In this document: positions 1 through 64,000 of the stretch, one piece after another
How the letters are laid out: every line of letters begins with the position of its first letter
How positions within the stretch are numbered: the first letter of the stretch is position 1
Assembly: GCA_030867685.1 (NCBI GenBank)
Contig: JAQOWU010000008.1
Span: 1,984,001-2,048,000 of the forward strand
Origin: Wickerhamiella versatilis
Lineage: Eukaryota
DNA: 64,000 bases
Reading direction: 5' to 3'
Translations under genes and position numbers: made by a program
The notes under the pieces: generated by a model
Told to the model about the DNA's origin: nothing
Database searches by the model: none
What the model saw: the letters and a program-made list of their open reading frames with translations, nothing else

Positions 1-150
1 GAGACTAGACGCAAACGTTGAGATTCAAATAGTTTCTGATGTTTCTTTTGTCTAGAGACCAAAGGTGGGCTTGGAAAGCTTGTCAATTTTTCCATCATTT
101 ATTGATTGGACTCTATACATTAAATGCATAAGGAATTCTATACTATTATA

Positions 151-1008
151 TTAGAGTGATTCCAAGTAATTCCTAGTCTTACCAAACACCCAGAATATCA
201 CAGCCGATGATGGAGCCGCGCGAACGCAGGTGATAAGAGCACCCCGATATAGATTAGGAATCCCACCTTCACGGTATATAGTAGCGAAAGCGGACATGAA
301 AGACTGCTTGGGGCGGCCCATCATGGTCTCAGTCTGCAGGCGAGATTTTACTGTATCTGCGGGAAAAAAACTTAAATTATAAGCGATTCCCGCAGCTGCA
401 CCCCCAAGGAACTGAGCGAGCCCAGATGGAATGGCTTCGGTATTTTCTAGCGATCTCGATACAAACATCTGAGCACCAAACCATGATGCAGATCCACCCG
501 TCTCTCGAATTGCTGTGGCATGCTGGGCTCTCCAGAATCCTCGCAACCCAGATTCTTTGAATATTGTCTTAATGTGCTGCAATATCGTTAGGTGCTGCTT
601 CCCCGCTAAGGTGGTCACCTGGATCTTGCATTTAATCAACTCTATAGGGGTCAGAAGAAATGAGGCAACAAAGCCACTCAGGCTACCGCAAGCTATTGTT
701 CGCTTCATCTGGGAAGGACCAATCCAATTCATCACAAGCGTCCAGCGAGATGCTGCATTAAAGACGCTAAACAGCGTGGCATTTTCAGCCGATGCTGCCA
801 CAAGGGGTGCACTGAGCCCGCGGTACAATCCCATGATCCCCTCTGAGCGGAAAGTTCTCCACATGCAATCCACAGCCCCTCTATAAACGGGGTTGCGGCT
901 ATCCTGAGCCTGCAGTTTAACTTTAGTAGTATCGAATGGATATTCAATGAGCTTCGCAGTACTACCAGCTAGAGATCCGGCTATGATCTCGATCCAAGCA
1001 TCGGTCAT
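151..1008 (-). CDS. ORT1: Mitochondrial carrier, ornithine/amino-acid transporter (Ort1/Arg-13/AmcA-like)
   Basis: Three MCF repeats (PFDTTKVKLQ, PIELIKCKIQ, PADTVKSRLQ), plus AENATLF and RETGGSASWFG segments typical of the ornithine carrier clade. Confidence 0.8.
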   Translation of the reverse strand: MTDAWIEIIAGSLAGSTAKLIEYPFDTTKVKLQAQDSRNPVYRGAVDCMWRTFRSEGIMGLYRGLSAPLVAASAENATLFSVFNAASRWTLVMNWIGPSQMKRTIACGSLSGFVASFLLTPIELIKCKIQVTTLAGKQHLTILQHIKTIFKESGLRGFWRAQHATAIRETGGSASWFGAQMFVSRSLENTEAIPSGLAQFLGGAAAGIAYNLSFFPADTVKSRLQTETMMGRPKQSFMSAFATIYREGGIPNLYRGALITCVRAAPSSAVIFWVFGKTRNYLESL

Positions 1009-1215
1009 GCCCCTGACTCAGACACATCATATGATTGCGACAGTGATACAGATTTCAATTAGACTTGATCAAGAATTTCATACACTTAAAATAGTCTCAC
1101 ATGAAAATAATATATATTTATATGTCCAAATTGCTACACTTCTTTGCATATGTCACAGAAATTGGTGGCTTGGCTCAGGGGCTAAAAGCTGCAAGGAAGT
1201 TTAAGTAATCAAATA

Positions 1216-1665
1216 ATGTCAGAACGGTTATCCAAAGAACAGGTGGAAAGCTTCCGGGAGGCTTTTTCCCTATTTGATAAAGATCGTGATGGTAAAATCA
1301 CATCGAAAGAGCTGAGCACCGTTATGAGAGCTCTAGGATCGGCCCCCAGTGAGACTGAGGTCCAAGATATGATTAACGAAGTCGACCTCGACAGTGACGG
1401 AACGGTGGACTTCTCCGAATTTTTGACGATGATGGCCCGCAAGACGAAGGATCACGATAGTCAGGAAGAAATTGAGGAAGCATTTAAGGTGTTCGACCGC
1501 AATAATAATGGTTATATCTCGTCAGCTGAGTTGCGCCATGTCCTTATGAGTATCGGTGATCGTCTCACTGAGGAAGAGGCGGATACGATGATCCGTGAAG
1601 CAGACATTGATGGTGATGGCCAAATATCTTATGAGGAATTCTCTAAGGTGTTGATGAATCAATAG
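1216..1665 (+). CDS. CMD1: Calmodulin
   Basis: 149 aa with four EF-hand loops ([48 protein letters not shown]) and FREAFSLFD. Confidence 0.96.
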
Positions 1666-2334
1666 GTATGTGTTGGTTTGACCACCATTTTTCCTGTGGA
1701 CTTCAGCCTCTATACTGGATCCTTGTAATACTTGGATCACTAGATTAAGGAACAGGTTTACTTATGTCCTGCATTTTAAAGTAACAATCCAGTTCGGTAC
1801 TTCTTAGTGTCGCAAGCCATTCCCGCTAGCATGTAAAGGTTCTAGGTTAGATTGATATCGAAATGCCACGCGCTGAGAGCCAAACACAGAGAATCAGTCC
1901 ACAGTCCAGTAGATGCTGCTACATTGCTTGTGCGGGGGCGGGGTAAAGGGTAAACACCATGAGTACATATATTACATTATTTGCAGAAGTCGGCATCAGG
2001 AAATTATACTATCTATAATCAGAATATTCAGAATAATGCCAGACAACTAAAGAGGTTATCTTCCACATATTTGATTTTTAACTATAGCCGTAGCTGTGTA
2101 TAAACAATTATCGCAGGAAACCTGCACCTACCGGTACCACCAAGCCTAATATAATAATACATATATGGTCACAATTCACTAATCCCTTGTAAAAAAAAAC
2201 AATCATATACAACCACAATTTATATTGAATAAAATATTTGCAACAAGCATTTGTTGCTGGCCATCTTTTTTTTAGACCATGTCAAGATAACAACAAAACC
2301 GACATTCTTACCCTAGCCCTGTAAACATTAACCT

Positions 2335-3423
2335 ATGGACTACGAACCTCTCGAAGTCATTGGGCATGGCTCGTTCGGGGTGATTCGGAAAGTGCGCCGA
2401 GTCAATGATGGAGAGATTCTTGTGCGCAAGGAAATCTGCTATAAGGCAATGAACCAGAAGGAGCGCACACAGCTCATAGCAGAGTTTCGAATCCTCAAAA
2501 GTTTACATCACCCGAATATAGTACAGTATTTGCACCACGAACATATACACGACGTCCACGAAGTGCATTTATATCAGGAATATTGTTCGGATGGTGACTT
2601 AAGTGGGCTTATAAGGGCATACAAGCTGCAGGGACTGAACCCACCAGAGCACGATGTTTGGACAATTTTTACGCAGCTTGTGCTTGCTTTGTACCGGTGT
2701 CACTACATGGAAGATGCACCACAAGCGCCCTGGTTGTTCGGCCACGACAATTCACCCCTTCCCCAACCACCTAGTAGCTTTGTCCTACATCGAGACATTA
2801 AACCTGAAAATATTTTCCTTGCGGGTGGAAATCGGGTAAAATTGGGTGACTTTGGCCTGGCTAAATTACTCGATTTGGATAATCCTTTGGCTACCACATA
2901 TGTTGGAACGCCATACTATATGAGCCCCGAGGTCCTTACTGGTAGACCAGCTACACCTGCGAGTGATGTATGGAGTCTTGGCTGTGTCATTTACGAACTA
3001 TGTGCATTGCGGCCTCCTTTCACAGCAAAATCACATTTGCATTTGAGTGAACTGATTCGCGAAGGCATCTTTCCACAACTTCCGTCATGCTATTCACAAA
3101 CATTGGCCAAAACTATCTCAATGTGCCTCACAACTGATGGAGCACTTCGCCCCACGTGTGCAACACTGCTTAGACTGGACATATTGAAGATATGCCGACG
3201 CGAACTAGAATTGAACCAGTTTGAAAGTGAACTTATCAAAAGGGAAGAGGCAGTTAGTGCCCGTGAAAATGCTGTTGGAGAGCAAAGTTTTGGCAAGCTA
3301 GATCGGCAAGCCACCCTTAGAGGCCCGCGTCTTCCCGCGACTCCCGATAGCCGGTTGCCCCTGGATGAATTTGTTAACCATCAACTGCCACCATTGGCAA
3401 AGAAACTACAACACTTTCCCTAA
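2335..3423 (+). CDS. KIN3: NIMA-family Ser/Thr kinase
   Basis: IGHGSFGVIRKVRR, LVRKEICY, HRDIKPENIFL, DFG, YVGTPYYMSPE and a short C-terminal coiled coil. Confidence 0.9.
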   Translation: MDYEPLEVIGHGSFGVIRKVRRVNDGEILVRKEICYKAMNQKERTQLIAEFRILKSLHHPNIVQYLHHEHIHDVHEVHLYQEYCSDGDLSGLIRAYKLQGLNPPEHDVWTIFTQLVLALYRCHYMEDAPQAPWLFGHDNSPLPQPPSSFVLHRDIKPENIFLAGGNRVKLGDFGLAKLLDLDNPLATTYVGTPYYMSPEVLTGRPATPASDVWSLGCVIYELCALRPPFTAKSHLHLSELIREGIFPQLPSCYSQTLAKTISMCLTTDGALRPTCATLLRLDILKICRRELELNQFESELIKREEAVSARENAVGEQSFGKLDRQATLRGPRLPATPDSRLPLDEFVNHQLPPLAKKLQHFP

Positions 3424-3567
3424 TCTGTAAGTATTTATAGAAAAAAGACACTAATTCACGATTAATATTAAGATCCATGGAGCCAGGGCTTTGTTTACGG
3501 AAGACGAACCGAGTGTGGGTCCTGTTAGTCATCTCGTGTCTAGCTCGAAAGCATAGGGAACGACATA

Positions 3568-4542
3568 ATGGGAGTCAAACCGCAAATAATGGGGGACTTC
3601 AATACTGCAATAAGGTTACTTGAGTCATTGGACTCGTGTTATGATGATTTCGATAGCCACAATGCGCATAAAAGGTGTTTAAGGCTATTTGCGGGGTGTA
3701 TGGATCGACGCGCCAGATTGAGCCAGTTGGGTAACAATTCCCAGCTGGAGGATCTCGAGTCAGATGAATTGTGGCTGTTAAATATTGATTTTTATGTTGC
3801 TCAAGCTCTGAATTTGACATCAGTGGAGCTTAGCGACCGCAGCGTGGATCACCGCATCTCAATAACCAAGGTCACAATAAGAAAGTACCTGGACTTTCTC
3901 ATAGCTTTGGAGCAATATGGTATAAGAGTTCTACACGGACAGAAGCTCAAGAGTCTATTTCCCAACGGTTATCACTATTTGTATAATCTGAAACAGCTTG
4001 CCGATGACAATGAATTCCGCGAAACTATAGATTTTAGCGCATCAAAACTGCCTGAGGAAGTACAGCAAATGGAAAAGATTATCAAACAGTACAATGGCTT
4101 TCTGTTTTGTGACTCCTCCGCTGTTCGTGACCTTCAGATTAGGCGGTTGTCATACCATGCCAAATTGGCTTGGCTTGCAATCATATCCGGAACAGAAGAA
4201 CTAATCTGCTGGGGGAATGTGCTTGGTTCACGCGTAAACACTGATCTAATCTTACGCGAAGATGAGTTCCCTAGTATTCAACGAGTCCCCCACAGCTACC
4301 TTGCTGCATTGTTGGGACCTTATAGATTTTTACCAGACTTATCCCCACGATTGAGGTGCTCCTCGCCTACTAATGAAAATTTTAGTGGTCCAGGAAAAAC
4401 CTGCAAAGAGATAGGCCTTCGTGGAGATGTCGCGCGCCTTGCTTTCGGCACGAACAGAATTCTGCCAACGGCGGAAGCTGTGGATATTTTAGAAAAGAAC
4501 ATGGTAGCCAACTGGGGTGTCAATTGTGGCACAAGTGAGTAA
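3568..4542 (+). CDS. Divergent TAP42/alpha4-like protein
   Basis: LSQLGNNSQLEDLESDELWLLNIDFYVA resembles the Tap42 'LFSxNExLEDxxTxxLxYLxxxYYLA' block; LAFGTNRILPT resembles the C-terminal 'VFGxGxxLPTM' block. Confidence 0.55.
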   Translation: MGVKPQIMGDFNTAIRLLESLDSCYDDFDSHNAHKRCLRLFAGCMDRRARLSQLGNNSQLEDLESDELWLLNIDFYVAQALNLTSVELSDRSVDHRISITKVTIRKYLDFLIALEQYGIRVLHGQKLKSLFPNGYHYLYNLKQLADDNEFRETIDFSASKLPEEVQQMEKIIKQYNGFLFCDSSAVRDLQIRRLSYHAKLAWLAIISGTEELICWGNVLGSRVNTDLILREDEFPSIQRVPHSYLAALLGPYRFLPDLSPRLRCSSPTNENFSGPGKTCKEIGLRGDVARLAFGTNRILPTAEAVDILEKNMVANWGVNCGTSE

Positions 4543-4753
4543 AAGGATGATGAAACGTAAGATTATTCTATCATCAAGGTGATAATGGTGTATTTTAGTG
4601 GCCTATAGAGAACTTTTTGATTACTTGGATGTATCTAGAGTTTTATTTCTCTAATAAATATTGACATATCTAGTCGTGTTTGTTCTTTTTGCCCCTGTTA
4701 TCTTCTCGACCACCAGTGAAGAATCAAATGACGTAATATCTTCACTATTAAGT

Positions 4754-5689
4754 ATGGCGGAGAAATATAAATATCGCGTGGACATCCAGCAAATGATGTT
4801 TGTGAGCGGGGCAACGACAGATCCCCCAGTACAAACTATCTGTCTGGTGGAAGATATCGTAAAGTCTCAGGTCGTTGAGCTTATTATGCGTGGCGGTGCT
4901 TTAGTGCGCAAGCGAGGAACACGAACTCTCACAGTTGAAGACATTATGTTCTTAATCCGGCACGACACGGCAAAACTCAGCCGTCTCTGCAATTATTTAT
5001 CGTGGAAGGAAGTAAGGGGGAAGCATGGGGAAGCCGCGGACCCTTCGGCGGATTTGTTTGATGCTGAGGCCGCCCCTGAACTTGGTGCCCCTGATCCTAA
5101 GAAGCAAACACTAAAGAATGGAATTGCTCTCCCTTGGAAACCTCAATACACCTTCAGTATTTCTATGGTCGGAATTGATCCAGCAAATCCAGATTTCGCT
5201 CAGGATTCTGATGATGAAGATTTAGAGGTAAGTCGAGCAATGAATGAAAGACTGAAAGCCGCAGATTTGCGCACACGGAACATGACTCGTGAGGAATACG
5301 TTCATTGGGCAGAATGCCGCCAAGCGTCTTTCACGTTTCGCAAAGGAAAGCGCTTCCGAGATTGGTGTGGAATGTCTCAGATTTCTGATGTACGGTTAGG
5401 AGATGATGTTTTAGATGTTCTGGGCTTCCTAACATTCGAAATGGTTGCAAACGTGACTGAGCGGGCACTCAAAATAAAGTCAAGGTGGACCTCGTCGCAT
5501 CGTGCTCAAACAACCGAACAGAGAAGAAATCCGCATAGCCTGTTCTCCTGGCCTGGGATGCAAGATTCTCCACTTCAGCCCGAACATGTTCGCCTTGCAT
5601 ATGCCGAATTCGAGGAGCCTTCCCCGAAGAATCGTGCAATGCGGGCATTCACCCCGGGCCATGTGTCTTACGCCATAAACCTAATATAA
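4754..5689 (+). CDS. SPT3: SAGA subunit Spt3
   Basis: YKYRVDIQQMMFVSG, FLIRHD, MTREEYVHWAECRQASFTFRKGKRFRDW and DVLGFLTFE. Start moved to the first ATG (4754). Confidence 0.95.
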   Translation: MAEKYKYRVDIQQMMFVSGATTDPPVQTICLVEDIVKSQVVELIMRGGALVRKRGTRTLTVEDIMFLIRHDTAKLSRLCNYLSWKEVRGKHGEAADPSADLFDAEAAPELGAPDPKKQTLKNGIALPWKPQYTFSISMVGIDPANPDFAQDSDDEDLEVSRAMNERLKAADLRTRNMTREEYVHWAECRQASFTFRKGKRFRDWCGMSQISDVRLGDDVLDVLGFLTFEMVANVTERALKIKSRWTSSHRAQTTEQRRNPHSLFSWPGMQDSPLQPEHVRLAYAEFEEPSPKNRAMRAFTPGHVSYAINLI

Positions 5690-5831
5690 TATTTCTATAT
5701 ACATAGATTGCACGCATATTTATCAATTAGCGGAATGATACCTGCTATTTAGTCAGGAAACTTTTGAGGGCTAATCGCCTCTCATAAATATATGTGTAGG
5801 AAATCCGGAGTCAAACAGGGCGTGACTCATC

Positions 5832-6728
5832 ATGCAAAGCACTGATTTCAAGGGAAAGCTTCCATTGGCTGCTAGAGGGAAGGTGAGGGAGCTATATGAG
5901 CTTCCAGGCGATAAATTCCTCTTCATAGCAACGGATAGAATCAGTGCATATGATGTTATTCTCAACAACGGTATTCCTGGTAAAGGACATGTGCTCACGA
6001 GCCTCTCACGCTTTTGGTTCAGTTTCTTAAAAGATGTTGTCCAGAATCATGTCGCTGACGACGGTGATCCATTGAAATTTGTACCTGAGAATGTACGTGA
6101 CGATCCAACCTTGACTGAACAAATTAAGGGACGGTCTATGGTAGTCAATAAGTACAAGATCCTGCCCTTAGAGGTTATTGTGCGTGGATATATCACTGGA
6201 TCAGCATGGAGTGAATATAGTAAAACTGGCACGGTTCATGGAAAGGCTTTTCCTCCAGGCCTAAAAGAGTCTGAGGCCTTCCCAACCCCGTTGTTCACAC
6301 CTTCGACGAAGGCTGAGTTCGGTGAACATGATGAAAATATCTCCAAGGAAAAGGCAGCAGAAATACTGGGTAGTGAGGAACTCATATCCAAGATAGAAGA
6401 TGTAGCGCTGAAGCTTTACACCACCGCTCGTGACTACGCATTGACCCGTGGTATAATCATCGCTGATACGAAATTTGAATTTGGCGTTGATGCTGATGGT
6501 GAGTTGGTGCTGGTCGATGAGGTACTTACACCTGACTCTAGCCGTTTCTGGCCCAAAGATGGCTATGAAATTGGCAAGACTCAAGATTCTTTTGACAAGC
6601 AGTACCTTCGGAATTGGCTAACCGCTAATAACCTTCGTGGTAAGGAGGGCGTGACCATTCCTGATAGTGTGGCTGCTAAAACGGCAGAGAAGTATGCCGA
6701 TGTTGCCAAGCGTCTGATTAAGGACTAA
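5832..6728 (+). CDS. ADE1: SAICAR synthase
   Basis: ARGKVRELYE, ATDRISAYDV, FTPSTKA, IIADTKFEFG, DEVLTPDSSRFW and FDKQYLRNW. Confidence 0.98.
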   Translation: MQSTDFKGKLPLAARGKVRELYELPGDKFLFIATDRISAYDVILNNGIPGKGHVLTSLSRFWFSFLKDVVQNHVADDGDPLKFVPENVRDDPTLTEQIKGRSMVVNKYKILPLEVIVRGYITGSAWSEYSKTGTVHGKAFPPGLKESEAFPTPLFTPSTKAEFGEHDENISKEKAAEILGSEELISKIEDVALKLYTTARDYALTRGIIIADTKFEFGVDADGELVLVDEVLTPDSSRFWPKDGYEIGKTQDSFDKQYLRNWLTANNLRGKEGVTIPDSVAAKTAEKYADVAKRLIKD

Positions 6729-6891
6729 TAATTAGAAACAATTTAGATGGTGGCATCCACTTATTTGAGCTATATATTATCGCGGATGGCACGCATAACT
6801 GAAATATTTCCAGCAACTGTAGAGAGGTCACTAATGAATCTGTAAATACTTTTAAAATACTACGGATATGCTTATACCTGGAGCGAATTGA

Positions 6892-7707
6892 TTAGAGCTT
6901 GCCATATTCAGGCTTTTTCTTGGATTTGAAAGACATGGCTCCCTTTATGAAATCTTCGCCCAGGCCATGACCGTTAAATTCTGCAATCTGCCTCAAGCCA
7001 TCCTCAGTCGAATGATCAACGCTATAGTTAATAGCCCGTTTGGTTCCAAGCATAGCGACTGGTGACTTCGATGCTAACTCGGCGGCATATGACAAGGCAG
7101 CATTTATAGCTTCATCTTTTGTTTTATACGATCTTTGAATGAAACCCTGGGCTAATGCCTCGTCGCATCCAAAGTTTCGACCTGTGAAACAAACGTCTTT
7201 GACCCATCCTAAATTTCCAACAATTTTGGGTAGCCGTTGAAGGGTTCCTATATCAGCAGCCATGCCAATGTCAATTTCACGGACTGAAAAAGTTGTATCA
7301 GAAGATGCAAATCGAATATCAGTCGCTGAAAGTATATCTATGGCAAGCCCTATGGTAGGCCCGTGGGCAACGGCTATAACAGGCTTCGCCAATCTCGAAG
7401 GTATGCCAATTGCCTCTTGAAATTCCTCTATAAACTCTGTTGTTTTGATAGCAGTTCGAGAAGCCTCAGCATCATTTCTATGTGGCAGGTCAGAGGCTAT
7501 GCCAACCACATCAAGCCCCGCACAGAACGCCCGTCCCACACCACTCACCACAATCGCTCTCACATCCGGGTTCTTACCTGCTCGAGAGAGCTCAGAGCCG
7601 TACTCAAGGTAGGCAGCCTTATGCATGGCATTGAGTCTTTGTGGTCGGTTTAGCTCCAAATGCAGTACCCCGTTATTGTAAAGTGTCGTTCTAAGAAACA
7701 AAGCCAT
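6892..7707 (-). CDS. Delta(3,5),Delta(2,4)-dienoyl-CoA isomerase (ECH1-like crotonase family), probably peroxisomal
   Basis: FCAGLD, AIDILSATDIR, EIDIGMAADIGTLQRLPKIVG and KSPVA; C-terminal GKL is PTS1-like. First ATG at 7707. Confidence 0.85.
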   Translation of the reverse strand: MALFLRTTLYNNGVLHLELNRPQRLNAMHKAAYLEYGSELSRAGKNPDVRAIVVSGVGRAFCAGLDVVGIASDLPHRNDAEASRTAIKTTEFIEEFQEAIGIPSRLAKPVIAVAHGPTIGLAIDILSATDIRFASSDTTFSVREIDIGMAADIGTLQRLPKIVGNLGWVKDVCFTGRNFGCDEALAQGFIQRSYKTKDEAINAALSYAAELASKSPVAMLGTKRAINYSVDHSTEDGLRQIAEFNGHGLGEDFIKGAMSFKSKKKPEYGKL

Positions 7708-7807
7708 AAGTGGTAAGGGTAGCAAACCCCGCGTTTAATATGGGTAGGTATTCCTAGCTGCATGGTCTATAGTATATAAATAAATAATGGAGATACCTTA
7801 ACCAAGC

Positions 7808-8320
7808 TCATCCGTCCAACTCATCCATTGAAAAAGATGAACCACACCCACAGGAGCTGCTTGCATGGGGTGATTTTACTTTAAACTGCGACCCTATCAA
7901 TTCTGTAGTGTAATCAATAGTGGCATCACGCAAGATTCGCAGAGACTTGTGATCTATGACTATTCGAGCATTGTCTCTTTCAAAGATGCTGTCATTTTCA
8001 GAAATAGTGTCGCTATCTTGAAGTTGGAACATATACTGGAAGCCATGACAACCGCCAGATTCCACATGTATCCGCAAAACCATTTGTGGACGGTTATCTT
8101 CCGCCATCACTTGACGTAACTTTTTTGAGGCGTGCTCGGTCATAGATATACGAAGCACCTGACCTGTCTTATCCCTCACGGGCTGCTTGACTGTGGTAGG
8201 GCTTTTCGCATCAGGACCAAGCGTGGCCATAGCATAATTTCGACACAGCAGAGTGCGCATAGGGGGCTGCCTCGCCATAAACAATGGCCTTCGGGCTCCT
8301 AGCGCCACCTTTCGAAACAT
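7808..8320 (-). CDS. ISA2: Mitochondrial Fe-S cluster assembly protein Isa2
   Basis: VESGGCHGFQY, DYTTELIGSQF and SSCGCGSSF; N-terminal presequence. Confidence 0.93.
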   Translation of the reverse strand: MFRKVALGARRPLFMARQPPMRTLLCRNYAMATLGPDAKSPTTVKQPVRDKTGQVLRISMTEHASKKLRQVMAEDNRPQMVLRIHVESGGCHGFQYMFQLQDSDTISENDSIFERDNARIVIDHKSLRILRDATIDYTTELIGSQFKVKSPHASSSCGCGSSFSMDELDG

Positions 8321-8694
8321 GAAATAATATTACTAAAGAAATTAGAGAAACAGTTTATATCCTGTTTCCACTATGTCAATCGATGTTCAGGGATACGGAT
8401 TGAATTAAGCTCCTCCAATTAGATATATAAGTGTGGATAAATATAAATAGCGGTCGTATGATTCTTTTAAACCTAGGCTGGGTAGATTACTTCCGTTTAT
8501 CAGTTTACTCGATTTTCTATTATATCTGCGACTATTGGAATCTGTTTTCCAATCAAAAACCACGAACTGGTTTAAGCTATGGCATTTAGAAGCAATACTT
8601 TATCCCCTCATCTTTCCCCACTTTGTAAGTCCGAGCGTTGGGAAGGTTATCATAATAACCACAACTAAGGGCTTAATCCCACTTGGGCGGGTCT

Positions 8695-10050
8695 ATGTCG
8701 AAGGCAACCTATTTTCTACGGTTAATACTCAGCTCAAAGGAATGCAGACGAATATTTCCCAATCTTCCCGAGCCAAAAGAGGACACAGCTGTTGTTAAGT
8801 TTGTTCGACAGCATTTACGACTTTTCCTACGAGTTCTAGCGATTGCTGCTTCTGTCAATACCGCGTTATACATCACCAAGCGACCCCATAACCTGCCATC
8901 TTTTAAGGCTGCTGGCTCCGTCACATCAACTGCAGCGTTATATCGAGTTTCTTTCAATTTACTGCAGAGAATTATTCCCTCAAAATGGCTATCATCAGCA
9001 CTCAGCGGTGCAATTTCTAGTCTTGGAATCAGTCTGTTCGTACCACAACGATCTGGATTATTGTTATACATGGCACTTTACAGCTCAACAAATGGTATAG
9101 AATGGTTGATAAATTTGCTTGATGATAAGGAAATGCTCTCTTCCAAGCCTCGCTGGCTGGGAGCTTGGATATTGTTTCCAATCGCATTAGGCCAGCTTAT
9201 TTACGTGTTTGTCCAACATCCCGAAGCGTGCCCAGCGGGCTTCAGAGCGATCATGTTGGGGCTGCGAGGGTCTTATATGCCTAGTAAACCGACATATTAC
9301 ACTGCTGAAGTACCTTGGCCTACTGAACAAGATATTATGAGTGCATTGAAAGATACGAATGCTTCAAGCCAATCCTCGACGTTCAAGTCGCCACTACTTA
9401 TGAGACAGCCTAGCCAATTATCAGCCTCGCTCCTCAAGGTTTACCCAGTGCTAGCTTCAGCACATCCAGCAATCACAAAACTCAGTGCAGCCCTTCTTCA
9501 TCCAGAGTATCGCAATGGATGCACTCCGTTTCTCAAGACTATAAGTAAAAATTTCAAGTTTGTCTTGAAGTTGCTGCTGCCTCTGTCTCTATTGTCAAAT
9601 ATAATTGGTCAAAGATACGATATTCTAGATTTGGCTAGGTCGTTGGGACAAACACTCAGAACAACTATCTTTGCTGCTCTTTCTTCCGCATCAGCCTGGG
9701 CAAGCATTGCGTGTAGCGAAATTGATGTGCTGAATGCAATTGCACCGCCAATTCGATACCGTTTATTGGGCTTCTTATCGGGAACGTGGGCTCTTCTTGA
9801 CTCTGCTACAGGACGCGCACGGTTTCTGTACATCTTTAGGCTTGCATTACTATCGCAATATAACCTTGCGACAGCAAATGGTACTCGTCAGTTGTTCCGA
9901 TATGACACCTCAATTACTTTAGCCCTAGCATATGCTTTGTGTTTCGGAGTTCTGAGTGCCTCACCAGAGGCGGTAGGATCATCGCTAACCCGTAAAATTG
10001 GCCACTGGATGCAAACCGGTGAATGGATAGATCCAGCCCCACTTGAATGA
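8695..10050 (+). CDS. TMEM135/PMP24-like membrane protein
   Basis: Multiple hydrophobic segments; WILFPIALGQLIYVF..PEACP and AHPAITKLSAALLHP resemble fungal Tmem135-family proteins. Confidence 0.55.
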   Translation: MSKATYFLRLILSSKECRRIFPNLPEPKEDTAVVKFVRQHLRLFLRVLAIAASVNTALYITKRPHNLPSFKAAGSVTSTAALYRVSFNLLQRIIPSKWLSSALSGAISSLGISLFVPQRSGLLLYMALYSSTNGIEWLINLLDDKEMLSSKPRWLGAWILFPIALGQLIYVFVQHPEACPAGFRAIMLGLRGSYMPSKPTYYTAEVPWPTEQDIMSALKDTNASSQSSTFKSPLLMRQPSQLSASLLKVYPVLASAHPAITKLSAALLHPEYRNGCTPFLKTISKNFKFVLKLLLPLSLLSNIIGQRYDILDLARSLGQTLRTTIFAALSSASAWASIACSEIDVLNAIAPPIRYRLLGFLSGTWALLDSATGRARFLYIFRLALLSQYNLATANGTRQLFRYDTSITLALAYALCFGVLSASPEAVGSSLTRKIGHWMQTGEWIDPAPLE

Positions 10051-10103
10051 TAGAACTATCTCATGATAAAAAAAATTATATCCCTATGGATTTAGTATGA
10101 ATA

Positions 10104-10598
10104 TTAAACAAGTCTTAGCTCTTCGTCGATTACGGGCTTGAGAGACGCAGGGGGTGGCAGCGAAGAAAAAGACCTGTTAAAAGCCTCTGGCAACCTCTGT
10201 TCTAGAGTTGACGGGGTACAAACCAACAGCAAATTTTGTGATGCAAGCTTGTCGGCTATTTCATGCTGGTGGTTATCCATTAAGTTCTCATTGACAACTA
10301 CAATAAGTCGCTTAGGCTGGCCTGTACTTCGTAAGGCATCAAGGATAGAACCAGTGCCTGCATGGCTTATTACCAAGGACACACCACCCAAGCGCTTCCT
10401 GATATCTTGATCAAAGGAGAAGCCTGTGACTTCAGGTATCCTGCCTGGTCCATTGATGAATGCTTCCTGAGCGTGACCATATTGGACATCTATTGAGCTA
10501 TACCCGGCAATTTTGAGTTGTTGTACAACATTTGGCGTTATAGCATCCACCAGTTCTGTGAAAGGAACAGTGGCTCCGGTACAGACAATGGCCTTCAT
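10104..10598 (-). CDS. ALG13: UDP-GlcNAc transferase subunit Alg13
   Basis: VCTGATVPF, VQYG, LVISHAGTGSILDAL and VVNENLMDNHQHEIA. Confidence 0.95.
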   Translation of the reverse strand: MKAIVCTGATVPFTELVDAITPNVVQQLKIAGYSSIDVQYGHAQEAFINGPGRIPEVTGFSFDQDIRKRLGGVSLVISHAGTGSILDALRSTGQPKRLIVVVNENLMDNHQHEIADKLASQNLLLVCTPSTLEQRLPEAFNRSFSSLPPPASLKPVIDEELRLV

Positions 10599-10783
10599 GC
10601 CCTAACCCTGCAATTGCCTCGGCAGCATTTAATTTTAATGACCAGTTAAATCTATAGTACTTGCAATGGCTCTTAACTATACGCCGAAGCACTTAGTTAG
10701 TTAAGCTATGACTCTGAGAATATACAGTTTAAACTTGGACGTACAATGAAGGTATGAATGAGGACTGACAATTACCGTCCTCT

Positions 10784-11482
10784 CTAGTAACCGGCGGCAC
10801 CTGGAGCTCTCTCATCACCTTTAAGACTTTCCACCAGGTCTTGAAATCGTTTCTTGTTTGCTGGAGTAATTCCTTCAGCAGGTTTGCCCAATCCAGTAAT
10901 GAGATCACCAACGCGATCCCAAGTTGTTCCCTGACCAGAAATTGCATCGTCGCGCTTTTTTATGAATTCTGAAGCATCTGCTTCGACATCCTTGATAGCT
11001 AGCTCCTTCTTTTGGTTGTAATTCTCGTAAAAATCATCAACAGATTTCCTAGCATTTTCGCGGGTTTCTTCCCGCTTATCGGCGCTGAGCTTGTCACGAC
11101 GCTCAATTTCCAAAGTAGTCTTCTCCTTCCAATCTTTGATGAACTCTGACTCGGAAAGATTAACTGTAGTTGGCACGTAGACTGCAGGTCCTGCTGGCTT
11201 AGAGTCGTCATCGCCTTCAAACATTGGTGCATCAGACTTTTCTTGAGCTGCTTCTGCTGCCACAGCTACTGTCTCATCATTGCCGTTTTCTAGAGGTGGA
11301 TATGCACTCTGGAACCGGACTTCTTCCTCTTCGCTATCCTCTAGAGTCTGACCAGGAGCACCATCAGTGAACTCTTTGGCAGCATCGGCACCTAGCAATT
11401 CACGCTCACGCGAGAGCAGATCTCCATCAGTCTGAGAAGCTTCGAACCCCTCAAGCTCAGGGAACTTGTCCTCAGTAGCCAT
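10784..11482 (-). CDS. CLC1: Clathrin light chain
   Basis: DKFPEL, LSRERELLG, FIKDWKE, ARKSVDDFYENYN, TWDRV and C-terminal APGAAGY. Confidence 0.93.
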   Translation of the reverse strand: MATEDKFPELEGFEASQTDGDLLSRERELLGADAAKEFTDGAPGQTLEDSEEEEVRFQSAYPPLENGNDETVAVAAEAAQEKSDAPMFEGDDDSKPAGPAVYVPTTVNLSESEFIKDWKEKTTLEIERRDKLSADKREETRENARKSVDDFYENYNQKKELAIKDVEADASEFIKKRDDAISGQGTTWDRVGDLITGLGKPAEGITPANKKRFQDLVESLKGDERAPGAAGY

Positions 11483-11538
11483 AACGTATACAGTATGTTA
11501 GGTAATATAGAGATACCAGTAAGCCGAAGCCGCTCTTG

Positions 11539-12582
11539 ATGGCTTTCAACCCGGCCAACCTGAAGAGCAAACTGGCTTCTGTGGTGGAAACACAAGATTC
11601 TATTACTGCCATAGCGCAATATATCATGTTTCACAAAAGACAGGCCACACAAGCAGCGGAGATTTGGGCAGAGTGCATGCCAACGTCAGACCGTAAGCTT
11701 GCACTTGTGTATGTGGCAAACGAAATAGTTCAGCAATCAAAAGCCAGAAGAAAGTCAGAATTCGTAGATGCCTTTGGCATGTATATACCGGATGCCTTGG
11801 CTGTGGCTTATAGAGACTCTCCTCCTCCAGTAAAGGAACGAATTGAACGCACCCTCAAAGTTTGGCGTGATCGCCAAGTATATTCTACGGATTACTTAGA
11901 TTCTTTGGACTTGCAAATTGGAATAGGATCTGCATCCACCTCAATACCACCAGCCTTACAGCCTGTGGTGTCGAGTTGGCAAAAGTTGGAGAAATCGTCA
12001 AGAGTTGCAGCGATAAAGCTTCCTCCTTTCGAGTCTCAAAAAGAAGGCCTAAACGAAGGTTCAGAGCTGGAGAGGCTAGGTAAAGTAACGACCGCGCTTC
12101 ATACTGCTGAGTCTGTAGCCCAAGCAGTCGCCCAGGGAAAGGCGGCCCAAGCAGAATGTTTACAGGCATTGGAAGAATTAAAAGAAAAAGTGGAAACATA
12201 CAGTATTGCACCTTCAGATTTTGAAACGACTTTCTCAAATATTCGTGCACTTAAAAAAGAGATAGAGGGTAATGTCATAGGAGGTACTGAGGATCCCTCA
12301 CCGAAAGTGGAGCCTCTAACGCCGCCCCCTCCTGCGGATGGAGATGATGACGATTATGCACCGCCTGTAGTCTATACAGCTCAAAATGCGGCTCATGGTT
12401 TTGCGGCAGCTAATAGCGCCTCTGTACAAGATGACGAGGAGCCTATCTACGCCGAGTCTAGCGATGATGAGGCTAAAGAGCCTGAGACCGCAGAGCCAGA
12501 TGCAAAAAGTGCCAAGCTTGACCTTGACCCGAAATTAGCTTCGTTCTTGGCAACGATATCAGCGAATAATAATAAATCTTGA
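11539..12582 (+). CDS. RTT103: CTD-interacting-domain protein Rtt103
   Basis: N-terminal CID domain (ETQDSI, KLALVYVANEIVQQSK, VWRDRQVY) and an acidic low-complexity tail. Confidence 0.88.
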   Translation: MAFNPANLKSKLASVVETQDSITAIAQYIMFHKRQATQAAEIWAECMPTSDRKLALVYVANEIVQQSKARRKSEFVDAFGMYIPDALAVAYRDSPPPVKERIERTLKVWRDRQVYSTDYLDSLDLQIGIGSASTSIPPALQPVVSSWQKLEKSSRVAAIKLPPFESQKEGLNEGSELERLGKVTTALHTAESVAQAVAQGKAAQAECLQALEELKEKVETYSIAPSDFETTFSNIRALKKEIEGNVIGGTEDPSPKVEPLTPPPPADGDDDDYAPPVVYTAQNAAHGFAAANSASVQDDEEPIYAESSDDEAKEPETAEPDAKSAKLDLDPKLASFLATISANNNKS

Positions 12583-12662
12583 TGCTTTGCTCTCAAAAAA
12601 ATGCTGGTGCAGGAAGGTTCACGATAATATTGCCATACTTAAGTGACTATAATAAATAGGTT

Positions 12663-15083
12663 CTAAAATGCTAATTGCGTGTTGCAGCTTGAGGCAAAGT
12701 AATTTTCGTACTCCTCACTGCCTTGAGAAACTTCACAATCCCACCAAAATGGTTCTCCCGTATATTCCTGAATACAAGGCGGAGACTCTTTTAAATCGTA
12801 TTCATTAGGGTTCATCATAATATCACAACTTAGATACTCGTCATAAACCAAGTGGAGTGAGTCCGTGATCGGGGCGACTTGCACAGTGGGTGTCTCTTGC
12901 GATGTACTATCCTGTCCTGTTGTTTTCACAGCATGTCTACGTGTGTGTCGCGCATTAGAACCATATACTGCAAAAGGTGAATGAATTCCATCTCTATGAT
13001 ATGTATAGCGATCTGTGGAGTTCATTTTCATAAGAAAATTGTCCGCAATTGTGGTCAAGCCCTTAGGTCGATACATTCTTGCCCAATGGTGTTCAAATTC
13101 TAGTTGCATCGCTGGTAGTGCATCATTCTCATCATCTAAGTGCTCTTCCAAGTCGATTCGATCACTGAACCCCTGCAGATTACGAGGAGTATACCAAAAT
13201 CGATAACTTCTTCGTGGAAATTCCAATGCAAGCGCAGATGTATTGTGTAGATACCAATCAGTAGCCAGTTCCCAAAGATTGGCACGATTCTCGCTATACT
13301 GGTAGTTTCCCAGAAAGACGTTTATGGCATTTTGCCTATGTGCATCAACGAAACTGTTAGAATAGAATCGTCGAATAGACTCGATAACGTCGCGAGAGTG
13401 TGACGACCACTGATTTATCTTCCGGTAAGTTTCCACAGTATTGACAAGATTAGAGCCACCATACTGTAGAGCTAGTGTATCTCCATGATCGTGGTACATC
13501 TCAGTCAAAAGGTTCATGACATCGGTATCATACTCAACTTTAGGTTTCTCAATAATCCCCATTATCTCAAGCTGTTGTCCTAACGCATGTTTAGCGATTA
13601 CTGATTGCGCTGCGTTAGTTCTATCCACGCAATCAACGCAATTGGTCCTACAGACCCCTTCTTGTAATTTCACATTCTCCAGAGACCCGTTGCAGAATAT
13701 TCCTGTCTTTTGAACCAAGTTTTTGGCATATCGTTCTAGATAATCCATGACTTCAGAAGAAACTCCTTTAGCGGCATTGCTCATATCCCAAGCTGTGTAT
13801 TCTATTCTTGACTTTTCAGGCAGAAATTGGTTGAGGTAAGCTATACAATTTTCAAACTCATGAGCGAGAATGCTCTCACGGGGTGTACGCTCTTTCAATT
13901 TCACAAGATTCAAAACATGAATTGGTGCGCCATATCTGAAAAACAAGCGGTCAAAATGGCGAGCAGCTGCACTGTAATAAGGGTCTACAGCATCCAGTCT
14001 GATCGGGGGCTTCGGGCTGATATTTGTTGATACTTGCGACCAAGAAAGACATATTGAGCCTCTATGCTGCACGTAGCTAGTATATCTTGGTGAATTAAAT
14101 AGTCCTTCTCGATGGTCATGAAAACTTGAGCTCAATTGGTTCGAGACAATCTGCTCGCTTTCGACTTCATTTGCAACGTAGCCCTCATTATTAGTCCCAC
14201 GTTTGAAAAATCTAGCACCGGCAAATCTGTGGGACCTTCTTGCAATGAGGGTGATATATACGGAGTTCCCGAAAACCGATATTCGTGCTTGGTCAATAAA
14301 TCCATGCACTAGAGCCTGACACCACTCCATCGTAGCATTGAATCGCTGAAGAAGCGGTAGGAGTAAGTGCTGGTTCCAGATAAACATTTTTTCGCGATGT
14401 CCAGGCTGGTTTGGTGTCAGCTTCACACGCACTAAGTTCGTTTGTAGAGTGTTGGTAAGATCATATGATGGAGAAAAGTAAAACGTCTTTGACAGATCCA
14501 ACTGTTGAAATATACTCAGTAGTCGTGCCTCAGATGACTTTCTGTCTGGTGGCTTATAAGAGTGGGCCAAAGGCACAAGCTTTGTCTCATCGACATGATA
14601 AATGTAATGGCCACCTAGCAAGGCTACCACGGAACATTTAGTAACCAAGCACAAATAGTATGGACCGGTAAAGCGAGCTAATCCAAGAAGAGCCCATCCA
14701 GTTATGTGTTTTATCAGCCAGCTTTCCTCACCATCCTCGTTCTCAATGGCTCCAAGAAAGTCAATTACTTCAGCCCTACTCATATATTCAGCCGCACTCT
14801 GATGCTCTTTGATGGTAATATCTTCTTCTTTTACATTCAATACGAGCACACGAAAACGTGTTTCGCGTGCATTTGATCCTAATATGTAAAAATTATTAGG
14901 AGATTCGTATAGTGTGAACTTCGAAAGCAAAACAGATGGTGAATCCTCGTGAGGTTTCTCTGGCCCTTCATCACTACAGTCTTCCTGTGAAGGGGCTTTT
15001 GCCTTCAATTTATCTTGTTCGTCCTTGGAATTCACTTCCGATGCAGTAAACTCGTCCATCTCATCAGTCTGATTAAGCGTCAT
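12663..15083 (-). CDS. FIG4: SAC-domain PI(3,5)P2 phosphatase Fig4
   Basis: RRSHRFAGARFFKRG, GYVANEVESEQIV, RTNCVDCVDRTNAAQ and HGDTLALQYGGS. First ATG at 15083, alternative at 15059; the track's 15137 start is a TTG. Confidence 0.93.
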   Translation of the reverse strand: MTLNQTDEMDEFTASEVNSKDEQDKLKAKAPSQEDCSDEGPEKPHEDSPSVLLSKFTLYESPNNFYILGSNARETRFRVLVLNVKEEDITIKEHQSAAEYMSRAEVIDFLGAIENEDGEESWLIKHITGWALLGLARFTGPYYLCLVTKCSVVALLGGHYIYHVDETKLVPLAHSYKPPDRKSSEARLLSIFQQLDLSKTFYFSPSYDLTNTLQTNLVRVKLTPNQPGHREKMFIWNQHLLLPLLQRFNATMEWCQALVHGFIDQARISVFGNSVYITLIARRSHRFAGARFFKRGTNNEGYVANEVESEQIVSNQLSSSFHDHREGLFNSPRYTSYVQHRGSICLSWSQVSTNISPKPPIRLDAVDPYYSAAARHFDRLFFRYGAPIHVLNLVKLKERTPRESILAHEFENCIAYLNQFLPEKSRIEYTAWDMSNAAKGVSSEVMDYLERYAKNLVQKTGIFCNGSLENVKLQEGVCRTNCVDCVDRTNAAQSVIAKHALGQQLEIMGIIEKPKVEYDTDVMNLLTEMYHDHGDTLALQYGGSNLVNTVETYRKINQWSSHSRDVIESIRRFYSNSFVDAHRQNAINVFLGNYQYSENRANLWELATDWYLHNTSALALEFPRRSYRFWYTPRNLQGFSDRIDLEEHLDDENDALPAMQLEFEHHWARMYRPKGLTTIADNFLMKMNSTDRYTYHRDGIHSPFAVYGSNARHTRRHAVKTTGQDSTSQETPTVQVAPITDSLHLVYDEYLSCDIMMNPNEYDLKESPPCIQEYTGEPFWWDCEVSQGSEEYENYFASSCNTQLAF

Positions 15084-16197
15084 GTTACCGGGCCTATTGA
15101 CAGCAATCTGCTGGTGTACGTTGACGTTGGCAGACAACTTTCAAGATACCAGTACAAATAATGCCACTCAGCATCCGCCTTTACGAGAATCCACGCATAC
15201 AAATAACTGGGCAGTACTGGTTTCCACATCCAGATTCTGGTTTAATTATCGACACATGGCAAATGTTTTAAGCTTCTACAGGACGGTTAAAAGGCTGGGT
15301 ATCCCGGATGATCAGATAATTATGATGTTAAGTGATGATGTGGCTTGCAATCCGCGTAATTCCTTTCCAGGCTCCGTATTCAACAGGCATGAACACAACC
15401 TCGATCTATATGGTGATAACATAGAAGTTGATTTTAGGGGCTACGAGGTGACGGTGGAGAATTTTGTACGTCTTCTCACAGATCGTTGGGATGAGGATAT
15501 GCCTAAGTCCAAGCGGCTAGATACGGATTCCAACTCGAATATATTGGTCTATTTGACTGGGCATGGGGGTGATGACTTTTTGAAGTTTCAAGATGCCGAG
15601 GAGATACAAGCTTGGGATATTGCAGATGCTTTCGGCCAAATGTGGGAGAAGCGGCGTTACAACGAAATATTATTCATGATAGATACCTGCGAAGCCAACA
15701 CCATGCATTCAAAGATATTTTCGCCTAACATAATTGCGGTCGGCTCTTCTCAAATTCATGAATCGTCTTATGCGAATGATACGGATCCAGAAATTGGCGT
15801 GGCTCTCATTGATAGGTTCACATCGTACAATTTGGACTACCTAGAGACGCATGTGGATAAGGCAAGTAATCTTACCCTCGCCGACCTCTTTGGATCATAC
15901 GATGTGGGAACAATCGCATCTCATCCAGGAATCCGCACTGATTTATTTCCAGATGATTTAAGTACTGTTCGTATCACCGATTTCTTCGGAAATGTGCCGG
16001 CCATTCAAGTGGATGGAGGAGTCAACGAGTTCAAAAATGATCGGGTAGCACACTGGAATAAAATGAAGCAATGGAATGCTGTGGAGAATGATATTCCTCA
16101 GATTGTTGAAGATAAAAAGCATGTGCCATCCTCGACCTTGGCAAGCTTGGTTGGCGTTGTTTTCATTTTAATCTTTATTTTGGGTTCTCATTTCTAG
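15082..16197 (+). CDS. GPI8: GPI transamidase catalytic subunit
   Basis: Signal peptide, HTNNWAVLVSTSRFWFNYRH, TGHGG, IDTC and a C-terminal TM helix. Confidence 0.97.
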   Translation: MLPGLLTAICWCTLTLADNFQDTSTNNATQHPPLRESTHTNNWAVLVSTSRFWFNYRHMANVLSFYRTVKRLGIPDDQIIMMLSDDVACNPRNSFPGSVFNRHEHNLDLYGDNIEVDFRGYEVTVENFVRLLTDRWDEDMPKSKRLDTDSNSNILVYLTGHGGDDFLKFQDAEEIQAWDIADAFGQMWEKRRYNEILFMIDTCEANTMHSKIFSPNIIAVGSSQIHESSYANDTDPEIGVALIDRFTSYNLDYLETHVDKASNLTLADLFGSYDVGTIASHPGIRTDLFPDDLSTVRITDFFGNVPAIQVDGGVNEFKNDRVAHWNKMKQWNAVENDIPQIVEDKKHVPSSTLASLVGVVFILIFILGSHF

Positions 16198-16242
16198 TAA
16201 TACACTCTCAAATTTAATGTGCATAGAATATAGTCAATAGGC

Positions 16243-17013
16243 CTATTCCTCTAAACCTTTCGTGATTGATCCTTGGCGGGCACGGTCCTCCGCAATTTCT
16301 TTCTGGGATTCAACTGTACGAAGGTCACCAACGATATCTCTGGTCTTACCAAAGTAAACTTCATTTAATAAATTGCGTAGTTTCGATTCAAGCTCCTCGA
16401 CCAACTGACCAATGTTCGCAACATGATCGACAGACTCACCAACAGGAAGAGTCTTTTCCAGCTGTCTGGTCAAAGAACCACTGAGGTCAAGCCCATTATT
16501 TTCCAGCTCCAGAATAATTGTCGATGTCAAACGGTACGTAGCACGTTTACCAACCGGCTCGACTTCAAAAACATGTATGGAATTCCACACGCTTTTTCCC
16601 ACAGTCTTCCTAATTAATACAACCCCAGCAAAACCATCATCTTGTTCCCAGAGGTACACACTGGAAAGACCACCTTCAAAATAGAGCTCCCGGTAAGTAT
16701 CGAATGCATCATTTGCTGTAATTTCCAGTTTCCTAAGCTCATCAGAGGGAACAATTGCATCAGGGACATGTGGAGTAAATTCGTTTGAATGAGGGCTCCT
16801 GAAACTGTCACCGTCGCGATTATAGTCACAACAGAGGAAGGGCTTACTTGATGAAGGACATGTCTTTACCTTCAACGGCTGGTCCACAGTTGATAGAAGA
16901 TCTTCTGCAATGCCTGGACTTTGTTTGCACAACTTGTTTAGGTTTAATTCCACGTGGCGAGGATCTAATCGCCGAAGAAGGTCCAAGGCCGAATCGAATT
17001 CGGCGTCCGACAT
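16243..17013 (-). CDS. CAP2: F-actin capping protein beta subunit
   Basis: ALDLLRRLDP, CDYNRDGDSFRSP, YFEGGLSSVYLW and LSGSLTRQ. Confidence 0.96.
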   Translation of the reverse strand: MSDAEFDSALDLLRRLDPRHVELNLNKLCKQSPGIAEDLLSTVDQPLKVKTCPSSSKPFLCCDYNRDGDSFRSPHSNEFTPHVPDAIVPSDELRKLEITANDAFDTYRELYFEGGLSSVYLWEQDDGFAGVVLIRKTVGKSVWNSIHVFEVEPVGKRATYRLTSTIILELENNGLDLSGSLTRQLEKTLPVGESVDHVANIGQLVEELESKLRNLLNEVYFGKTRDIVGDLRTVESQKEIAEDRARQGSITKGLEE

Positions 17014-17373
17014 GAGGATTAGTCAACGGCGGACGAATTGAGTGGGCACTATCGCTGTACCTTGATATAATTGAAAGCAAAAAAAGATTTGTTTGGCCTC
17101 AATTCTATATATATGTATATGTACATGAACTAGTGTCTTAATTTAAAGTTCAGTTCAGTCTACTCGATTTGTATCACTATTTTCTAGTCCCCCTCTATTC
17201 AGCCTCAGGCACGTCTACACACGGTAACATGGGCCGCAATTTACCAGGGCATATCCAGTTGCCTTTATGCATACTATTCTACTGGATGGTTAGTATACCA
17301 CACAACCCCAGAATGTTAGCTGGAAACCAAAACCTAATTAGGCTTTGAAGATCTAACGTAACATAACGAAGGT

Positions 17374-20300
17374 ATGCTTTGGGAACTGGTGGCATTTCAA
17401 GTGGCGGTTGGTGCTTCGTCAAGTACGCTTGAAAAACCGCTCAAATGCTCACTGTATGGAGATTGCGGTAAGCGAACATTATTTGGTGCCGACCTGCCTT
17501 GCCCCAACGTCACGGACCCACAACCGCTTGTACCAGGTTCCGACGCAATTAATACACTTCGGGACCTCTGTGGTTCTGAGCTAGCGGACTCGGCTGTTTG
17601 CTGTACTCCCTCGCAGGTAGAACAATTAGCATCCAACTTGAAAAGAGTTGAGCCTATGATTGGGGCCTGTCCAGCATGTCAACGTAATTTCCATGACTTA
17701 TTTTGCCATTTCACTTGTTCACCACATCAAGGAGAGTTTGTTAACGTTACAGAAATAGGAAAGTCAATGGATGGCAAAGATGTTGTGACTGAACTAAATT
17801 TTGGTGTTGACGCGATGTTCTCATCGTCTTTCTACGATTCCTGCAAAGATGTCCAGTTTGGAGCTACAAATGGCAAAGCTATGGATCTCATAGGTGGTGG
17901 AGCCAAGAACTATACTGAATTCTTGAAGTTTTTAGGTGACGAAAAGCCTCTTCTTGGAGGTTCACCTTTCCAAATGAATTTTGTCTCGGGTGGTCTGAAT
18001 ATTAGCGCCAAGAATTGTGGGGAAGGCGAATTTCGATGTGCATGCGTAGATTGTGCCGACGCTTGTCCGAAACCTGTCGAAAGACCTCCGCCCTCACGCC
18101 ACGCCGGGCTAATCTCCATCAGTCTATTATCAGGATACTTGTTCTGCGTAGCTGTGGCGGTAATCGCTTGGAGAAGGGTGAGAAATACTAAGAAACGTAC
18201 AGCGTTATTCCTTGAGCGGAGAAGGCTCATTCATGACGAGGACGCGGATGATGACCCTTTTGCAACCCCATCGTCACCATCATTGCAGCCTTATTCAGTA
18301 AACCAGAAAGTACAGGCTGGAGTAACAAAACTAGCCTCTTTCGGAACTCGTTTTCCCTGGACATGTGTTGTGCTTTGTTCTCTGTTGGCAATGATATGTT
18401 CTTTAGGTCTTTTTTATGCTCAACTTGAGACTGACGTAGAGGCTCTGTGGGTCGCTCCCAATGCACGAGAGGCAATAGAACGCCATTTTTTCGATGAGAA
18501 GTTTGGACCTTTCTATCGGACTGAGCAATTGATTATAACCAACCAAACTGGAGGTCCGGTTGTTTCGAGAGAGACGTTAGAATGGTTGAAAGAAATCGAA
18601 TACACTGTCTCTCAACTTCAAACAACAATTCTTTCTGACAGTTTAGACACATTCTGTTTCAAGCCCATAAACGATGCTTGTGTTGTCGAATCCGCAACAC
18701 AGTGGTTCTATAGACACCGCATTGGAGACGACTGGGAAAGTCGTATTAAAGACTGTGCAGACAGTCCTGTCAAATGTCTTCCCCCATTCCAGCAGCCTGT
18801 GGACCCAAATATAGTTTTGGGTGGCAGTGAAAATGGTATTATTGACAGCAAGGCCCTTGTCACTACGTGGGTGATCCGAAATGAAGCCGAAAAGGGATTT
18901 CAGACCAGAGTTGAAATGTGGGAGTTCCAGCTACAATCACTCTTTGAAAGACTTTCAAGGGAAGCCGAAAATGCTGGGCTTAGGCTGAGCTTCAACACCG
19001 AAAGTTCGTTAGCGCGAGAGTTAACTAGGTCCGCCCATGCCGACATAGGAATAATTGCCTTGTCATATGCATTGATGTTCATCTACGTGAGCGTTGGATT
19101 AGGAGGAAGTAAAAGGAGCCGATTTGGCTTGGGTTTACTTGGAGTTTTGGTTGTTCTCTTGAGCGTTTTTGCAGCAATAGGAGCATGTTCCCTGGCGGGA
19201 GTGAAAATGACATTGGTGATTACCGAAGTTATTCCATTCTTGGCACTAGCTATTGGAGTAGATAATGTTTTTCTCCTTGTACACCAGCTTGATTTAATTA
19301 CTGAGTTTGCGCCACATCTTGCCGTAGAGGATCGTGTTTTGAAGGCTCTGGAGGCAATTGGGCCTTCAATATGTCTAGCAACAGCTTGTGAGTTCTCTAC
19401 CTTGGCTTTGGGAACAGCTGTTGGAATGCCTGCGGTGCGCAATTTTGCTATTTTTGCAGCACTTGCCGTACTCTTCAATTCGATCTTACAGTTAACCTTG
19501 TTCGTTGCAACAATCACGATTGTACTCAACTACCAGGAAAGTGGTTCGCAGGCTATTGAATCCGACCGTGACCAATCAGTCGTGTCAAACTCCGTGAATG
19601 CAAACTCCGTAGAAGTGCAGCATGATCCTAGAAGATTCTCTCAAATGTTCACGACCAAATATACCCCCTTTCTATTAGGAAAAAATGTGAAAAAATGTGT
19701 TGCTGCAATATTCATGGTTTGGCTTGCTATAAGCTTAACACTACTTCCTAATCTCGAACTGGGGCTCGACCAACGTCTTGCTGTTCCACAGGATTCCTTC
19801 CTTGTGAACTACTTCACCGATGTTCAACAATGGCTTGGTATCGGTCCACCCGTATATTTTGTCGTGGATTCACCGAACGCGGAAGAAAGGGAATCACAGC
19901 TAAAGTTATGTGGTCGCTTCGTTGCATGCCACTTAGATTCTATTCCAAATCTGTTAGAACAGGAACGCAAACAGCCAAATACATCTTTTCTGGCGGCACC
20001 GGCTGCTTCATGGATTGATGATTTTTTCCAGTGGACCAACCCTACGTTCGATTCCTGCTGTCGTGAGAATTCAGCTGGGCTTCCATGTACTCGAGGTCGG
20101 GATTGCAAAACATGCTATGCTGATAGGGATTGGAACGCTGCTAGCATGGAAGGCCTACCTGCTAATACCAATTTCACCCACTATTTGTCACAATGGCTTG
20201 AAGCTCCTAGTGATAGTTGTCCTTTGGCTGGAAAAGCACCATACAGCAATGCTGTTGCCCGTTCTAGCCATGGAAAAGTTGTCGCAGCCCATTGGCGCAC

Positions 20301-21009
20301 TGCACACACACCATTGAGATCTCAGCGTGACTATATTGATGCGTATGCTGCTGCACGAGCCGTAGCATCTGAAATGTCTAATAAGACCGGACTGCGTGTA
20401 TTTCCGTATTCTGTCTTTTACGAATTTTTTGCACAATACGCTACAATCGTACCTTTGTCAATTGGCTTAGTCTTTGCTGCGCTTTCCATTGTTTTTGTAT
20501 TGTCTGCCTTTCTTCTAGGGTCTTTTAAAACAGCGGCAGTTGTTACCCTGACCGTTACAATGTGTACTGTAAATATTGCTGGTACCATGGTGGTATTCAA
20601 TGTATCACTCAACGCATTGTCTCTTGTCAATTTGGTCATTTGCGTGGGCTTGGGAGTAGAATTCTGCATTCACATAGCTCGCTCATACACATTCGTCCCG
20701 AAACTGTCACTACTTGGTATACGCGGCGTTACCAGGGCGGATCGAGCTTATAATTCCCTTGCTGGTACAGGTGGCTCTATTTTCAGTGGAATTGCTGTCA
20801 CTAAACTTATTGGGGTTGCTGTGCTGGGATTAGCACAATCTAAAATATTTGAGGTTTATTATTTCAGAATGTGGCTCTCACTTGTCTTCGCAGCCACCTT
20901 GCATTCGCTCGTACTACTTCCTGTGATGCTTTCTTGTTTTGGTGGATCTGCTTGGCTTGTTGAAGATGAGAATTTGGAAGGATTAGGAGGTGGGCTTGAG
21001 GAACTTTAG
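17374..21009 (+). CDS. NCR1: Niemann-Pick C1-like sterol transporter
   Basis: Cys-rich NPC1 N-terminal domain, FGPFYRTEQ, sterol-sensing domain (EVIPFLALAIGVDN) and VEFCIHIAR. Confidence 0.95.
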   Translation: MLWELVAFQVAVGASSSTLEKPLKCSLYGDCGKRTLFGADLPCPNVTDPQPLVPGSDAINTLRDLCGSELADSAVCCTPSQVEQLASNLKRVEPMIGACPACQRNFHDLFCHFTCSPHQGEFVNVTEIGKSMDGKDVVTELNFGVDAMFSSSFYDSCKDVQFGATNGKAMDLIGGGAKNYTEFLKFLGDEKPLLGGSPFQMNFVSGGLNISAKNCGEGEFRCACVDCADACPKPVERPPPSRHAGLISISLLSGYLFCVAVAVIAWRRVRNTKKRTALFLERRRLIHDEDADDDPFATPSSPSLQPYSVNQKVQAGVTKLASFGTRFPWTCVVLCSLLAMICSLGLFYAQLETDVEALWVAPNAREAIERHFFDEKFGPFYRTEQLIITNQTGGPVVSRETLEWLKEIEYTVSQLQTTILSDSLDTFCFKPINDACVVESATQWFYRHRIGDDWESRIKDCADSPVKCLPPFQQPVDPNIVLGGSENGIIDSKALVTTWVIRNEAEKGFQTRVEMWEFQLQSLFERLSREAENAGLRLSFNTESSLARELTRSAHADIGIIALSYALMFIYVSVGLGGSKRSRFGLGLLGVLVVLLSVFAAIGACSLAGVKMTLVITEVIPFLALAIGVDNVFLLVHQLDLITEFAPHLAVEDRVLKALEAIGPSICLATACEFSTLALGTAVGMPAVRNFAIFAALAVLFNSILQLTLFVATITIVLNYQESGSQAIESDRDQSVVSNSVNANSVEVQHDPRRFSQMFTTKYTPFLLGKNVKKCVAAIFMVWLAISLTLLPNLELGLDQRLAVPQDSFLVNYFTDVQQWLGIGPPVYFVVDSPNAEERESQLKLCGRFVACHLDSIPNLLEQERKQPNTSFLAAPAASWIDDFFQWTNPTFDSCCRENSAGLPCTRGRDCKTCYADRDWNAASMEGLPANTNFTHYLSQWLEAPSDSCPLAGKAPYSNAVARSSHGKVVAAHWRTAHTPLRSQRDYIDAYAAARAVASEMSNKTGLRVFPYSVFYEFFAQYATIVPLSIGLVFAALSIVFVLSAFLLGSFKTAAVVTLTVTMCTVNIAGTMVVFNVSLNALSLVNLVICVGLGVEFCIHIARSYTFVPKLSLLGIRGVTRADRAYNSLAGTGGSIFSGIAVTKLIGVAVLGLAQSKIFEVYYFRMWLSLVFAATLHSLVLLPVMLSCFGGSAWLVEDENLEGLGGGLEEL

Positions 21010-21195
21010 CCTCAAATACCACACACCCACCTAAAACAACCTTTCTGCTGGACAGTATAGGTATTAAGTGTAAATTTTCTTGCAAATAAAAAATTGCGAT
21101 ATAACTTTGAATGTTATTCATTTATTTATTTATTTATTTGTGATTTCTGATCGTTAAACACACGCAAGCTTGGGTCGACATCCAAGGGTAGGGGT

Positions 21196-22875
21196 ATGGA
21201 GCTCGAGATACCTCGCCTGGATGAGACGCTTGGAATCAACAGCCTTCAGTGGAGTGCCGATGGTGTTTTAGCCATTGCAACACATTCAAATGTCGTACTT
21301 TATGTCCCTGATGCAATGTCACTCTTTACAAGGCATAAAACGGAATTCTCCAGAGTTCATATTGTTGACCTTGACTCTATTCCGCTTTCTCCCTATCTTG
21401 ACGATCATATGGCAAGTCTCGGAGCTCGTAGACCAATAACAGATATATCTTGGAGCCCTTCGGGTCAGACTCAAGCGCGAGGTTGTTTTCTTGCGGTTCT
21501 TTCGTCAAGGGGCGATGCGTTGATATTCGAGAGTCGAGGTAAGCCCACTCTTGGGACGTGGACTCTTCGAATTAATATATCTGAGCTGCTCAAATTAACT
21601 TCTGAATTACACTGTATACAGTGGTCAAGTAGAGTTCACTCAGATAAGTTTTGGCCGCAAGCTGTCCTAGCCGCTGGATCAGAAAATAAATTACATTTAG
21701 TGGATACGGGAGATAACTCTTTCGAGCCTCGTGTAGAGCCTGTAGAGCTTGAAGGTTCACCCGTTCTCCTTCGATGGAATTACCCTCGTCTGGCTATTGT
21801 TTTCTCCAATAATTCAGTCGCAGTATATGACGATAAGACCAAGCACATAACTCAGGTAATGAGCGGTTCAAGACTTCTCGTGCAAGATGTTTTTTGGGTT
21901 TCGGACCAGTTAATAGTTGTTCAACCAAATAAAATCACACCAGGCCCAGTGAGTTTCGACTTTGACTTCGCAGGACCTGCATTTGGTCTGACTTTCTCTG
22001 AAAAGCAATTTGCAATTTTAACACAAGATGCGAATATTTATTCATCTGATATGGACTTTTGGCGTCCGGTCATGGATCAATTAGCGAAGAAGAAACTTCA
22101 GGGGTCCACAACACGTTTAACTGGGTTCTCACTACATCCGTTTGGAGGATTACTTGCGATTCTATTAAATTCGTCACCCAGTAATGACTGGAGAGCACCT
22201 ATTCCTTCGCAGCTCTCCTCCAAATTGGTACTAATAGCGTTGGGTGGTCCCAGAGGGTGGTCTGTGATAGACGGTGCGCCATCCACCCTATGGCTCGAAC
22301 AAATTATTAGCCAGAATTCTGTTTTGAGCCTAAGCGAAGGGCTACAAGATGAAAAAGAGCCCTGTGTGAACTTTGAGCTTGCTCTCCGTCAGTTGGCTCG
22401 GTCATTAGACAAGCAGCGTTTCCAGCTCTGGAAAGGGGAAAAGGAGGCAGAATTAAATATAAGAGCACAGGTCGCATCACTTGTTGTCAAATCCGCTGAG
22501 TTGGATCCTTCGCTTATTGCTACTGATGAAGACAGGGCATGCGTTGCCAGCTATAGAACTGTCCTAAGCTACGAACAAGAAGACCAAGTTATGAAATTAC
22601 AAGGTTCCTTCTTTGAAGAGGAATTCATATTTAAGAATGCTGATGTTCCTGTAGAAATTGTCTCGGTTCAGGGTCGTCGCTGGAAGCGTTGTGCCTCTAC
22701 TTTACTTCCCATTCTAGGCATGGACACAAGGGTTTCTGAGGATGAACAATATACTTCGCTAACTCCAGAATCACACAATTCCCCTATAGTTGGTGCAATT
22801 CTACGAGCCTTTGACTATTGTATTTATACTGGCTCCAGATGGTATCTTCGCCAGTTCAACGATGAGCCTGTCTAA
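21196..22875 (+). CDS. TFIIIC 90 kDa (tau60/Tfc8-like) subunit
   Basis: N-terminal LQWSADG and WSPSG..GCFLAVL beta-propeller; C-terminal RWKRCASTLLPI..CIYTGSRW degenerate zinc-finger segment. Confidence 0.7.
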   Translation: MELEIPRLDETLGINSLQWSADGVLAIATHSNVVLYVPDAMSLFTRHKTEFSRVHIVDLDSIPLSPYLDDHMASLGARRPITDISWSPSGQTQARGCFLAVLSSRGDALIFESRGKPTLGTWTLRINISELLKLTSELHCIQWSSRVHSDKFWPQAVLAAGSENKLHLVDTGDNSFEPRVEPVELEGSPVLLRWNYPRLAIVFSNNSVAVYDDKTKHITQVMSGSRLLVQDVFWVSDQLIVVQPNKITPGPVSFDFDFAGPAFGLTFSEKQFAILTQDANIYSSDMDFWRPVMDQLAKKKLQGSTTRLTGFSLHPFGGLLAILLNSSPSNDWRAPIPSQLSSKLVLIALGGPRGWSVIDGAPSTLWLEQIISQNSVLSLSEGLQDEKEPCVNFELALRQLARSLDKQRFQLWKGEKEAELNIRAQVASLVVKSAELDPSLIATDEDRACVASYRTVLSYEQEDQVMKLQGSFFEEEFIFKNADVPVEIVSVQGRRWKRCASTLLPILGMDTRVSEDEQYTSLTPESHNSPIVGAILRAFDYCIYTGSRWYLRQFNDEPV

Positions 22876-23557
22876 TTAGAGCGGGCGGAAGCGGTGGACT
22901 TTGCAGAACCGCGCTTACTTCGATGTTCTTTGTCCACCAATTACTCGCAAAGCACTGCAAATACTCGGCGACTGTACACAACCAGTTGGGACTCTTGCGA
23001 GACCAAAGGTAGCGTGCCATGATGGCTGTAACAATAACGCAGATGTCATCCTCTATGGGTGCTATATTGCACCGTCTATATCGTACCGTCATATCCATTG
23101 GGTCCCCTCGGTGATTTATGGGCTCAAAACTTTCCATCGTGGCCAATGCAGGATACATGACTTGTGAACCTGAGACTCTGAGGAGTGAATGATCGCTTTC
23201 AACCCACCGTATACCATTCTTGCCACTGCTCCATTCCATTATACTATGATTCCATGGTCTTTGCCATTGGGGCTGCTCCTCAAGGAATAGAAAGTCAATT
23301 TTTGGTCTCAAACGTGAAAGTGTTAGTTTTGCTTGGACTTCGCCGTTAGGCAAGACGTAAATCCATCTTCTCGAACTACTTGTCTTTCTCAGTAAAATTC
23401 CAGTGAACCGAGAATCCAAGAAAATATTTATCCGTGTAGGTGATTGAGAAATTGCGGAAATTTTGACCTGAGCCATAGCACCCGGACGACGCTTGCATGG
23501 GAATGCTTTTGTCTTGCAAAACTTTCTTTTCTGCCTTGTCTGTCTTATTTTACGCAT
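22856..23557 (-). CDS. Hypothetical protein (alternative start 23476)
   Basis: 233-codon ORF filling an otherwise empty gap; no motif recognised; 3' end overlaps the neighbouring gene by 20 bp. Confidence 0.5.
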   Translation of the reverse strand: MRKIRQTRQKRKFCKTKAFPCKRRPGAMAQVKISAISQSPTRINIFLDSRFTGILLRKTSSSRRWIYVLPNGEVQAKLTLSRLRPKIDFLFLEEQPQWQRPWNHSIMEWSSGKNGIRWVESDHSLLRVSGSQVMYPALATMESFEPINHRGDPMDMTVRYRRCNIAPIEDDICVIVTAIMARYLWSRKSPNWLCTVAEYLQCFASNWWTKNIEVSAVLQSPPLPPALIRQAHR

Positions 23558-23691
23558 TGAGTTTCCAGATTACCTATCGAATACTTTTTAGATACGTACA
23601 TCTAGATAAAGTAACTTTATTAGTCATACTTAACTGTTCAAAAGTGAATATATGTACTTTGCAAATGGAAAATTAAATTCAAAAATAGCAC

Positions 23692-24537
23692 TTAGCGAGA
23701 ATTGAGAGAAAGATAAGTGTTCCACACAACCGAAATACTTGCCGAGAAAGGGATTTGGACGGCAGGCGGTATCAATAAGAAGTTCACAAATTGTGCAATT
23801 GGCCAGACACAGAAATTTATGCCCAATGTCGGAACATAACGGGTCATTAACGTCTCCTTGACAGATTCTAAACTCCCATTTTGTACCACATATGATAGGT
23901 AAGACAGAAATGCAAAAAGCATAATTGGAGAGTAAAACAGCTGGTCGGCCAACACTCTTTGTACAACCACTATCAACTTGGCATCACGCGAATAAGCAGC
24001 ACGCAAAAAGTAATACCAAGGGCTCTGAACTACTGATATTGAAAAGCCCCAAAGACTGAATAGTGCTAGCCTGCGGAAATCAAAGTAAGATGGGCTTACA
24101 CTCTCTTCAGGCAGTTCATCTGTAGCATTTGACGGGAATGCCAGTCCAAGAGATTCCAAGTCATCTTCCTCCGCATCCAGGTTAATTCTTCTTCGACGGC
24201 CTTTGTCGTATATGTAACTGAAAAAGGCAGATTCATGTGTGTCCTCCAATGGCTGCCAATTAGTGACATTGCATAGAGTTTGGGCCAGGATATCGCTTAA
24301 TCCAAAAAGAGTCAAGTTCGTTAGTGCTGTTGTCCCAAGGCTCGATATTGCGTACCAAGTTTTAAATCGAAGGCTCAGATACAGAATAGCACAGGCGTAT
24401 GCCAGGATCAATACCCAATTGAGTATAGGTACCTTGTAGAAACGTGTTTCATAGACCAATTCTCTTATAATATGCCTGAAATCCTTCGCAGAATAGTCAC
24501 TCCCTGACCCCTGGAGCCAGAGCGGGCCATGTTCCAT
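23692..24537 (-). CDS. Mpv17/PMP22 family membrane protein (YOR292C-like)
   Basis: SDILAQ, FDFRRL, QRVLADQLFYSP, VWPIAQFVNFLLIP and WNTYLSLNS. Confidence 0.9.
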   Translation of the reverse strand: MEHGPLWLQGSGSDYSAKDFRHIIRELVYETRFYKVPILNWVLILAYACAILYLSLRFKTWYAISSLGTTALTNLTLFGLSDILAQTLCNVTNWQPLEDTHESAFFSYIYDKGRRRRINLDAEEDDLESLGLAFPSNATDELPEESVSPSYFDFRRLALFSLWGFSISVVQSPWYYFLRAAYSRDAKLIVVVQRVLADQLFYSPIMLFAFLSYLSYVVQNGSLESVKETLMTRYVPTLGINFCVWPIAQFVNFLLIPPAVQIPFSASISVVWNTYLSLNSR

Positions 24538-25170
24538 CAAGGTCCCTTAATTCGAGATATGAATAAGCACTTCCAGCTAGGCGGGTTGGCTATCTTGCCC
24601 CTCTATCCAGATCGCAGTTCATCTCAATTATTATTTTTTTTTGCCAGTGTAAGAATTACAGAGTTATATTAAGTTCGATTGACTGTTTTTGCTTCGGCCC
24701 TGTAGTAACCAGGTCAAGACACGGCCTAGTTGGTTCAAACCCGACTAACATTCATGTTAACTTGGGTTTCCTCATACCTCAGAATGTAAATACCTTAGTA
24801 TAGATAGATACACGTGGTCTGGAATGTGATTATTATTGAAATCCATGTGGGACTCCATCATATCCTTTTGCATCAGTAACTCAATAAGTTCGCCTAATAA
24901 ATAGTTAGTACGATTTTATGTAGCTATTATAGTTAAAAGATTGTCAAGAAACGTGTATCACAAATGTATGGGAATATAAACAAGCTTAATCCTAGCAATC
25001 ATGTACAATCTTCATACCTAGCCCAATTATGATAGTCCACCGCAATCCAACGGTCTTAGGTCGTGATCTCAGAGCTAATCTAATTTATTTTTCCTCTTAG
25101 ATTCCAAAAAAATTTCTTTTTACACTTAAGTGTGGAGCATTTATCTCCGTTCTGACGAGGACGTTAAAAA

Positions 25171-25198
25171 CACGTGATATCCCAATTGGGACATATCA
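25171..25198. promoter_or_regulatory. CACGTG box plus Mcm1-like palindrome CCCAATTGGG upstream of CDC5
   Basis: CACGTG at 25171-25176 and a perfect CC-N6-GG palindrome at 25181-25190. CDC5 is an Mcm1/forkhead target in S. cerevisiae. Confidence 0.35.
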
Positions 25199-25259
25199 TA
25201 ACAAACCTCATCTCTATTTACACACACAGCAATCCCTGTAGTAATCTTACTCGAGGGAG

Positions 25260-27308
25260 ATGGATGCAGTGCGCCCATCATCGCGACCGCTGGGTCAAGT
25301 AAACGAAAATCGTCCAGCACCTAAGAAAAAGGTTAAGCCTTCAAGTCTATGTCTCACGCCGCCAGCGTATATCCATGACAAACAAGGACAGAGCTATCGG
25401 CGCGGACTATGTATTGGCGAAGGAGGATTTGCTCGTTGCTTCCAGGTAAATGATGGTAACGGAGAGCTATATGCTGCTAAGACATTGGCGAAGTCTGCAC
25501 TTCGGGAGGAGAAAACCCGGAAGAAGCTTATATGGGAGATCAAAATCCATCGAGCTTTGCGGCACCCAAACATTGTTCAATTCGTGGATTGTTTCGAGGA
25601 TACCACTAATGTCTACATTTTGCTAGAGATGTGTTCAAATAAGAGCCTAATGGAGGTGGTGAAACAGAGGAAGCGCCTGACAGAGCCGGAAGCTCGCTTT
25701 TGGCTTCTGCAAATCTTAGGAGGTATCAAACACATGCACAGTCGTTTAATTGTTCATCGTGACCTCAAGCTTGGGAACATATTTATCGATGATAACATGA
25801 ATCTCAAAATAGGCGATTTCGGGCTTGCTGCTTGTTTGGTTGGAGAAAGTGACCGTAGAAAAACTGTCTGTGGTACACCTAATTACATCTCTCCTGAGAT
25901 TCTCTGCAGTCCACATTTTCACTCGTTTCCTACTGACTTGTGGGCGGTGGGAATTATAATGTATGCCATGCTCTGGGGTAACCCTCCATTCCAAGAGAAG
26001 GATGTCAAAGTAATCTATAAGCGGATTAAGGAAATGGATTGGGGCTTCGATTCCACAATTCCGGTCTCAGATGATGCCAAGGACTTGGTCTCAATGCTTC
26101 TCCGCTCTGACCCTAATGAACGGCCGACTATTGCAGAAATTCTGGACCACAAGTGGTTTTATTCTGGTCCTTTTCCTTCCTCTATTCCTAATTCTGCGCT
26201 GAAGACTGTCCCCAGGCTGAGTGTGACACCAGAGGACTCTAAGGTGAACCTTCTTGCGGCCAAGGTCGCGTCCGGTCTTTCCCTCATTGAGCACACCGAG
26301 CCTGTTGAGGGAGTTTCTGCAGCGGAGGTTTCTGGTTCCACCAGAAAAATTTTGCCGCAGTCTATTTCACCGCAGGGTACTCGCGATAAGTACCGCATGA
26401 TAGTTGTTCCTGGTGCAGAGACACCGCAGGTTCCTGAATACGACAGTCCAGTTGTTGAAAGATTGAGACGGCGTGGTGACGATCGAGAAAATTATGAGCC
26501 TATAAGAGCACAGCGTACTTCTACCGCAGCGGGGTCGATGCAGCAAAACTATCGTGTCCCATTGCAGACGAATTCTCGAGCCATGCAGCCTCCGACCTAT
26601 CAAGGGGCCCAAATGGAAATAGACGTCGGATCAATTGTCAGTCAAAGCTTGACGGACACAAAGCTTACTTTAATGAGGAGCTTGCGAAGCTTTTCACTCG
26701 GGGCCTTTAGCTCGACCCAGTCATACCCTAGCTTGAAAGCCGCGAAATATGTTACGAAATGGGCGGACTTCGATGACACTTGGGGACTTGCTTACGGCCT
26801 AACCGACGGAGGCGTAGGAATTAAATTCCGTGATGATACCAGTATGCGCATGGATCCGTTATTTGATACATATATGTATTTTGAGCCCTCCCGCCGGAAC
26901 CGAGATAAATTCCTAAGATATCCAACCTCAAGGCGCACAACTCATCCTAGTCGCCATAAGAAAGTGGAAGTATGCCGCTTTGTTTGGCGTTATATGGAGC
27001 AGCGTCTCGGACAAGCCAGTGTACCAGCACGGGTCCCGGGCGACTGCTCAGATGGTGTCTTTATCCACTCATTCTCAAGGTCTGATGAGTGGATCCGCTT
27101 TGTTCTAAGCGATGGTACGATCCAATTCAACTTTAGGGACCATAACAAAGTCGTCCTGGGCGACAAAGGCCGAAAAGTCACGCTGATCACTGACGATAGG
27201 CAAGAAGTGACATGGCCACTTGAAGAAGCCCTTTACCATTCACGTATGCCGCAAAACGCCAGATTCAACCTAAGTGCCAAGTTCCAAGAGATTTGTGATG
27301 TTTTGTAG
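25260..27308 (+). CDS. CDC5: Polo-like kinase
   Basis: IGEGGFARCF, HRDLKLGN, TVCGTPNYI, and polo boxes (YVTKWADF, LSDGTIQFNFRDHNKV). Confidence 0.96.
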   Translation: MDAVRPSSRPLGQVNENRPAPKKKVKPSSLCLTPPAYIHDKQGQSYRRGLCIGEGGFARCFQVNDGNGELYAAKTLAKSALREEKTRKKLIWEIKIHRALRHPNIVQFVDCFEDTTNVYILLEMCSNKSLMEVVKQRKRLTEPEARFWLLQILGGIKHMHSRLIVHRDLKLGNIFIDDNMNLKIGDFGLAACLVGESDRRKTVCGTPNYISPEILCSPHFHSFPTDLWAVGIIMYAMLWGNPPFQEKDVKVIYKRIKEMDWGFDSTIPVSDDAKDLVSMLLRSDPNERPTIAEILDHKWFYSGPFPSSIPNSALKTVPRLSVTPEDSKVNLLAAKVASGLSLIEHTEPVEGVSAAEVSGSTRKILPQSISPQGTRDKYRMIVVPGAETPQVPEYDSPVVERLRRRGDDRENYEPIRAQRTSTAAGSMQQNYRVPLQTNSRAMQPPTYQGAQMEIDVGSIVSQSLTDTKLTLMRSLRSFSLGAFSSTQSYPSLKAAKYVTKWADFDDTWGLAYGLTDGGVGIKFRDDTSMRMDPLFDTYMYFEPSRRNRDKFLRYPTSRRTTHPSRHKKVEVCRFVWRYMEQRLGQASVPARVPGDCSDGVFIHSFSRSDEWIRFVLSDGTIQFNFRDHNKVVLGDKGRKVTLITDDRQEVTWPLEEALYHSRMPQNARFNLSAKFQEICDVL

Positions 27309-27409
27309 CTACACTCAGCAGATATACCTATTAAATGACTATTTTTTTGTGAAATCCTCTGTTTAGAAAATTGAGTATTTATCATAGCAAGCTAACTTCA
27401 AAGTGGACC

Positions 27410-28429
27410 TTAAGCACGTTTTCCAAGCACCCTGAATCGTTTGACTCCCCCGTCTGGGATCATTACCAGCTTAACATGGGTTATGGGCTCTTCAACATCA
27501 ACATTAAAAACATGCTCAGCATCTGGTCCTGTTTTACTCCGGGGCACAATTGTCTTCCATTGTTCTTCCTTGGCCGCGCTTGCCGCAGCGTTGCTTTCAG
27601 CTGATATTCCCTCAACCCGTACACTCTGTGGGAAATTACCACGGAAGAAAGCGGTATCAACGATGATCTTATCAATTATAGTAGAGGCCCCCAATTTCAC
27701 AATTGCCCAGTCAACGTGGCCAGGCTCTCGCGACCTGGACGTCTCCCAGCCATCGCTCATGTCGACACCCCGTCCAGGCAATAGCAGGTTGTCTGCACTT
27801 GAAAAATGCTGGTCAGAACAGGATATGGCCACTCCTCCATTAGCAATAGATGCCATATCAATAACCTCGGATTTCAGAGAGGGATATACTGGTATGGGCA
27901 TTCCATACACCCTGAAACGTGCGATACCGCCATCAGGATACATATGAAGTTTCACGTGAGAGAACCCACGTTGAGTTGGACCGGCACTACGCACGAAAAA
28001 GTGTCGCTGCGAAGGTCCACACTCATTCTTGGCGATGACTTCTTCAAACTTTGTGTCTTCTGTGACTGGCTCACCAGGTGCACAGTAGCAGGCTTCTACA
28101 CTGATTGCTGGAGCATGGTTTCCGCTGAAATAGGTCGTATCTACTTCAACGGCTGCAATGGTGGATGAGGTGACTCCAAGTTGAATGAGAGTCCAATCGC
28201 TAGGCTCGGGGTTATGACGGCGCGTCTCCCATCCATCGTACCATCTGCCAGTAGGGACAAAACGTACTTCATACTTTGGTGGGCCCGGGGTAATAAGATT
28301 TGATGCTTCAGCAAACCACTCGTCACTTGTAGATAGCACCCTGGCTCCGAGTGGCCGATCACTCACATTTACAAACTGAGCAACAGCTTTAGAAAATTCA
28401 TCCTCTGAAACACGCTGGACAGTAGCCAT
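27410..28429 (-). CDS. DAL2: Allantoicase
   Basis: Duplicated domain with DGWETRRHN / DGWETSRSR and PDGGIARFRVYG / PDGGVKRFRVLG. Confidence 0.96.
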   Translation of the reverse strand: MATVQRVSEDEFSKAVAQFVNVSDRPLGARVLSTSDEWFAEASNLITPGPPKYEVRFVPTGRWYDGWETRRHNPEPSDWTLIQLGVTSSTIAAVEVDTTYFSGNHAPAISVEACYCAPGEPVTEDTKFEEVIAKNECGPSQRHFFVRSAGPTQRGFSHVKLHMYPDGGIARFRVYGMPIPVYPSLKSEVIDMASIANGGVAISCSDQHFSSADNLLLPGRGVDMSDGWETSRSREPGHVDWAIVKLGASTIIDKIIVDTAFFRGNFPQSVRVEGISAESNAAASAAKEEQWKTIVPRSKTGPDAEHVFNVDVEEPITHVKLVMIPDGGVKRFRVLGKRA

Positions 28430-28698
28430 ATTACCTCCTGCTTCTGTGCAAAATAACTGTTTTCAGACTAAGTAAATGGTAGGAGGTAGTATAATGTATA
28501 TATATACCCGGACGTGTGCGCTTATCAATCAGCTCCGCGGATGTTCCGTTATGTCATGAAGGCAAGATAGTTTCTTGTAGCTATTAATGCTATCAAGTAA
28601 AGAGAAAAGATATCTCTCTAATTCGGATCCCGCCCTAAGTAAGTAGCAGCAGCATCATGTTTTCATAAGTATAATTTTTTATAAGTCAGCGGATAAAA

Positions 28699-29358
28699 AT
28701 GTCAGATGGGCGAACTCCAGCCTGGAAACGTGCTGGTCTCACTCAGAAAGCAAAACCCGCTGAAGTATACAACCCGATAGCCACTGGCAATAAAAGGGTT
28801 TCTGATGATGGACCAGGTACGGGAACTTCCAAAACAGCACCTAAACGCCCGAAAATTCCTAAGTCTGAGCGCGGTCCACCACCAGAGCCTGATCAACTCG
28901 CCTATTTGCGTTGTTATCATGAAAATAGGGACAAATGGAAGTTCTCCAAGCAGAAGCAAAATTGGATCATTCGTCAAGTCTGGGAGATACCTGATGAGTA
29001 TAGTGAAGCCTTGCTTGTATACCTTGAGGGCCTTCAGGGAGCCTCGCGACCACGCCTAGTCGAAGCATCCTCGGAAATAATAAGCCGCTGGAACTCTATC
29101 ATGACAGAAGATTCCGATTCCGAGTCTGATAATGAATCTGGCAAGGAGGAAGACACCAATTCTGATCGCGGGGAACAGAAATCTGACGATAAAGAAGACA
29201 CTAAGGAAGAAAAAGAGGAAAAAGACGCGAACGACGAAACCAAAGAAAGTAAAGAAGACAAAGAGCAGAAGCCACTGACCCAGAAAATGGCCGAACGGGC
29301 TCAACTCATCGTAGAGAAACTTACAGGATCTCGACCTGAGCTTGCATCCGCAGAGTGA
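28699..29358 (+). CDS. WKF-domain protein (YCR016W-like)
   Basis: PAWKRAGL N-terminus, WKFSKQKQNWII and YLEGLQGASR. Confidence 0.85.
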   Translation: MSDGRTPAWKRAGLTQKAKPAEVYNPIATGNKRVSDDGPGTGTSKTAPKRPKIPKSERGPPPEPDQLAYLRCYHENRDKWKFSKQKQNWIIRQVWEIPDEYSEALLVYLEGLQGASRPRLVEASSEIISRWNSIMTEDSDSESDNESGKEEDTNSDRGEQKSDDKEDTKEEKEEKDANDETKESKEDKEQKPLTQKMAERAQLIVEKLTGSRPELASAE

Positions 29359-29465
29359 GTGAAGCTGGCTAAACTAATTTATATACTCATTTAAAAAAAA
29401 GATTTACACTAGCCTCAGTTCTCGTTAACATCACTTAGCTGGATAGCGTGGACGTCATCTACAGC

Positions 29466-29627
29466 TTAGTGCTTCTTGCCCGCGTTGGGGTTACGAGGGT
29501 CGTCTTTGAACTCTGGAGTGGCCGCTAGACCATCTGCAATCTTCGAAAAGAGCCAAAAGGTGGTTGCTGCACCAAGAAACATCGGCCACAGAGGCTTGGC
29601 GATTGGGGTCGGGTAGGCCTTGAACAT
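29466..29627 (-). CDS. ATP18: ATP synthase subunit j (53 aa, missing from the ORF track)
   Basis: Manual translation MFKAYPTPIAKPLWPMFLGAATTFWLFSKIADGLAATPEFKDDPRNPNAGKKH*, with the diagnostic PTP..KP.WP.F and EF.DDPRNP motifs. Confidence 0.93.
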   Translation of the reverse strand: MFKAYPTPIAKPLWPMFLGAATTFWLFSKIADGLAATPEFKDDPRNPNAGKKH

Positions 29628-29957
29628 TGCCGGTTCTGACAAAGCGAATGATTGGCCAATATGTATACCTGAAATTATATTAATAATAGATTCATTGCAG
29701 TCTCTTTTTCCTGAGTTCCTTGATTTTCATAGCTACTCAGGTCTTTTCCGGCTGCGAGATAAAAGCCTCCAGTTTGAGTCGTATAGTCTTTCGAAGCAGG
29801 CTCTTCGATATAGAAGTGGGGTTACATACAAAACGTACCTTCCTTTTTGTTCTTCCTAATTCTAGTCACATATGTTATATTCGTATAGTAATGCTCCATC
29901 GAAGACCTCTCACCTCCATAAAAAGCTTGGTGCAAGTGTCAATTTAGGTCGATCCAC

Positions 29958-31586
29958 TTACTCTGATTTTGATGCTGCAGCCTTCTCGAGTCCATGCCTA
30001 AAACACTCTAAAAGCTCATCGACATCCTCCAGACCAACACTAACCCGTATAAGGTTTCTATCGACACCACATTGTTCGGCGAAGTCTAGCTCTGCAAAGT
30101 GCGCCACGATCGTATAGGGCGAAGCAAGCGTGAAGTTAGTTCCAAGACTTGGTCCCTTTGAAACCAGAATGGAATCAAAAAACACTTGGGCCTGGGAAGG
30201 ATCACGAAACACTATGGAGAAAAGACCACCATAGCCCCCATTGGGATACTTTATAGCATCATAATTAGGGCGTGACTCTGCATATTTCGGGTAGTACATC
30301 TTTGACACTAGGTCCGAGTTTCGTAGTAAATCCACTACTGCCTCAGCGGTAATATTGATCTGGTGACTGCGATCTGCAAAATCGCGGGAATTGCGCTCAA
30401 GATAAATTGCATCCTCTGGCCAAAGGCTATCAACATAATGCTTGCCAAGTGAAGTGCGTAGTGCCTGGTAATGTGGCAAGTCAGGATTCAGTACAATATC
30501 ACCGGCCATGACATTACTTTCGCCACTAAAGAGTTTGGTTAGCGAAGAAACTGTGATGTCGGCATATTTTAGGGCGTCAACATTGACTGCATTGCCAATC
30601 GTATCATCCACAACCACAACAAACCCAAAAACGTCCGCCAACTCACGAAGTCGTGGCAGGTTTGGAGTTACCAAAAGAGGATTACTAGGCACCTCACAGA
30701 AAAGGCTGGATATCTTAATTGAGCCATCGCTCAGCCCCATTTCAAGTTGATCTAACTCACTGGCATTACCACGAGGGTAGAAAATGGCTCCCGGGCCCCA
30801 CTTTTGCAGGATTTTTAATGTGTCCGTATACGGGAAGCCAAAACACACAGCCTTGAGGCCTTTGCTTTCAGACTGACAAGCGTCCATCACAACCAGGTGT
30901 GCAGTAAAAATTGCCGTCATTCCCGTGGGGCACAAGTTCACATCATCAATAGATACGCGATTAGCGTATTTATTTAGCTCATCGGCAAGCCTCGTTCTTA
31001 CCGAGAGCTTGGCTTCGCTCGCTTTTGAAAGCGTAAGGTTACGTCCGAGCTTCTCTTCTACAAAAATTTCAGATTGTCTATCATCTGATTGCGTGGAGCT
31101 CTCCAGAAAATATTGTGCATGACGAGAACTGATACCCTCACCCGTGTGCTGCCAATATTGTTTCAACAATGGCATATACTGCTCTGGACATAATATCGCC
31201 CAAATTGTTGCTTGGAATGGGTCTTCTGATTTTATGGGTGACTTTGGAGGGTTGAGTTCTAGTATCCTCGGTCGGGCCCCGGGCTCCCGCTTTTGAACAA
31301 ACTCACGAGACCTTTTTGCTGCATATTGACTCCCGAATATCATAGCACATTCCCCTTTACGACCATAATTTTTGACAAGGAAATCCTGTAATTCCTCAAT
31401 TTTGAAATGAATCTTGAATCTAGGATAGCCTGACTTTATAGATTGATTAAAAGCCGGATCTTCCCCTGTTTCATACTTCACATTGTCATTCCATGTTGGA
31501 AAACTCACACTTACCGCATGGTCGCTATCCTCAGGGATGCTCACGCACGCCTTTGTCGGCGGCTTAAGATTCTGACTCTTTGACAT
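29958..31586 (-). CDS. STR2: Cystathionine gamma-synthase (fungal Str2 type)
   Basis: HAVSVSFPTW, GYPRF, YWQHTGEGISSR, SSLTKLFSG (PLP lysine) and KGPSLGTNFTLASPY. Confidence 0.93.
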   Translation of the reverse strand: MSKSQNLKPPTKACVSIPEDSDHAVSVSFPTWNDNVKYETGEDPAFNQSIKSGYPRFKIHFKIEELQDFLVKNYGRKGECAMIFGSQYAAKRSREFVQKREPGARPRILELNPPKSPIKSEDPFQATIWAILCPEQYMPLLKQYWQHTGEGISSRHAQYFLESSTQSDDRQSEIFVEEKLGRNLTLSKASEAKLSVRTRLADELNKYANRVSIDDVNLCPTGMTAIFTAHLVVMDACQSESKGLKAVCFGFPYTDTLKILQKWGPGAIFYPRGNASELDQLEMGLSDGSIKISSLFCEVPSNPLLVTPNLPRLRELADVFGFVVVVDDTIGNAVNVDALKYADITVSSLTKLFSGESNVMAGDIVLNPDLPHYQALRTSLGKHYVDSLWPEDAIYLERNSRDFADRSHQINITAEAVVDLLRNSDLVSKMYYPKYAESRPNYDAIKYPNGGYGGLFSIVFRDPSQAQVFFDSILVSKGPSLGTNFTLASPYTIVAHFAELDFAEQCGVDRNLIRVSVGLEDVDELLECFRHGLEKAAASKSE

Positions 31587-31615
31587 TTATGTGACGTAAG
31601 AGAGGCAAGGAGCAC

Positions 31616-33037
31616 ATGGGTCATGGGGCCGGGTCGCAATGCGACGAAGCCCCAAGGATGTTTAAAGGCCTCACTTTTTTCTTTTTTCCACCTCTAAATG
31701 TTTCTAAAGTCTCAAAAGTCAAGGCTGACGCTGCTATTCGCCACGGTGCTTCAATTGTGCCCAAGCTTCCCGATACGAGTGTTACACATGTGCTTGTTCT
31801 GAGAAATAAAGATGCAAAAAAAATTTCGGACTTGGTAGAGCAGTCAACGCCTATTCTTAGAGGAGACTGGTTAAGTCATTGTATCAATTCAAAAAAGCTT
31901 ATAGATCCCAGGCCCTATGAGATAACAGTGCAATCGCCACGCAAGCATCGTAGTCTATCATCAGATGACGAGAGAATTAAGGATAGCCCCCCAAGTAAAG
32001 CCCGAAAAGAGGATGCATTTACTGAGGATAAGTGGGATCGTACTGTCAAATTGCTATTCGCGTCATCCAAAACACCAGGTGTTCCTATCCCAGAAAATCA
32101 GGAATTGGTAGACATCTTCCGAGAGCTGGCAAACTCGCGTGACGCAAATGGTAATGAATTCAGTAGTCGAGCCTATTCTAATGCTATCACAAGTTTGAGT
32201 GATGCCAGAGAACCTATAAGGACATATGATGACGCCATGGCACTGCCAAATTTTGGCCACAAGATGGCAAGCCTGGTGGAAAGAATAAGAAAGGGGGCCA
32301 TTCCTGAAGACATGAGGGAGCAGATGGGATCAAAAACACGAGTGCTGGATTTATTTGAAACTGTATATGGTGTCGGACCAAAAAAGGCCCATCAGTTCTA
32401 TGCGAAAGGATGTCGTAACCTCGGCGATATAAAAAGGGAAACTAAGGATAAACGCATGAAAGTAAGCATTGAACATCATGAGGAGCTGATTGAGAGAATT
32501 TCCAGACCGGAAGTTGAGAAGCACTACGAGGAGGTGAAGAGGATTGCCCATTCTGTTGATGAAAGTCTAGTATGCCATGCCATGGGCTCTTTTCGCCGTG
32601 GACAGCCTGATTGCGGTGACATTGATATAATATTGACAAGTCCTGAGGTTCGAGACTTGAAATCAATGAGACAACTTATGCTTCAGGTGATTAAGACGAT
32701 GTTTGAAGTAAATTTCGCAGTCTTCACCTTTGGAGGCGGGACGGATGATGTATCTTCGAACAGGTGGTTGGGTGCAACAGCTTTACGCGGTGGTTCTTGG
32801 CGACGTATGGATATATTATGTGTCCTTCCTAGTGAAATTGGGGCAGCAATGATATACTATACGGGAAATGATAACTTCAATCGCAAGATACGATTGTTAG
32901 CCTCCTGGCGCGGTATGCGACTAAATGATAAGGGCCTATTTACAAAAGGTGACAAGCTTGTTGAGGGAGAAAGTGAGCACCGAATATTCGAAATACTAGG
33001 CGTACCTTGGTATAAAGCAACTGATCGAAATATATGA
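31616..33037 (+). CDS. POL4: X-family DNA polymerase with N-terminal BRCT domain (alternative start 31658)
   Basis: BRCT-like N-terminus (WLSHCI), HhH motif (VYGVGP), GSFRRG..CGDIDII, RRMDIL and YYTGN. Confidence 0.9.
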   Translation: MGHGAGSQCDEAPRMFKGLTFFFFPPLNVSKVSKVKADAAIRHGASIVPKLPDTSVTHVLVLRNKDAKKISDLVEQSTPILRGDWLSHCINSKKLIDPRPYEITVQSPRKHRSLSSDDERIKDSPPSKARKEDAFTEDKWDRTVKLLFASSKTPGVPIPENQELVDIFRELANSRDANGNEFSSRAYSNAITSLSDAREPIRTYDDAMALPNFGHKMASLVERIRKGAIPEDMREQMGSKTRVLDLFETVYGVGPKKAHQFYAKGCRNLGDIKRETKDKRMKVSIEHHEELIERISRPEVEKHYEEVKRIAHSVDESLVCHAMGSFRRGQPDCGDIDIILTSPEVRDLKSMRQLMLQVIKTMFEVNFAVFTFGGGTDDVSSNRWLGATALRGGSWRRMDILCVLPSEIGAAMIYYTGNDNFNRKIRLLASWRGMRLNDKGLFTKGDKLVEGESEHRIFEILGVPWYKATDRNI

Positions 33038-33270
33038 TTTCAAAGCACGTTTACTGTTTACTGGTGCAATCTCATGCTGCAATATTGGTTTCATTATACC
33101 ATATCGAAGCCACTGATATCGAACAACCAAACATGTCTGGTTATTATTCTCATCCATATTAATTATATGTATAAAGTAAAGTACTAATATAAGCATGCAT
33201 ACAATAATTTCTTTTTAATTTTTACTATTAATTTCAATAGGTAGCAAAATACTCATAACCTAAGAACTTT

Positions 33271-34521
33271 TTAGTTCTTTGATGAAAGGGCAACTACACC
33301 AGGCAGTTCTTTGCCCTCAAGAAGCTCTAGTGATGCACCACCGCCGGTCGACACATGAGAGAGTCTGGCGGAGACACCGAACTTCTTAGCAGCAGTGGCT
33401 GTGTCACCACCACCGACAACAACGGTAGCACCGTTATCAGCTGCCTTGGCAACAGCCTGGCTGATAGAGTCAGTACCAACGCTGAACTTGTCGAACTCGA
33501 ACACACCTGGAGGACCGTTCCACAAGATGGTGCGGGCATGTCCAATGACCTCAGCAAACTTCACAATTGACTCAGGGCCAATATCAAGACCCATGAGGTT
33601 CTCTGGAATACCGTAGGCATCGCTGGCCGCGCTAACAGTGGCCGATTTATCAAACTTGTCACCGCAGACGTAGTCGACTGGCAGGACAAGTTCAACACCA
33701 AGATCCTTAGCCTTCTTGGCGATACCTGGGACAAGCTTGGCACCCTCCTCGTCGTAAAGCGACTTACCGATGGGGACGTTCTCAAGAGCCTTCTTGAAAG
33801 TAAAAGCCATACCACCACCAATGATCAATGCATTGACCTTGGGCAGCAAGTTGTCAATAAGTTGGATCTTATCGGATACCTTGGCACCACCCAAGATGGC
33901 AAGGAAAGGACGCTCTGGCTTCTCAAGAGCCTTGGCAAAGTAACCAAGTTCCTTGGCCATAAGGAAGCCTGCGGCACGGATAGGAAGCTCAACACCAACC
34001 ATCGAGGAGTGGGCACGGTGAGCAGTACCAAAAGCGTCATTAATATAAACATCACCAAGCTTGGTCAAAGATTGGCGGAATGCCTCAACGGCCTTAGGAT
34101 CAGCTTTCTCCTTCTTGCCGTCAACCTTGCGAGAACCTTCTTCCTCAATGTGGAAACGCAAGTTCTCAAGGAGGATGATAGAGCCTGGAGCGGGGTCAGC
34201 GCATGCCTTCTCGACCTCAGGTCCAACACAGTCCTCCAAGAAAGTGACCTTCTTGCCGAGCAACTTCTCGAGCTCACCGACAACTGGTCTCAGAGAGTAC
34301 TTAGCGACACGCTCTCCATTAGGACGACCCAAGTGGGACATGAGTACTACGTCCTTAGCACCCTGCTCAAGCGCATACTTGATTGTAGGGAGGGCAGCCA
34401 CTATACGCTGGTTGTTGGTGATAGTGGTACCGTCGAGAGGGACGTTGAAATCCACACGGATCAACACACGCTTGCCCTTAAGCTCGACGTTTTCAATGCT
34501 TGCTTTACTCGAAAGAGACAT
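33271..34521 (-). CDS. PGK1: Phosphoglycerate kinase
   Basis: [36 protein letters not shown] and [15 protein letters not shown]. Confidence 0.99.
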
Positions 34522-34865
34522 TTCTTAATATGATTAACTCTGACAACAATGGGAGATGAGCTTCTGCCCTTATATGATGTATACATCGTCGCCAACGCGA
34601 CATCTTCCTAACCCTATGAGGTATTGCTCGCATATGTCGTGCATAAGCGAAGAAGTAGAAAACCTTAGGCTAATTTTCTTCAATGTATTTTGCTTCTTGG
34701 TTAGCGGTCTCGGTAGTTAAACCCTCTAAAATTCATGGTAAACCGGGGCTTCCTCGTCTGGATAAAAAAGCCGATGACGTAAGTGCTCGTTTAGTACTCT
34801 GAGCCGAACTAAGCGGTTACGACATGGTGTTGTAACCCTTAACCATATTACAGGCTAACAGCTGA

Positions 34866-35816
34866 ATGCCACGTTGGTGGCCATGGTCCCGTGAAGTCGA
34901 CTATGAAACTGCACTTCCTTTACTCACGAATCAGGTACGACAATCTCAGATAGATCTTTCCCGTGCTCGTGCACGGGAGCGAAGGGTAAAAGGCCTTTTA
35001 GTACTCTATGGATTGATCGCTTATGCAGGACTACTAGTGGTCCTCTTCTTCTCGAACGCCACCAGTGCCGTTTGGGTTTCCGCTTTAATTGGAGCTGGCT
35101 CCATTATATGGCTGGTTCGATGGTCTGCCGTTCGTGTATTAGGATATTTCACGAATAGACGTCAGAACATAACGGCTCAGCTAATAGAACGGCGAAGAAT
35201 CATGGCCGAGGAATACAAGCAAAAGACGAATTATTACAAGGTCAAAGAGCTGACAGAATTGCGAGATCCTGATAATCCTGAAACAGGAGCACCGGTGCAA
35301 CCCCCCAGAAACCACCCTTCCACCGCCACATCTGGACCGAAACTCAATTCTTCCAGTAGCCCCAACCAGCAAACAACGACTAAAGAAAAGCCGTCCTTGC
35401 CTCAGCCACCTCGTGCAGAAGCTGGTCAAAACCCTTCAGGGGAGGAAGGTCAATCCCCTGAACATAGAGCTGTTCCCGGACAAACATCTCAGGCAGAACC
35501 ATTACCACCAGTTCGACGTACGTGGATGGACCGCATTCTTGATGTGCTAATCGGTGAGGATGAAACTAGTCCTCAAAATCGCTATGCCCTCATTTGTAAA
35601 AATTGTGGCACGCATAATGGTTTGGCGGCTTTCGGGGAGCAGCCTGAGGACGTCATCTATCGTTGCCCTGTATGTGGGAAAACCAATAAAAAAAATTTCG
35701 GTGAAATTGCACAGCCTTCAGAAGGTAGTGGCCACGAAACCCCAAGTTTGCATAGTCAGAGCGCCGATGGCTCAGAAAAGCCTAAGAATTCGAGCCCACA
35801 AGATCCTCTAAAATGA
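34866..35816 (+). CDS. LNP1: Lunapark, ER junction protein
   Basis: Two TM helices; WMDRILDVLIGEDE..NRYALICKNCGTHNGLA..YRCPVCG zinc finger. Confidence 0.92.
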   Translation: MPRWWPWSREVDYETALPLLTNQVRQSQIDLSRARARERRVKGLLVLYGLIAYAGLLVVLFFSNATSAVWVSALIGAGSIIWLVRWSAVRVLGYFTNRRQNITAQLIERRRIMAEEYKQKTNYYKVKELTELRDPDNPETGAPVQPPRNHPSTATSGPKLNSSSSPNQQTTTKEKPSLPQPPRAEAGQNPSGEEGQSPEHRAVPGQTSQAEPLPPVRRTWMDRILDVLIGEDETSPQNRYALICKNCGTHNGLAAFGEQPEDVIYRCPVCGKTNKKNFGEIAQPSEGSGHETPSLHSQSADGSEKPKNSSPQDPLK

Positions 35817-35944
35817 ACTCTATAATTGCATAGCCTTACTATTCCACTAATTTTTTAAAAAAGAAAATACACTAAGACCTTTAAGTGCAATAATATAGAC
35901 AATATTACTAGCGCTGGTCGCTAGACATTTTACCCTGGGACTCT

Positions 35945-36220
35945 TTACTTCGTCGGATCATTTCTCTGATACTTCAGGTATCCCCGCATCTCGCTATTGG
36001 GCAGCATATCCAAGTACCTTTCAGCGAGATCCTTGCATGCTTCCTGCTGATTTGGACCTTGGGTTTCGAAGCATTTCTCCAGGGCTCTACGCAAGACCTC
36101 CAAAGACTTCACGCGAATAGCTTGCTCACGTATAAGAGAGTCTTGGGCCTGACGAACCTTCCTATGGTCAGAATAGTCGATTTCGTCAAAGGAGACCAGC
36201 TCAGGACGTTCGTGGGTCAT
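35945..36220 (-). CDS. Complex I accessory subunit (NDUFB10/PDSW, 12 kDa subunit)
   Basis: SFDEIDY, IREQAIR, LEKC...GPN..EACKDLAERYLDML and QRNDP, the twin-Cys pattern of fungal NDUFB10. Confidence 0.85.
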   Translation of the reverse strand: MTHERPELVSFDEIDYSDHRKVRQAQDSLIREQAIRVKSLEVLRRALEKCFETQGPNQQEACKDLAERYLDMLPNSEMRGYLKYQRNDPTK

Positions 36221-36343
36221 TGGCACAGTGCTGGTTGGCTGATCCTTGTATTTGTCAGCCAGTCTTCGAGTTCAATTTAGCTCGACGAGGCCAGGATTTT
36301 GACATATTTTGAGAACTAAACTAGATTAAGAAAAGTTAAAATT

Positions 36344-38209
36344 TTACTCCGGAGTTTCAAGGAAGAAGTAATTACCGGTCGATTTTTGCTCTTGATCCAT
36401 TTGTGAGTCAAGCTTGTTAATACGTGGACGGTAGGAGACGGGATCACGACGGAAAGTTACATCCAAGTTCTTAAGGAACCTGTTGCAGCCCGTAAGAAGA
36501 GACTCAGGTGCCTTTGCACGTGCATCGATACCAGGATCACCCTCGAAAACGATAACACGGTCAGCCAGATAAGTGGCCATGATGAAGTCATGCTCGACAA
36601 TGAATGCAGTTTTCTTGGCATGCATAATGAATCTTCTAATAACCTTTGAACAAATGATACGTTGCTCTGAATCCAAGTACGCTGATGGTTCATCAATCAC
36701 ATAAATATCAGCAGGTATACCAAGAGACAGGACAATAGCAACTCTTTGCAACTCACCTCCTGAAAGATGCTGGACCTCCTGATCAATGATATCATCTATA
36801 CGTAACGGTCTGCACACATCAGTCTGGAATTGAGGAAGCAAGAAAGACGCCCGGATCTTCTTGAAAAATAGTTGACGGACTGTGCCCTTGAACTTCGGCG
36901 CAATCTTCTGAGGCTTCATCGACACACTCATTTCAGGCATCTTGACACCTCCATCGGGCGCAATTGCACCTGCCAACATACGGCAGAATGTCGTCTTACC
37001 TGTTCCATTTTCTCCCATCATGACAATAATTTCAGAGTCGGTGAAAGCACCGCCTTCAATTGAGAGCTTGAAGTCTCCACCCATAGTCTTCTTCATTGTA
37101 GGATACTTGTACGCACGATCCTGCTCGATATCAACTTCCTCACCTGCCTCAATCATCCGGAATTGGAGGCTTTCAGTGCGGAAACGCATGTTTTCAGTTG
37201 GAATGTTACCATCCAGGAAAATGTTAATACCCTCACGAACAGATGCAGGCAAAGACACGACACCGTACGCAGCAGGTACACCGTATAGGATACATACAAA
37301 GTCCGAGAGATAGTCCAGAACAGAAAGGTCGTGCTCGACACAAATGACATAATTATCAGCAGTAACAACACCACGGATGACATTAGCCGCATTAAGACGT
37401 TGTTTAACATCAAGGTATGACGAAGGCTCGTCGAACATGTACACATCTGCCTTCTGAGCCGCAGCCATACCGATAGCGAATCTCTGTAGCTCACCACCGG
37501 AAAGTTGAGCTATTTCACGTTGTCCCAGCTTTTCTAGCTGCAAAATATGGATGATTGAATCAAATGCATCAACTCGACTGTTAGGATTCTCCTTGTTGAG
37601 GAGTTGTGCTACTTGATTACGCGGGCCCTTGACTGCTTTGGGTATGTTATCAACATACTGTGGTTTGATGATAGCCTTTAGTTTGTCGTCAAGCATTCTG
37701 TTAAAGTAATTCTGAAGCTCAGATCCCCGGTAGTGAACAAGAATGTCTTGCCACGACGGTGGGTTATCATAACGACCCAGATTCGGCTTGTCCTTACCCG
37801 CAAGAATTTTAAGCGCTGTAGACTTCCCGATACCATTAGACCCCACTAGACCAAGAACTTGACCAGGCCTAGGCATTGGTAGGCGGTGAAGCTTGAAAGA
37901 GTTGGGACCAAAACGCATGGATACCTCAGAGTCAAGGTTTGTTGGAAGGTTGATGATTTGGATAGCTCCGAAGGGACACTTCTTGACACATATACCACAA
38001 CCAATACAAAGTGTCTCTGAGATAAGTGATATTGGCCAGTCGGCCTCAACCTCGATGCAAAATTTTCCAGTTTTGTTAACAGGACAGAACCTCTTGCACT
38101 CAAGTCTACATCTTCTCGGTTTGCATTTATCAGCACTCACGACCGCAATACGCGTAGGCTTTGTATCTTTTTTCTTATCCTCCTTATGCTCCTTCTGCTT
38201 GGGTGGCAT
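36344..38209 (-). CDS. RLI1: ABCE1 ribosome-recycling ATPase
   Basis: N-terminal Fe-S cysteines ([13 protein letters not shown]) and two ABC cassettes with LSGGELQR. Confidence 0.99.
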
Positions 38210-39484
38210 TCTCAGTGGGATAACGCCTCAAAAAAAAACTTATATAATCGACTCATATATTAGGGCGTAGCTCATTGGTTCTCAAGGTGCACTCATTCCT
38301 CTATAGAAAGCCGGCAAAACCTTATATATATAATAAAAAGCTATGTCCACTGATTGTTTTCTGATGTGCCTTTTTTGGCCTCCCATGTTAAGGATACTAC
38401 GAAATGAGGCTTACGATACCGGTATCGATAAGGCCATAGCGAAGTCAGGTTACGTAGTATTAAATTAATCGAGTCAATTATCTCAAATTTTAGGATGGCA
38501 TGATTCATTACATGGGTAGGCTTGCCTTGTATTTCGGCTTAAACGTGGTCGTTCCATATAAGTGCTAACGTATACCACTTGGTACAGTGGAGATCACGTT
38601 CTTAGCTGGCCCGTTCCGTGATATATTTTTAATAGCAGTAGTATCTAATCCGTGAATTCCTCTTGGTTGGAAATAACTAGCAAATTTTGCAAGTTCGCGA
38701 ATATCACGAAGATAATTTGGACTATATGACTATGTTGGTATCAAAATTCTTGCTATTATCTCTCCAGAGCTAATGGACGAGCTTTGCTGCGTGAATACGA
38801 GTGATTACATCTTATTATTGAGATACTCTACGACTTAGTTCAGCTTCAATAGATATTCCCAGCCCTTTATACTAACTTATTTGCTAGATTAGCAGAAGTA
38901 GAGAAGATAGTAAGGAACATTGAAATATTCACCATTGTCCAACCAGAAGGGCAGACCTGGAATTTGGGCTTAGGGCCACTCGCACCGAAAGTAAGTATCG
39001 TATTACTAGGTCATTCGGCGGTGTTTTATGGTCCTGTTTGCGGATCTTTCATTACTATCCCTCCCCGCTTATCTTATTCCTTAGTTAGTAACGTGTTCAG
39101 TCCCTTCGAAGTAGTGTACGATGAGGTTTATGGGTAGTAATACCGGTTTATTTCTTTATCCTCATGTCCTTCTCTTGAGCTCTCTTTTGTTCTCCTGATG
39201 CCAAGTATTACATGCTCCGATGCAAGAGTGTCACTTATGTTATCTAATTACTATGTACACTTTCTACAGATATCAGCTGAAGCAAGATGGATCAATCCAT
39301 CTTATTGTGTGAATGTTTACGATAAGTTTTTTTTTAATCAGGCAGGGAGTGTGTTCCCAAACAAGCGGATCTACACAGCCCGCACAGAGATCAGATTAAC
39401 GAAGATATGCATACATAAATAATAAAAATACGTTCTCTAATTTCCTAAATTTCGTAACTCACTATCTCATCACATATATAAAGG

Positions 39485-40558
39485 TTATCTCAAGTAGGGG
39501 AATAGTTCAGTGACCGTTCTCGTCAGATACTCCTCAGTATCAACGGCGAATCTTGTCACATCACCCTCCTCATAAGATCCAGCAGCTTGCAATCTCTTTC
39601 GTTGCATACGAAATCGGTCTTCCAGAATCTTCAATCTGTATTCCAGCCACTGATACCCAAGAACCTTCATATCTGATACCGCGGATGCGTTTCCAAGATG
39701 AGTACAGTCGTGAACGAAAGGATCGCGAGGCCGCAAGCTTGTCACCATTGCAATACGCTCGGAGCAATTACGTGCCCTGAGGGCCGCGTGTTTAATTCTT
39801 GAACCCTGCAGAAGTACTACTCTACCCATTGCTGGACCTGGGACAACAGCAGTACTTCCATCTTTCTTCATGACAGCCGTCTCACCTCCCTCCATACCTG
39901 TTGTATCTGAGACCATCAGAACAGCTACAAAGGGCACATAATCGTAATGCCAATCATCAACAGGACGGCTGTCGTACACACTAGGAGGGGTACGTTCCGA
40001 TGCCGCAAGAGGGAGGGTCGGTACATCAGACAGGTCTTTGACACCTTCCTTTCCTTTGGGTCCTAGCTGGATATTCGTATGTGCAATTTCATAGTCACAA
40101 ACTGGGACCAATTCAATACCGGCGGCCTTTGAAATTGCCTCCAAGACCTTTGGATTTTTCCAGGCATCATAGATAAACTTTGACTGAGTCGGTGCGAATC
40201 CCCGGACAACATAAGGCGCACGCTCCGAGCCATAGACATGGTTTTTTTGCACAGGTTCTGATAAAAGATCATTGCGCATCAGCCGAACTGCTTCATCTGT
40301 AAATAATCTGAAAGGCGCTACTGCTGCAATCTCGCTAATACCATCCTTAGCGTTATCGTAGCCGAAATCGCTTAATCTCAGTTTCCATTCTGGTTCTTCA
40401 ATAGCAAGATGTGTTTCAGGGTCAAATTCTACCTTGGTTGGCATATATTTCCATTTCTTTTCTGGGATTCCATAGGATACCTGAGGAGAGAGCTCCACAG
40501 AAGGCTCAAACAGTTGTTCAGGGAGGGGTGCTGCTTGCTGGGCTGTTGCCGAAGCCAT
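39485..40558 (-). CDS. Fe(II)/2-oxoglutarate dioxygenase-fold protein, function unknown
   Basis: WHYD (HxD), GGET, distal KH and ERIAMVTS (2OG-binding Arg) in DSBH order. Confidence 0.8.
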   Translation of the reverse strand: MASATAQQAAPLPEQLFEPSVELSPQVSYGIPEKKWKYMPTKVEFDPETHLAIEEPEWKLRLSDFGYDNAKDGISEIAAVAPFRLFTDEAVRLMRNDLLSEPVQKNHVYGSERAPYVVRGFAPTQSKFIYDAWKNPKVLEAISKAAGIELVPVCDYEIAHTNIQLGPKGKEGVKDLSDVPTLPLAASERTPPSVYDSRPVDDWHYDYVPFVAVLMVSDTTGMEGGETAVMKKDGSTAVVPGPAMGRVVLLQGSRIKHAALRARNCSERIAMVTSLRPRDPFVHDCTHLGNASAVSDMKVLGYQWLEYRLKILEDRFRMQRKRLQAAGSYEEGDVTRFAVDTEEYLTRTVTELFPYLR

Positions 40559-40643
40559 TGGTACTCAAATTCGACTTAGACTCGACTCAAAACCAGCGTG
40601 GGACTCCTTGCTTAAATATAATTCTCTGAAATTCGGTAACTGC

Positions 40644-40706
40644 CGGTTTTTGATAACAAACATTGCTGGCTGATAAGATTGATCAGCGGGACGGACCGGT
40701 TTTCGA
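40644..40706 (-). promoter_or_regulatory. Two TCRRANNCCG sites plus GATAAG upstream of the dioxygenase
   Basis: CGGTTTTTGA at 40644-40653, CGGTTTTCGA at 40697-40706 and GATAAG at 40672-40677. Confidence 0.65.
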
Positions 40707-41321
40707 ATCAGCGCGCATTAAATTCCTCATCTCAGGACAGATCAAGATGGCTAAGCCCATGGATACTTATATTACTTACTTCAATGCTATTTTCATAGAA
40801 TTTGTTTTTCTCATTTCATTTTTTTCGTATTCTCTACTGATCGATCTTGTGGAATGCCACACGGGTCTGGGTTAGGGTAAAGCATCAGTTGTGCTTCCAT
40901 TCAAAAGGCGACCGATCCCTATGTGCCAATCTAGTATAGTATAGTAATTCCAAACTGGAAACGCTCCTAGCATGTATTTTTCAGCTTCAATTAAAGAGGT
41001 TGTTGTTTCTAATTAAATAGAATACACTCCAGAACATTAATAGGGGATTTCGAACAAGTAGTCGGCAGTCGGGTATAGAACAGGGGGTACCACTTGCCTG
41101 TCGATAGCACCAATTCGTTCCGTAGAAAAAAAAATACATATTCTTACTTCATTTATATGTTTCCCTGTGACACTGAGAGGACTAGAAGAGGAAATTCAGT
41201 GATCGATCTAGTGCGTTTCCATCCAATAACCACGAACCACATTGTCTTGTGTTTGTTCAGATGATCAAAGAGTCCGTCATTTGTCAACGAGTTCTATTCG
41301 TATTTATATACTATATATGCA

Positions 41322-43316
41322 TTATATGCCAAAGTCCTGATCCAATGCTGTAGCCTGGGTTGGTGGTGTTGCATCGTCCCAGTTTGCCAGAATATTTTCA
41401 TGGAGCAGAAAATTCCATATACTATCACCGTTGTTCATATCAGGTGGATCAAAAAGTCCAAAAGGATCAGGTGCTCTTTGGCTGGGTTGGACATTGGCTA
41501 GAGTTACAGGTGAAGAGTATGTGTGTCCAGCCATTACATGCGGATTTTGAGGCCATTTTTCAAGATGTGGGGATTCCGGATGCATATTGCTTTTTCGCCT
41601 ATCTCGCTTCATGAACCGTTGGCATATCAGCTCTAGAGGCTTTGAGTATATATGCTGATCTTCTGGCGGTAGCTGAGCCATGGTTTGGGAAGCCTTATAT
41701 AGGATACTGACAATATCCTGCTGCTTCTGTCGGTTGGCATAAACACCCTTTGTCAACAAGGTCTTAGCCAAAAAGACCGATGCATGAAGCAATCTCGTAA
41801 TCCATTGAATTGGCGAGAATCTTAAGTCAACAGGAATATCGTCTGCTGATTCGTGTTGAATAATAAATACTGCTGCTTTTATTGCCATATTTAGGAATTC
41901 GCGGGATTCCTCAAAATGTAGCAATTTGTCTACAGATTTTTCCTGCCATGACATCAGAACCACCGAAAAGACGTATAGCTGAAAATGTCGGAATTCGAAC
42001 ATAGTGGTACGGTCTGACCAGGCAGTACCCTCGACAATATCACTATAGTCCGATTCCCACTTTTTAACAAGTTCATGGACAAGGGTTAATATTGTAATAT
42101 GGTGGCCAGAGGATACAAGCCTCTGAGTCTCCGTGCGTGATCGATATAGAGATCGGTTAGCCAAATGCAGTAGCTTCACAATGTCTAGACGCGCTCTATC
42201 AGATAAACTGCATTGTCGAATAGCAGATTCAGGAAATTCTTCCTCTGCTCCATGCAGCTGGTCAAGCATAGGCTGCTGACCGAGTCTGCAGGCTAGGAGG
42301 TGATCAGAGAAATGCAGAGCTATAGTAGTTTGAATATCATTCTTTAAAAGGCCTGTATAGCGGGCAATACGTACTGCTTGTCCCATTAACGGCCAGCAAA
42401 TTCTGGTGTGCCTCCTTAAAGCCTCACCAGGAGAGGAGTTATTTTCTAGTAAGGTACCAGGGAACCACTCGCACAAAGTAAGGACCCCAAAGATTAGAGA
42501 TCTTACGTTGCACTGAGGACATTCCCACATCAACTCACTAACCGTTCTTTGACAGTACTTCCACAACTTTTCCTGTAAATTCCTATTATCGTTCACGTCG
42601 AGGCACCGCGCACCTACAGTACAAACCACAGACAGGAGCGCAGGCTCAGCAGCTATTCTCGCAAGCTCTTGATATTCTGAAGGAATATAGGATGCGTAAA
42701 ACGGTGCGATTTCAGCAAAGAAGAATCCAACCAACCTGCACACTTCTTCCGTGGAAAGAATTCCATCGGCAACTATAGCCGAATCATGAACTGGTATTCT
42801 TTGCGTTGATAGCAAAGTGTTATTTGAATTTTCAATAGAAATAGCTCGTTTTTTTGACCTGGGTTCCACTTGCCTATAATCAAAACCTGTAGCTATTGTC
42901 TTACTCGGGATTCCTCTTTTTCTCTCAGACGACGCTTGATGTAGAATCTCAATCGCATCATTTGGCGTGTACATCTCATTTTTCAAAACAGTGCTTTCTG
43001 TTATAGGTGACATTGGTCTTGACTGTGGGGCAGTTCCCTCTGCGAGACGCAATCTATCAGCAGCTTCCCGTTCCCGCTTCTCTTTTCCGGCTAAAACATT
43101 GCCATAACCACCCCTTTTGTCAATATCAGGAATTTCACATATCAAGTCTTCTTCACGGCATCTCCGGCACGGTGCTTTGTCGCCGTCAAAATCGCACCTT
43201 GTCTTACGCTTTCTACAACTCAAACAGGCTTTTCGTGCTCTCTTTCTACGATGAAACTCATCATTTTCTTCCGATGTGCCCATAGACGCATATACTGGAG
43301 ATTCATACTCATTCAT
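41322..43316 (-). CDS. Zn(II)2Cys6 transcription factor (Aro80-like architecture)
   Basis: RARKACLSCRKRKTRCD..PCRRCREEDLIC followed by a middle homology region (LTLCEW, CWPLMGQAVR). First ATG at 43316. Confidence 0.92.
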   Translation of the reverse strand: MNEYESPVYASMGTSEENDEFHRRKRARKACLSCRKRKTRCDFDGDKAPCRRCREEDLICEIPDIDKRGGYGNVLAGKEKREREAADRLRLAEGTAPQSRPMSPITESTVLKNEMYTPNDAIEILHQASSERKRGIPSKTIATGFDYRQVEPRSKKRAISIENSNNTLLSTQRIPVHDSAIVADGILSTEEVCRLVGFFFAEIAPFYASYIPSEYQELARIAAEPALLSVVCTVGARCLDVNDNRNLQEKLWKYCQRTVSELMWECPQCNVRSLIFGVLTLCEWFPGTLLENNSSPGEALRRHTRICWPLMGQAVRIARYTGLLKNDIQTTIALHFSDHLLACRLGQQPMLDQLHGAEEEFPESAIRQCSLSDRARLDIVKLLHLANRSLYRSRTETQRLVSSGHHITILTLVHELVKKWESDYSDIVEGTAWSDRTTMFEFRHFQLYVFSVVLMSWQEKSVDKLLHFEESREFLNMAIKAAVFIIQHESADDIPVDLRFSPIQWITRLLHASVFLAKTLLTKGVYANRQKQQDIVSILYKASQTMAQLPPEDQHIYSKPLELICQRFMKRDRRKSNMHPESPHLEKWPQNPHVMAGHTYSSPVTLANVQPSQRAPDPFGLFDPPDMNNGDSIWNFLLHENILANWDDATPPTQATALDQDFGI

Positions 43317-43530
43317 CAATGTTTGAATCTTCTTAGGAGATAACACGATATTCCATTAGTAATTGCATCGGCTTTCCATTGGCCGGGACTTGGAGATAGA
43401 ACATGATCATCATGTAAGATGATTAAGAATTTTTCCTAAAGCCACTTTCCAATGACTGCTATTACATTGGATGTAAATATATTGCTTTTAGTCTATGGAA
43501 AATAAGTTTGTATTATTTCTGTTGTAAAAT

Positions 43531-44922
43531 CTACGCATCCTCCTTGTTAGACCTCTCTTTTGGCGAATGAGTCGAGACCCCAATTAATCCCTCTAATGAA
43601 ATATCACCAAGATTTTCTTCCATTATCACAGAATCATAACCAGCCAATTCCTCCTCCTTAGTTATTCTTAAACGTAGACCAGGAATCCAATTCATTAGCA
43701 ACAAGATAACTACCGTCATAACAAACGACCAAGCAGCTATGGAAACACAACCCGCAAGATTATATCCAAGCTGCACCCAGTGTCCGTCAATCCAGCCACC
43801 ATCTACTTCTGTAGCCCCGTCAAGCTTAGCCACCCAGTCTGCTCCAAATAAAGCAGTACAGATTCCTCCAACGAAACCCCCAATTCCATGGAGATTGAAC
43901 ACCTCAAGACCTTCATCAATGCCCACGAGCCGTGCAAAGCCGTCAGTAAGATTGCAGATTAGTGCAGTAACAATACCAATAACGATAGCAAAGTAGAAAG
44001 GTACAAAACCTGCTGCTGGGGTAATACCGACAAGTCCTGCAATGACTCCTTCACATGCAGCAATTATGGACCACCGGTGTCCATTACGCAAGTAGTGGAC
44101 TATTGAGTAAGTGAGCAAGCCAGATGAAGCAGCAAGATTGGTATTACAGAAGGCATAAGTTGAACGGACAGTGTCATTCAGAGCAGTCCCAGAATTGAAA
44201 AATAACCACCCGAAATATATCAATGAAGTCCCCATAAATACAAGTAACACATTGTGTGGGCGTACCTTAGGAATCATATTTTTTCCGGTGCCATCCTCGT
44301 TATGTCTTGGCCCAAGTACTAATGCATAGGCCAACGCTCCAAAGCCGGAGGCAATATGAACTGGAGAACCCCCAGCAAAATCCATGGTGCCCAGCTTGTA
44401 AAGCCACCCGTTCGCATTCCAGGTCCAATATGCCGCAAAATCGTAGACTATTATTGACCATATGCAAGCAAAAATAATGCTAGGGATAACCCTTGCTCTC
44501 TCGTTTCCACCACCGATCATGATACAGACAGTGGCGACACAAAAGTAGCATTGAAAAATCGAATAGACAGGTTCATTAAGCTCCCCAACAGAAGGGTCAA
44601 CACTAGTTTTTACGCTTTTCATTCCTCCATTCCCAAGGGTGCCAATCATTGAATTCCCAGTAACCGAGCTTACAAGAGAGTATCCTAGCAAATACCAGAT
44701 GATACTGACAGCACCCCATACAAAAAAGTTCATGAAAAGAAGCGAAATTGCACTTCTCTTTCTTGAAAGTCCTGCGTATAGTAACGCAATTCCCGGCAAG
44801 ATCAGCCACACACAACCGGTACCAACCTGAATATATACATCACTTGGACCATTGTACTGAGTATTCACATCAGTAACCATGGGGTTTGGCCCACTTGGGT
44901 TACTGGGGTCATACGTAGACAT
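43531..44922 (-). CDS. Amt/Mep ammonium (methylammonium) permease
   Basis: PGIALLYAGL, DFAGGSPVH, GWLFFN, GLVGITPAAGFV and VFNLHGIGG with both pore histidines retained. First ATG at 44922. Confidence 0.95.
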   Translation of the reverse strand: MSTYDPSNPSGPNPMVTDVNTQYNGPSDVYIQVGTGCVWLILPGIALLYAGLSRKRSAISLLFMNFFVWGAVSIIWYLLGYSLVSSVTGNSMIGTLGNGGMKSVKTSVDPSVGELNEPVYSIFQCYFCVATVCIMIGGGNERARVIPSIIFACIWSIIVYDFAAYWTWNANGWLYKLGTMDFAGGSPVHIASGFGALAYALVLGPRHNEDGTGKNMIPKVRPHNVLLVFMGTSLIYFGWLFFNSGTALNDTVRSTYAFCNTNLAASSGLLTYSIVHYLRNGHRWSIIAACEGVIAGLVGITPAAGFVPFYFAIVIGIVTALICNLTDGFARLVGIDEGLEVFNLHGIGGFVGGICTALFGADWVAKLDGATEVDGGWIDGHWVQLGYNLAGCVSIAAWSFVMTVVILLLMNWIPGLRLRITKEEELAGYDSVIMEENLGDISLEGLIGVSTHSPKERSNKEDA

Positions 44923-45287
44923 CTCCACGTGAGTAGGATTAGGTCATCTCAAGTTTGCAGAAATGAATATATATATATATATTAGAGGTAAGGGTTTTGA
45001 GTTGAAGCGATAAGAGATGCAACTTTGGAAGGCCTGTAAAAGGGTCGTAGTGGACTTTAGGACAATACTGGACTTTGAAGCGAATTAAAGAATTCACATA
45101 ATTTTCGTGTGTAAGATGTAGGTGAGTTCTGCGAGACAGATTGCTAGCCAATTTTTTTTTCATGAATACAGTTTCTTTTTTTCAATTGTGAGGTTTTTGA
45201 CAAAGCGTAGCACGTCCTACGGGTCTGGTTCTATACGATAATCAAAGTATAAGATATCGACAAAGTACATGGAGCAATGATACTCAG

Positions 45288-45503
45288 CGGGATTCGATTT
45301 GTCAGACACGGGGGGGACCGTGCATCGATAACAAGGTGTCTTTTTTTTTGATTTTTTTACACATGAAATCAGAGGAATATTACCAAGACACCATAAAAAA
45401 AATTCCATTTTCTTCGTCTTCTGCGCGATTTCGCATTTGAAGCGGCCTATACTTTTCAATAATTATTATTATAATCTTCAGGGCTTATCGTCTTCGAACA
45501 CCG
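45288..45503. promoter_or_regulatory. TCRRANNCCG sites plus GATA in the divergent Mep/EutQ promoter
   Basis: CGGGATTCGA at 45288-45297, TCGAACACCG at 45494-45503, near-match TCAGACACGG at 45302-45311 and CTTATC at 45484-45489. Confidence 0.6.
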
Positions 45504-45586
45504 ACTGTACTGCTTCGGCGGTAAGGGTTATAATTTCGTCGGGCATATAAGTTTGGCCAGTTACATTTATTTTGTTACCTTCAAAA

Positions 45587-45946
45587 ATGCCGATGAAATA
45601 CAAGCCTTCTGCTGAGGGAGCAGCTGTTAAGCCTCCTCAGATCCCCTCTCCTGGTAACAACTCCTTCTTGGGTGATATTTTTACCTCTGATGCACCTAAA
45701 GACAAGCAGATATCCTGTGGTTTCTTCAAACAGGAGAAAGGAGAACCATTGGTCTACACTTATGACTACGATGAGATGAAGGTATTTCTAGAGGTCGAGG
45801 GTGAGTACACACTCTCAGACGAAACCGGTTACAAGGTAAAGGTATCTCCTGGTGATGTTTTCTACTTCAACAATGGAAGTACCATTACTTTCGAGACCAC
45901 TGGATATGGTCTCGCATTCTTTACTGGGTTGCGCCCTACTATGTAG
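45587..45946 (+). CDS. EutQ-like cupin
   Basis: ISCGFF..EKG..LVYTYDYDEMK..EGE..SDETG..PGDVFYF..GSTITF, the EutQ/cupin_3 pattern. Confidence 0.85.
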   Translation: MPMKYKPSAEGAAVKPPQIPSPGNNSFLGDIFTSDAPKDKQISCGFFKQEKGEPLVYTYDYDEMKVFLEVEGEYTLSDETGYKVKVSPGDVFYFNNGSTITFETTGYGLAFFTGLRPTM

Positions 45947-46210
45947 ACTTTATCACATGATAGCCTGAGATATAAAACTATATAGAGCGGATAGTATTAA
46001 TATTCAACTCTTAGAATTTTTGTTATGAGCAGAGTTCTTAAATTCCCTAAATTTGAAATGTGATGGTTGAATTACAGAAGTTCCTTGGCTATGCTGAGAT
46101 TCCCCAGGATTCGCTAAGTTCTCATGGTTACATTAATACTATATAGGTAGACTGCCAGGTATCTTTTGTTATCGAGGCAGATTTTGTTTCTTTATGATAA
46201 TAATAATAAT

Positions 46211-47281
46211 CTATGAGCGCAAGTAAGCTAGCACAGGAGCGCCCCATATATGGCGTCCTTTATACTGTGCTGTGTCTTCAGGCCACGCTTCGAGAGCATC
46301 AGCACAAGTGTTACCCAATCCTTCCCGCTTCAGCTCTGCTAAAGAGTACATATATGTGCGGATGGAGAACCCCAAAAATCCTGTAACTGGAAGCCGGAAG
46401 AGTACTTGCCGCTCCAAACGTACAAATACAGAATTCTCAAAATCCAAATTTTTTACGTCAATTTCTCCATCAAATGAAAAATTACCAGAGGAATATAGAT
46501 CATTAACCTCTCCTAGCATGACACCGAAAGTCACTCTTTGCGTAAATGGCCCCGGCACAATGCGATGGAAGTAACGGTTCATAGATTTCTGGAGTCTTTC
46601 CTTATACTGAGGAACGGGTATGTGGATGTCGGTCAACTTTAGTCCCACCTTTTCGCGCCATTCGAAGCCAAGACCAGCAAGTCCAGAGCTAGCCTGTAAA
46701 CGGTACTCTTCAACACTTGGGTCATATTCGAGCACCATAATGTCTTCCTCAAGATTCACAGCGAGGATACGGAGAAGATCACGGGGATCAGAATTTTTTT
46801 CAGAGTAACGTGGCAGCTTACCACCTGTAATGGTATTGATTATCATATTTCCCTCTGGTTCAAAATATTTTGGATATCGTTGAGTGAGTGTATCCATAGC
46901 AAAGTCATACATTTCTTGGACAGCTTCAGTAGTTCTATAAGTACCATTGACCATGCAGGTAGTATCAGGATGCTCATTCATAATACGTCTATGATTTGCC
47001 ATGGCCTGTAAATAGACGCTATCAATTTTCAACCAGTCCTGACGCTTGGAGCGTGTCACGTTCATCGTAACGTGATAAGTAGATTTAAAAGGGCGATATT
47101 TGTCGGGGTCTTCAGTACTCCAATCGAAGCCTGGGGGTACTGGTTCGATTTTACCCCAATCAGTCTTGGACTGAAACCGCGACTTATTTCCTCCAGAAAT
47201 GAAGCGATTCCAAAGCGCAATGACTACAATGAATAGAACTACAAGGATGCCCACAAGATATGGGGACATGGAGAAAGTCAT
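46211..47281 (-). CDS. DUF3445 / heme-dependent oxidative N-demethylase alpha-subunit-like protein, N-terminal membrane anchor (paralog 1)
   Basis: TM segment (YLVGILVVLFIVVIALW), YRPFK..HVTM, LEEDIMVL, KVGLKLTDIHIPVPQY and VRLERQVLFRLP.TG...FSIRTY. Confidence 0.88.
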   Translation of the reverse strand: MTFSMSPYLVGILVVLFIVVIALWNRFISGGNKSRFQSKTDWGKIEPVPPGFDWSTEDPDKYRPFKSTYHVTMNVTRSKRQDWLKIDSVYLQAMANHRRIMNEHPDTTCMVNGTYRTTEAVQEMYDFAMDTLTQRYPKYFEPEGNMIINTITGGKLPRYSEKNSDPRDLLRILAVNLEEDIMVLEYDPSVEEYRLQASSGLAGLGFEWREKVGLKLTDIHIPVPQYKERLQKSMNRYFHRIVPGPFTQRVTFGVMLGEVNDLYSSGNFSFDGEIDVKNLDFENSVFVRLERQVLFRLPVTGFLGFSIRTYMYSLAELKREGLGNTCADALEAWPEDTAQYKGRHIWGAPVLAYLRS

Positions 47282-47358
47282 CTCTGTTTTCTCCCGTCTG
47301 TGCGAGAGAATTTTATCAGCAAAGGGTCTGTTTATAGATATGACCGGGTTTATTACAT

Positions 47359-47625
47359 GCGTTGTCAGCCAAATCCCGACGAAATGTCGAACCCCGCGTT
47401 GTCAGCATGCGTATCGTCAAACACCGAAACAAGGTACTTTGATGAAACAGTTTCTACGCAAATAGACAGTTCAAATGAGATTTGTGGTTTTAGAGAAGGA
47501 TAATATGACTTAATTTGGAGAAATAATAGAAATACAGAGTGGATGGATCACGCTATCCAAAGGCATGATAGATGAACGCCTCCGTGGTTGGGGAGATAAC
47601 TAATCTGCGATAAGGTCAAAAGCCG
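47359..47625. promoter_or_regulatory. Bidirectional promoter of the DUF3445 pair: three TCRRANNCCG sites, an 11-bp direct repeat and GATA sites
   Basis: TCGAACCCCG 47387-47396, TCAAACACCG 47417-47426, TCAAAAGCCG 47616-47625; GCGTTGTCAGC at 47359 and 47396; GATAAG 47609-47614. Confidence 0.65.
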
Positions 47626-47676
47626 GGTGAGTTATATACAGACCTAGTTTCCGATGGTGTGTGTTGTGTTTGCGCA

Positions 47677-48789
47677 ATGGACAAATTCCTTTCTGGATTG
47701 CCGATACCAGCTTTGACGGCACACATAGGGTCGGTGTGGGCCTCGATTTTGTTAGTGCTAATTTTCGGGGCTGTTGGCTTGCTACTGGTTTCATACTCTT
47801 TCTCTAAGAAGAAGACATATGCACCAAAAGTTGATGCTGTATCGAAAGACTATGACTGGCGTACGAGAGTGCCAGAAAATTTCCGCCCAATGAAGCCTGT
47901 ATATCACATGGTTATGAATGTTGGCAAAATATCACCTGATAACTGGCTCTACATCGATAGCGACTACGAGTGGGTGACGAGTGTCCACTCAAAAATCTTG
48001 GATGAGCACCCAAATGATACTTGTAAAGCAAATGCCTCTGCGGAAACATCTAGAGCAATTGAGGAGCTTTATGATTTAGTATTTGGCGTACTAGTACAAC
48101 AGTACCCGCAATATTTTGTTGTAAAGGGCAAAACAATCATTAATACAATACTGAATACGAGGATTCCACGCTATGGATCGGGAAGTAAGCTTTCCTCAGA
48201 GGAACTACTACGTGTTCTTATGAAGAATACGGAGGAGGATTTCCAATTACTGCAGCATGACCCAGTTTCAGACGAGTTTGTTGTCAGGGGAATTGGTGGT
48301 CTAACTTCTGATGGCTATAGTTGGAAGAAAAAACTCAACAGAAAATTGACTGACGTTCATACTCCTGTTCCAGGCTATAAGGAAAAACTCAAGAATTCTA
48401 TGAACAAGTTCTTCAAAAAGCTCCAGCCCGGTCTTTTTATTCAACGGTTCACCTGGGGTATACATATAGGCTCCTGTGAACAAATTTACTACCCAGTAAG
48501 AGACCATGTAGGGTCTGGTGAAGGAGGGAAATTCAAAGAATCAGATATCGATTTCGAGAAGGGGGCCTGGCTACGTGTAGAACGTCAAGTACCTACTAAG
48601 CTACCGAAAAGTGGATTCCTCATTTTAACGCAGCATACATTCTGGTATCCATTAAAGGACCTCAAGAATGAAGGTATTGGTGACTTGACAGCAACAAGTA
48701 TAGAGGCATGGCCAGACGTCTTTGCTGAGTACAAAGGTAGACCAGATTGGGGAGAAGCTGTAAATTCCTGGCTGCGGAGAAAAGAATAA
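47677..48789 (+). CDS. DUF3445 / heme-dependent oxidative N-demethylase alpha-subunit-like protein, N-terminal membrane anchor (paralog 2)
   Basis: TM segment (WASILLVLIFGAVGLLLV), FRPMKPVYHMVM, TEEDFQLL, KLTDVHTPVPGY, QRFTW and LRVERQ..KLPKSG. First ATG at 47677. Confidence 0.88.
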   Translation: MDKFLSGLPIPALTAHIGSVWASILLVLIFGAVGLLLVSYSFSKKKTYAPKVDAVSKDYDWRTRVPENFRPMKPVYHMVMNVGKISPDNWLYIDSDYEWVTSVHSKILDEHPNDTCKANASAETSRAIEELYDLVFGVLVQQYPQYFVVKGKTIINTILNTRIPRYGSGSKLSSEELLRVLMKNTEEDFQLLQHDPVSDEFVVRGIGGLTSDGYSWKKKLNRKLTDVHTPVPGYKEKLKNSMNKFFKKLQPGLFIQRFTWGIHIGSCEQIYYPVRDHVGSGEGGKFKESDIDFEKGAWLRVERQVPTKLPKSGFLILTQHTFWYPLKDLKNEGIGDLTATSIEAWPDVFAEYKGRPDWGEAVNSWLRRKE

Positions 48790-49130
48790 AAAAATGTCTT
48801 TTTTTGCTAACTTGTAACTGCATGGCAGCCCGAGTAAATGTTTATTTAGTGTTCTTATGAATCTAAGCACGCGCATATTTAATGCCTTGTTCCTTTTTAT
48901 TTTTTTTGGTGGATTCACTCAGGTTTTGTCGCTTAGGAGTTCTAGTAGCTGACTGCTTCCTAATGGCTAGATTACGCATTTGTCTAACAAAACTTGTCAA
49001 ATAGGCTACTTTCGAGATGCGTCCAAGAACAAAAAAGGTAACAAAAAACAAGAGTACCACTTATAATTTGACTGCGATAGTCATGCAACTAGTAATATTT
49101 TATCTAGAAATAAGCTAAACAGAGTTCGGT

Positions 49131-51143
49131 TCATAGACGCTGCTCACCATGGCAGCTCTTCACTTCCACAGAGCGATTGAATTGTTGATTTGACGTAGGT
49201 ACGTCCATTGCTGGGTTTTCAGAGAAAAAGCCATAAGGATGAAGGCCGACAACAATTCGTTCCATGGGCATGATAGGAAAGTCTTCGATTCTGGGATAGT
49301 GCGTGAGACCAAAAGAGTGCCACAATACCACATCATCGTTACGCACATTTTCATTACGCTTAACCGCATCGGAACAGCCACCGGTTTCTTCTGCGCTTTG
49401 GTTTGTCCAATTTCCTCCGGCATAAAATTCCTGATCTTTGTGCTTCGTAACCCAGAAGTGATGTGTAGCGTATTTCGCACGCGAGCGAGCAACCGTACCC
49501 TCTGGGGCCATGAGAAGGGCTGACGGGAAAGGTGCAAGCTTATAACCAACAGGCTCCATAGTAATGGGATTGATCTTGTTCTCATTGACGATCTTAATGA
49601 AGCGGTTTTTAGACTGGTCACAATCAAGATACGAAGAGCGCTCGACATATGTAGGGTCATTGTAGAATCCAGTACCATATGGGTTTAGAGAATCCCGCGG
49701 TGGATGCTTGGTATCGCATACCACCACAGAATTAGAATGACCGTCAATAGCAGGGTCAACACGCATTGAGAAAACGTGCTGGTGGCCAGCAGCCAATACT
49801 GAAGGCGCTACAACAGTGCCCCACTTGCTTTTCTTACCAGGGTCAATGTATTGTGTAGAAATTACACCTGTTGCTCTAACCTCGAGTTCAACGCATCCTA
49901 CCTGGTCGAAGTGCCAGTTGAAAATGTATTCGTAGTTAGCGACAGTGATGACAGTTTGAAGGATCAAGATACGGCGTCTTACTACTCTGCCGACCCCAGT
50001 GCGGAAATTAGCATGCTTAAGAAGAATACCATCATCTTGTTCATGCATGCATACGACATTTTTGCGTTGCTCAACATTTCCGTCTGCATGGGTCAGGACA
50101 CCATCAAAATACTTGATAACACCGAGACAGTCGCAGCCAAGACCTAGAGAGTTGGCCGAGAATCCGGCACCGTAATCACCGAGATCAAATGCCTGTTTAC
50201 GGTGAAGTGGAGGACGAGGATCACTATAAGGCACAGTCATCTCGCTCACAGACAAACGATAGAAAAGCATCCGACCGTCATAACGTACATCACCAATAAC
50301 AAGCCCTTCGCGAGGATTGAACATCACACGGAAGCTCCACTTCTGCCAATTAACAAGACTGCCATCCACACTAAAAGATGGCCCATTTGGCTGAATCACA
50401 TTGTATGGCTGCAAGTCTGTACGCATTCCTGTTGATCGCAATTCAGGCATGTATTCAACTCCCTCGAAATCTTCGATAATGGAACCCTTACTATTACGAG
50501 TGTTATAGTTGATCTCCCCATTAGTGTCATCTCCCTCATTACCCGTTGCACACCAATCAATTCGCTCCAGTTTCTGCTCGAACGAGTCAACAACTGGCAC
50601 GAATGGTAATGGCAGAGCATAAATGTTTGATTCCTCATGTCTGTTTTTTGGATTGCGCATAAACATGAGGAACATAACATATCGTGGTTTTGTAACCTCC
50701 GAATCGCAGCCGTATACCCAAGGGTCAGCTGCCACCAAAGGAATCAAATCACCTGTTATGCCACACTGCTTGAGCGCATCAAGCACCTTTGGCTCCTTCA
50801 ACATCATTTGTTCGAGAGTTCCTCCCTCGATCATGTCTATCATAGCATGTTTTCCTACGGGGAAAGACTCCTGCTTGATAATAACCTGAGTGTCAAGGTT
50901 AATCCAAGCCTGCTCCGCACGCTTGTCCGATAAAATCAAGTAAACCGCATATGCAATACGCGGAGGCGGAGGGATCTTATGACCAGAATGCTCGGCATCG
51001 AGGTATTTCACCATGTATTTTTTGGGTGGTTCTTCGGTTTGAATTCCCTTGATGTGCAAAGCTTTACCACTGTTTGAATCTCTGAGAATCTTAACGGCAT
51101 TTTTGGCTTCCGCCACCGTAAGCTGGTCGAGGGGATGTACCAT
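49131..51143 (-). CDS. Copper amine oxidase (TPQ), methylamine-oxidase-like, probably peroxisomal
   Basis: HPLD, AFDLGDYG (catalytic Asp), TVANYEY (TPQ), HQH and THYP copper ligands, EDFPIMP; C-terminal QRL. Confidence 0.95.
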   Translation of the reverse strand: MVHPLDQLTVAEAKNAVKILRDSNSGKALHIKGIQTEEPPKKYMVKYLDAEHSGHKIPPPPRIAYAVYLILSDKRAEQAWINLDTQVIIKQESFPVGKHAMIDMIEGGTLEQMMLKEPKVLDALKQCGITGDLIPLVAADPWVYGCDSEVTKPRYVMFLMFMRNPKNRHEESNIYALPLPFVPVVDSFEQKLERIDWCATGNEGDDTNGEINYNTRNSKGSIIEDFEGVEYMPELRSTGMRTDLQPYNVIQPNGPSFSVDGSLVNWQKWSFRVMFNPREGLVIGDVRYDGRMLFYRLSVSEMTVPYSDPRPPLHRKQAFDLGDYGAGFSANSLGLGCDCLGVIKYFDGVLTHADGNVEQRKNVVCMHEQDDGILLKHANFRTGVGRVVRRRILILQTVITVANYEYIFNWHFDQVGCVELEVRATGVISTQYIDPGKKSKWGTVVAPSVLAAGHQHVFSMRVDPAIDGHSNSVVVCDTKHPPRDSLNPYGTGFYNDPTYVERSSYLDCDQSKNRFIKIVNENKINPITMEPVGYKLAPFPSALLMAPEGTVARSRAKYATHHFWVTKHKDQEFYAGGNWTNQSAEETGGCSDAVKRNENVRNDDVVLWHSFGLTHYPRIEDFPIMPMERIVVGLHPYGFFSENPAMDVPTSNQQFNRSVEVKSCHGEQRL

Positions 51144-51192
51144 GGCTAACTATTTGGTGCTTAGAAGCTTTAAATAGGGCGGGTTCCTATCT

Positions 51193-51278
51193 CTTATCAA
51201 CAGTTGTAAGCGGGAGTTGGCTGTCAGAAGCCGATCGGCTTCCGATAGGTGTTCGATCCATGTCCGGTGTCTGACAAA
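51193..51278. promoter_or_regulatory. Amine oxidase promoter: 16-bp palindrome, three TCRRANNCCG sites and GATA
   Basis: GAAGCCGATCGGCTTC at 51227-51242; motif sites at 51224-51233 (+), 51236-51245 (-) and 51265-51274 (-); CTTATC at 51193-51198. Confidence 0.7.
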
Positions 51279-51348
51279 CGATAAATCAATCAATCTCCTA
51301 ACCATACATTATATAAAACTGGCATTTTTAGTTTATTATCCGTACTTA

Positions 51349-52869
51349 CTACAACTTCGTAAACAAACCACTGCAAGCACCTTTTGTGTGCTGTATTAGG
51401 GTGCTCTTAGTTCTCAAGTAAGCCTTTATACCTTCTTCTCCATTTTCTAGGCCGATACCACTCATCTTCCAGCCCCCCACAGGCATCTCTGCAGGTGACT
51501 CACCCCATGTGTTGATCCAAGTAATCCCCGCTTCCAGTTTTTGGATGACCATAGTGGCCAATGCGGCATCTGAAGTTACAACCCCGGCCGCCAGACCCAT
51601 TGGTGTATCATTAGCTCGGGCAACAACTTTCTGAAGCCAATCATCACCATTTGTACTGTAGGGTAGGATGCACATTACCGGTCCAAATATTTCTTCACGT
51701 ACCACGCGCATGTTATCAGCACAGTTAGTGAATACAACCGGTGGCACCCAGAACCCACCAGATGTAGGCTGAACACTCTGAGCGTCAGCAGATCCATCGT
51801 AGAGAACTTTCGCCCTGTCAATATCGCGGCCATGGCGAATATACATCTTGACTTTAGCCTGATGCGCGGAGCTCACAACAGGTCCGAAGTTAGTATCTGC
51901 TTCTTGTGGCATTCCCATTCTAATACCACCTCTACAGCGGCTGATGATAGCTTCTTCAACAGGTCCAAGTAAAACATCAGGGACGAAAACTCTTGTTCCG
52001 TTGGTACACACCTGACCAGTGGAAAAAAAATTGGCAGCCATGGCTACATCTGCTGCTTCCTCTATGTCAGCGTCGGGCAGCACAACAAGAGGGCTCTTAC
52101 CACCTAATTCCATGGTAACCCCTTTCATACCACCCGCAGCGGAACTGGCGACCTTGCTGCCTGTGCTCACTTGTCCGGTGAAACTTACTTTTGCAATGCT
52201 GGGATGACTTACAAGAGGTGCCCCCACACTCATTCCATCACCGTAAACCACATTAAATACACCAGCTGGTACACCAGCTTCGATATATATCTCGGCAAGG
52301 GTGTTAGCATGAAGAGGTGTAACCTCACTTGGTTTATAGACCATACAGTTACCAGCTGCTAGACAAGGGGCAGATTTCCAAAGAGCGATTTGGATAGGAT
52401 AGTTCCAGGCACCGATGCCTGCGCAAACTCCTAGTGGCTCGTTGGTCGTGTATACTGATGCATCTTCCCTCAAACGGGTATATGATCCTGGGAGTCCACC
52501 AGCTACCTGATGGGCATAGTACTCTAAAACATCTGCTCCTGTGATAATATCCACGGTCGAGGTCTCGGAATATGGCTTTCCCGTGTCAAGTGTTTCGGTG
52601 AGTGCCAACTCATTATTGCGCTCACGAAGTATAGAAACGGCACGAAGCAATATTTCTGCTCGTTTAGAAGCTGGCGTATTGGACCATTGAGAGAATGCAG
52701 TCTGCGCAACTGATATGGTCTGCTCCAGCTCTGCGGGTGTTGTGGTGTAAACAGTTGCTAGAGGATTCCCGGTTGCTGGATCATAAGAGTGGAATTTCAC
52801 GGAAGAAGATGAAACTGGCCTCTGAGGCTTTCCCGAATGGAAAGTATAGATCTCAGAGGAGAACGTCAT
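51349..52869 (-). CDS. Betaine aldehyde dehydrogenase (BetB/ALDH9-like)
   Basis: GIGAWNYPIQIALWKSAPCLAAGN, KPSEVTPL, MELGGKSP, GQVCTNGTRVFV and WGESPAEMPVGG; C-terminal TKL. First ATG at 52869. Confidence 0.9.
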   Translation of the reverse strand: MTFSSEIYTFHSGKPQRPVSSSSVKFHSYDPATGNPLATVYTTTPAELEQTISVAQTAFSQWSNTPASKRAEILLRAVSILRERNNELALTETLDTGKPYSETSTVDIITGADVLEYYAHQVAGGLPGSYTRLREDASVYTTNEPLGVCAGIGAWNYPIQIALWKSAPCLAAGNCMVYKPSEVTPLHANTLAEIYIEAGVPAGVFNVVYGDGMSVGAPLVSHPSIAKVSFTGQVSTGSKVASSAAGGMKGVTMELGGKSPLVVLPDADIEEAADVAMAANFFSTGQVCTNGTRVFVPDVLLGPVEEAIISRCRGGIRMGMPQEADTNFGPVVSSAHQAKVKMYIRHGRDIDRAKVLYDGSADAQSVQPTSGGFWVPPVVFTNCADNMRVVREEIFGPVMCILPYSTNGDDWLQKVVARANDTPMGLAAGVVTSDAALATMVIQKLEAGITWINTWGESPAEMPVGGWKMSGIGLENGEEGIKAYLRTKSTLIQHTKGACSGLFTKL

Positions 52870-53269
52870 GGTCAAACAAAAATTCGAATTCCCGATTAGA
52901 AAGCGTTTACCGTAATAACGTAGATTGCTCGCGGCCCTTGCCCTTATCTTTCTTTTACAGGTTTCTCATCAAGTCATATTGGCTATTCGCCAAAAACTGA
53001 TTCGTGGCGTATATTTCCAGGCCAAGGAAAGGGGAGCAGTATTACCCGGCAAGAAATATCGACTGTGGTAAAGCCTCTTATTCACTGTTCATGTCATAGG
53101 AATTAAATGCGTTGATTCAAACATATGTAGTCGTATAAGCCCAAAGCTGGTGGTCAATAGCCAGCAAAGCTGTGACTTGTCCGTGCCCGATATCATTAAA
53201 ACCCGTCGAACCCTTACCCTTTATCGGTATATATTTTTCTGTGCGATACTCTCTAATCCTCCCAGAACT

Positions 53270-54889
53270 ATGACTACCGAGATTTTGCCTGAAAACGCTA
53301 GCTACGACTATATCATTGTTGGGGGAGGTACTGCTGGTTGCGTGATTGCCGAACGTTTATCTGCGTACCTGCCAGAACGCAAGATTCTTCTTATCGAAGC
53401 AGGGCCCTCTGACTTCCATATTGGCCAAGTTTTGCAACTCAGAGAGTGGCTTGGTCTGCTTGGAAGCGAGTACGACTATGATTATGGCACAGTTGAGCAG
53501 CCTTTTGGTAACAGCAACATCAGACACTCCAGAGCTAAGGTTTTGGGGGGCTGCTCGTCTCATAACACGTTGATCTCGTTCCGTCCGCTCAAGTATGACA
53601 TGGATAGGTGGGTCAAAGATGGATGCAAAGGTTGGGATTTCTCAACTGTAATGCGTCTCTGTGATAAGCTGCGTAACACCGTCCAGCCAGTTCACGCTCG
53701 TCATCGCAACCAGCTCTGTAAAGACTGGGTCCAATCTTGCTCGAGCGCTTTGGGAATCCCCATTCTGGATGACTTCAATGCAGGAATTAAGAAGTCCGGA
53801 AAACTTGAGGAAGGTGTTGGCTTTCTTTCGATCTCGTATAACCCTGATGATGGGAAGCGCAGCAGTGCCTCTGTCGCTTACATCCACCCTATCTTGAGAG
53901 GCGAGGAAAAACGACCTAATTTAACTGTGCTAACAGAGGCTTGGGTATCAAAACTTCACGTTGAGAATGATGTTGCTACGGGCATTGATGTGACACTTAA
54001 ATCAGGCCAGAAGCGCTTCTTGAAGCCCGGTAAGGAGATCGTTCTCTGCGCAGGTGCTATTGATACGCCTCGTCTGATGCTGCTTTCAGGCATTGGTCCT
54101 AAGGCCGAGCTTGAGAAGGTAGGAATTCCTGTTGTCAAGGACTTGCCAGGTGTAGGCGAAAATTTGCTTGATCATCCAGAGTCCATCATCATGTGGGAAC
54201 TAAGTAAACCGGTGCCCCCTAACCAGACTACGATGGATTCGGATGCTGCTATTTTCCTTCGCCGCGAGCCCACCAATGCGGCTGGTGCTGGTGACGGTGA
54301 TGCTGATATTATGATGCATTGTTACCAGATCCCGTTTACGCTCAACACTCAGCGGCTTGGCTACCCTGATGTACCAGATGGATATGCCTTTTGTATGACG
54401 CCTAATATTCCGCGTCCTCATTCCCGTGGTCGTCTATACCTTACCAGTTCGGATCCCAGTGTTAAGCCTGCTCTGGACTTCCGTTACTTCACTGACCCTG
54501 AGGGTTATGATGCAGCCACTCTTGTAGCCGGGATCAAGGCTGCTCGTAAGGTAGCTCAGCAAGCTCCTTTCCGTGACTGGATCAAGCAGGAGGTAGCTCC
54601 TGGTCCTAAAGTGCAAACCGACGAGGAAATCAGCGAATATGCTCGTCGTGCTCATCACACGGTATATCATCCAGCAGGAACTACTAAGATGGGTGACGTA
54701 TATCGCGATGAACTTGCTGTTGTGGATCCAGAACTTAAGGTTAAAGGCATCAAGAACCTGCGGATCGCAGATGCTGGTGTTTTCCCTGAAATGACCACAG
54801 TAAACCCCATGCTAACGGTTTTGTCCATTGGTGAGCGCGCTGCTGAGCTCATGGCGTCGAACGATTGGAGTCCAGATGCTCGTCTGTAG
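53270..54889 (+). CDS. Choline oxidase (CodA-type GMC flavoprotein), peroxisomal
   Basis: GGGTAG, HSRAKVLGGCSSHN (flavinylation His of Arthrobacter-type choline oxidase), DHPE, TVYHPAGT and TVNP; PTS1 ARL. First ATG at 53270. Confidence 0.92.
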   Translation: MTTEILPENASYDYIIVGGGTAGCVIAERLSAYLPERKILLIEAGPSDFHIGQVLQLREWLGLLGSEYDYDYGTVEQPFGNSNIRHSRAKVLGGCSSHNTLISFRPLKYDMDRWVKDGCKGWDFSTVMRLCDKLRNTVQPVHARHRNQLCKDWVQSCSSALGIPILDDFNAGIKKSGKLEEGVGFLSISYNPDDGKRSSASVAYIHPILRGEEKRPNLTVLTEAWVSKLHVENDVATGIDVTLKSGQKRFLKPGKEIVLCAGAIDTPRLMLLSGIGPKAELEKVGIPVVKDLPGVGENLLDHPESIIMWELSKPVPPNQTTMDSDAAIFLRREPTNAAGAGDGDADIMMHCYQIPFTLNTQRLGYPDVPDGYAFCMTPNIPRPHSRGRLYLTSSDPSVKPALDFRYFTDPEGYDAATLVAGIKAARKVAQQAPFRDWIKQEVAPGPKVQTDEEISEYARRAHHTVYHPAGTTKMGDVYRDELAVVDPELKVKGIKNLRIADAGVFPEMTTVNPMLTVLSIGERAAELMASNDWSPDARL

Positions 54890-55391
54890 ACTCTGATCTG
54901 GACATTCCTGTAAATTTAAATGGCTCCAGTAGTCTGACTATTTTAATTTTACAAACATTTTGAGTATTAAACAATAATTAAATCAAATGCAAAATTTAAT
55001 CTCAGGGGGTTGGTGCACCATATGTAAGATCCATTCCTAACGCTAAGGGCAGCGGTATGTAGTAATCCAATACGTCAACTCGAATACCAATCACAGGGTT
55101 GATCCACATATTACTAACATGACAAATTACTAATAATGATGGGTGAGAAATTTTTCATGGGGAGAGAAGTGAAATTTGCAAAGATGTTTAAATCTTCAGC
55201 CTTGTAATTTTTGCGTCGAGTTGTGCAGCTGGTGATTCGGGTGGGTTATAGTATTGGGGTCACCTATAAGCACCAGTTACATAATATCACCGGCATTATT
55301 AGCTTAGTTGTGACATAATATCCTTTTCAGCAGACATTACAGTATTTAAGCTCGCTGATGTACGCATCGAAAAGTTTTATTTCGGGTGAAA

Positions 55392-57032
55392 ATGACCGCA
55401 TTAAAGCAAGTGCCCAAGGAAACTGGCTATGGTAAAAAGAATGATTCTGAATCTGAATCAATTCTTTACGACAGGTTTCGGCGGAGTCAAGAATCCAGTG
55501 AGGGGTTATTGGCAGGTAACGAGCGTCTTGGTGAATTAGGGTACAAACCAGAGTTGAAAAGGGAATTCACGTACTTTTCTGCCTTCTCCTTCGCCGTGTC
55601 AGTCTCCGGTTTATTTGGCACTATAGCCACAACTTTTACTTATCCGCTCATGGCTGGTGATTCAGCGTGTGTGGTGTGGGCTTGGGCCATAGGTGGTGTG
55701 GGGTGTCTGTGTATAGCTTATTCTGTGGCTGAGCTTGTCAGTGCGTACCCAACCTCTGGTGGACTTTATTACGCATGCAGTAAAGTCTTCCCAAAGAAAT
55801 GGGCCCCGTTCATGTGTTGGGTGGATGGATGGGTGAATCTTCTTGGACAGATAGCAGGGGTTGCCTCAAGTGATTATGGTGCTGCACAAATCATTCTTGC
55901 TGCAGGACAAGTTGGAACGGATTTCAAGTACAACCCCACAACCAACCATGTAGTGGGTGTGATGGCTGGTATTCTAGTCGTGCAGGGCATGATAAGTTGT
56001 ATGCCAACTCGTTACATTGAAAAATTCACAAAATTCTACGTAGTATTTCATTTTGGTGCGTTGTTTGCGGGTGCAATAGCCTTACTGGCAAAGACTAAAC
56101 CGAAGTTCGACGCCTCATATGTGTTCACTCATGTGGAGCAACATAACAATTGGAACCCTCGTGGATTTTCGTTTCTTTTCGGATTCCTGAGCGTTGCTTG
56201 GACAATGACAGATTACGATGCCACTGCACATATCTGTGAGGAGATGTCTGATCCAGAGCGAAAAGCGCCTTGGGCCATTTCGATGGCAATGACTTTTACT
56301 TATGTTCTTGGCTTCCTGTATAACATTGTCCTTTGTTTTGCCATGAAATTGCCGGAATCACTTACCCAGGGTGAAGACTCAATTAAATACCTTCTAAACT
56401 CGGACCAGCCGGTAGTGATGATGTATATGTCACTTGGAAAAGGGGGAGCAGTTACATTCGCGGTGTTCATGTTTATTGTCATTAACTTCCTTGGCCTTAG
56501 TGCATTACAAGCAGCTAGCCGCACGATGTGGGCTCAAGCTCGCGATCATATGTACCCTGGCAGTTCTGCTCTTCTGTATCATGTTAACCGGCTGACAAAG
56601 ACCCCGGTGAACTGTGTGGTGTTCTGTACTATCCTCTGCATTGCAATAAATTTAATTGCATTGGGAAGTCAGGAGACTATCACTGCAATTTTCAATGTGG
56701 CCGCTATTGCTCTCGATTGGTCCTATTGCTGGCCTATCATGGGAAAAATGATGTTCCCTAATTTATTCAAGCCTGGTCCTTGGCACTTAGGTCCAGCCTC
56801 ATTTTTTATAAACTTCTATGCTGTTGCGTGGACAAGTTTCGTAACTATTATTTTCTTTTTCCCCACAGAAAGGCCTGTTACGAAAAATAATATGAACTAC
56901 GCTGTAGTATTTTTTGTGTTTATTATTACGGCATCAGTCGTATGTTGGTTCTCTGGTGGATCCAAGGTTTACAAAGGTCCCTCAGCAACTGCGCCTAAGG
57001 AAGAGGATGAAGTTCGCGGTAAGACCGATTAA
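55392..57032 (+). CDS. APC-superfamily ACT permease (HNM1/UGA4/TPO5-like; choline/amine/GABA)
   Basis: LGYKPELKREF, AELVSAYPTSGGLY, WTMTDYDATAHICEE, PGPWHLG and NMNYA. Confidence 0.88.
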   Translation: MTALKQVPKETGYGKKNDSESESILYDRFRRSQESSEGLLAGNERLGELGYKPELKREFTYFSAFSFAVSVSGLFGTIATTFTYPLMAGDSACVVWAWAIGGVGCLCIAYSVAELVSAYPTSGGLYYACSKVFPKKWAPFMCWVDGWVNLLGQIAGVASSDYGAAQIILAAGQVGTDFKYNPTTNHVVGVMAGILVVQGMISCMPTRYIEKFTKFYVVFHFGALFAGAIALLAKTKPKFDASYVFTHVEQHNNWNPRGFSFLFGFLSVAWTMTDYDATAHICEEMSDPERKAPWAISMAMTFTYVLGFLYNIVLCFAMKLPESLTQGEDSIKYLLNSDQPVVMMYMSLGKGGAVTFAVFMFIVINFLGLSALQAASRTMWAQARDHMYPGSSALLYHVNRLTKTPVNCVVFCTILCIAINLIALGSQETITAIFNVAAIALDWSYCWPIMGKMMFPNLFKPGPWHLGPASFFINFYAVAWTSFVTIIFFFPTERPVTKNNMNYAVVFFVFIITASVVCWFSGGSKVYKGPSATAPKEEDEVRGKTD

Positions 57033-57692
57033 CAGTAATATTTATAAAAAACTATCACCAAGCATTGGCTACTATTTCTGTTGTGGTTATGCTTGAAAAG
57101 AACAACGGAAGCTATGTGATTTATTGGGCTGCAAGTCTTTTACAAAGCATATATATATAATGATCAAAATATTCGCGCAATGAAGCTTACTTTATGATAT
57201 AAAATAATCGAATGTCGATATAATAATGTCCACATGTAGATGTGCAATCTTAAATGGATAGAATCTGTCTCATAAACTACTGGAGACGTTATCAGCAATA
57301 TTAATTGTAAAGTGTTGCCTTAGCGTCTTCCTATGAAAACAAGAAAACGATTTTTATCGCTCGACTCTAGATATTAAGTATTTTGTCATGGCTAATGGCA
57401 TCTCGTAGTCGTAAATGCGTATCACGCGTTACGTGATCTCGGCACCTACAACCTTAAATTGAGTAGAAGTTCAAGGTGAAGTAAATGAAGAGATTAGACA
57501 GTAGATTCCATAAAGTGAAAAAAAAATTCCAATTTTTTAGAGATCAATTCTGCATCAGGAAGTGTTTTGTCGCCTATTGCACGGCCGAGGCGTCACCATC
57601 AGGCTATAGTCTAACTTAATTCAAAGAGGTAGCATGAGTGGTTGCGTTGCGAGAGCTACATGTATTACCTATCACCAATAATTCGGTTTACA

Positions 57693-59324
57693 ATGTTGAA
57701 TTTATTGCTGTTGTCATTAGTCCAAGCTGTTGAGCTCTTCACACATCCTATTGCGCCTGATTATAAGCTTCAAGTGAATGAGCCAAAATCGTTGGGCGTC
57801 GATACAGTCCGTCAGTACAGTGGCTATGTGGAAACTCCAGCAAATAATAATCTATTCTACTGGTTCTTTGAGAGCCGTAATGATCCAGAGAACGATCCTA
57901 CGATGCTGTGGCTCAATGGGGGTCCTGGATGTTCCTCTATGGAATCGGTGCTTTTCGAACATGGTCCGGCACATCTTGATTCAGCGGGGCATTTACATAG
58001 TAATCCGTGGTCGTGGAATAACAATATGAACATGTTATATTTGGACCAGCCAGCACGAGTGGGCTTTTCTACAGGTAGTGAAATTGACACTACGGTTGAT
58101 GCAACAGCAGACTTTACTGCCTTCGTAAGACTATTCTTTCAAAAATATCCTCGTTATGCACAGTCGAATGCATTTCATCTCGCAGGTGAAAGCTATGCAG
58201 GTAGGTATATTCCCGTGTTTGCAGAGGCGATGCTACAAGACCAGCAGTCAAACGTCAATTTGTCAAGCATTGTCTTAGGGGATGGTGCTGTAAGTGAAAA
58301 AATAGCCTATCAATCATACCAGCCGATGCTTTGCGGACAAGGTGGATATCAACAAGTTGCGTCTAGCATGCAGTGTAGACTAATGTCTGCAGCTATGGGT
58401 AGCTGCCAGCAGTCCATTGAAGACTGCACACAAGGATCCAATGCTGCATGTGATCGTACTAGGATCACTTGTGGGCCTATAAATTCAGCTTTAAATGGCC
58501 GTAACCCTTACGACATTAGGGATAGCTCGTGCGCCCAATCGCAACAGGGATTATGCTATCCTCAACTTGACGTTGTTGCTGAATGGTTTAATGATCCACA
58601 ACATAAGGAATCTCTTGGTGCCAATCCCGATGTAAACTATGCCATTTGCTCTAATACTATGAATGCTCAGTTCAACCGCCACCACGATCGTTATCAAGAA
58701 TCTATTCAGAACGTCACAAACATCTTGAGTCAACGTGTTCCCGTGTTAGCATATCATGGTGATAAAGATATCATTCTCAACTGGCTGTTCGGCCGTGATT
58801 GGACATCAAGTGTAGAGTGGGCTGGACAGTCCGGGTTCCAAATGGCCATTGAGAGACCTACAGACTGGTATGAAAATGGAACCTTACTTGGTTCAGTATC
58901 TAATTATGATTTTTTTACTTTTTTTAAGGTTTCAAATGCTGGCCATATGGTGCCGCACGACCAGCCGGAGGCTGCTTGGCGCATGATTGATGCTTGGGTT
59001 TCTGGAGACTTCTCCTTCAGGTCTCACGGTGCAAATGGACAGACTAATGCCAATGATCCTCATTCCCCGGGTGCACCGACAGTAACAGGAAGAACTACTC
59101 AACGTACCACCTCCCCCACAGATTCTCTCACTTATAGTATTGATACCACGTGGACCCCTAGTATTATGTCGACAAACAATGCCAGTGTATACACTGGAAT
59201 TGAAGCGCAGACAAATTCTGAAGATGTTGTTACTGTCACCACACACCCACAAGCACTTGTGACGGTGACAGATACAAATGTTTGGGGATCCAGTACCGTG
59301 AATACAATTACCCTCAGCAAGTAA
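57693..59324 (+). CDS. Secreted serine carboxypeptidase (S10, CPY-like) with Ser/Thr-rich tail
   Basis: Signal peptide, QYSGY, WLNGGPGCSS, AGESYAG (Ser), GDKD (Asp) and AGHMVP (His). Confidence 0.92.
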   Translation: MLNLLLLSLVQAVELFTHPIAPDYKLQVNEPKSLGVDTVRQYSGYVETPANNNLFYWFFESRNDPENDPTMLWLNGGPGCSSMESVLFEHGPAHLDSAGHLHSNPWSWNNNMNMLYLDQPARVGFSTGSEIDTTVDATADFTAFVRLFFQKYPRYAQSNAFHLAGESYAGRYIPVFAEAMLQDQQSNVNLSSIVLGDGAVSEKIAYQSYQPMLCGQGGYQQVASSMQCRLMSAAMGSCQQSIEDCTQGSNAACDRTRITCGPINSALNGRNPYDIRDSSCAQSQQGLCYPQLDVVAEWFNDPQHKESLGANPDVNYAICSNTMNAQFNRHHDRYQESIQNVTNILSQRVPVLAYHGDKDIILNWLFGRDWTSSVEWAGQSGFQMAIERPTDWYENGTLLGSVSNYDFFTFFKVSNAGHMVPHDQPEAAWRMIDAWVSGDFSFRSHGANGQTNANDPHSPGAPTVTGRTTQRTTSPTDSLTYSIDTTWTPSIMSTNNASVYTGIEAQTNSEDVVTVTTHPQALVTVTDTNVWGSSTVNTITLSK

Positions 59325-59712
59325 TTAGGGGGTATTTTTCCACCAGTCTTGTATGGTAGTGGAATCCATCCATGACAATGAGCCACTAGATCTCGAATGT
59401 ATCATTCTAGCCCTGTTGTGCGTCACTGGTACACATTCTACATAATTTAGGGAATAAAATAGATTGCACTGTTGGTAAAACCAATAGAGAGGTTATCTGA
59501 CTGGGCTATTGTAGGAGGACTGAACAGTAGTATGCAGCAACCCCTCTCCTGCTAAGACGACCTAAGAACGTGCGAACACTTTACAGGGTTTCTCATAAAG
59601 ACTATTGTACCTTTTTTTTAGCAATTTCTATGATATAATGTTTGAAAATAGGACCAATGCCTTTTTTTGCAAAATATATTGCCGTCAATGGCTGGAATAA
59701 CTTAAAAGAACG

Positions 59713-61482
59713 TCAGGCAGTAGCCATAGTATGGTCTTCTGGCATACTATTCATATCATAATGTACAGTTACAGAGGAGAAATCACGGAACATATCTCTA
59801 ACTTCCTCTGACGTATGCGATGGTCTCCGCCGATCCCATCTATCACCCAATTCCAACGATACCGACTCCCTGAGGGCTCTGGACGGCTTAGGCGTATCCT
59901 CTTCAGCTGGTACGATGGGCGGGCGCATATTCCTTAACAATGCCCACTGAGTAGTCTTGAAAAATGGGTGCTGTTTCACATCGCTAGCACCTGCTCGGGA
60001 ACCAAGTCTCTTTGATTCATCCTTAATGAGCAGTTTTCTGATAAGATTACGACACTGAGATGAAGTATGCTGGAAAGAACCTCCATCTAAGAACGCAACC
60101 TCGTTCCTTAGAATTTTAGTAAACGTAACGCGTCGTGACTCCCCTTTGAAAGGAGTGATTCCATAGAGCATCTCATAAAGTAAGATTCCAAGTGTCCACC
60201 AATCAACAGCAGAAGTATGACCGCGACCTTTGATAACTTCAGGTGCTATATACTCCTCGGTACCCACAAAACTGTTGGTACGGAAATCAGCTATGCAAGA
60301 TTTTGTATCGATAGCTGTAGGGGCTTGACCTTTACCAGCTCCAACCATTGTGGGTAAGCCATGGCCCCCACTCTGTTTGCTTAGGTCGAAATCGCTGAGC
60401 ATGATATGACCCGATTCATGCAACAAGATATTTTCGGGTTTTAGGTCACGATAAATATAACCCATGAGATGAAGGTACTCTAATGCAGCTACTACCTCAG
60501 CTGCATAAAATCTGGCATCATTTTCGTTAAGGCAGCGACCTTCTCGTGCCTGGAGAACTCTAAAGAACTCTCCTCCACCACAATATTCCATGCATAAGTA
60601 CAAATAATCATCAGACTGAAAAGAATGATATAGTGTGACTATGAATGGATGGTGCGCCGTAGCCAATATCTCCTGTTCAGCCTTCGCACGTTGAATTTTA
60701 TGACGAAGAACCATCTCTCGCTTCGAGAGAACCTTCAATGCATACCTGTGACCATCACGGCGATCTTTTACCAGGAAAACTTTGCCAACATCACCTCTCC
60801 CAATTAGTCTGAGCTTTTCAAAATTGCCCGGTCCAACTTCAACCTCGGAAAACCTTGTGGATGACCGGGAGAAGCTTCGAGTCCTAAAACCTTGAGGCAT
60901 AGACATTTTGCGGGTATCAATCGTAGGAGGAGCTGACTTTGGTGAATTAGGAGCGGAAGCAACCCGTCTCAGGTTCTTGAAAATAGACCGATCGGGCCCT
61001 GAGAACTGATGAAGCGCTTTGGCTGCCGCACCTGAATCTGGGTTTGGCGATGGGCTGCGAGACTCAGCAGTCGATTGTTCATGTGATGGGGCCAAATTAT
61101 CGGGATTTTCTGCTGGTGGAGAGCCCTCTGGCTCTGCTGATTGGTTATTCAACATAGGGGTACTTGCTGAGCGAAGTCGTCTAAACACAGTGGTCCACCT
61201 ATTTGACTTTGATGTACTTGGACCATCACCATCGGGTAGAATTAGTTGTGGAACATCCTTTCCAGACTCCTGCTCTAGACCAACAGCTTTTTGCTTTGGT
61301 TCCACATCATCAGACACCCCTCCAGGAACCAAGTCAGTGGGGCCAATATCTGGGGAGTTTGGTTGACTATGCTGCTCATGAGCAGTACCCAGCTTGAATA
61401 TACTACGTAGCCGAATCGCTAAGTCCCCTGGCCACTCGTGATGCTCCCCATCCCCCTCACTACTCTGCTGGGTAAGTCGCAT
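59713..61482 (-). CDS. FPK1: Flippase kinase Fpk1/Kin82 (Nrc-2-like AGC kinase)
   Basis: [39 protein letters not shown] and [12 protein letters not shown]. Start at the ATG at 61482 avoids overlap with the next gene; an upstream ATG exists at 61584. Confidence 0.88.
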
Positions 61483-61540
61483 ATGATGCGATAGTTTCGT
61501 AAGCACCACGCGGCGTATTGATGACCGCGCCTCAACCAAT

Positions 61541-62920
61541 ATGATGAAGAGAAGGAGACAAAAGTTGGATCTTAAATGCAACATAGGAAAAAGAAGTCGA
61601 GCACATTTGCCACCACTTCCACCTGCACTGATTGAAGCACCACAATGGAAAGTTATAGAACATTTCCCTCTACTTCTCAGTTTGACGTCGACACCCAGAC
61701 CAGCAGTATATAATGAAGACCTCTTACATGCAGCCAATGCTTCACTTCACGGTCTTGAGTCTGCTATATCGTTTTGGGACTCTGATAGAATGGTTTTTGT
61801 AGTAAGAAAGAATTGCGAGATGTGTCGCCAAGCGTCTGATCTGATGAGAGATTGTAATATTGTGGGATCTATGGTGAGGCGCTTGATACATACTCAAAAA
61901 AAACTTGCTGAATTTGGCCAATCTGCTACTCATAGAGCACTATCTAACACTATTGCAAGTGAGTTGCACAAGACTTTAAGAGCTTGTGATCAGCTAAAGA
62001 CACCGTTGCAACTAATTCGTGGAATGAGAGGTGTAAAGAGAAAATTGAAGCTGCTGGTACGTATTGTGGGCTGCGATGATCTCTCAAAGCCTGCAATTCT
62101 TTCTAAACTTCCTTCAAGTGCTAGTTTAGTCAATCGTGCCTATTCCTTGATTATTTTCAGAGATCGAATACTCATTAATGAGTTAGTTCAATCCTGGATG
62201 GTTGATCTAGATAGATGCCTTCGTGGTTTACCAATCTCTTCCGAATTTATGATTATTTCTGGGAAATTAGTTGAAAAAAATATTCCCCACTTTTTACCTA
62301 GAGCAGTTGCAGAAGCGTTTGCAGAAGCTTCGCAATGTCTTCCTTATTTGAATAATGTTCAGGGAAGAGAGGTGCCCAAGAAAGATTTGCTCGTGGTTCC
62401 GGCAAAGCCATTTACAATTTATATGCCTGGTAAACTTTTGTCAGATGCATTTGAAGTGAATCATAATAGTTACCCCCCTGTCATAAAACTACTTTTCCCT
62501 TTAATCAGGAGGTGCAGGTCGATTAGAACTGAATTCTGGCAGAAGATGGGTCCACAAATGCGTGCCATGGCCGCAAAGATTTGCTCAGAGGGACTGCTAC
62601 AAAATGGCCGATGGCTTACGGCTCTACAAGATGGAATTGTTCCGATTCCCATTATAGAAAGTGCACCATTGGTGGATGGGGATGTAATTAAAGTGTGTGA
62701 ATTTGTACGCTCGTGGTGGTTGTCCCAATCCCCTCCTCCCCACTTCCTCGACAGACTCAGCTTCAATGACCGAGTGCAACGAGCCGCTAATATACTAGAC
62801 TACCACTGCAGCCAATTGCGAGATGCAATATCGCAAAATGAGCTATCCCCCGCTCAGTGTACGGAGGCATTTGCTCGTCTCCTCTCAATCCCATGGGAGC
62901 TGGAGGCTTTAGATGAGTGA
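61541..62920 (+). CDS. Possible divergent gamma-tubulin complex component (GCP6/Alp16-like N-terminal region)
   Basis: 459-codon [21 protein letters not shown] and [20 protein letters not shown] recall the fungal GCP6 GRIP1 start. Weak similarity. Confidence 0.4.
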
Positions 62921-63237
62921 CACACACCTACCATAGATCTGATTTCAAAAAATCGAATTTGCATTTACGTCAATCTTAAGGTTAGACTTCTACAGCATTC
63001 AGTTAAGTTTTTTCAAATTGCGTTGACCCGATTTACGTTAGCCTGGCGCATTCAATACAACCAGGAATTCAATGACTACTAACTATTGCCCGTTCAACAA
63101 GGATCATCCTATTGGCATACAAAGTGCCTCCACAATCTAACTTTGCAAGTACAAATTATTGCCGCTTTTTGCTGGGCACTTGTCGCATGCACTGTCTACC
63201 AATCAGGAATAAATTAGTGCTGCGGTCATAGCACGAT

Positions 63238-63501
63238 TTAGCGCTGATAAGACCAGACATTCTCGAGAAGTCCGTCCTGCTGTGCCAGTCGGTTGATACT
63301 GTCGTCACCCTCTCCCTTTTCACGGACGAATCCGGACAGAGAGTAGCTGAAATGCTCGCCAGGGATAGCACGTCCCTCCTCGTCAATCTTAGCTACATTA
63401 ATCTGGACAGACGAGTGGTCGCTAGGCCTGATAAGGCGGTTGGTGGCAGAGCACTTGCGTGGTGTGAACAGCTCTACGTTGACTCCTCGGTCGTTCTGCA
63501 T
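63238..63501 (-). CDS. RPS21: 40S ribosomal protein S21 (eS21)
   Basis: [29 protein letters not shown] and [17 protein letters not shown]. Confidence 0.97.
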
Positions 63502-64000
63502 GACGGTAGTTACAACAACTGTGCACGCGCCCCGCGAGGACAGCGTCGGGTCTGAAAGGGGTTTGAGCCCTAAAATTACATAACCAATGATTACTCTACC
63601 TTTCTAAACTAAGCAATCCATGTCGTTATCAAATACGAATTTTGTAACACAGAAGAAGCAGGAAGAACCACCCTATATTGTTAGTCTGGGCTGAGCGACG
63701 CAATTTCTGAAAATGATTCGACAAATTGAGGCTTTTTGGAAAATGACTGTTTTGGTCAGTTATGTAATAAATGACAACGGCTTCACGTGGTCGCCAATGT
63801 CCAAGTGTCAGATTATTTTACGAATTGATTACAGCCCGATGTATAGAAGCCGTGCTTGGGTAATATATCCGATGAGAAAGAAACTTATATATATTCATAT
63901 ATGTCAATGTATACAATTAGACTGTAAGTTCATAAGAGTACACCGGAAACGGAACATCGTGGGATTAGTAAAAAGATCTTTCCCAAGTTCTCTCTCTGTG

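What the first reader, a model, noticed from the sequence alone, without database searches (positions are those of the whole stretch)
39485..57032. Ten-gene yeast cluster for choline / methylated-amine nitrogen catabolism, apparently a new pathway architecture
Seen: ten contiguous genes with no housekeeping gene among them: Fe/2OG dioxygenase, Zn2Cys6 TF, Amt, EutQ cupin, two DUF3445, Cu amine oxidase, BADH, choline oxidase and ACT permease. Known: choline oxidase plus BADH make glycine betaine; bacterial DUF3445 proteins are the heme subunit of dimethylamine N-demethylase; copper amine oxidases release NH3 from primary amines. Inference: choline is imported and oxidised to betaine, then cleaved or demethylated (Fe/2OG enzyme), then TMA to DMA to MMA (two DUF3445), then NH3 (amine oxidase), with Amt uptake or recapture. 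An alternative route is stepwise demethylation to ethanolamine or glycine. The window has no Rieske choline monooxygenase, BHMT, or dimethylglycine/sarcosine oxidase, so it differs from the described routes. I know of no described yeast cluster with this content, but cannot search to confirm.
Basis: partly seen in the sequence, partly recalled or inferred. Interest (0 to 1): 0.93.

Follow-up and report, generated by a model that had tools for sequence, protein, structure and literature searches.

The report
Yeast choline and methylated-amine nitrogen cluster
Ten neighbouring yeast genes look like a kit for taking nitrogen out of choline, and two of them are good candidates for the never-identified yeast enzymes that strip methyl groups from trimethylamine and dimethylamine.

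Summary
Ten intronless genes lie at 39485-57032 between housekeeping genes. They encode a Fe/2OG oxygenase, a Zn2Cys6 factor, Amt, a small cupin, two divergent DUF3445/HODM-like proteins, a copper amine oxidase, BADH, choline oxidase and an APC permease.

Choline oxidase and BADH are secure, so choline to glycine betaine is well supported.

The rest is inferred. The DUF3445 proteins have the fold of the bacterial haem dimethylamine N-demethylase plus an N-terminal membrane anchor. That fits the microsomal, CO-sensitive TMA and DMA mono-oxygenases of yeasts, whose genes were unknown in 2017. The family occurs in Cyberlindnera jadinii and Ogataea.

Against one regulon: in four RNA-seq runs of unknown conditions, CodA, BADH, the permease and Amt are expressed. 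The 2OG and DUF3445 genes are silent.

The amine oxidase is AMO2-like, not the peroxisomal methylamine-oxidase type.

Verdict: a real, partly known cluster (the codA-badA pair) with a new, testable extension. The route after betaine is open.

The parts
39485..40558 (-). Fe(II)/2-oxoglutarate oxygenase of a fungal family with no characterised member (357 aa)
   Evidence: Pfam is only sub-threshold. In a 24-sequence alignment H204, D206, H257 and R268 are invariant. AF2 model pLDDT 84. The best PDB folds are HalB/BesD/'Hydrox' free amino-acid 2OG halogenases/hydroxylases (E 1e-7), then prolyl 4-hydroxylase. RNA depth is 0.4x or less in 4 runs.
41322..43316 (-). Zn2Cys6 transcription factor (664 aa), the candidate pathway regulator
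   Evidence: Zn_clus, residues 29-68, 30.5 bits. Expressed at about 6-29x.
43531..44922 (-). Amt/Mep ammonium (methylammonium) transporter (463 aa)
   Evidence: PF00909 at 329.6 bits. TIGR00836 at 356.8 bits, above its cut-off of 343.3. It is the most highly expressed gene of the cluster in runs X14-X16 (122-200x).
45587..45946 (+). Small single-domain cupin (119 aa), EutQ-like; role unknown
   Evidence: Cupin_3 at 29.7 bits and EutQ at 25.3 bits. Only weak PDB hits. Transcript start at 45577.
46211..47281 (-). DUF3445/HODM-alpha-like haem protein A with an N-terminal membrane anchor (356 aa)
   Evidence: PF11927 at 235.5 bits. Model pLDDT 86.6 with helix 7-32. Foldseek finds HODM alpha 5lth/5lte at E 2e-20, TM 0.71-0.76. 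H220 is invariant in DIHxPVPxY. RNA depth 2.4x or less.
47282..47676 (.). 395-bp promoter shared by the divergent DUF3445 pair
   Evidence: Coordinates. One GATAAG at 47609.
47677..48789 (+). DUF3445/HODM-alpha-like haem protein B with an N-terminal membrane anchor (370 aa)
   Evidence: PF11927 at 221.4 bits. 38% identical to A. Forms its own clade with P0037 (100/100). RNA depth 3.2x or less.
49131..51143 (-). Copper amine oxidase, AMO2-like (670 aa)
   Evidence: Cu_amine_oxid at 519.6 bits. Best PDB hit is Hansenula amine oxidase 3loy (545.6 bits), against about 403 bits for the peroxisomal methylamine oxidase. No N-terminal extension. RNA depth about 6-9x.
51349..52869 (-). Betaine aldehyde dehydrogenase (506 aa)
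   Evidence: NCBIfam equivalog NF009725 at 639.6 bits, above its cut-off of 593. PDB BADH 2wme at E 3e-157. Expressed at 31-183x.
52870..53269 (.). 400-bp divergent promoter of BADH and choline oxidase
   Evidence: Transcript starts at 52885(-) and 53264(+). GATAAG at 52943.
53270..54889 (+). Choline oxidase CodA (539 aa)
   Evidence: PDB choline oxidase 2jbv at 415.9 bits, against 244.5 bits for the next enzyme type. 74-79% identity to fungal proteins that sources name choline oxidase (CodA). H99, E312, H351, V464, H466 and N510 of 2jbv are conserved (residue roles recalled). Expressed at 67-348x.
55392..57032 (+). APC-superfamily permease of the fungal amino-acid/choline/GABA type (546 aa); substrate not resolved
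   Evidence: AA_permease_2 at 211.4 bits. TIGR00907 at 500.7 bits, below its cut-off of 598.3. The nearest Atlas cluster is auto-named GABA-specific permease. Expressed at 44-272x.

Best explanation
This is a nitrogen-scavenging catabolic cluster for choline and methylated amines, built from two co-inherited modules.

Module 1 is the permease, choline oxidase and BADH. It imports choline or a related onium compound and oxidises it to glycine betaine. This step is well supported.

Module 2 is the Fe/2OG oxygenase, two ER-anchored HODM-like haem proteins, the copper amine oxidase, Amt, the cupin and the Zn2Cys6 factor. It removes the N-substituents one level at a time and releases ammonia. All of this is inferred.

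The route I think most likely runs as follows.
1. The 2OG oxygenase attacks the quaternary compound, hydroxylating the carbon next to the nitrogen of betaine. The product falls apart to trimethylamine and glyoxylate.
2. The two DUF3445 paralogues are the membrane-bound, NAD(P)H-dependent, CO-sensitive TMA and DMA mono-oxygenases known from yeast biochemistry. They probably draw electrons from a general microsomal reductase, because no HODM reductase or folate-binding subunit is encoded nearby.
3. The amine oxidase converts methylamine to ammonia, formaldehyde and H2O2.
4. Amt keeps or recaptures ammonium or methylammonium.
5. Control would be by the cluster's own Zn2Cys6 factor, plus GATA-type nitrogen catabolite control.
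For: DUF3445 proteins:
- They have the HODM alpha fold (TM 0.71-0.76, E 2e-20; the next hits are LOV/PAS domains at E above 8e-3).
- H220 is invariant and aligns with the 'HsPVP' of HODM.
- A hydrophobic N-terminal helix is present. 69 of 99 family hits of 330 aa or more have such a segment.
- A and B are old paralogues, each with its own orthologues.

Literature (Linder 2017, PMC5816127; introduction and results read):
- Yeast TMA and DMA mono-oxygenases are two distinct microsomal activities with P450-like properties.
- Their genes were unknown.
- Two CYP knock-outs had no phenotype.
- The author suggested another enzyme family.

Distribution: the DUF3445 family is present in Cyberlindnera jadinii, Ogataea philodendri, Scheffersomyces spartinae and four other named budding yeasts.

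Linkage elsewhere: orthologues share an identical longest-contig length.
- 289993: DUF-A 81%, 2OG 75%, CodA 90%.
- 86585: DUF-A 65%, 2OG 59%, CodA 79%.
- 38169: DUF-A 66%, CodA 78%.
- 19033: DUF-B-like, 2OG 56%.

GATAAG sites: 6 in 3143 bp of cluster promoters, against 37 in the whole 64 kb (Poisson p 0.011) and 1 in 6677 bp of other intergenic DNA (Fisher p 0.005).
Against: - In four RNA-seq runs of the same species label (two studies, conditions unknown), CodA, BADH, the permease and Amt are well expressed. The 2OG gene (0.4x or less) and both DUF3445 genes (3.2x or less) are silent, and the amine oxidase is low (6-9x). The ten genes are therefore not one constitutive regulon.
- The amine oxidase is closer to the AMO2-type enzyme 3loy than to the peroxisomal methylamine oxidase, and has no N-terminal extension.
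- Sequence similarity of DUF3445-A to HODM is low (E 2.5e-5, about 20% identity), so the substrate cannot be transferred.
- No HODM partner subunits lie nearby.
- Cleavage of betaine to TMA by a 2OG oxygenase has no precedent that I know of (recalled).
- Among 79 metagenome loci with more distant DUF3445 genes (26-38% identity; 40 loci of 8 kb or more), none has any of the other eight cluster genes within 10 kb, apart from one weak permease hit.
- No common CGG-Nx-CCG site was found across the promoters.
Confidence: 0.42

Rival explanations
1. Same cluster, different chemistry: glycine betaine is demethylated stepwise to glycine. The 2OG oxygenase takes the quaternary betaine to dimethylglycine, DUF3445-A takes dimethylglycine to sarcosine, and DUF3445-B takes sarcosine to glycine. 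Each step releases formaldehyde, and glycine is then used by general metabolism. The amine oxidase and Amt are accessory or serve other amines.
For: - Three oxidative enzymes match three demethylations.
- 2OG oxygenases are the known catalysts for demethylating trimethylammonium groups (recalled: JmjC enzymes on trimethyl-lysine).
- CodA and BADH make betaine right here.
- Linder 2019 (PMC7033051, passages) states that some budding yeasts use N-methylated glycines as nitrogen sources and that the pathway and enzymes are unknown.
- The amine oxidase is not of the methylamine-oxidase type.
Against: - It leaves the amine oxidase and Amt without a role.
- The only characterised PF11927 enzyme acts on dimethylamine (titles of 5lte/5lth).
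- There is no biochemical precedent in yeast for such activities, whereas microsomal TMA and DMA mono-oxygenases are documented.
Confidence: 0.2
2. Two or three independent modules that merely lie side by side: a choline-to-betaine module (permease, CodA, BADH), as in filamentous fungi; a general nitrogen-uptake and amine module (Amt, amine oxidase); and a 2OG/DUF3445 module acting on unrelated substrates such as other N- or O-methylated compounds or xenobiotics.
For: - Expression is decoupled in all four RNA-seq runs.
- codA-badA is a self-sufficient pair in Aspergillus fumigatus.
- Distant DUF3445 genes are not linked to any of these partners in 79 metagenome loci.
- No shared Zn2Cys6-type site was found.
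- Conserved linkage among related yeasts can be plain inherited synteny.
Against: - Ten consecutive genes have a nitrogen or amine theme with no unrelated gene between them.
- CodA, 2OG and DUF3445 orthologues share contigs in genomes as diverged as 59-66% protein identity. The 2OG and a DUF3445 gene share one contig of only 19 kb.
- GATAAG is enriched in the promoters.
Confidence: 0.22
3. Choline itself is demethylated to ethanolamine (2OG oxygenase, then the two DUF3445 proteins). The amine oxidase converts ethanolamine to glycolaldehyde and ammonia, and the aldehyde dehydrogenase oxidises the aldehyde. The EutQ-like cupin would belong to this ethanolamine theme.
For: - An AMO2-type amine oxidase suits amines larger than methylamine (the preference is recalled).
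- An EutQ-like cupin is present.
- One oxidative enzyme is available per N-substitution level.
Against: - The aldehyde dehydrogenase passes the BADH equivalog cut-off.
- The GMC enzyme keeps the choline oxidase active-site residues. Both would be a competing branch.
- The cupin matches EutQ only weakly (25.3 bits; PDB E 0.007).
Confidence: 0.06

Closest known systems
codA-badA (choline oxidase / betaine aldehyde dehydrogenase) gene pair of Aspergillus fumigatus and other filamentous fungi
   Same: The two enzymes are the same and are adjacent. CodA is 74-79% identical to Pezizomycotina proteins named choline oxidase (CodA). badA and codA are neighbours AFUA_8G04080/90 and were proposed to serve nutrition under nitrogen starvation (PMC4551469, passages citing Lambou 2013).
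   Different: Here the pair sits in a yeast-type, intronless genome. A specialist wrote that the glycine-choline axis 'appears to be absent' from budding yeasts (PMC7033051). The pair is also joined to a permease and seven further genes. I could not read Lambou 2013 (not held).
Yeast choline -> TMA -> DMA -> MMA -> NH3 pathway (Cmo1, microsomal TMA and DMA mono-oxygenases, Amo1/Amo2) as summarised by Linder 2017
   Same: It has the same logic of serial dealkylation ending at a copper amine oxidase. It needs two distinct membrane-bound, CO-sensitive mono-oxygenases, which the two anchored haem-protein paralogues could supply.
   Different: No Rieske Cmo1 lies in the window. Entry would be via betaine, not direct cleavage of choline. 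The amine oxidase is AMO2-like, not Amo1-like. The DUF3445 assignment is my inference, and no paper found makes it.
Bacterial haem-dependent oxidative N-demethylase HODM / dimethylamine mono-oxygenase DmmABC(D)
   Same: PF11927 domain above cut-off, the same fold, and a conserved histidine in the HxPVP motif. Dmm converts DMA to MMA and is needed for growth on methylated amines (PMC5520151, abstract and passages).
   Different: The bacterial enzyme is soluble and multi-subunit, with reductase and folate-binding partners. The yeast proteins are single genes with a membrane anchor and no partner genes nearby. Identity is about 20%. Which Dmm subunit corresponds to PF11927 is recalled, not checked here.
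BesD / HalB / 'Hydrox' family of Fe/2OG halogenases and hydroxylases acting on free lysine or ornithine
   Same: They are the best structural matches of the first gene's model (E 1e-7 to 1e-5). Like them, it would be a small-molecule oxygenase. Its HxD triad is of the hydroxylase type, not the halogenase type (the distinction is recalled).
   Different: Only 10-16% identity, TM 0.36-0.57, and no sequence-level hit to any PDB chain. The fungal protein has a long extra C-terminal helical region, residues 297-352. Its substrate is unknown.

Membership tests
Choline oxidase (GMC oxidoreductase, CodA type) | GMC N- and C-terminal domains | tested here: met
   PF00732 at 111.5 bits and PF05199 at 131.7 bits, both above cut-off.
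Choline oxidase (GMC oxidoreductase, CodA type) | Closer to characterised choline oxidase than to other GMC enzymes | tested here: met
   2jbv at 415.9 bits, against 244.5 bits for the next enzyme type (alcohol oxidase). 74-79% identity to fungal proteins named CodA.
Choline oxidase (GMC oxidoreductase, CodA type) | Active-site residues of the Arthrobacter enzyme (His99 flavin link, Glu312, His351, Val464, His466, Asn510; roles recalled) | tested here: met
   All six are conserved in the alignment to 2jbv; Ser101 is Thr.
Betaine aldehyde dehydrogenase | Score above the curated equivalog cut-off | tested here: met
   NF009725 at 639.6 bits, cut-off 593. TIGR01804 at 547.3 bits is below its cut-off of 668.6. 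Best PDB hits are BADH at E 3e-157.
HODM alpha / DUF3445 (PF11927) | Family domain above the gathering score | tested here: met
   235.5 and 221.4 bits against a cut-off of 25.
HODM alpha / DUF3445 (PF11927) | Same fold as the solved HODM alpha subunit | tested here: met
   Foldseek 5lth/5lte at E 2e-20, TM 0.71-0.76.
HODM alpha / DUF3445 (PF11927) | Haem-ligating residue conserved | tested here: inconclusive
   H220 is invariant in 20 of 20 sequences and aligns with a His of 5lte. I could not read which residue ligates the haem, because the paper is not held.
HODM holoenzyme / Dmm dimethylamine mono-oxygenase | Reductase and tetrahydrofolate-binding partner subunits encoded alongside | tested here: not met
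   No such domains in any of the 39 ORFs scanned in the window.
HODM holoenzyme / Dmm dimethylamine mono-oxygenase | N-demethylation of dimethylamine | not testable with these tools
   Needs an enzyme assay.
Fe(II)/2-oxoglutarate oxygenase | HxD/E...H iron triad and a basic residue for the 2OG carboxylate | tested here: met
   H204, D206, H257 and R268 are invariant in 24 of 24 sequences.
Fe(II)/2-oxoglutarate oxygenase | Match to a curated family model | tested here: not met
   Best Pfam match is 2OG-FeII_Oxy_3 at 17.7 bits, cut-off 27. No NCBIfam hit and no PDB sequence hit.
Fe(II)/2-oxoglutarate oxygenase | Double-stranded beta-helix fold of the superfamily | tested here: met
   151 PDB matches at E 0.001 or better. 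All 21 rows shown are Fe/2OG-type or putative oxygenases (HalB, BesD, P4H, SnoN).
Yeast peroxisomal methylamine oxidase (Amo1 type) | N-terminal PTS2-bearing extension, and closest similarity to the peroxisomal enzyme | tested here: not met
   The protein starts at the position of residue 1 of 3loy and of residue 22 of 3sx1. It scores 545.6 bits to 3loy against about 403 bits to the peroxisomal enzyme. No upstream exon: no joints in the reads.
Copper amine oxidase | Catalytic domain, and the N-Y-D/E-Y site of the topaquinone tyrosine (motif recalled) | tested here: met
   PF01179 at 519.6 bits. 'ANYEY' is present in the translation.
Catabolic (metabolic) gene cluster | Linkage conserved in other genomes | tested here: inconclusive
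   Identical longest-contig lengths for orthologues of the 2OG, DUF3445 and CodA genes in three or four other assemblies. The DNA was not seen. 0 of 79 loci of distant DUF3445 genes share the partners.
Catabolic (metabolic) gene cluster | Co-regulation of the members | tested here: inconclusive
   Not co-expressed in four runs of unknown growth conditions. GATAAG is enriched in the promoters.
Described yeast choline route via Cmo1 | Rieske-type choline mono-oxygenase gene | tested here: not met
   None in the window. The rest of the genome is not held.

The most novel reading that the evidence does not exclude
The two ER-anchored DUF3445 proteins are the long-sought yeast trimethylamine and dimethylamine mono-oxygenases. 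They would be non-P450 haem enzymes of PAS ancestry running on a general microsomal reductase. The neighbouring Fe/2OG oxygenase would catalyse an undescribed oxidative C-N cleavage of glycine betaine to trimethylamine and glyoxylate. Together with CodA, BADH and the amine oxidase, this would be a complete aerobic eukaryotic route from choline to ammonia that needs no Rieske Cmo1.
Probability: 0.2. Interest if true: 0.85.

Novelty: new variant of a known kind. Interest (0 to 1): 0.62.

Why it matters
Two gaps in yeast nitrogen metabolism were stated in print.
- The genes for TMA and DMA demethylation were unknown in 2017, after two P450 candidates failed (PMC5816127).
- The route by which some budding yeasts use betaine, dimethylglycine and sarcosine was unknown in 2019 (PMC7033051).

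This cluster puts three uncharacterised oxygenase genes next to enzymes of known function. That gives short, testable candidate lists for both gaps.

If the DUF3445 assignment holds, a large fungal family would gain a function: 1450 representatives at E 0.001 or better, named only 'HRQ family protein 2'. It would also show a PAS-type haem enzyme doing P450-like work on the ER membrane. Methylated amines and betaine are abundant nitrogen sources, so the enzymes also matter for nitrogen cycling.

Tried and rejected
- Whole-genome questions (is there a CMO1, SFA1 or FGH1, or more DUF3445 copies?) could not be asked. No genome is held for this window.
- A try to reach control genomes through a metagenome locus failed.
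- The search for sequencing runs listed no RNA holder among the indexed runs. The RNA runs used were added by species label.
- A metagenome scan for DUF3445 relatives returned 79 loci at 26-38% identity. The 44%-identical JGI protein P0040 on a 153-kb contig was missed, because the search pattern did not fit it.
- Zn2Cys6-type CGG-Nx-CCG sites: CGG-N6-CCG occurs twice upstream of the 2OG gene and once between Amt and the cupin, but not in the other promoters. No common site, so I dropped it.
- A k-mer screen gave nothing else convincing.
- The word-index search for DUF3445-A found only 6 proteins, far fewer than the full HMMER search, so it says nothing about distribution.
- The first ten family representatives carried no names.
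- Papers not held: Ortmayer 2016 and Lambou 2013.
- The CYP survey PMC6723986 does not mention amines.
- A bacterial DUF3445 gene that raised salt tolerance in E. coli (PMC5809485) gives no mechanism, and I set it aside.
- The search for 'HRQ2' found only epidemiology papers.
- tRNA scan of the window: none.
- The 1.27-kb gap 38210-39484 holds no credible ORF.

Full report

Yes. Pfam assigns nine of the ten above curated cut-offs:
- Zn_clus, 41322-43316(-)
- Ammonium_transp, 43531-44922(-)
- Cupin_3/EutQ, 45587-45946(+)
- PF11927 HODM_asu-like, twice: 46211-47281(-) and 47677-48789(+)
- Cu_amine_oxid, 49131-51143(-)
- Aldedh, 51349-52869(-)
- GMC_oxred_N+C, 53270-54889(+)
- AA_permease_2, 55392-57032(+)

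The first gene, 39485-40558(-), has only a sub-threshold 2OG-FeII_Oxy_3 match (E 0.0074) and no PDB sequence hit. An alignment with 23 fungal relatives shows an invariant H204-x-D206, H257 and R268. Its AlphaFold model (pLDDT 84) matches Fe/2OG oxygenases, best the HalB/BesD/'Hydrox' enzymes that act on free lysine or ornithine (E about 1e-7).

The block is bounded by an RLI1-type ABC protein on one side and by a serine carboxypeptidase and a kinase on the other. The 26 further ORFs of 150 aa or more that I scanned are ordinary housekeeping genes plus an allantoicase, and three of them have no Pfam hit. None is a Rieske oxygenase, BHMT or sarcosine/dimethylglycine oxidase.

**2. Gene models and expression**

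I laid four public RNA-seq runs carrying the same species label on 37501-57500. Three are polyA runs of one study and one is from a second study. They come from a different strain, judging by fixed differences, and the growth conditions are unknown to me.

No splice joint was reported, so the intronless models stand where there is coverage. Loose read ends with a template-switch-like oligo mark transcript starts at 44940/44945 (Amt), 45577 (cupin), 52885 (BADH), 53264 (CodA) and 55379 (permease). These lie 6-23 nt from the predicted ATGs.

Depth, both read orientations summed:

| Gene | X14-X16 | X11 |
|---|---|---|
| Amt | 122-200x | 41-59x |
| CodA | 67-120x | 267-348x |
| BADH | 31-70x | 155-183x |
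| Permease | 44-113x | about 270x |
| RLI1 flank, for scale | 34-39x | 362x |

For the remaining genes the range covers all four runs:
- Zn2Cys6 factor: 6-29x
- Amine oxidase: 6-9x
- Cupin bin: 2-12x
- DUF3445-A: 2.4x or less
- DUF3445-B: 3.2x or less
- 2OG gene: 0.4x or less

Under these conditions the ten genes do not behave as one regulon. There is an expressed set (permease, CodA, BADH, Amt) and a silent set (2OG, both DUF3445), with the amine oxidase low. This neither shows nor excludes joint induction by methylated amines.

**3. The secure part: choline to glycine betaine**

The GMC protein scores 415.9 bits against Arthrobacter choline oxidase 2jbv. The next enzyme type scores 244.5 bits. 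In that alignment His99, Glu312, His351, Val464, His466 and Asn510 are conserved and Ser101 is Thr (the roles of these residues are recalled). The protein is 74-79% identical to many Pezizomycotina proteins that their sources name choline oxidase (CodA).

The aldehyde dehydrogenase passes NCBI's equivalog cut-off for betaine-aldehyde dehydrogenase (639.6 against 593). Its best solved relatives are BADHs at E 3e-157.

The two genes are divergent neighbours with a 400-bp shared promoter. The same pair is adjacent in Aspergillus fumigatus (badA AFUA_8G04080, codA AFUA_8G04090) and was proposed to serve nutrition under nitrogen starvation (PMC4551469, passages citing Lambou 2013). Lambou 2013 itself is not held. 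This part of the finding is known biology in filamentous fungi.

It is less expected in a yeast. Linder 2019 (PMC7033051, passages) writes that the glycine-choline pathways 'appear to be absent in budding yeasts'. He also writes that some species use N-methylated glycines as nitrogen sources by unknown enzymes.

The permease belongs to the fungal amino-acid/choline/GABA permease group, but its substrate is not resolved.

**4. The DUF3445 pair**

The two proteins are 38% identical and divergently transcribed from a 395-bp spacer.

DUF3445-A hits the solved haem-dependent oxidative N-demethylase alpha subunit only weakly by sequence (E 2.5e-5). Its model (pLDDT 86.6) superposes on 5lth/5lte with TM 0.71-0.76 and E 2e-20. 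The next hits are LOV/PAS domains at E above 8e-3.

In a 20-sequence alignment H220 is invariant within DIHxPVPxY, and it aligns with a His-x-Pro-Val-Pro of HODM. I take it to be the haem ligand but could not confirm this, because the paper is not held.

Unlike the bacterial enzyme, both yeast proteins start with a hydrophobic helix (residues 7-32 in the model of A). Such a segment is found in 69 of 99 family hits of 330 aa or more. No reductase or folate-binding partner is encoded in the window.

A maximum-likelihood tree of 37 family members shows three things:
- A groups with three orthologues (100/100).
- B groups with P0037 (100/100; 60% identity).
- Both sit inside one clade of 11 rows (97/91).

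A and B are therefore old paralogues kept side by side.

**5. Why this matters: the missing yeast enzymes**

Linder 2017 (PMC5816127; abstract, introduction and two of three parts of the results read) summarises the accepted yeast route: choline to TMA to DMA to MMA to ammonia. On the TMA and DMA steps he reports the following:
- They are two distinct activities, located in the endoplasmic reticulum, with P450-like properties. He cites Green and Large 1983/84 and Fattakhova 1991, which I did not see.
- The genes were unidentified.
- Deleting the two candidate CYP genes in Scheffersomyces stipitis had no effect.

A membrane-anchored haem protein from the one family known to contain a haem-dependent dimethylamine N-demethylase fits that description, and two paralogues fit two activities.

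The family occurs in budding yeasts that carry names in the databases: Cyberlindnera jadinii ('HRQ2'), Ogataea philodendri, Scheffersomyces spartinae, Hyphopichia burtonii, Candida jiufengensis, Priceomyces carsonii and Magnusiomyces paraingens. From memory, C. jadinii is the sexual form of Candida utilis, the yeast used in the classical enzymology.

None of my ten full-text searches found a paper that assigns a function to fungal DUF3445/'HRQ' proteins or identifies the yeast TMA and DMA enzymes. The library lacks most subscription journals, so this is not proof of absence.

**6. Linkage in other genomes**

I could not fetch yeast contigs. The protein searches, however, report the longest contig that carries each hit. 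The closest orthologues of three cluster genes share identical values:

| Longest contig (bp) | DUF3445 | 2OG | CodA |
|---|---|---|---|
| 289993 | A, P0002, 81% | P0008, 75% | P0205, 90% |
| 86585 | A, P0004, 65% | P0011, 59% | P0213, 79% |
| 38169 | A, P0003, 66% | - | P0209, 78% |
| 19033 | B-like, P0037 | P0015, 56% | - |

. I saw no other coincidences between the listed rows of these searches. This indicates that the betaine-forming module and the 2OG/DUF3445 module stay on one contig in three other assemblies. A fourth assembly has a 2OG and a DUF3445 gene within 19 kb. It does not show gene order. Among related yeasts it could also be inherited synteny.

The link is not general for the family. 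I examined 79 metagenome loci with DUF3445 relatives of 26-38% identity, 40 of them 8 kb or longer. tblastn with the other eight cluster proteins found nothing at E 1e-8 or better, and only one weak permease hit (L049) at E 1e-3 or better.

**7. Regulation hints**

The nitrogen-catabolite GATA site GATAAG (its role is recalled) occurs 6 times, in 5 of the 7 cluster promoters (3143 bp). That compares with 37 in the whole window, which is itself not enriched (35.3 expected from shuffles), and with 1 in 6677 bp of other intergenic DNA. The statistics are Poisson p 0.011 and Fisher p 0.005. I picked the motif out of a k-mer screen, so this is weak support. No shared CGG-Nx-CCG site for the Zn2Cys6 factor was found.

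**8. The amine oxidase**

It is a complete copper amine oxidase. It is closer to the Hansenula enzyme 3loy (545.6 bits) than to the peroxisomal methylamine oxidase (about 403 bits). It begins where 3loy begins, without the N-terminal extension that carries the peroxisomal signal in Amo1.

This fits the AMO2 class, which prefers bulkier amines (PMC5816127). In S. stipitis, though, loss of AMO2 does delay growth on methylamine. The finding weakens, but does not remove, the 'methylamine to ammonia' step.

The C-termini read -ARL (CodA), -TKL (BADH) and -QRL (amine oxidase). These may be peroxisomal signals (motif recalled, not tested).

**9. Mechanism and rivals**

- Choline is imported and oxidised to betaine (shown by homology).
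- The 2OG oxygenase attacks the quaternary compound, most simply by hydroxylating the carbon next to nitrogen, so that TMA and glyoxylate are released (inferred; no precedent known to me).
- The two anchored haem proteins take TMA to DMA and DMA to MMA (inferred from fold, anchor, paralogy and the biochemical literature).
- The amine oxidase releases ammonia.
- Amt retains ammonium or methylammonium.

This route gives every gene a role. The main rival keeps the cluster but sends betaine to dimethylglycine, sarcosine and glycine: three oxygenases for three demethylations. That would answer Linder's second open question, but it leaves the amine oxidase idle.

A third reading is that the modules are neighbours without a common pathway. 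The RNA data and the metagenome loci support it. The contig coincidences, and the unbroken nitrogen theme of ten genes, argue against it.

A fourth reading, choline to ethanolamine, conflicts with the clear CodA and BADH identities.

**10. Verdict**

The feature is real and more than chance. One part repeats a known fungal gene pair. The extension is new as far as I could search. It offers concrete candidate genes for two stated gaps in yeast nitrogen metabolism.

All steps beyond betaine are inference. The only expression data do not show co-regulation. I rate it a new variant of a known kind of system (a nitrogen-catabolic gene cluster for choline and methylated amines), with interest 0.62.

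Noticed in passing
window 27410-28429 (-), promoter about 28430-28698: An allantoicase gene (two Allantoicase repeats, E 9e-102) lies 11 kb upstream of the cluster. It has a GATAAG at 28521 in its upstream region. It is another nitrogen-catabolic gene on this stretch, separated from the cluster by housekeeping genes.
   Followed up: no
window 53270-54889 (+): CodA is 74-79% identical to Pezizomycotina choline oxidases and 73% to one from the basidiomycete Vanrija. The neighbouring 2OG and DUF3445 proteins reach only 30-42% to named fungi outside the close relatives. This means either very strong constraint or a transfer event. No tree was built.
   Followed up: no
window 37501-57500: All four RNA-seq runs differ from the window at many fixed positions: 40 sites are listed and 42 more were not shown, mostly transitions, with every read carrying the other base. 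The runs therefore come from another strain of the species.
   Followed up: partly
window 38229, 44940/44945, 45577, 52885, 53264, 55379: Read ends carrying a common oligo-like tail mark transcript 5' ends only 6-23 nt from the start codons, so the 5' leaders here are unusually short.
   Followed up: partly
window 38210-39484: A 1.27-kb stretch between the RLI1-type gene and the 2OG gene has no ORF above 74 aa, almost no RNA coverage, and three GATAAG sites at 38427, 39068 and 39321.
   Followed up: partly
window 8695-10050 (+), 22856-23557 (-), 61541-62920 (+): Three ORFs of 451, 233 and 459 aa have no Pfam family at E 1e-5 or better. For the first and last this holds even at E 10. The last overlaps the end of the kinase ORF by 44 bp on the other strand.
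   Followed up: no
proteins P0329/P0330 (Cyberlindnera jadinii cluster) and P0340 (Pseudogymnoascus): Some DUF3445 family members are much longer (491 and 713 aa) than the usual 340-420 aa. These may be fusions or gene-model errors.
   Followed up: no

Follow-up and report, generated by a model that had tools for sequence, protein, structure and literature searches.

A TCRRANNCCG promoter element marks a putative methylated-amine nitrogen regulon in Wickerhamiella versatilis

The window analysed here is a 64,000-nucleotide stretch of Wickerhamiella versatilis contig JAQOWU010000008.1 (positions 1,984,001 to 2,048,000 of the forward strand), and coordinates below are positions within it. It carries a gene cluster that includes a putative Fe(II)/2-oxoglutarate dioxygenase of 357 aa (39485..40558, minus strand) in which H203-x-D206...H257 is invariant; this protein has no Pfam or NCBIfam match, and its homologs bear the name 'Fe2OG dioxygenase domain'. 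Also on the minus strand lie an Aro80-like Zn2Cys6 regulator (41322..43316, 664 aa) and a Mep/Amt ammonium transporter (43531..44922, 463 aa). These are followed by a EutQ-like cupin (45569..45946, plus strand, 125 aa), two haem-dependent oxidative N-demethylase alpha-like proteins of family PF11927 (formerly DUF3445), designated a (46211..47281, minus strand, 356 aa) and b (47677..48789, plus strand, 370 aa), and a copper amine oxidase (49131..51143, minus strand, 670 aa). An aldehyde dehydrogenase, a GMC oxidase and an amine/amino-acid permease occupy 51349..57032; we infer that the first is of the betaine aldehyde type and the second of the choline oxidase type.

An earlier note on this DNA had listed ten exact matches to TCRRANNCCG (CGG-NN-TYYGA on the opposite strand) within about 2 kb of intergenic DNA. 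An exact-match search of the window recovered all ten on the strands given, in four intergenic regions that together measure 2,009 bp, while the other seven of the 11 intergenic regions within 38210-57659 have no match. The 763-bp region upstream of the dioxygenase holds two sites on the minus strand, TCAAAAACCG (40644..40653), which overlaps a GATAA and lies 85 bp from the downstream ATG, and TCGAAAACCG (40697..40706), 138 bp from it. The 646-bp divergent Mep/cupin region also holds two, TCGAATCCCG (45288..45297, minus strand), 365 bp from the Mep ATG and about 270 bp from that of the cupin, and TCGAACACCG (45494..45503, plus strand), with the cupin ATG 65 bp downstream and a GATAAG just upstream on the opposite strand. 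Three plus-strand sites lie in the 395 bp between the demethylase-like genes, with TCGAACCCCG (47387..47396) and TCAAACACCG (47417..47426) 105 and 135 bp upstream of gene a, and TCAAAAGCCG (47616..47625), adjoined by a GATAAG, 51 bp upstream of gene b. Finally, the 205-bp region upstream of the amine oxidase contains an inverted pair with a central CCG-N2-CGG, TCAGAAGCCG and TCGGAAGCCG (51224..51245), 80-92 bp from the ATG, and a minus-strand site, TCAGACACCG (51265..51274), with the ATG 121 bp downstream.

The number of sites far exceeds expectation. The genome-wide frequency (882 matches in 9.88 Mb) predicts 0.18 matches in 2,009 bp, close to the approximately 0.25 estimated in the earlier note. 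That note had also cautioned that the motif was derived post hoc, and we therefore considered the whole class of same-shape motifs (a 5-mer with two two-fold degenerate positions, at a gap of 0-8 on either side of CCG). When the four regions were dinucleotide-shuffled 300 times, the best same-shape count was 3-6, and no shuffle reached the 10 found in the real sequence. The window as a whole contains 18 exact matches, compared to a shuffle mean of 5.2 and a maximum of 10 in 100 shuffles; eight of the 18 were absent from the original list, and four of these eight fall within cluster ORFs (40123, 41541, 41989 and 51564).

Within the element, both the triplet and the spacing are strict. Across the training promoters of the window and the test promoters described below, CCG as the last triplet gave 19 matches versus 0.76 expected, with 4 for the runner-up triplet. 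A spacer of 2 gave 10 matches in the training and 9 in the test promoters, compared to 0-1 for other spacers, with no test-promoter match at spacers 0, 1, 3, 4 or 5; other spacers and other last triplets were accordingly rejected as variants, being at background level. Relaxing any single position added 0-5 matches versus 0-2 expected, and no flanking position is conserved among the 23 tabulated promoter sites, so that there is no longer consensus. The sites occur in both orientations, mostly 20-140 bp upstream of the ATG, and 16 of the 23 have a GATAA within 60 bp; GATAA density is 7.5 per kb in positive promoters versus 2.65 in background, an approximately three-fold difference. These results support TCRRANNCCG as a real element, sharply defined and built on CCG, whose presence marks a set of apparently co-regulated genes.

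CCG/CGG triplets are the recognition half-site of Zn2Cys6 proteins, and known sites include CGG-N6-CCG for Ppr1 and UaY, CGG-N6-CGG for Hap1 and TCGG-N2-CGA for Stb4, while Rgt1 and AlcR are of the monomer type. Like the Gal4 site (CGG-N11-CCG) and others of this class, the element pairs a CGG/CCG half-site with a second sequence at constant spacing and is orientation-independent. We know of no Zn2Cys6 site that matches CGG-NN-TYYGA. The Zn2Cys6-type reading put forward in the earlier note agrees with the invariant CCG and the fixed spacing, but a dyad of two full CGG half-sites was not found: the left half is CRR, just 3 of the 23 sites having a complete CGG there, and no single dyad spacing dominates.

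To assess the element out of sample, the 300 bp upstream of the ATG were compared between 11 pathway-related genes and 120 background genes; the comparison covers these sampled promoters, with the dioxygenase paralogs as found. TCRRANNCCG was present in 7/11 pathway promoters versus 4/120 background promoters (Fisher p 8.7e-7), indicating that it is not equally frequent in random promoters. The seven positives are SFA1 (site at -75), FGH1 (-36), FDH (-238), three dioxygenase paralogs and one haem-demethylase-like paralog, and the four predicted promoters without a site are those of a second amine oxidase and three of the four other demethylase-like genes. One positive, the C1 dioxygenase, was found via the motif itself, and the C7 demethylase-like gene also surfaced in a motif-pair search; leaving out both, the count is 5/9. 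In all four dioxygenase paralogs found, a site lies no more than 90 bp from the ATG, and every dioxygenase-plus-regulator module found (4/4) carries the element. The window and C1 dioxygenases are 58% identical in protein sequence, and the paralogous promoters have no longer sequence in common and no alignable flanks.

Genome-wide, 26 loci have two sites within 200 bp. Of these, 22 were inspected and four that look like coding repeats (C7:2608k and C8:1352k, 1790k and 4498k) were left out. Both sites are non-coding in six of the 22, namely the four regions of the window described above, the C1 dioxygenase paralog and a permease with 65% identity to that of the window. Site clusters at C1:928k, 805k and 423k, C3:243k, 275k, 592k, 942k and 1214k, C7:1013k, and C8:618k, 1059k, 1219k and 3186k were discarded as coding DNA. 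The predicted regulon is thus genome-wide, extending beyond the cluster, to other contigs or distant positions, with SFA1, FGH1, FDH, three dioxygenase paralogs, one haem-demethylase-like paralog and one permease paralog, and the description of the element as cluster-specific was mistaken. Conservation of the site across fungi was rejected: distant fungal dioxygenase homologs, drawn from 80 metagenome loci of which 30 were removed (less than 300 bp upstream, or duplicates), had a site in only 3 of the 50 loci kept, at 0.087 per kb versus 0.129 in the remaining sequence, and these 50 showed no cluster neighbours save one weak Zn-cluster match.

Inside the cluster, the dioxygenase, cupin, both demethylase-like genes and the copper amine oxidase are the predicted targets, whereas the promoters of the choline oxidase, betaine aldehyde dehydrogenase and permease have no TCRRANNCCG. 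Expression was gauged by contig depth, a poor measure, in RNA runs X21 and X24, whose growth conditions are unstated; the dioxygenase stood at 0-0.4x and the demethylase-like genes at 0-3x, compared to 24-333x for the choline arm, which lacks the motif. In run X18, RNA by guess and from a differently labelled organism, the order was reversed (dioxygenase contig 328, permease 29), and contig ends left seven of the sites within uncovered promoter gaps. Since the choline-arm promoters are without the site and expressed independently, a pathway whose genes sit side by side is divided between two regulatory units. The membership of Mep is the least secure: its one site, 365 bp upstream, is common to the cupin gene, and Mep is expressed (32-181x) in RNA runs where the enzyme genes are off. 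The earlier proposal that these genes form a regulon is partly supported by promoters outside the window, for a set that is wider than the cluster and, within the cluster, narrower.

The genome encodes seven Aro80-like Zn2Cys6 paralogs, the window regulator among them. In a FastTree phylogeny of 36 proteins, the seven form their own clade (support 0.962), sister to an Aro80-like clade (0.632), and the four that lie near motif-bearing dioxygenase genes form one clade (0.978). The window protein aligns with P0064 over 542 columns (hhalign probability 100, E 3.9e-44, 24% identity), and the nearest atlas cluster of P0064 (score 0.98) carries the automatic name ARO80; the name Aro80-like follows this atlas label. 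The homology is full-length, spanning the Zn cluster plus the regulatory region, while among solved structures only weak Put3 matches were obtained. We found no gene in the genome closer to Aro80 than the seven paralogs, and C7:1542553 was dismissed as a separate canonical ARO80 gene, its match being confined to the Zn cluster. Homologs of the regulator and dioxygenase in four other assemblies suggest a conserved pair. Given that four of the seven paralogs, in one clade, are near dioxygenase genes, the candidate binder is probably this Aro80-like subfamily. The earlier note had assigned the site to the regulator at 41322-43316; that protein is the leading candidate, but only a candidate, because the DNA-binding domains and linkers are similar across all seven paralogs, four of which accompany motif-bearing dioxygenase genes.

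In Saccharomyces cerevisiae, as outlined in PMC1829477 and PMC7947893, the Aro80 regulon comprises ARO9, ARO10, ARO80 and ESBP6, with CCG-N7-CCG repeats (WWNCCGANRNWNNCCGNRRNNW) acting together with Gln3/Gat1. That regulon shares with the present system a homologous regulator family, a CCG-based site, adjacent GATA sites, a secondary nitrogen source, and enzymes plus a permease among the targets. In contrast, the element described here contains one CCG only, preceded by TCRRA at a distance of two bases, the predicted targets are genes of amine de-alkylation and of formaldehyde metabolism, and the regulator family has expanded to seven paralogs. The Aro80-type repeat was rejected as the true site, as CCG-N7-CCG was seen 2 times versus 1.3 expected, and strain run X16 carries a substitution at 40635 that disrupts one of the two copies. 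Neither TCRRANNCCG nor CCG-N7-CCG was found in the ARO8/9-like promoter examined or in the fungal-type ARO10-like promoter.

Based on these data, we consider it reasonably probable that TCRRANNCCG serves as the upstream activating site for a lineage-specific Zn2Cys6 subfamily, derived from Aro80, that controls a methylated-amine nitrogen regulon, a model in which protein binding, the paralog involved, activation as opposed to repression, the inducer and the enzyme substrates are all inferred. The Zn cluster would read CCG, with TCRRA at its fixed distance serving as a degenerate second half-site or a flank contact, and the sites would function in either orientation, often beside GATAA. Poor nitrogen, acting through GATA activators, together with a methylated amine would trigger the switch, most likely through the 41322-43316 copy, alone or with paralogs. 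Uptake would then be turned on through the permease paralogs and de-alkylation through the dioxygenases, haem N-demethylase-like proteins and copper amine oxidase; Mep may recapture ammonium, and SFA1, FGH1 and FDH would remove the released formaldehyde. The choline-to-betaine arm of the cluster would be under separate regulation.

The same element and regulon might instead be served mainly by another paralog (e.g., the C1 or C8:4407k copy), or by several or a heterodimer, each sensing a different amine, with the window regulator one contributor or none. The Cys-to-RGG-linker spacing is the same in six of the seven paralogs, three sites lie by the dioxygenase that accompanies the C1 copy, an asymmetric site would suit a heterodimer, and TCRRANNCCG lies upstream of two paralogs but not of the window copy. 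However, the densest sites surround the window copy (10 of the 23 tabulated), whose transcripts appear in both RNA runs (7-16x), and in this assembly the C8:216k copy lacks two of six cysteines and the C8:4406k dioxygenase is frameshifted; on balance we regard this arrangement as unlikely, though it is the strongest competitor. Less probable again is an unrelated Zn2Cys6 factor responding to formaldehyde or S-hydroxymethyl-glutathione, the Aro80-like/dioxygenase linkage being incidental. Such a factor would account for the site at all three formaldehyde-oxidation genes and for its dissimilarity to the known Aro80 site, and the genome encodes many other Zn2Cys6 proteins, but the marked permease and ammonium-transporter promoters are needless for detoxification, and all four dioxygenase-plus-regulator modules found carry the site.

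GATAA enrichment in the same promoters and the closeness of the sites to start codons could also indicate a general nitrogen-starvation or core-promoter element. This is largely refuted and we give it very little credence, as the site is absent from all three Mep genes outside the window, on which basis a general NCR element was rejected, from the ARO8/9-like promoter, and from all but a handful of background promoters. Chance combined with post-hoc fitting, or promoter sequence carried passively through gene duplication, has in its favour that the motif was derived from these same promoters and that the outside set includes paralogs, yet it is the least credible reading of all given the shuffling result, the strict spacer, the lack of alignable flanks and the presence of the site at the non-paralogous SFA1, FGH1 and FDH.

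With respect to formaldehyde metabolism, the methylotrophic yeasts Komagataella, Ogataea and Candida boidinii have the same three oxidation genes as FLD1, FGH1 and FDH1. In other yeasts methylamine or choline induces FLD, FGH and FDH, by a methylated-nitrogen route separate from methanol induction, for which the sections of that source consulted name no cis-element or regulator (PMC1781073). The choline/methylated-amine pathway of Scheffersomyces stipitis (CMO1, AMO1, AMO2, SFA1, FGH1), in which SFA1 is essential on methylated amines, shares the core of amine oxidase plus SFA1/FGH1, whereas in W. versatilis the genes share their cluster with a regulator, a dioxygenase and PF11927 proteins; that study includes no promoter or regulator analysis (PMC5816127). 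According to the same paper, the di- and trimethylamine demethylases of yeast have yet to be identified and may be non-CYP haem enzymes located in the ER; it proposes expression analysis as a route to them (PMC5816127).

A literature search, with subscription papers and supplements outside its scope, returned no report of the motif or regulator, and none of a cis-element or regulator behind the induction of formaldehyde genes by amines. A DNA word shared by amine-degrading genes and scattered formaldehyde-detoxifying genes suggests, as far as promoter sequence can indicate, that a switch not yet described turns on the use of methylated amines as nitrogen. Zn2Cys6 combined with GATA sites is a commonplace architecture; novelty lies in the site, the subfamily and the set of genes in the regulon. 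One element ties to SFA1, FGH1 and FDH a target list of two window demethylase-like genes plus one outside, four dioxygenases, the cupin and permeases, with a small set of candidate regulators, thereby naming candidate enzymes for amine-degradation steps still missing in yeasts. For a food-fermentation yeast it may also supply a compact promoter part or biosensor that is probably induced by amines. More speculatively, an Aro80-derived subfamily whose control has shifted from aromatic amino acids to methylated amines, and whose asymmetric site is new, could be the amine-sensing switch for yeast formaldehyde-dissimilation genes; the PF11927 haem proteins and orphan Fe/2OG dioxygenases could be the missing di-/trimethylamine (or quaternary-amine) de-alkylating enzymes, and the repeatedly duplicated regulator-dioxygenase-permease modules could each be tuned to a different amine with one shared detoxification output. 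We hold this extended picture tentatively, as a possibility somewhat short of even.

TCRRANNCCG also occurs upstream of an aldo-keto reductase gene and of a gene for an unknown protein, both outside the model (the background rate is about 3%). Likewise outside it, one of three pyruvate/phenylpyruvate-decarboxylase-like genes has the element upstream, this being one of the two more distant decarboxylase paralogs.

The cluster examined here (window positions 39485-57032) comes from a yeast whose genome is compact (9.88 Mb on 8 contigs) and poor in introns, and the samples holding the window stretch are mostly from food fermentations. This compactness, along with enterobactin-like genes at L005, suggests a yeast of the Wickerhamiella/Starmerella type. 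It encodes, in order, a putative Fe/2OG dioxygenase (39485-40558, minus strand), an Aro80-like Zn2Cys6 regulator (41322-43316, minus strand), an ammonium transporter (Mep), an EutQ-like cupin, two PF11927 (formerly DUF3445) haem N-demethylase-like proteins (a, 46211-47281, minus strand; b, 47677-48789, plus strand), a copper amine oxidase and, within 51349-57032, a choline arm of aldehyde dehydrogenase, GMC oxidase and permease. Judged by family and context, the dehydrogenase and oxidase would be a betaine aldehyde dehydrogenase and a choline oxidase, respectively. All ten copies of TCRRANNCCG claimed by the earlier note were present at the positions it listed. They occupy 4 of the 11 intergenic regions of the cluster (2,009 bp in total), and no copy was found in the divergent dehydrogenase/oxidase promoter, the permease promoter or the regulator's own promoter. 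The genome holds 882 matches, so that 0.18 copies would be expected in 2,009 bp, compared to the 10 observed. To allow for post-hoc fitting, the four regions were dinucleotide-shuffled 300 times and every motif of the same shape was enumerated in each shuffle; the best motif per shuffle reached 3 copies in 20 shuffles, 4 in 214, 5 in 62 and 6 in 4, as against 10 in the real sequence.

Because demethylation releases formaldehyde, unlinked formaldehyde-removal genes and paralogs of the cluster enzymes were chosen as an out-of-sample test. Single sites were found upstream of SFA1 (at -75; gene assigned by TIGR02818, above cut-off), FGH1 (-36; TIGR02821) and formate dehydrogenase (-238; NF005750), and three further dioxygenase paralogs carried sites at -44/-82/-265, -27 and -60. 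One of the four PF11927 genes outside the window had a site (-111), while the other three and a second amine oxidase had none upstream. With promoters defined uniformly as 300 bp upstream of the ATG, 7 of 11 pathway-related genes carried the motif compared to 4 of 120 background genes (p = 8.7e-7), the latter taken from the opening 38 kb of the window and from 19 regions of 10 kb at even spacing. The count of 7 includes the dioxygenase on contig C1, which was discovered via its site cluster, and a demethylase-like promoter on C7, which also surfaced in the search for site pairs; without these two it is 5 of 9. As controls, none of three other ammonium transporters and not the one ARO8/9-like gene examined had the motif, and one of three decarboxylase-like genes did.

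Three pattern searches yielded 26 loci genome-wide with two sites within 200 bp. Among the 22 examined, 13 were wholly coding and 3 had just one of their two sites in coding DNA (a demethylase-like gene, an aldo-keto reductase and an unknown protein). In the other 6, both sites were non-coding: four of these are the window regions, and the remaining two are the promoters of the C1 dioxygenase and of a permease that shares 65% identity with the window's permease. The spacer was strict at 2 bp in the out-of-sample promoters, with 9 matches compared to 0 at 0, 1, 3, 4 or 5 bp, and loosening any single specified position added 0-5 matches against 0-2 expected. No conserved flanking base was found among 23 tabulated promoter sites, indicating that the ten-base word is the entire element. 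GATAA was enriched approximately 3-fold in motif-positive promoters.

Aro80 itself binds CCG-N7-CCG repeats beside GATA sites, according to the accessible parts of PMC1829477 and PMC7947893. This arrangement was not enriched here (2 seen, 1.3 expected). In strain run X16, a substitution at 40635 disrupts one of these two occurrences; sites 1 and 2 contain none of the 40 substitutions listed for that run, which has 421 further rows. Distant fungal homologs of the dioxygenase carried the motif upstream only at background frequency (3 of the 50 loci that were usable among 80 fetched), implying that its link to the dioxygenase is lineage-specific.

The regulator is one of seven full-length paralogs in the genome, a family with whole-length homology to proteins that lie closest to an atlas cluster labelled ARO80. 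Four of the seven are linked to dioxygenase genes: the window and C1 copies are immediate neighbors of theirs, the copy at C8:4407k is divergent from its partner and that at C8:216k is ~7 kb distant. These four form one clade with support of 0.978 (FastTree, 36 proteins, 540 columns). Homologs of both proteins apparently co-occur in four other assemblies, which suggests that regulator and dioxygenase are a conserved pair. The earlier note had assigned the element to the regulator at 41322-43316, but the Zn clusters and linkers are alike among the paralogs, so that sequence does not single out the binder. The window copy is favored by the ten sites around it, by its transcription and by the apparent damage to two other modules in the assembly; against it, its own promoter lacks a site, while two paralogs have one upstream. 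We consider it very probable that TCRRANNCCG is a functional cis-element and likely that it is read by the Aro80-like subfamily, with a slightly better than even chance that the window regulator is a main binder.

Expression was considered in two raw RNA runs, X21 and X24, deposited under the same species label with unspecified growth conditions, and in X18, RNA by guess, which carries a different organism label and is 2-3% diverged. In X21/X24, depth was 0-0.4x for the dioxygenase, 0-3x for the demethylase-like genes, 2-12x for the cupin and 4-16x for the amine oxidase, the last inflated by reads of its paralog, compared to 24-333x for the three motif-less choline-arm genes, 32-181x for Mep and 7-16x for the regulator. 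In X18, transcript-like contigs had depths of 328 (dioxygenase), 179 (cupin and demethylase-like a), 107 (a merged contig from demethylase-like b to the oxidase), 49 (regulator and Mep) and 29 (permease), and contig ends at 40550, 45594, 47355 and 47638 place seven sites inside upstream uncovered gaps. Since contig depth is a poor measure, these three runs are only suggestive that the motif-bearing enzyme genes switch as one set, separately from the choline arm, and that Mep is driven on its own.

Taken together, the ten sites of the earlier note are confirmed, and its reading of them is partly supported and is extended beyond the cluster to SFA1, FGH1, formate dehydrogenase and the dioxygenase paralogs. 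The element is real, new and of Zn2Cys6 type; it marks out a methylated-amine/formaldehyde regulon that is genome-wide, and the candidate binders are narrowed to a small paralog clade. By analogy with Aro80, a DNA-bound activator would be licensed by ligand and GATA factors, and would then switch on uptake, de-alkylation, deamination and formaldehyde oxidation; protein binding, activation and ligand are here predicted, and we lean toward a methylated amine rather than formaldehyde as the inducer. In the accessible part of PMC5816127, SFA1 is essential and FGH1 important for growth on methylated amines, the di- and trimethylamine demethylases are described as unidentified, and promoter analysis is absent. 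FLD, FGH and FDH are induced by methylamine or choline (PMC1781073, in part), and a bacterial dimethylamine monooxygenase releases formaldehyde (PMC5520151, whose accessible part does not mention DUF3445). No published account of the motif or of this regulator was found among openly accessible article texts.

Several further features were observed. A 1.3-kb ORF-free gap 3' of the dioxygenase (38210-39484) holds nine GATAA words and no motif copy, and the X18 dioxygenase contig extends into it, to 39017. In X24, loose ends carrying the template-switch adaptor place a transcript start of Mep at 44940, 18 bp before its ATG. SFA1 is divergent from a second gene of the zinc alcohol-dehydrogenase family (L006:3-1187, G000:C3, ~1207k), and the two share the site-bearing region. 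A looser second module at G000:C8:215k-228k (L019, L020, L049) comprises a regulator paralog, an RTA1-like gene, a permease, a dioxygenase paralog, which alone carries a site, and a convergent PF11927 pair. Its regulator (~216k, L019:6555-8408) is missing 18 residues, among them cysteines 3 and 4 of the Zn cluster; the near-identical protein P0007 is intact, and the gap is either a real loss or an assembly error. The dioxygenase paralog at C8 ~4406k (L021:4992-6028) carries a frameshift close to its 5' end in the assembly, whereas the regulator paralog divergent from it is intact. The most divergent regulator paralog (L025, L026; G000:C3:183k-191k) adjoins two N-methyltryptophan/sarcosine-oxidase-like genes, one above the NF008425 cut-off, at a locus without TCRRANNCCG. 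Two of the pyruvate/phenylpyruvate-decarboxylase-like genes (L164, L165, L166) share 54% identity, each being 31% identical to the third, and this pair may be of bacterial type. Approximately 120-150 bp upstream of the decarboxylase-like ORF at G000:C7:241099 (L164), four CGG triplets form a direct repeat with 4-bp spacers, a candidate site for a different Zn2Cys6 factor. Finally, entE-, entA- and entH-like genes are tightly packed at G000:C1:802k-805k (L005), an arrangement resembling the bacterial enterobactin operon of Wickerhamiella/Starmerella yeasts.

Follow-up and report, generated by a model that had tools for sequence, protein, structure and literature searches.

Which genes encode the yeast enzymes that demethylate dimethylamine and trimethylamine, and might a divergent gene pair lying among genes of amine metabolism be the source of them? 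Biochemical descriptions of yeast growth on choline, trimethylamine and dimethylamine go back to the 1980s, and either the activity or growth on trimethylamine has been reported for Candida utilis and Ogataea parapolymorpha. According to those sections of Linder 2017 that concern the enzymes, there are two distinct activities, localised to the ER and inhibited by CO and cyanide, whose genes had not been identified; a non-P450 haem enzyme was raised as a possibility, and Sch. stipitis strains deleted for the two CYP candidates showed no phenotype (PMC5816127). The abstract of the same paper describes the glutathione pathway gene SFA1 as essential in yeast on methylated amines, and genetic redundancy as frequent in the methylated-amine pathway (PMC5816127). 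A preliminary description of the DNA studied here had likewise regarded the genes of the yeast microsomal amine monooxygenases as unassigned, a view that these sections bear out (PMC5816127), and we found no gene assignment in the literature later than Linder 2017.

A divergent pair of PF11927 paralogs

In the window, a stretch of 64,000 nucleotides from Wickerhamiella versatilis, two intact open reading frames lie head-to-head, with 395 bp separating their start codons:

46211..47281, minus strand: gene A, an ATG-to-stop frame for a 356-residue PF11927 (HODM alpha/DmmC-like) protein with a predicted N-terminal anchor (Pfam, AF2 model, structure match)
47677..48789, plus strand: gene B, an ATG-to-stop frame for a 370-residue PF11927 paralog with a predicted N-terminal anchor (Pfam, AF2 model, Foldseek)

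Both proteins match PF11927 (HODM_asu-like) far above the gathering score of 25 bits, A with 235.5 bits (E 9.2e-70, residues 77-351) and B with 221.4 bits (E 1.9e-65, residues 84-362). PF11927 is the sole Pfam family found in either protein at E<=0.01, and the P450 profile is absent. This was the outcome of a DUF3445 profile check that the preliminary description had suggested, and its reading of the pair as two diverged, divergently arranged paralogs holds as well: the frames are in place and, at 38% identity (139/363; E 1e-93), A and B are by sequence clearly diverged paralogs. Of the Leu codons, 12% are CTG, and this codon occupies Leu positions in housekeeping genes (PGK and RLI1-like), a usage that fits translation by the standard code.

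The fungal family has 3457 representatives at E<=1e-3, and the five papers found to name it assign it no function. A single query placed it in at least 25 named species of budding yeast, among them four of Scheffersomyces as well as Spathaspora, with no Saccharomyces among the named matches listed. The names of yeast records include 'HRQ family protein 2' and '4', which point to several paralogs per yeast, and functions within the family may therefore differ. Such 'HRQ' proteins, from the CTG clade and from budding yeasts outside it, for example J8A68_003730 of [Candida] subhashii and 'HRQ family protein 4' of Spathaspora passalidarum, belong to the same Pfam family as A and B and, like them, mostly carry an N-terminal hydrophobic segment; none has an assigned function. 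They are, however, only ~30% identical to A and form a 100-row clade of their own in the family tree. In this tree the A clade (4 rows) and the B clade (2 rows) each have a support of 100 and fall together within a 22-row clade; as judged from the tree, A and B descend from old lineages, each conserved on its own. In addition, a 7-sequence alignment recovered 15 fungal loci from metagenomes at 26-46% identity, and a scan of 34 ORFs in six of them found no amine-catabolic neighbours. Because the scanned loci belong to distant, intron-bearing relatives, they are hardly informative for A and B.

Predicted anchors, fold and conserved residues

Each protein contains a lone strongly hydrophobic 19-mer, beginning at residue 5 in A (Kyte-Doolittle 2.74) and at residue 20 in B (2.76); no further segment of this kind was found in either, every other 19-mer scoring at most 1.6. 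AlphaFold renders the anchors as helices, 7-30 in A and 14-42 in B, and the N-terminal TM anchor ascribed to each protein in the earlier reading is thus borne out by hydropathy and models together. The corresponding codons are:

47201..47269, minus strand: signal-anchor codons of A, residues 5-27, hydrophobic and then basic (N-R...K-S-R), from hydropathy and the model helix
47734..47802, plus strand: signal-anchor codons of B, residues 20-42, hydrophobic and then K-K-K, from hydropathy and the model helix

A comparable N-terminal hydrophobic 19-mer occurs in 141 of 216 family sequences. A and B are accordingly predicted, in silico, to be membrane-bound through one N-terminal hydrophobic helix. 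We infer the ER as their compartment, with a topology in which the haem domain would be cytosolic, because the basic residues come after the anchor.

The AF2 models of A and B have pLDDT values of 78.4 and 81.2. When superposed on HODM, a comparison also suggested by the preliminary description, model A aligned to 5lth with Z 26.0 and an rmsd of 3.4 A over 292 residues (chain residues 5-333; VIA-align). The next-best structure match of A after HODM alpha reached Z 6, and the PAS domains of the haem sensors EcDOS and FixL gave Z 5.0-5.6. Model B matched 5lth in Foldseek with E 4e-16 and TM 0.67/0.73. These comparisons support a HODM-alpha fold, that is, a PAS-like haem domain with flanking helices, in the models of both proteins. 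The motifs of interest within it are:

46610..46624, minus strand: H220-I-P-V-P224 of A, with the candidate proximal haem ligand His, invariant and aligned to a His of 5lte_A
48358..48372, plus strand: H228-T-P-V-P232 of B, with the candidate proximal haem ligand His, aligned to the same His of 5lte_A
46406..46420, minus strand: R288-L-E-R-Q292 motif of A, aligned to L-R-V-E-L-Q of HODM alpha
48574..48588, plus strand: R300-V-E-R-Q304 motif of B, from the alignment to 5lte_A

The H.PVP His and the R.ERQ motif had both been picked out earlier, and both are indeed present in A and B. Across a family alignment of 44 sequences, the His of H.PVP, R249, R288 and Q292 (A numbering) are invariant in all 44, E290 is at least 90% conserved and D180 is nearly invariant; these residues, together with the RTY and YKG stretches, are identical in 5lte_A. 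H220 and H228 align to the His in W-H-S-P-V-P of 5lte_A, which we take to be the haem ligand of HODM alpha. The portion of PMC8694187 that lists the haem-b PAS domain of 5LTE gives it as residues 155-290, and the H.PVP-aligned His falls inside. By these alignments A and B are candidates for haem binding via the His conserved in H.PVP. HODM alpha is only ~20% identical to either protein (pairwise E-values 2.5e-05 and 1.1e-06), and the DmmC of a cupin-linked bacterial locus is 26% identical over 128 residues to a protein of the yeast pair, levels so low that substrate specificity is not transferable. One family position separates the paralogs: the Arg of the RTY strand is kept in A (R308) and is His in the B clade (H320 in B).

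A PAS core in common with EcDOS and FixL could also be that of a membrane haem-PAS gas or redox sensor, or of an oxidase for an unrelated metabolite, in which case the place of A and B in the cluster would reflect co-regulation or chance. This reading is in keeping with a large fungal family of no assigned function whose distant fungal members lie in unrelated gene contexts. We nevertheless regard it as distinctly improbable, since HODM alpha is matched at Z 26 along the entire soluble part of some 300 residues, where sensor PAS domains reach Z 6, since the family-conserved residues are identical in HODM at aligned positions, and since an output domain is absent from both A and B.

Promoters and transcription

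Between the two genes lies a single intergenic region:

47282..47676, no strand: shared divergent A/B promoter, 395 bp, read from sequence

It contains 4 GATAA sites in its 395 bp, the whole window having 2.36 per kb. GATAA density in the cluster promoters is about twice that of the whole window, which serves as the baseline, and this enrichment is at most a hint of nitrogen-catabolite control. An 11-mer is present in two exact copies, at 47359 and 47396; the duplication is not significant, 3 matches having been reached in 6 of 100 shuffles. No 8-mer was common to more than three of the seven cluster promoters. In one sequencing run (X1), whose RNA label is a guess, contigs span 45594-47355 and 47638-54999 without covering the divergent promoter; adjacent contigs differ strongly in depth, a transcript-like pattern in a run of unproven type. 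Two other runs from the same study gave no contigs at the locus, and among RNA runs on record none contains it.

Divergent transcription from one promoter would also suit an arrangement with no substrate split, in which A and B are either subunits of one heteromer or isoenzymes that duplicate each other on the same amine. PAS domains commonly dimerise, and the frequent redundancy described for the pathway's genetics by Linder 2017 (PMC5816127) speaks for this arrangement too. Prediction of an A-B heterodimer, which scored 0.37 with one control at 0.48, tips the balance neither way. The arrangement seems to us rather improbable, however, given two old lineages with full clade support, given the B-clade His for the RTY Arg, which argues for a changed pocket and not for redundancy, and given that two distinct activities are reported biochemically in those same sections (PMC5816127).

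The surrounding nitrogen-scavenging cluster

The pair is flanked by the following genes:

39485..40558, minus strand: Fe(II)/2-oxoglutarate-dioxygenase-like protein at the cluster edge (Pfam match sub-threshold, E 0.0074)
41322..43316, minus strand: Zn2Cys6 transcription factor, candidate cluster regulator (Pfam Zn_clus, E 3.8e-07)
43531..44922, minus strand: Amt/Mep-family ammonium (methylammonium) transporter (Pfam, E 3e-98)
45587..45946, plus strand: EutQ-like cupin of 119 residues, convergent with gene A (Pfam Cupin_3 and EutQ)
49131..51143, minus strand: copper amine oxidase of the AMO2/HPAO-2 type, primary amines (Pfam, E 7.3e-156)
51349..52869, minus strand: betaine-aldehyde-dehydrogenase-like ALDH (PDB 2wme_A, E 3e-157)
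53270..54889, plus strand: choline-oxidase-like GMC flavoenzyme (PDB 2jbv_A, E 2.1e-123)
55392..57032, plus strand: APC-family permease (Pfam AA_permease_2, E 2.9e-62)

By these assignments the pair sits in a nitrogen-scavenging cluster, with the Amt transporter, copper amine oxidase, permease and Zn2Cys6 factor all inside 18 kb. Seven neighbour genes are amine- or ammonium-related and the eighth is the Zn2Cys6 factor, a context that also speaks against a sensor or an unrelated oxidase placed here by chance. The protein at the cluster edge has as its nearest ESM Atlas clusters ones named 'Fe2OG dioxygenase domain-containing protein' (score 0.98). The clustered amine oxidase matches 3loy_A best in the PDB (E 1.5e-162), with peroxisomal methylamine oxidase entries at ~1e-119, and an N-terminal PTS2 is absent from it; by sequence, then, it is of the AMO2/HPAO-2 type and not of the peroxisomal methylamine-oxidase type. 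Enzymes of the former type favour larger amines, as stated in the introduction of Linder 2017 (PMC5816127). A cluster of B, amine oxidase, ALDH, GMC enzyme, Amt transporter and permease kept in a close relative is consistent with our comparisons (members at least 90% identical). Among 19 scanned ORFs of the window, none encodes reductase (Fer2/NAD_binding), DmmA-like or GcvT-like (GCV_T) domains. The earlier remark that no reductase subunit is encoded here therefore stands for the window, and a folate-binding subunit is absent as well.

The presence of choline-oxidase-like and betaine-aldehyde-dehydrogenase-like genes in the cluster makes glycine betaine and dimethylglycine serious alternative substrates. 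The haem N-demethylase mechanism would then be the same, and the substrates would be N-methylated glycines or amino alcohols made within the cluster. For instance, the permease might import choline, the GMC enzyme and ALDH might convert it to glycine betaine, and A and B might carry this stepwise to sarcosine and glycine; or perhaps choline, dimethylethanolamine or methylethanolamine is demethylated towards ethanolamine for the amine oxidase. Both the choline oxidase match (2jbv) and the betaine aldehyde dehydrogenase match (2wme) belong to genes within 5 kb of the pair, and the preference of the clustered oxidase's type for larger amines (PMC5816127) points the same way. Even so, we consider these substrates, the chief alternative to our preferred reading, unlikely. 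Going by the title of the 5lth entry, dimethylamine is the substrate of the sole characterised PF11927 member; the glycine route leaves the copper amine oxidase without a primary amine to act on; and the cited sections of Linder 2017 contain a biochemical report for di- and trimethylamine (PMC5816127), whereas none is known for a yeast microsomal betaine demethylase.

A cupin family shared with bacterial dimethylamine loci

The gene nearest to A on its other side, the cupin, is separated from it by 264 bp, and its product shares 50-54% identity with cupins of bacterial methylotrophs, from Methylophaga, Methylophilaceae and some Actinomycetota. A DmmC-family (PF11927) gene lies within 8 kb of the cupin in 16 of 44 bacterial cupin loci, comprising 7/7 actinobacterial, 6/7 Methylophaga-type and 3/30 other loci; the remaining 28 have no DmmC gene within that distance, some of their contigs being short. 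In one bacterial locus (L017) the order is Amt ... cupin, GcvT, DmmA-like, Fer2/NAD reductase and PF11927, and both this locus and another (L018) encode Fer2/NAD_binding, DmmA-like and GCV_T domains. In one DmmC-free locus, FMO-like and DUF1989-GcvT genes (Tmm/Tdm-like) adjoin the cupin. Large ETF-linked genes near some bacterial cupins were considered as trimethylamine dehydrogenase and rejected, as they are CCG/4Fe-4S proteins.

On sequence grounds, the cupin beside gene A is a member of the family that accompanies bacterial dimethylamine monooxygenase operons. Since the same cupin family stands beside bacterial dmm operons, it lends independent support to a dimethylamine link of the pair. 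Its recurrence in bacteria weighs against a sensor role, and its bacterial ties, which are with loci for dimethylamine and trimethylamine rather than for betaine, weigh against N-methylated glycines as the substrates. The yeast cupin was possibly acquired from bacterial methylotrophs. Joint acquisition of the yeast Amt transporter and the cupin from bacteria was rejected, the yeast Amt being only 22% identical to that of L017.

A proposed role in methylated-amine catabolism

On the evidence of sequences and models, we lean towards reading A and B as ER haem N-demethylases for dimethylamine and trimethylamine, an assignment that we judge somewhat probable. Against it weigh the low identity to HODM alpha, the want of a reductase, DmmA-like or GcvT-like gene in the window, the choline-oxidase-like and betaine-aldehyde-dehydrogenase-like neighbours, an amine oxidase unlike the peroxisomal methylamine oxidase, the 28 bacterial cupin loci free of DmmC, the six fungal loci free of amine genes, and the several paralogs of yeasts. 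A and B would represent a eukaryotic, single-pass anchored form of the catalytic haem subunit HODM alpha/DmmC, kept in the ER membrane by the signal-anchor, the PAS-like haem domain facing the cytosol and the haem held by the H.PVP His that the family keeps invariant. NAD(P)H would supply electrons via a general ER redox partner, perhaps the P450 reductase or cytochrome b5 put forward in the preliminary description, and not via a dedicated subunit, and an N-methyl group would be hydroxylated and then lost as formaldehyde. Jointly, the paralogs would take trimethylamine through dimethylamine to methylamine, after which the adjoining copper amine oxidase would free ammonia, and the Amt transporter, permease and Zn2Cys6 factor would provide uptake and control. 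It is in this conditional sense that we infer the electron donor, the substrates and which paralog takes which amine.

The closest characterised counterpart is bacterial HODM alpha/DmmC (Pseudomonas mendocina, 5LTE/5LTH/5LTI; dmmDABC), which has in common with A and B the PF11927 domain, the fold over the whole soluble part, the conserved His, Arg, Glu, Gln, RTY and YKG residues, and a cupin of the same family nearby. A and B differ from it in the added membrane anchor, in forming a diverged pair, in being eukaryotic and in their distant sequence relationship. Nor, in contrast to bacterial DmmDABC, do they adjoin genes for DmmA-like, reductase or GcvT/folate subunits, and with these missing, the electron donor and the fate of formaldehyde must differ from those of the bacterial complex. 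Microsomal P450 N-dealkylases may offer an analogy, with their N-terminal ER anchor and cytosolic haem domain and their NAD(P)H- and O2-dependent N-dealkylation releasing an aldehyde. In contrast to P450s, A and B have a PAS-like fold and no P450 Pfam match, and their candidate ligand is a His where that of P450 is a Cys.

The orphan microsomal activities have no sequence, and their likeness to A and B lies in reported properties: predicted membrane anchoring, a haem family that fits CO and cyanide sensitivity, and two proteins for two activities, found amid amine-catabolic genes. We postulate that, in yeasts that use amines, A and B are the genes behind the CO- and cyanide-sensitive microsomal mono-oxygenase activities on di- and trimethylamine. 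In its full form, in which the pair would be the missing yeast microsomal mono-oxygenase genes and the first eukaryotic, membrane-bound, stand-alone DmmC/HODM, with a general ER electron chain and a cupin accessory, the proposal is tentative, a real possibility that stops short of being probable.

The last published genetic attempt, as recounted in the sections of Linder 2017 that deal with it, addressed P450 genes, found nothing and called for a non-P450 haem candidate (PMC5816127). The pair is a concrete and cheaply testable candidate of this kind, and PF11927 ('HRQ') is a candidate family for the same step in other yeasts. Were the substrates instead N-methylated glycines, a different and equally open gap would be filled, that of how budding yeasts break down N-methylglycines. 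If our preferred reading of A and B as demethylases of dimethylamine and trimethylamine is true, a gap in models of yeast nitrogen metabolism would be closed and a conserved cupin would gain a functional setting. A PAS-type haem oxygenase, known only in a four-subunit bacterial complex, would then work as an anchored single subunit in eukaryotes, and the 'HRQ' family would constitute an unrecognised second class of ER haem N-dealkylases alongside the P450s.

Results

The head-to-head genes A and B, proposed yeast di- and trimethylamine demethylases, are two intact ORFs lying exactly where the preliminary description had placed them, transcribed divergently from a 395-bp spacer within a cluster that spans 39.5 to 57 kb of the window. 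The gene order is Fe(II)/2-oxoglutarate-dioxygenase-like, Zn2Cys6, Amt, cupin, A, B, copper amine oxidase, ALDH, GMC and APC permease.

Features of the gene cluster (positions in the window)
39485-40558, minus: Fe2OG-dioxygenase-like protein, 357 aa; Pfam 2OG-Fe(II) oxygenase sub-threshold (E 0.0074)
45587-45946, plus: EutQ-like cupin, 119 aa
46211-47281, minus: A, intact ORF, 356 aa, PF11927
46358-46360, minus: R308 of A, RTY-strand position
47677-48789, plus: B, intact ORF, 370 aa, PF11927
48634-48636, plus: H320 of B, RTY-strand position (Arg to His in B)
49131-51143, minus: copper amine oxidase, closest to 3loy (E 1.5e-162)
within 51349-54889, divergent to the GMC gene: ALDH, best solved relatives betaine aldehyde dehydrogenases (2wme, E 3e-157)
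within 51349-54889, divergent to the ALDH gene: GMC enzyme, nearest Arthrobacter choline oxidase (2jbv, E 2.1e-123)

Both proteins score far beyond the 25-bit Pfam cut-off for PF11927 (DUF3445; 'Haem-dependent oxidative N-demethylase, alpha subunit-like'), A at 235.5 and B at 221.4 bits, which confirms the family first assigned to them, and the Pfam scan of the pair returned no other family. At 38% identity (363 columns, E 1e-93) they are the clearly diverged paralogs originally described. CTG makes up 12% of Leu codons and occurs at Leu positions of the housekeeping PGK and RLI1-like genes; because it is an ordinary Leu codon here, the standard-code translations stand.

A single strongly hydrophobic 19-mer begins at residue 5 of A (Kyte-Doolittle 2.74) and residue 20 of B (2.76), all other windows being at or below 1.6, and this points to the N-terminal TM anchor envisaged for both; N-terminal 19-mers of at least 1.8 occur in 141 of 216 family members. 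In each protein, basic residues follow the hydrophobic stretch. Under the positive-inside rule the basic flank of an anchor faces the cytosol, which would place the catalytic part of A and B on the cytosolic side.

AlphaFold models (pLDDT 78.4 for A and 81.2 for B; pTM 0.79 for both) consist of a long N-terminal helix, an ill-defined linker and a compact alpha/beta domain. The superposition on HODM proposed as a check succeeded with these models: residues 54-356 of predicted A span residues 5-333 of 5lth, the dimethylamine complex of HODM alpha, the haem subunit (DmmC) of bacterial dimethylamine monooxygenase (Z 26.0, rmsd 3.4 Å, 292 residues), and Foldseek against 5lte/5lth gave E 2e-16 for A and 4e-16 for B. 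Model A next matches ordinary PAS domains, the haem sensors EcDOS and FixL among them, at only Z 5-6. Sequence-only matches to 5lte_A are weak (E 2.5e-05 and 1.1e-06). The two motifs first noticed, H.PVP and R.ERQ, are present in both proteins and align residue for residue with 5lte_A (H-I/T-P-V-P with W-H-S-P-V-P, R-x-E-R-Q with R-V-E-L-Q), as do the RTY and YKG stretches. H.P[VI]P occurs in 182 of the 216 members, and a 44-sequence alignment of fungal relatives has Y90, E123, H220, P224, R249, R288, Q292 and L297 invariant (A numbering). The aligned His of 5LTE, the presumed haem iron ligand, falls within segment 155-290. This segment is listed as a haem-b-binding PAS domain in a PAS survey (PMC8694187).

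An exhaustive profile search found 3457 family representatives at E<=1e-3 and 320 at E<=1e-30. All 25 organism-named members among the 91 proteins from a word-limited search with a named relative as query, in which absences mean little, are from budding yeasts (Scheffersomyces, Spathaspora, Yamadazyma, Metschnikowia, Hyphopichia, Diutina, Babjeviella, Geotrichum, Nadsonia and others, and Candida maltosa), some being annotated 'HRQ family protein 2' or '4'. In a FastTree phylogeny of 216 members, A with three orthologs (81, 66 and 65% identical) and B with one ortholog each form a group with support 100 inside a 22-row clade (support 97). Most named yeast proteins occupy a separate 100-row clade, the exceptions being Geotrichum and Nadsonia, in a third clade, and Capronia. 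Since A and B fall in separate supported groups, their duplication is old. The conserved RTY Arg, also present in HODM alpha, is His ('QHT') throughout the B lineage (B, its family relative P0007 and near-identical copies), a predicted pocket change such as would be expected of paralogs with different substrates. The pair may divide substrates, be redundant or form a heteromer.

The cluster appears to be kept in close relatives, since members at least 90% identical to six of its proteins share one and the same value for their longest contig. The copper amine oxidase, whose closest structure we presume to be the second, benzylamine-preferring Hansenula amine oxidase, matches peroxisomal methylamine oxidase entries at about 1e-119; it begins at the conserved H-P-L-D region, with no N-terminal extension able to carry a PTS2, and its C-terminal -Q-R-L differs from a canonical PTS1. 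No Pfam family reaches threshold for the 39485-40558 protein, in which an H-x-D ... H pattern is present. Its ESM Atlas neighbours (score 0.98, Ascomycota) are labelled Fe2OG dioxygenase, and it may represent a third cluster oxygenase, possibly catalysing another dealkylation. For ALDH and GMC the best solved matches are bacterial, and bacterial ancestry is possible.

The A/B promoter holds four GATAA sites in 395 bp and an exact 11-mer twice (47359-47369 and 47396-47406, 37 bp apart), not significant alone. Contigs of sequencing run X1, from a ~98%-identical relative and of uncertain type, cover 45594-47355 and 47638-54999, ending 74 bp upstream of the A ATG and resuming 39 bp upstream of the B ATG, so that the shared promoter is uncovered; neighbouring contigs have depths of 328, 49, 179, 107 and 29, and the overall pattern may be transcript-like. 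Elsewhere, the start of a 459-aa ORF at 61541-62920 (plus), with no Pfam match, overlaps by 44 bp the 5' end of a divergent protein-kinase gene (59713-61584).

The cupin (family signature P-L-V-Y-T-Y-D-Y-D-E-M-K) has bacterial relatives at 50-54% identity, and on that basis may have been acquired from bacteria. A profile search of a prokaryote collection found 44 bacterial cupin loci, almost only from methylotrophs (Methylophaga, Methylophilaceae, Methylotenera, Methylophilus), with seven from Actinomycetota. By tblastn, 16 of the 44 have, within 8 kb of the cupin, a DmmC-family gene together with DmmA- and DmmB-like genes; DmmC is near the cupin in 7/7 actinobacterial, 6/7 Methylophaga-type and 3/30 other loci. 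By our estimate, chance would bring a gene present once per genome of a few Mb this close in far fewer than 1 in 100 loci. Among the 28 loci without DmmC, 16 were sampled and 73 ORFs from 14 scanned (L042 and L049 left out). In one (L062, Methylophilaceae, 8634-12714), an FMO-like gene and a DUF1989-GcvT fusion come after the cupin; trimethylamine monooxygenase and TMAO demethylase belong to these families. Fae, N-formylglutamate amidohydrolase and DAO-type genes occur in two loci, and the others contain housekeeping or ETF genes. In an actinobacterial MAG (L018, 9338-11611), PF11927 occupies residues 471-749 of a 757-aa ORF overlapping the preceding DmmA-like ORF, which could reflect either a fusion or spurious ORF calling in GC-rich DNA.

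One locus, L017, reads Amt, two small genes, cupin, GcvT, DmmA-like, Fer2/NAD reductase and PF11927; because this matches the dmmDABC order of Lidbury 2017 (PMC5520151), its PF11927 gene corresponds to DmmC. A and the yeast Amt share only 26% and 22% identity with the DmmC and the Amt of L017, respectively, far below the cupin, so the yeast cluster re-creates the pairing of cupin and DmmC and did not inherit an operon whole, which argues for a functional tie to di-/trimethylamine metabolism.

Discussion

The most economical reading, and one we think somewhat probable, takes A and B for haem N-demethylases of HODM/DmmC type, anchored in the ER and His-ligated, which would convert trimethylamine and dimethylamine to methylamine. 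The family, fold, motifs and anchor partly support the amine demethylases first proposed, and the cupin evidence strengthens this interpretation; a non-demethylase role for the pair is unlikely. As originally described, no reductase subunit is encoded here, there being no reductase, DmmA-like or GcvT gene within the 64-kb window. Electrons would come from a general ER donor, methylamine would pass to the amine oxidase, and formaldehyde would be left to the glutathione pathway, which Sch. stipitis requires on methylated amines according to Linder 2017 (PMC5816127).

The main rival, possible if rather doubtful, keeps the mechanism and makes the substrates glycine betaine and dimethylglycine, which would come from the adjacent choline-oxidase-like and ALDH genes. 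Linder 2019 (PMC7033051) notes that N-methylated glycines are used by some yeasts through unknown enzymes and that choline-to-glycine pathways otherwise 'appear to be absent in budding yeasts', so that the ALDH and GMC genes are notable in themselves.

For di- and trimethylamine demethylation, Linder 2017 describes two distinct, ER-localised, CO- and cyanide-sensitive activities, deletion of two candidate P450 genes without phenotype, and a search that found no candidate. We found no later gene assignment in the titles and abstract openings of papers citing that title, no fungal function for DUF3445, PF11927, IPR021848 or HODM_asu in the article texts examined (subscription journals and supplements being outside the scope), and no literature record combining the cluster's components; an earlier assignment elsewhere is possible. 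With A and B as candidate di- and trimethylamine demethylases, a forty-year-old orphan step becomes directly testable.
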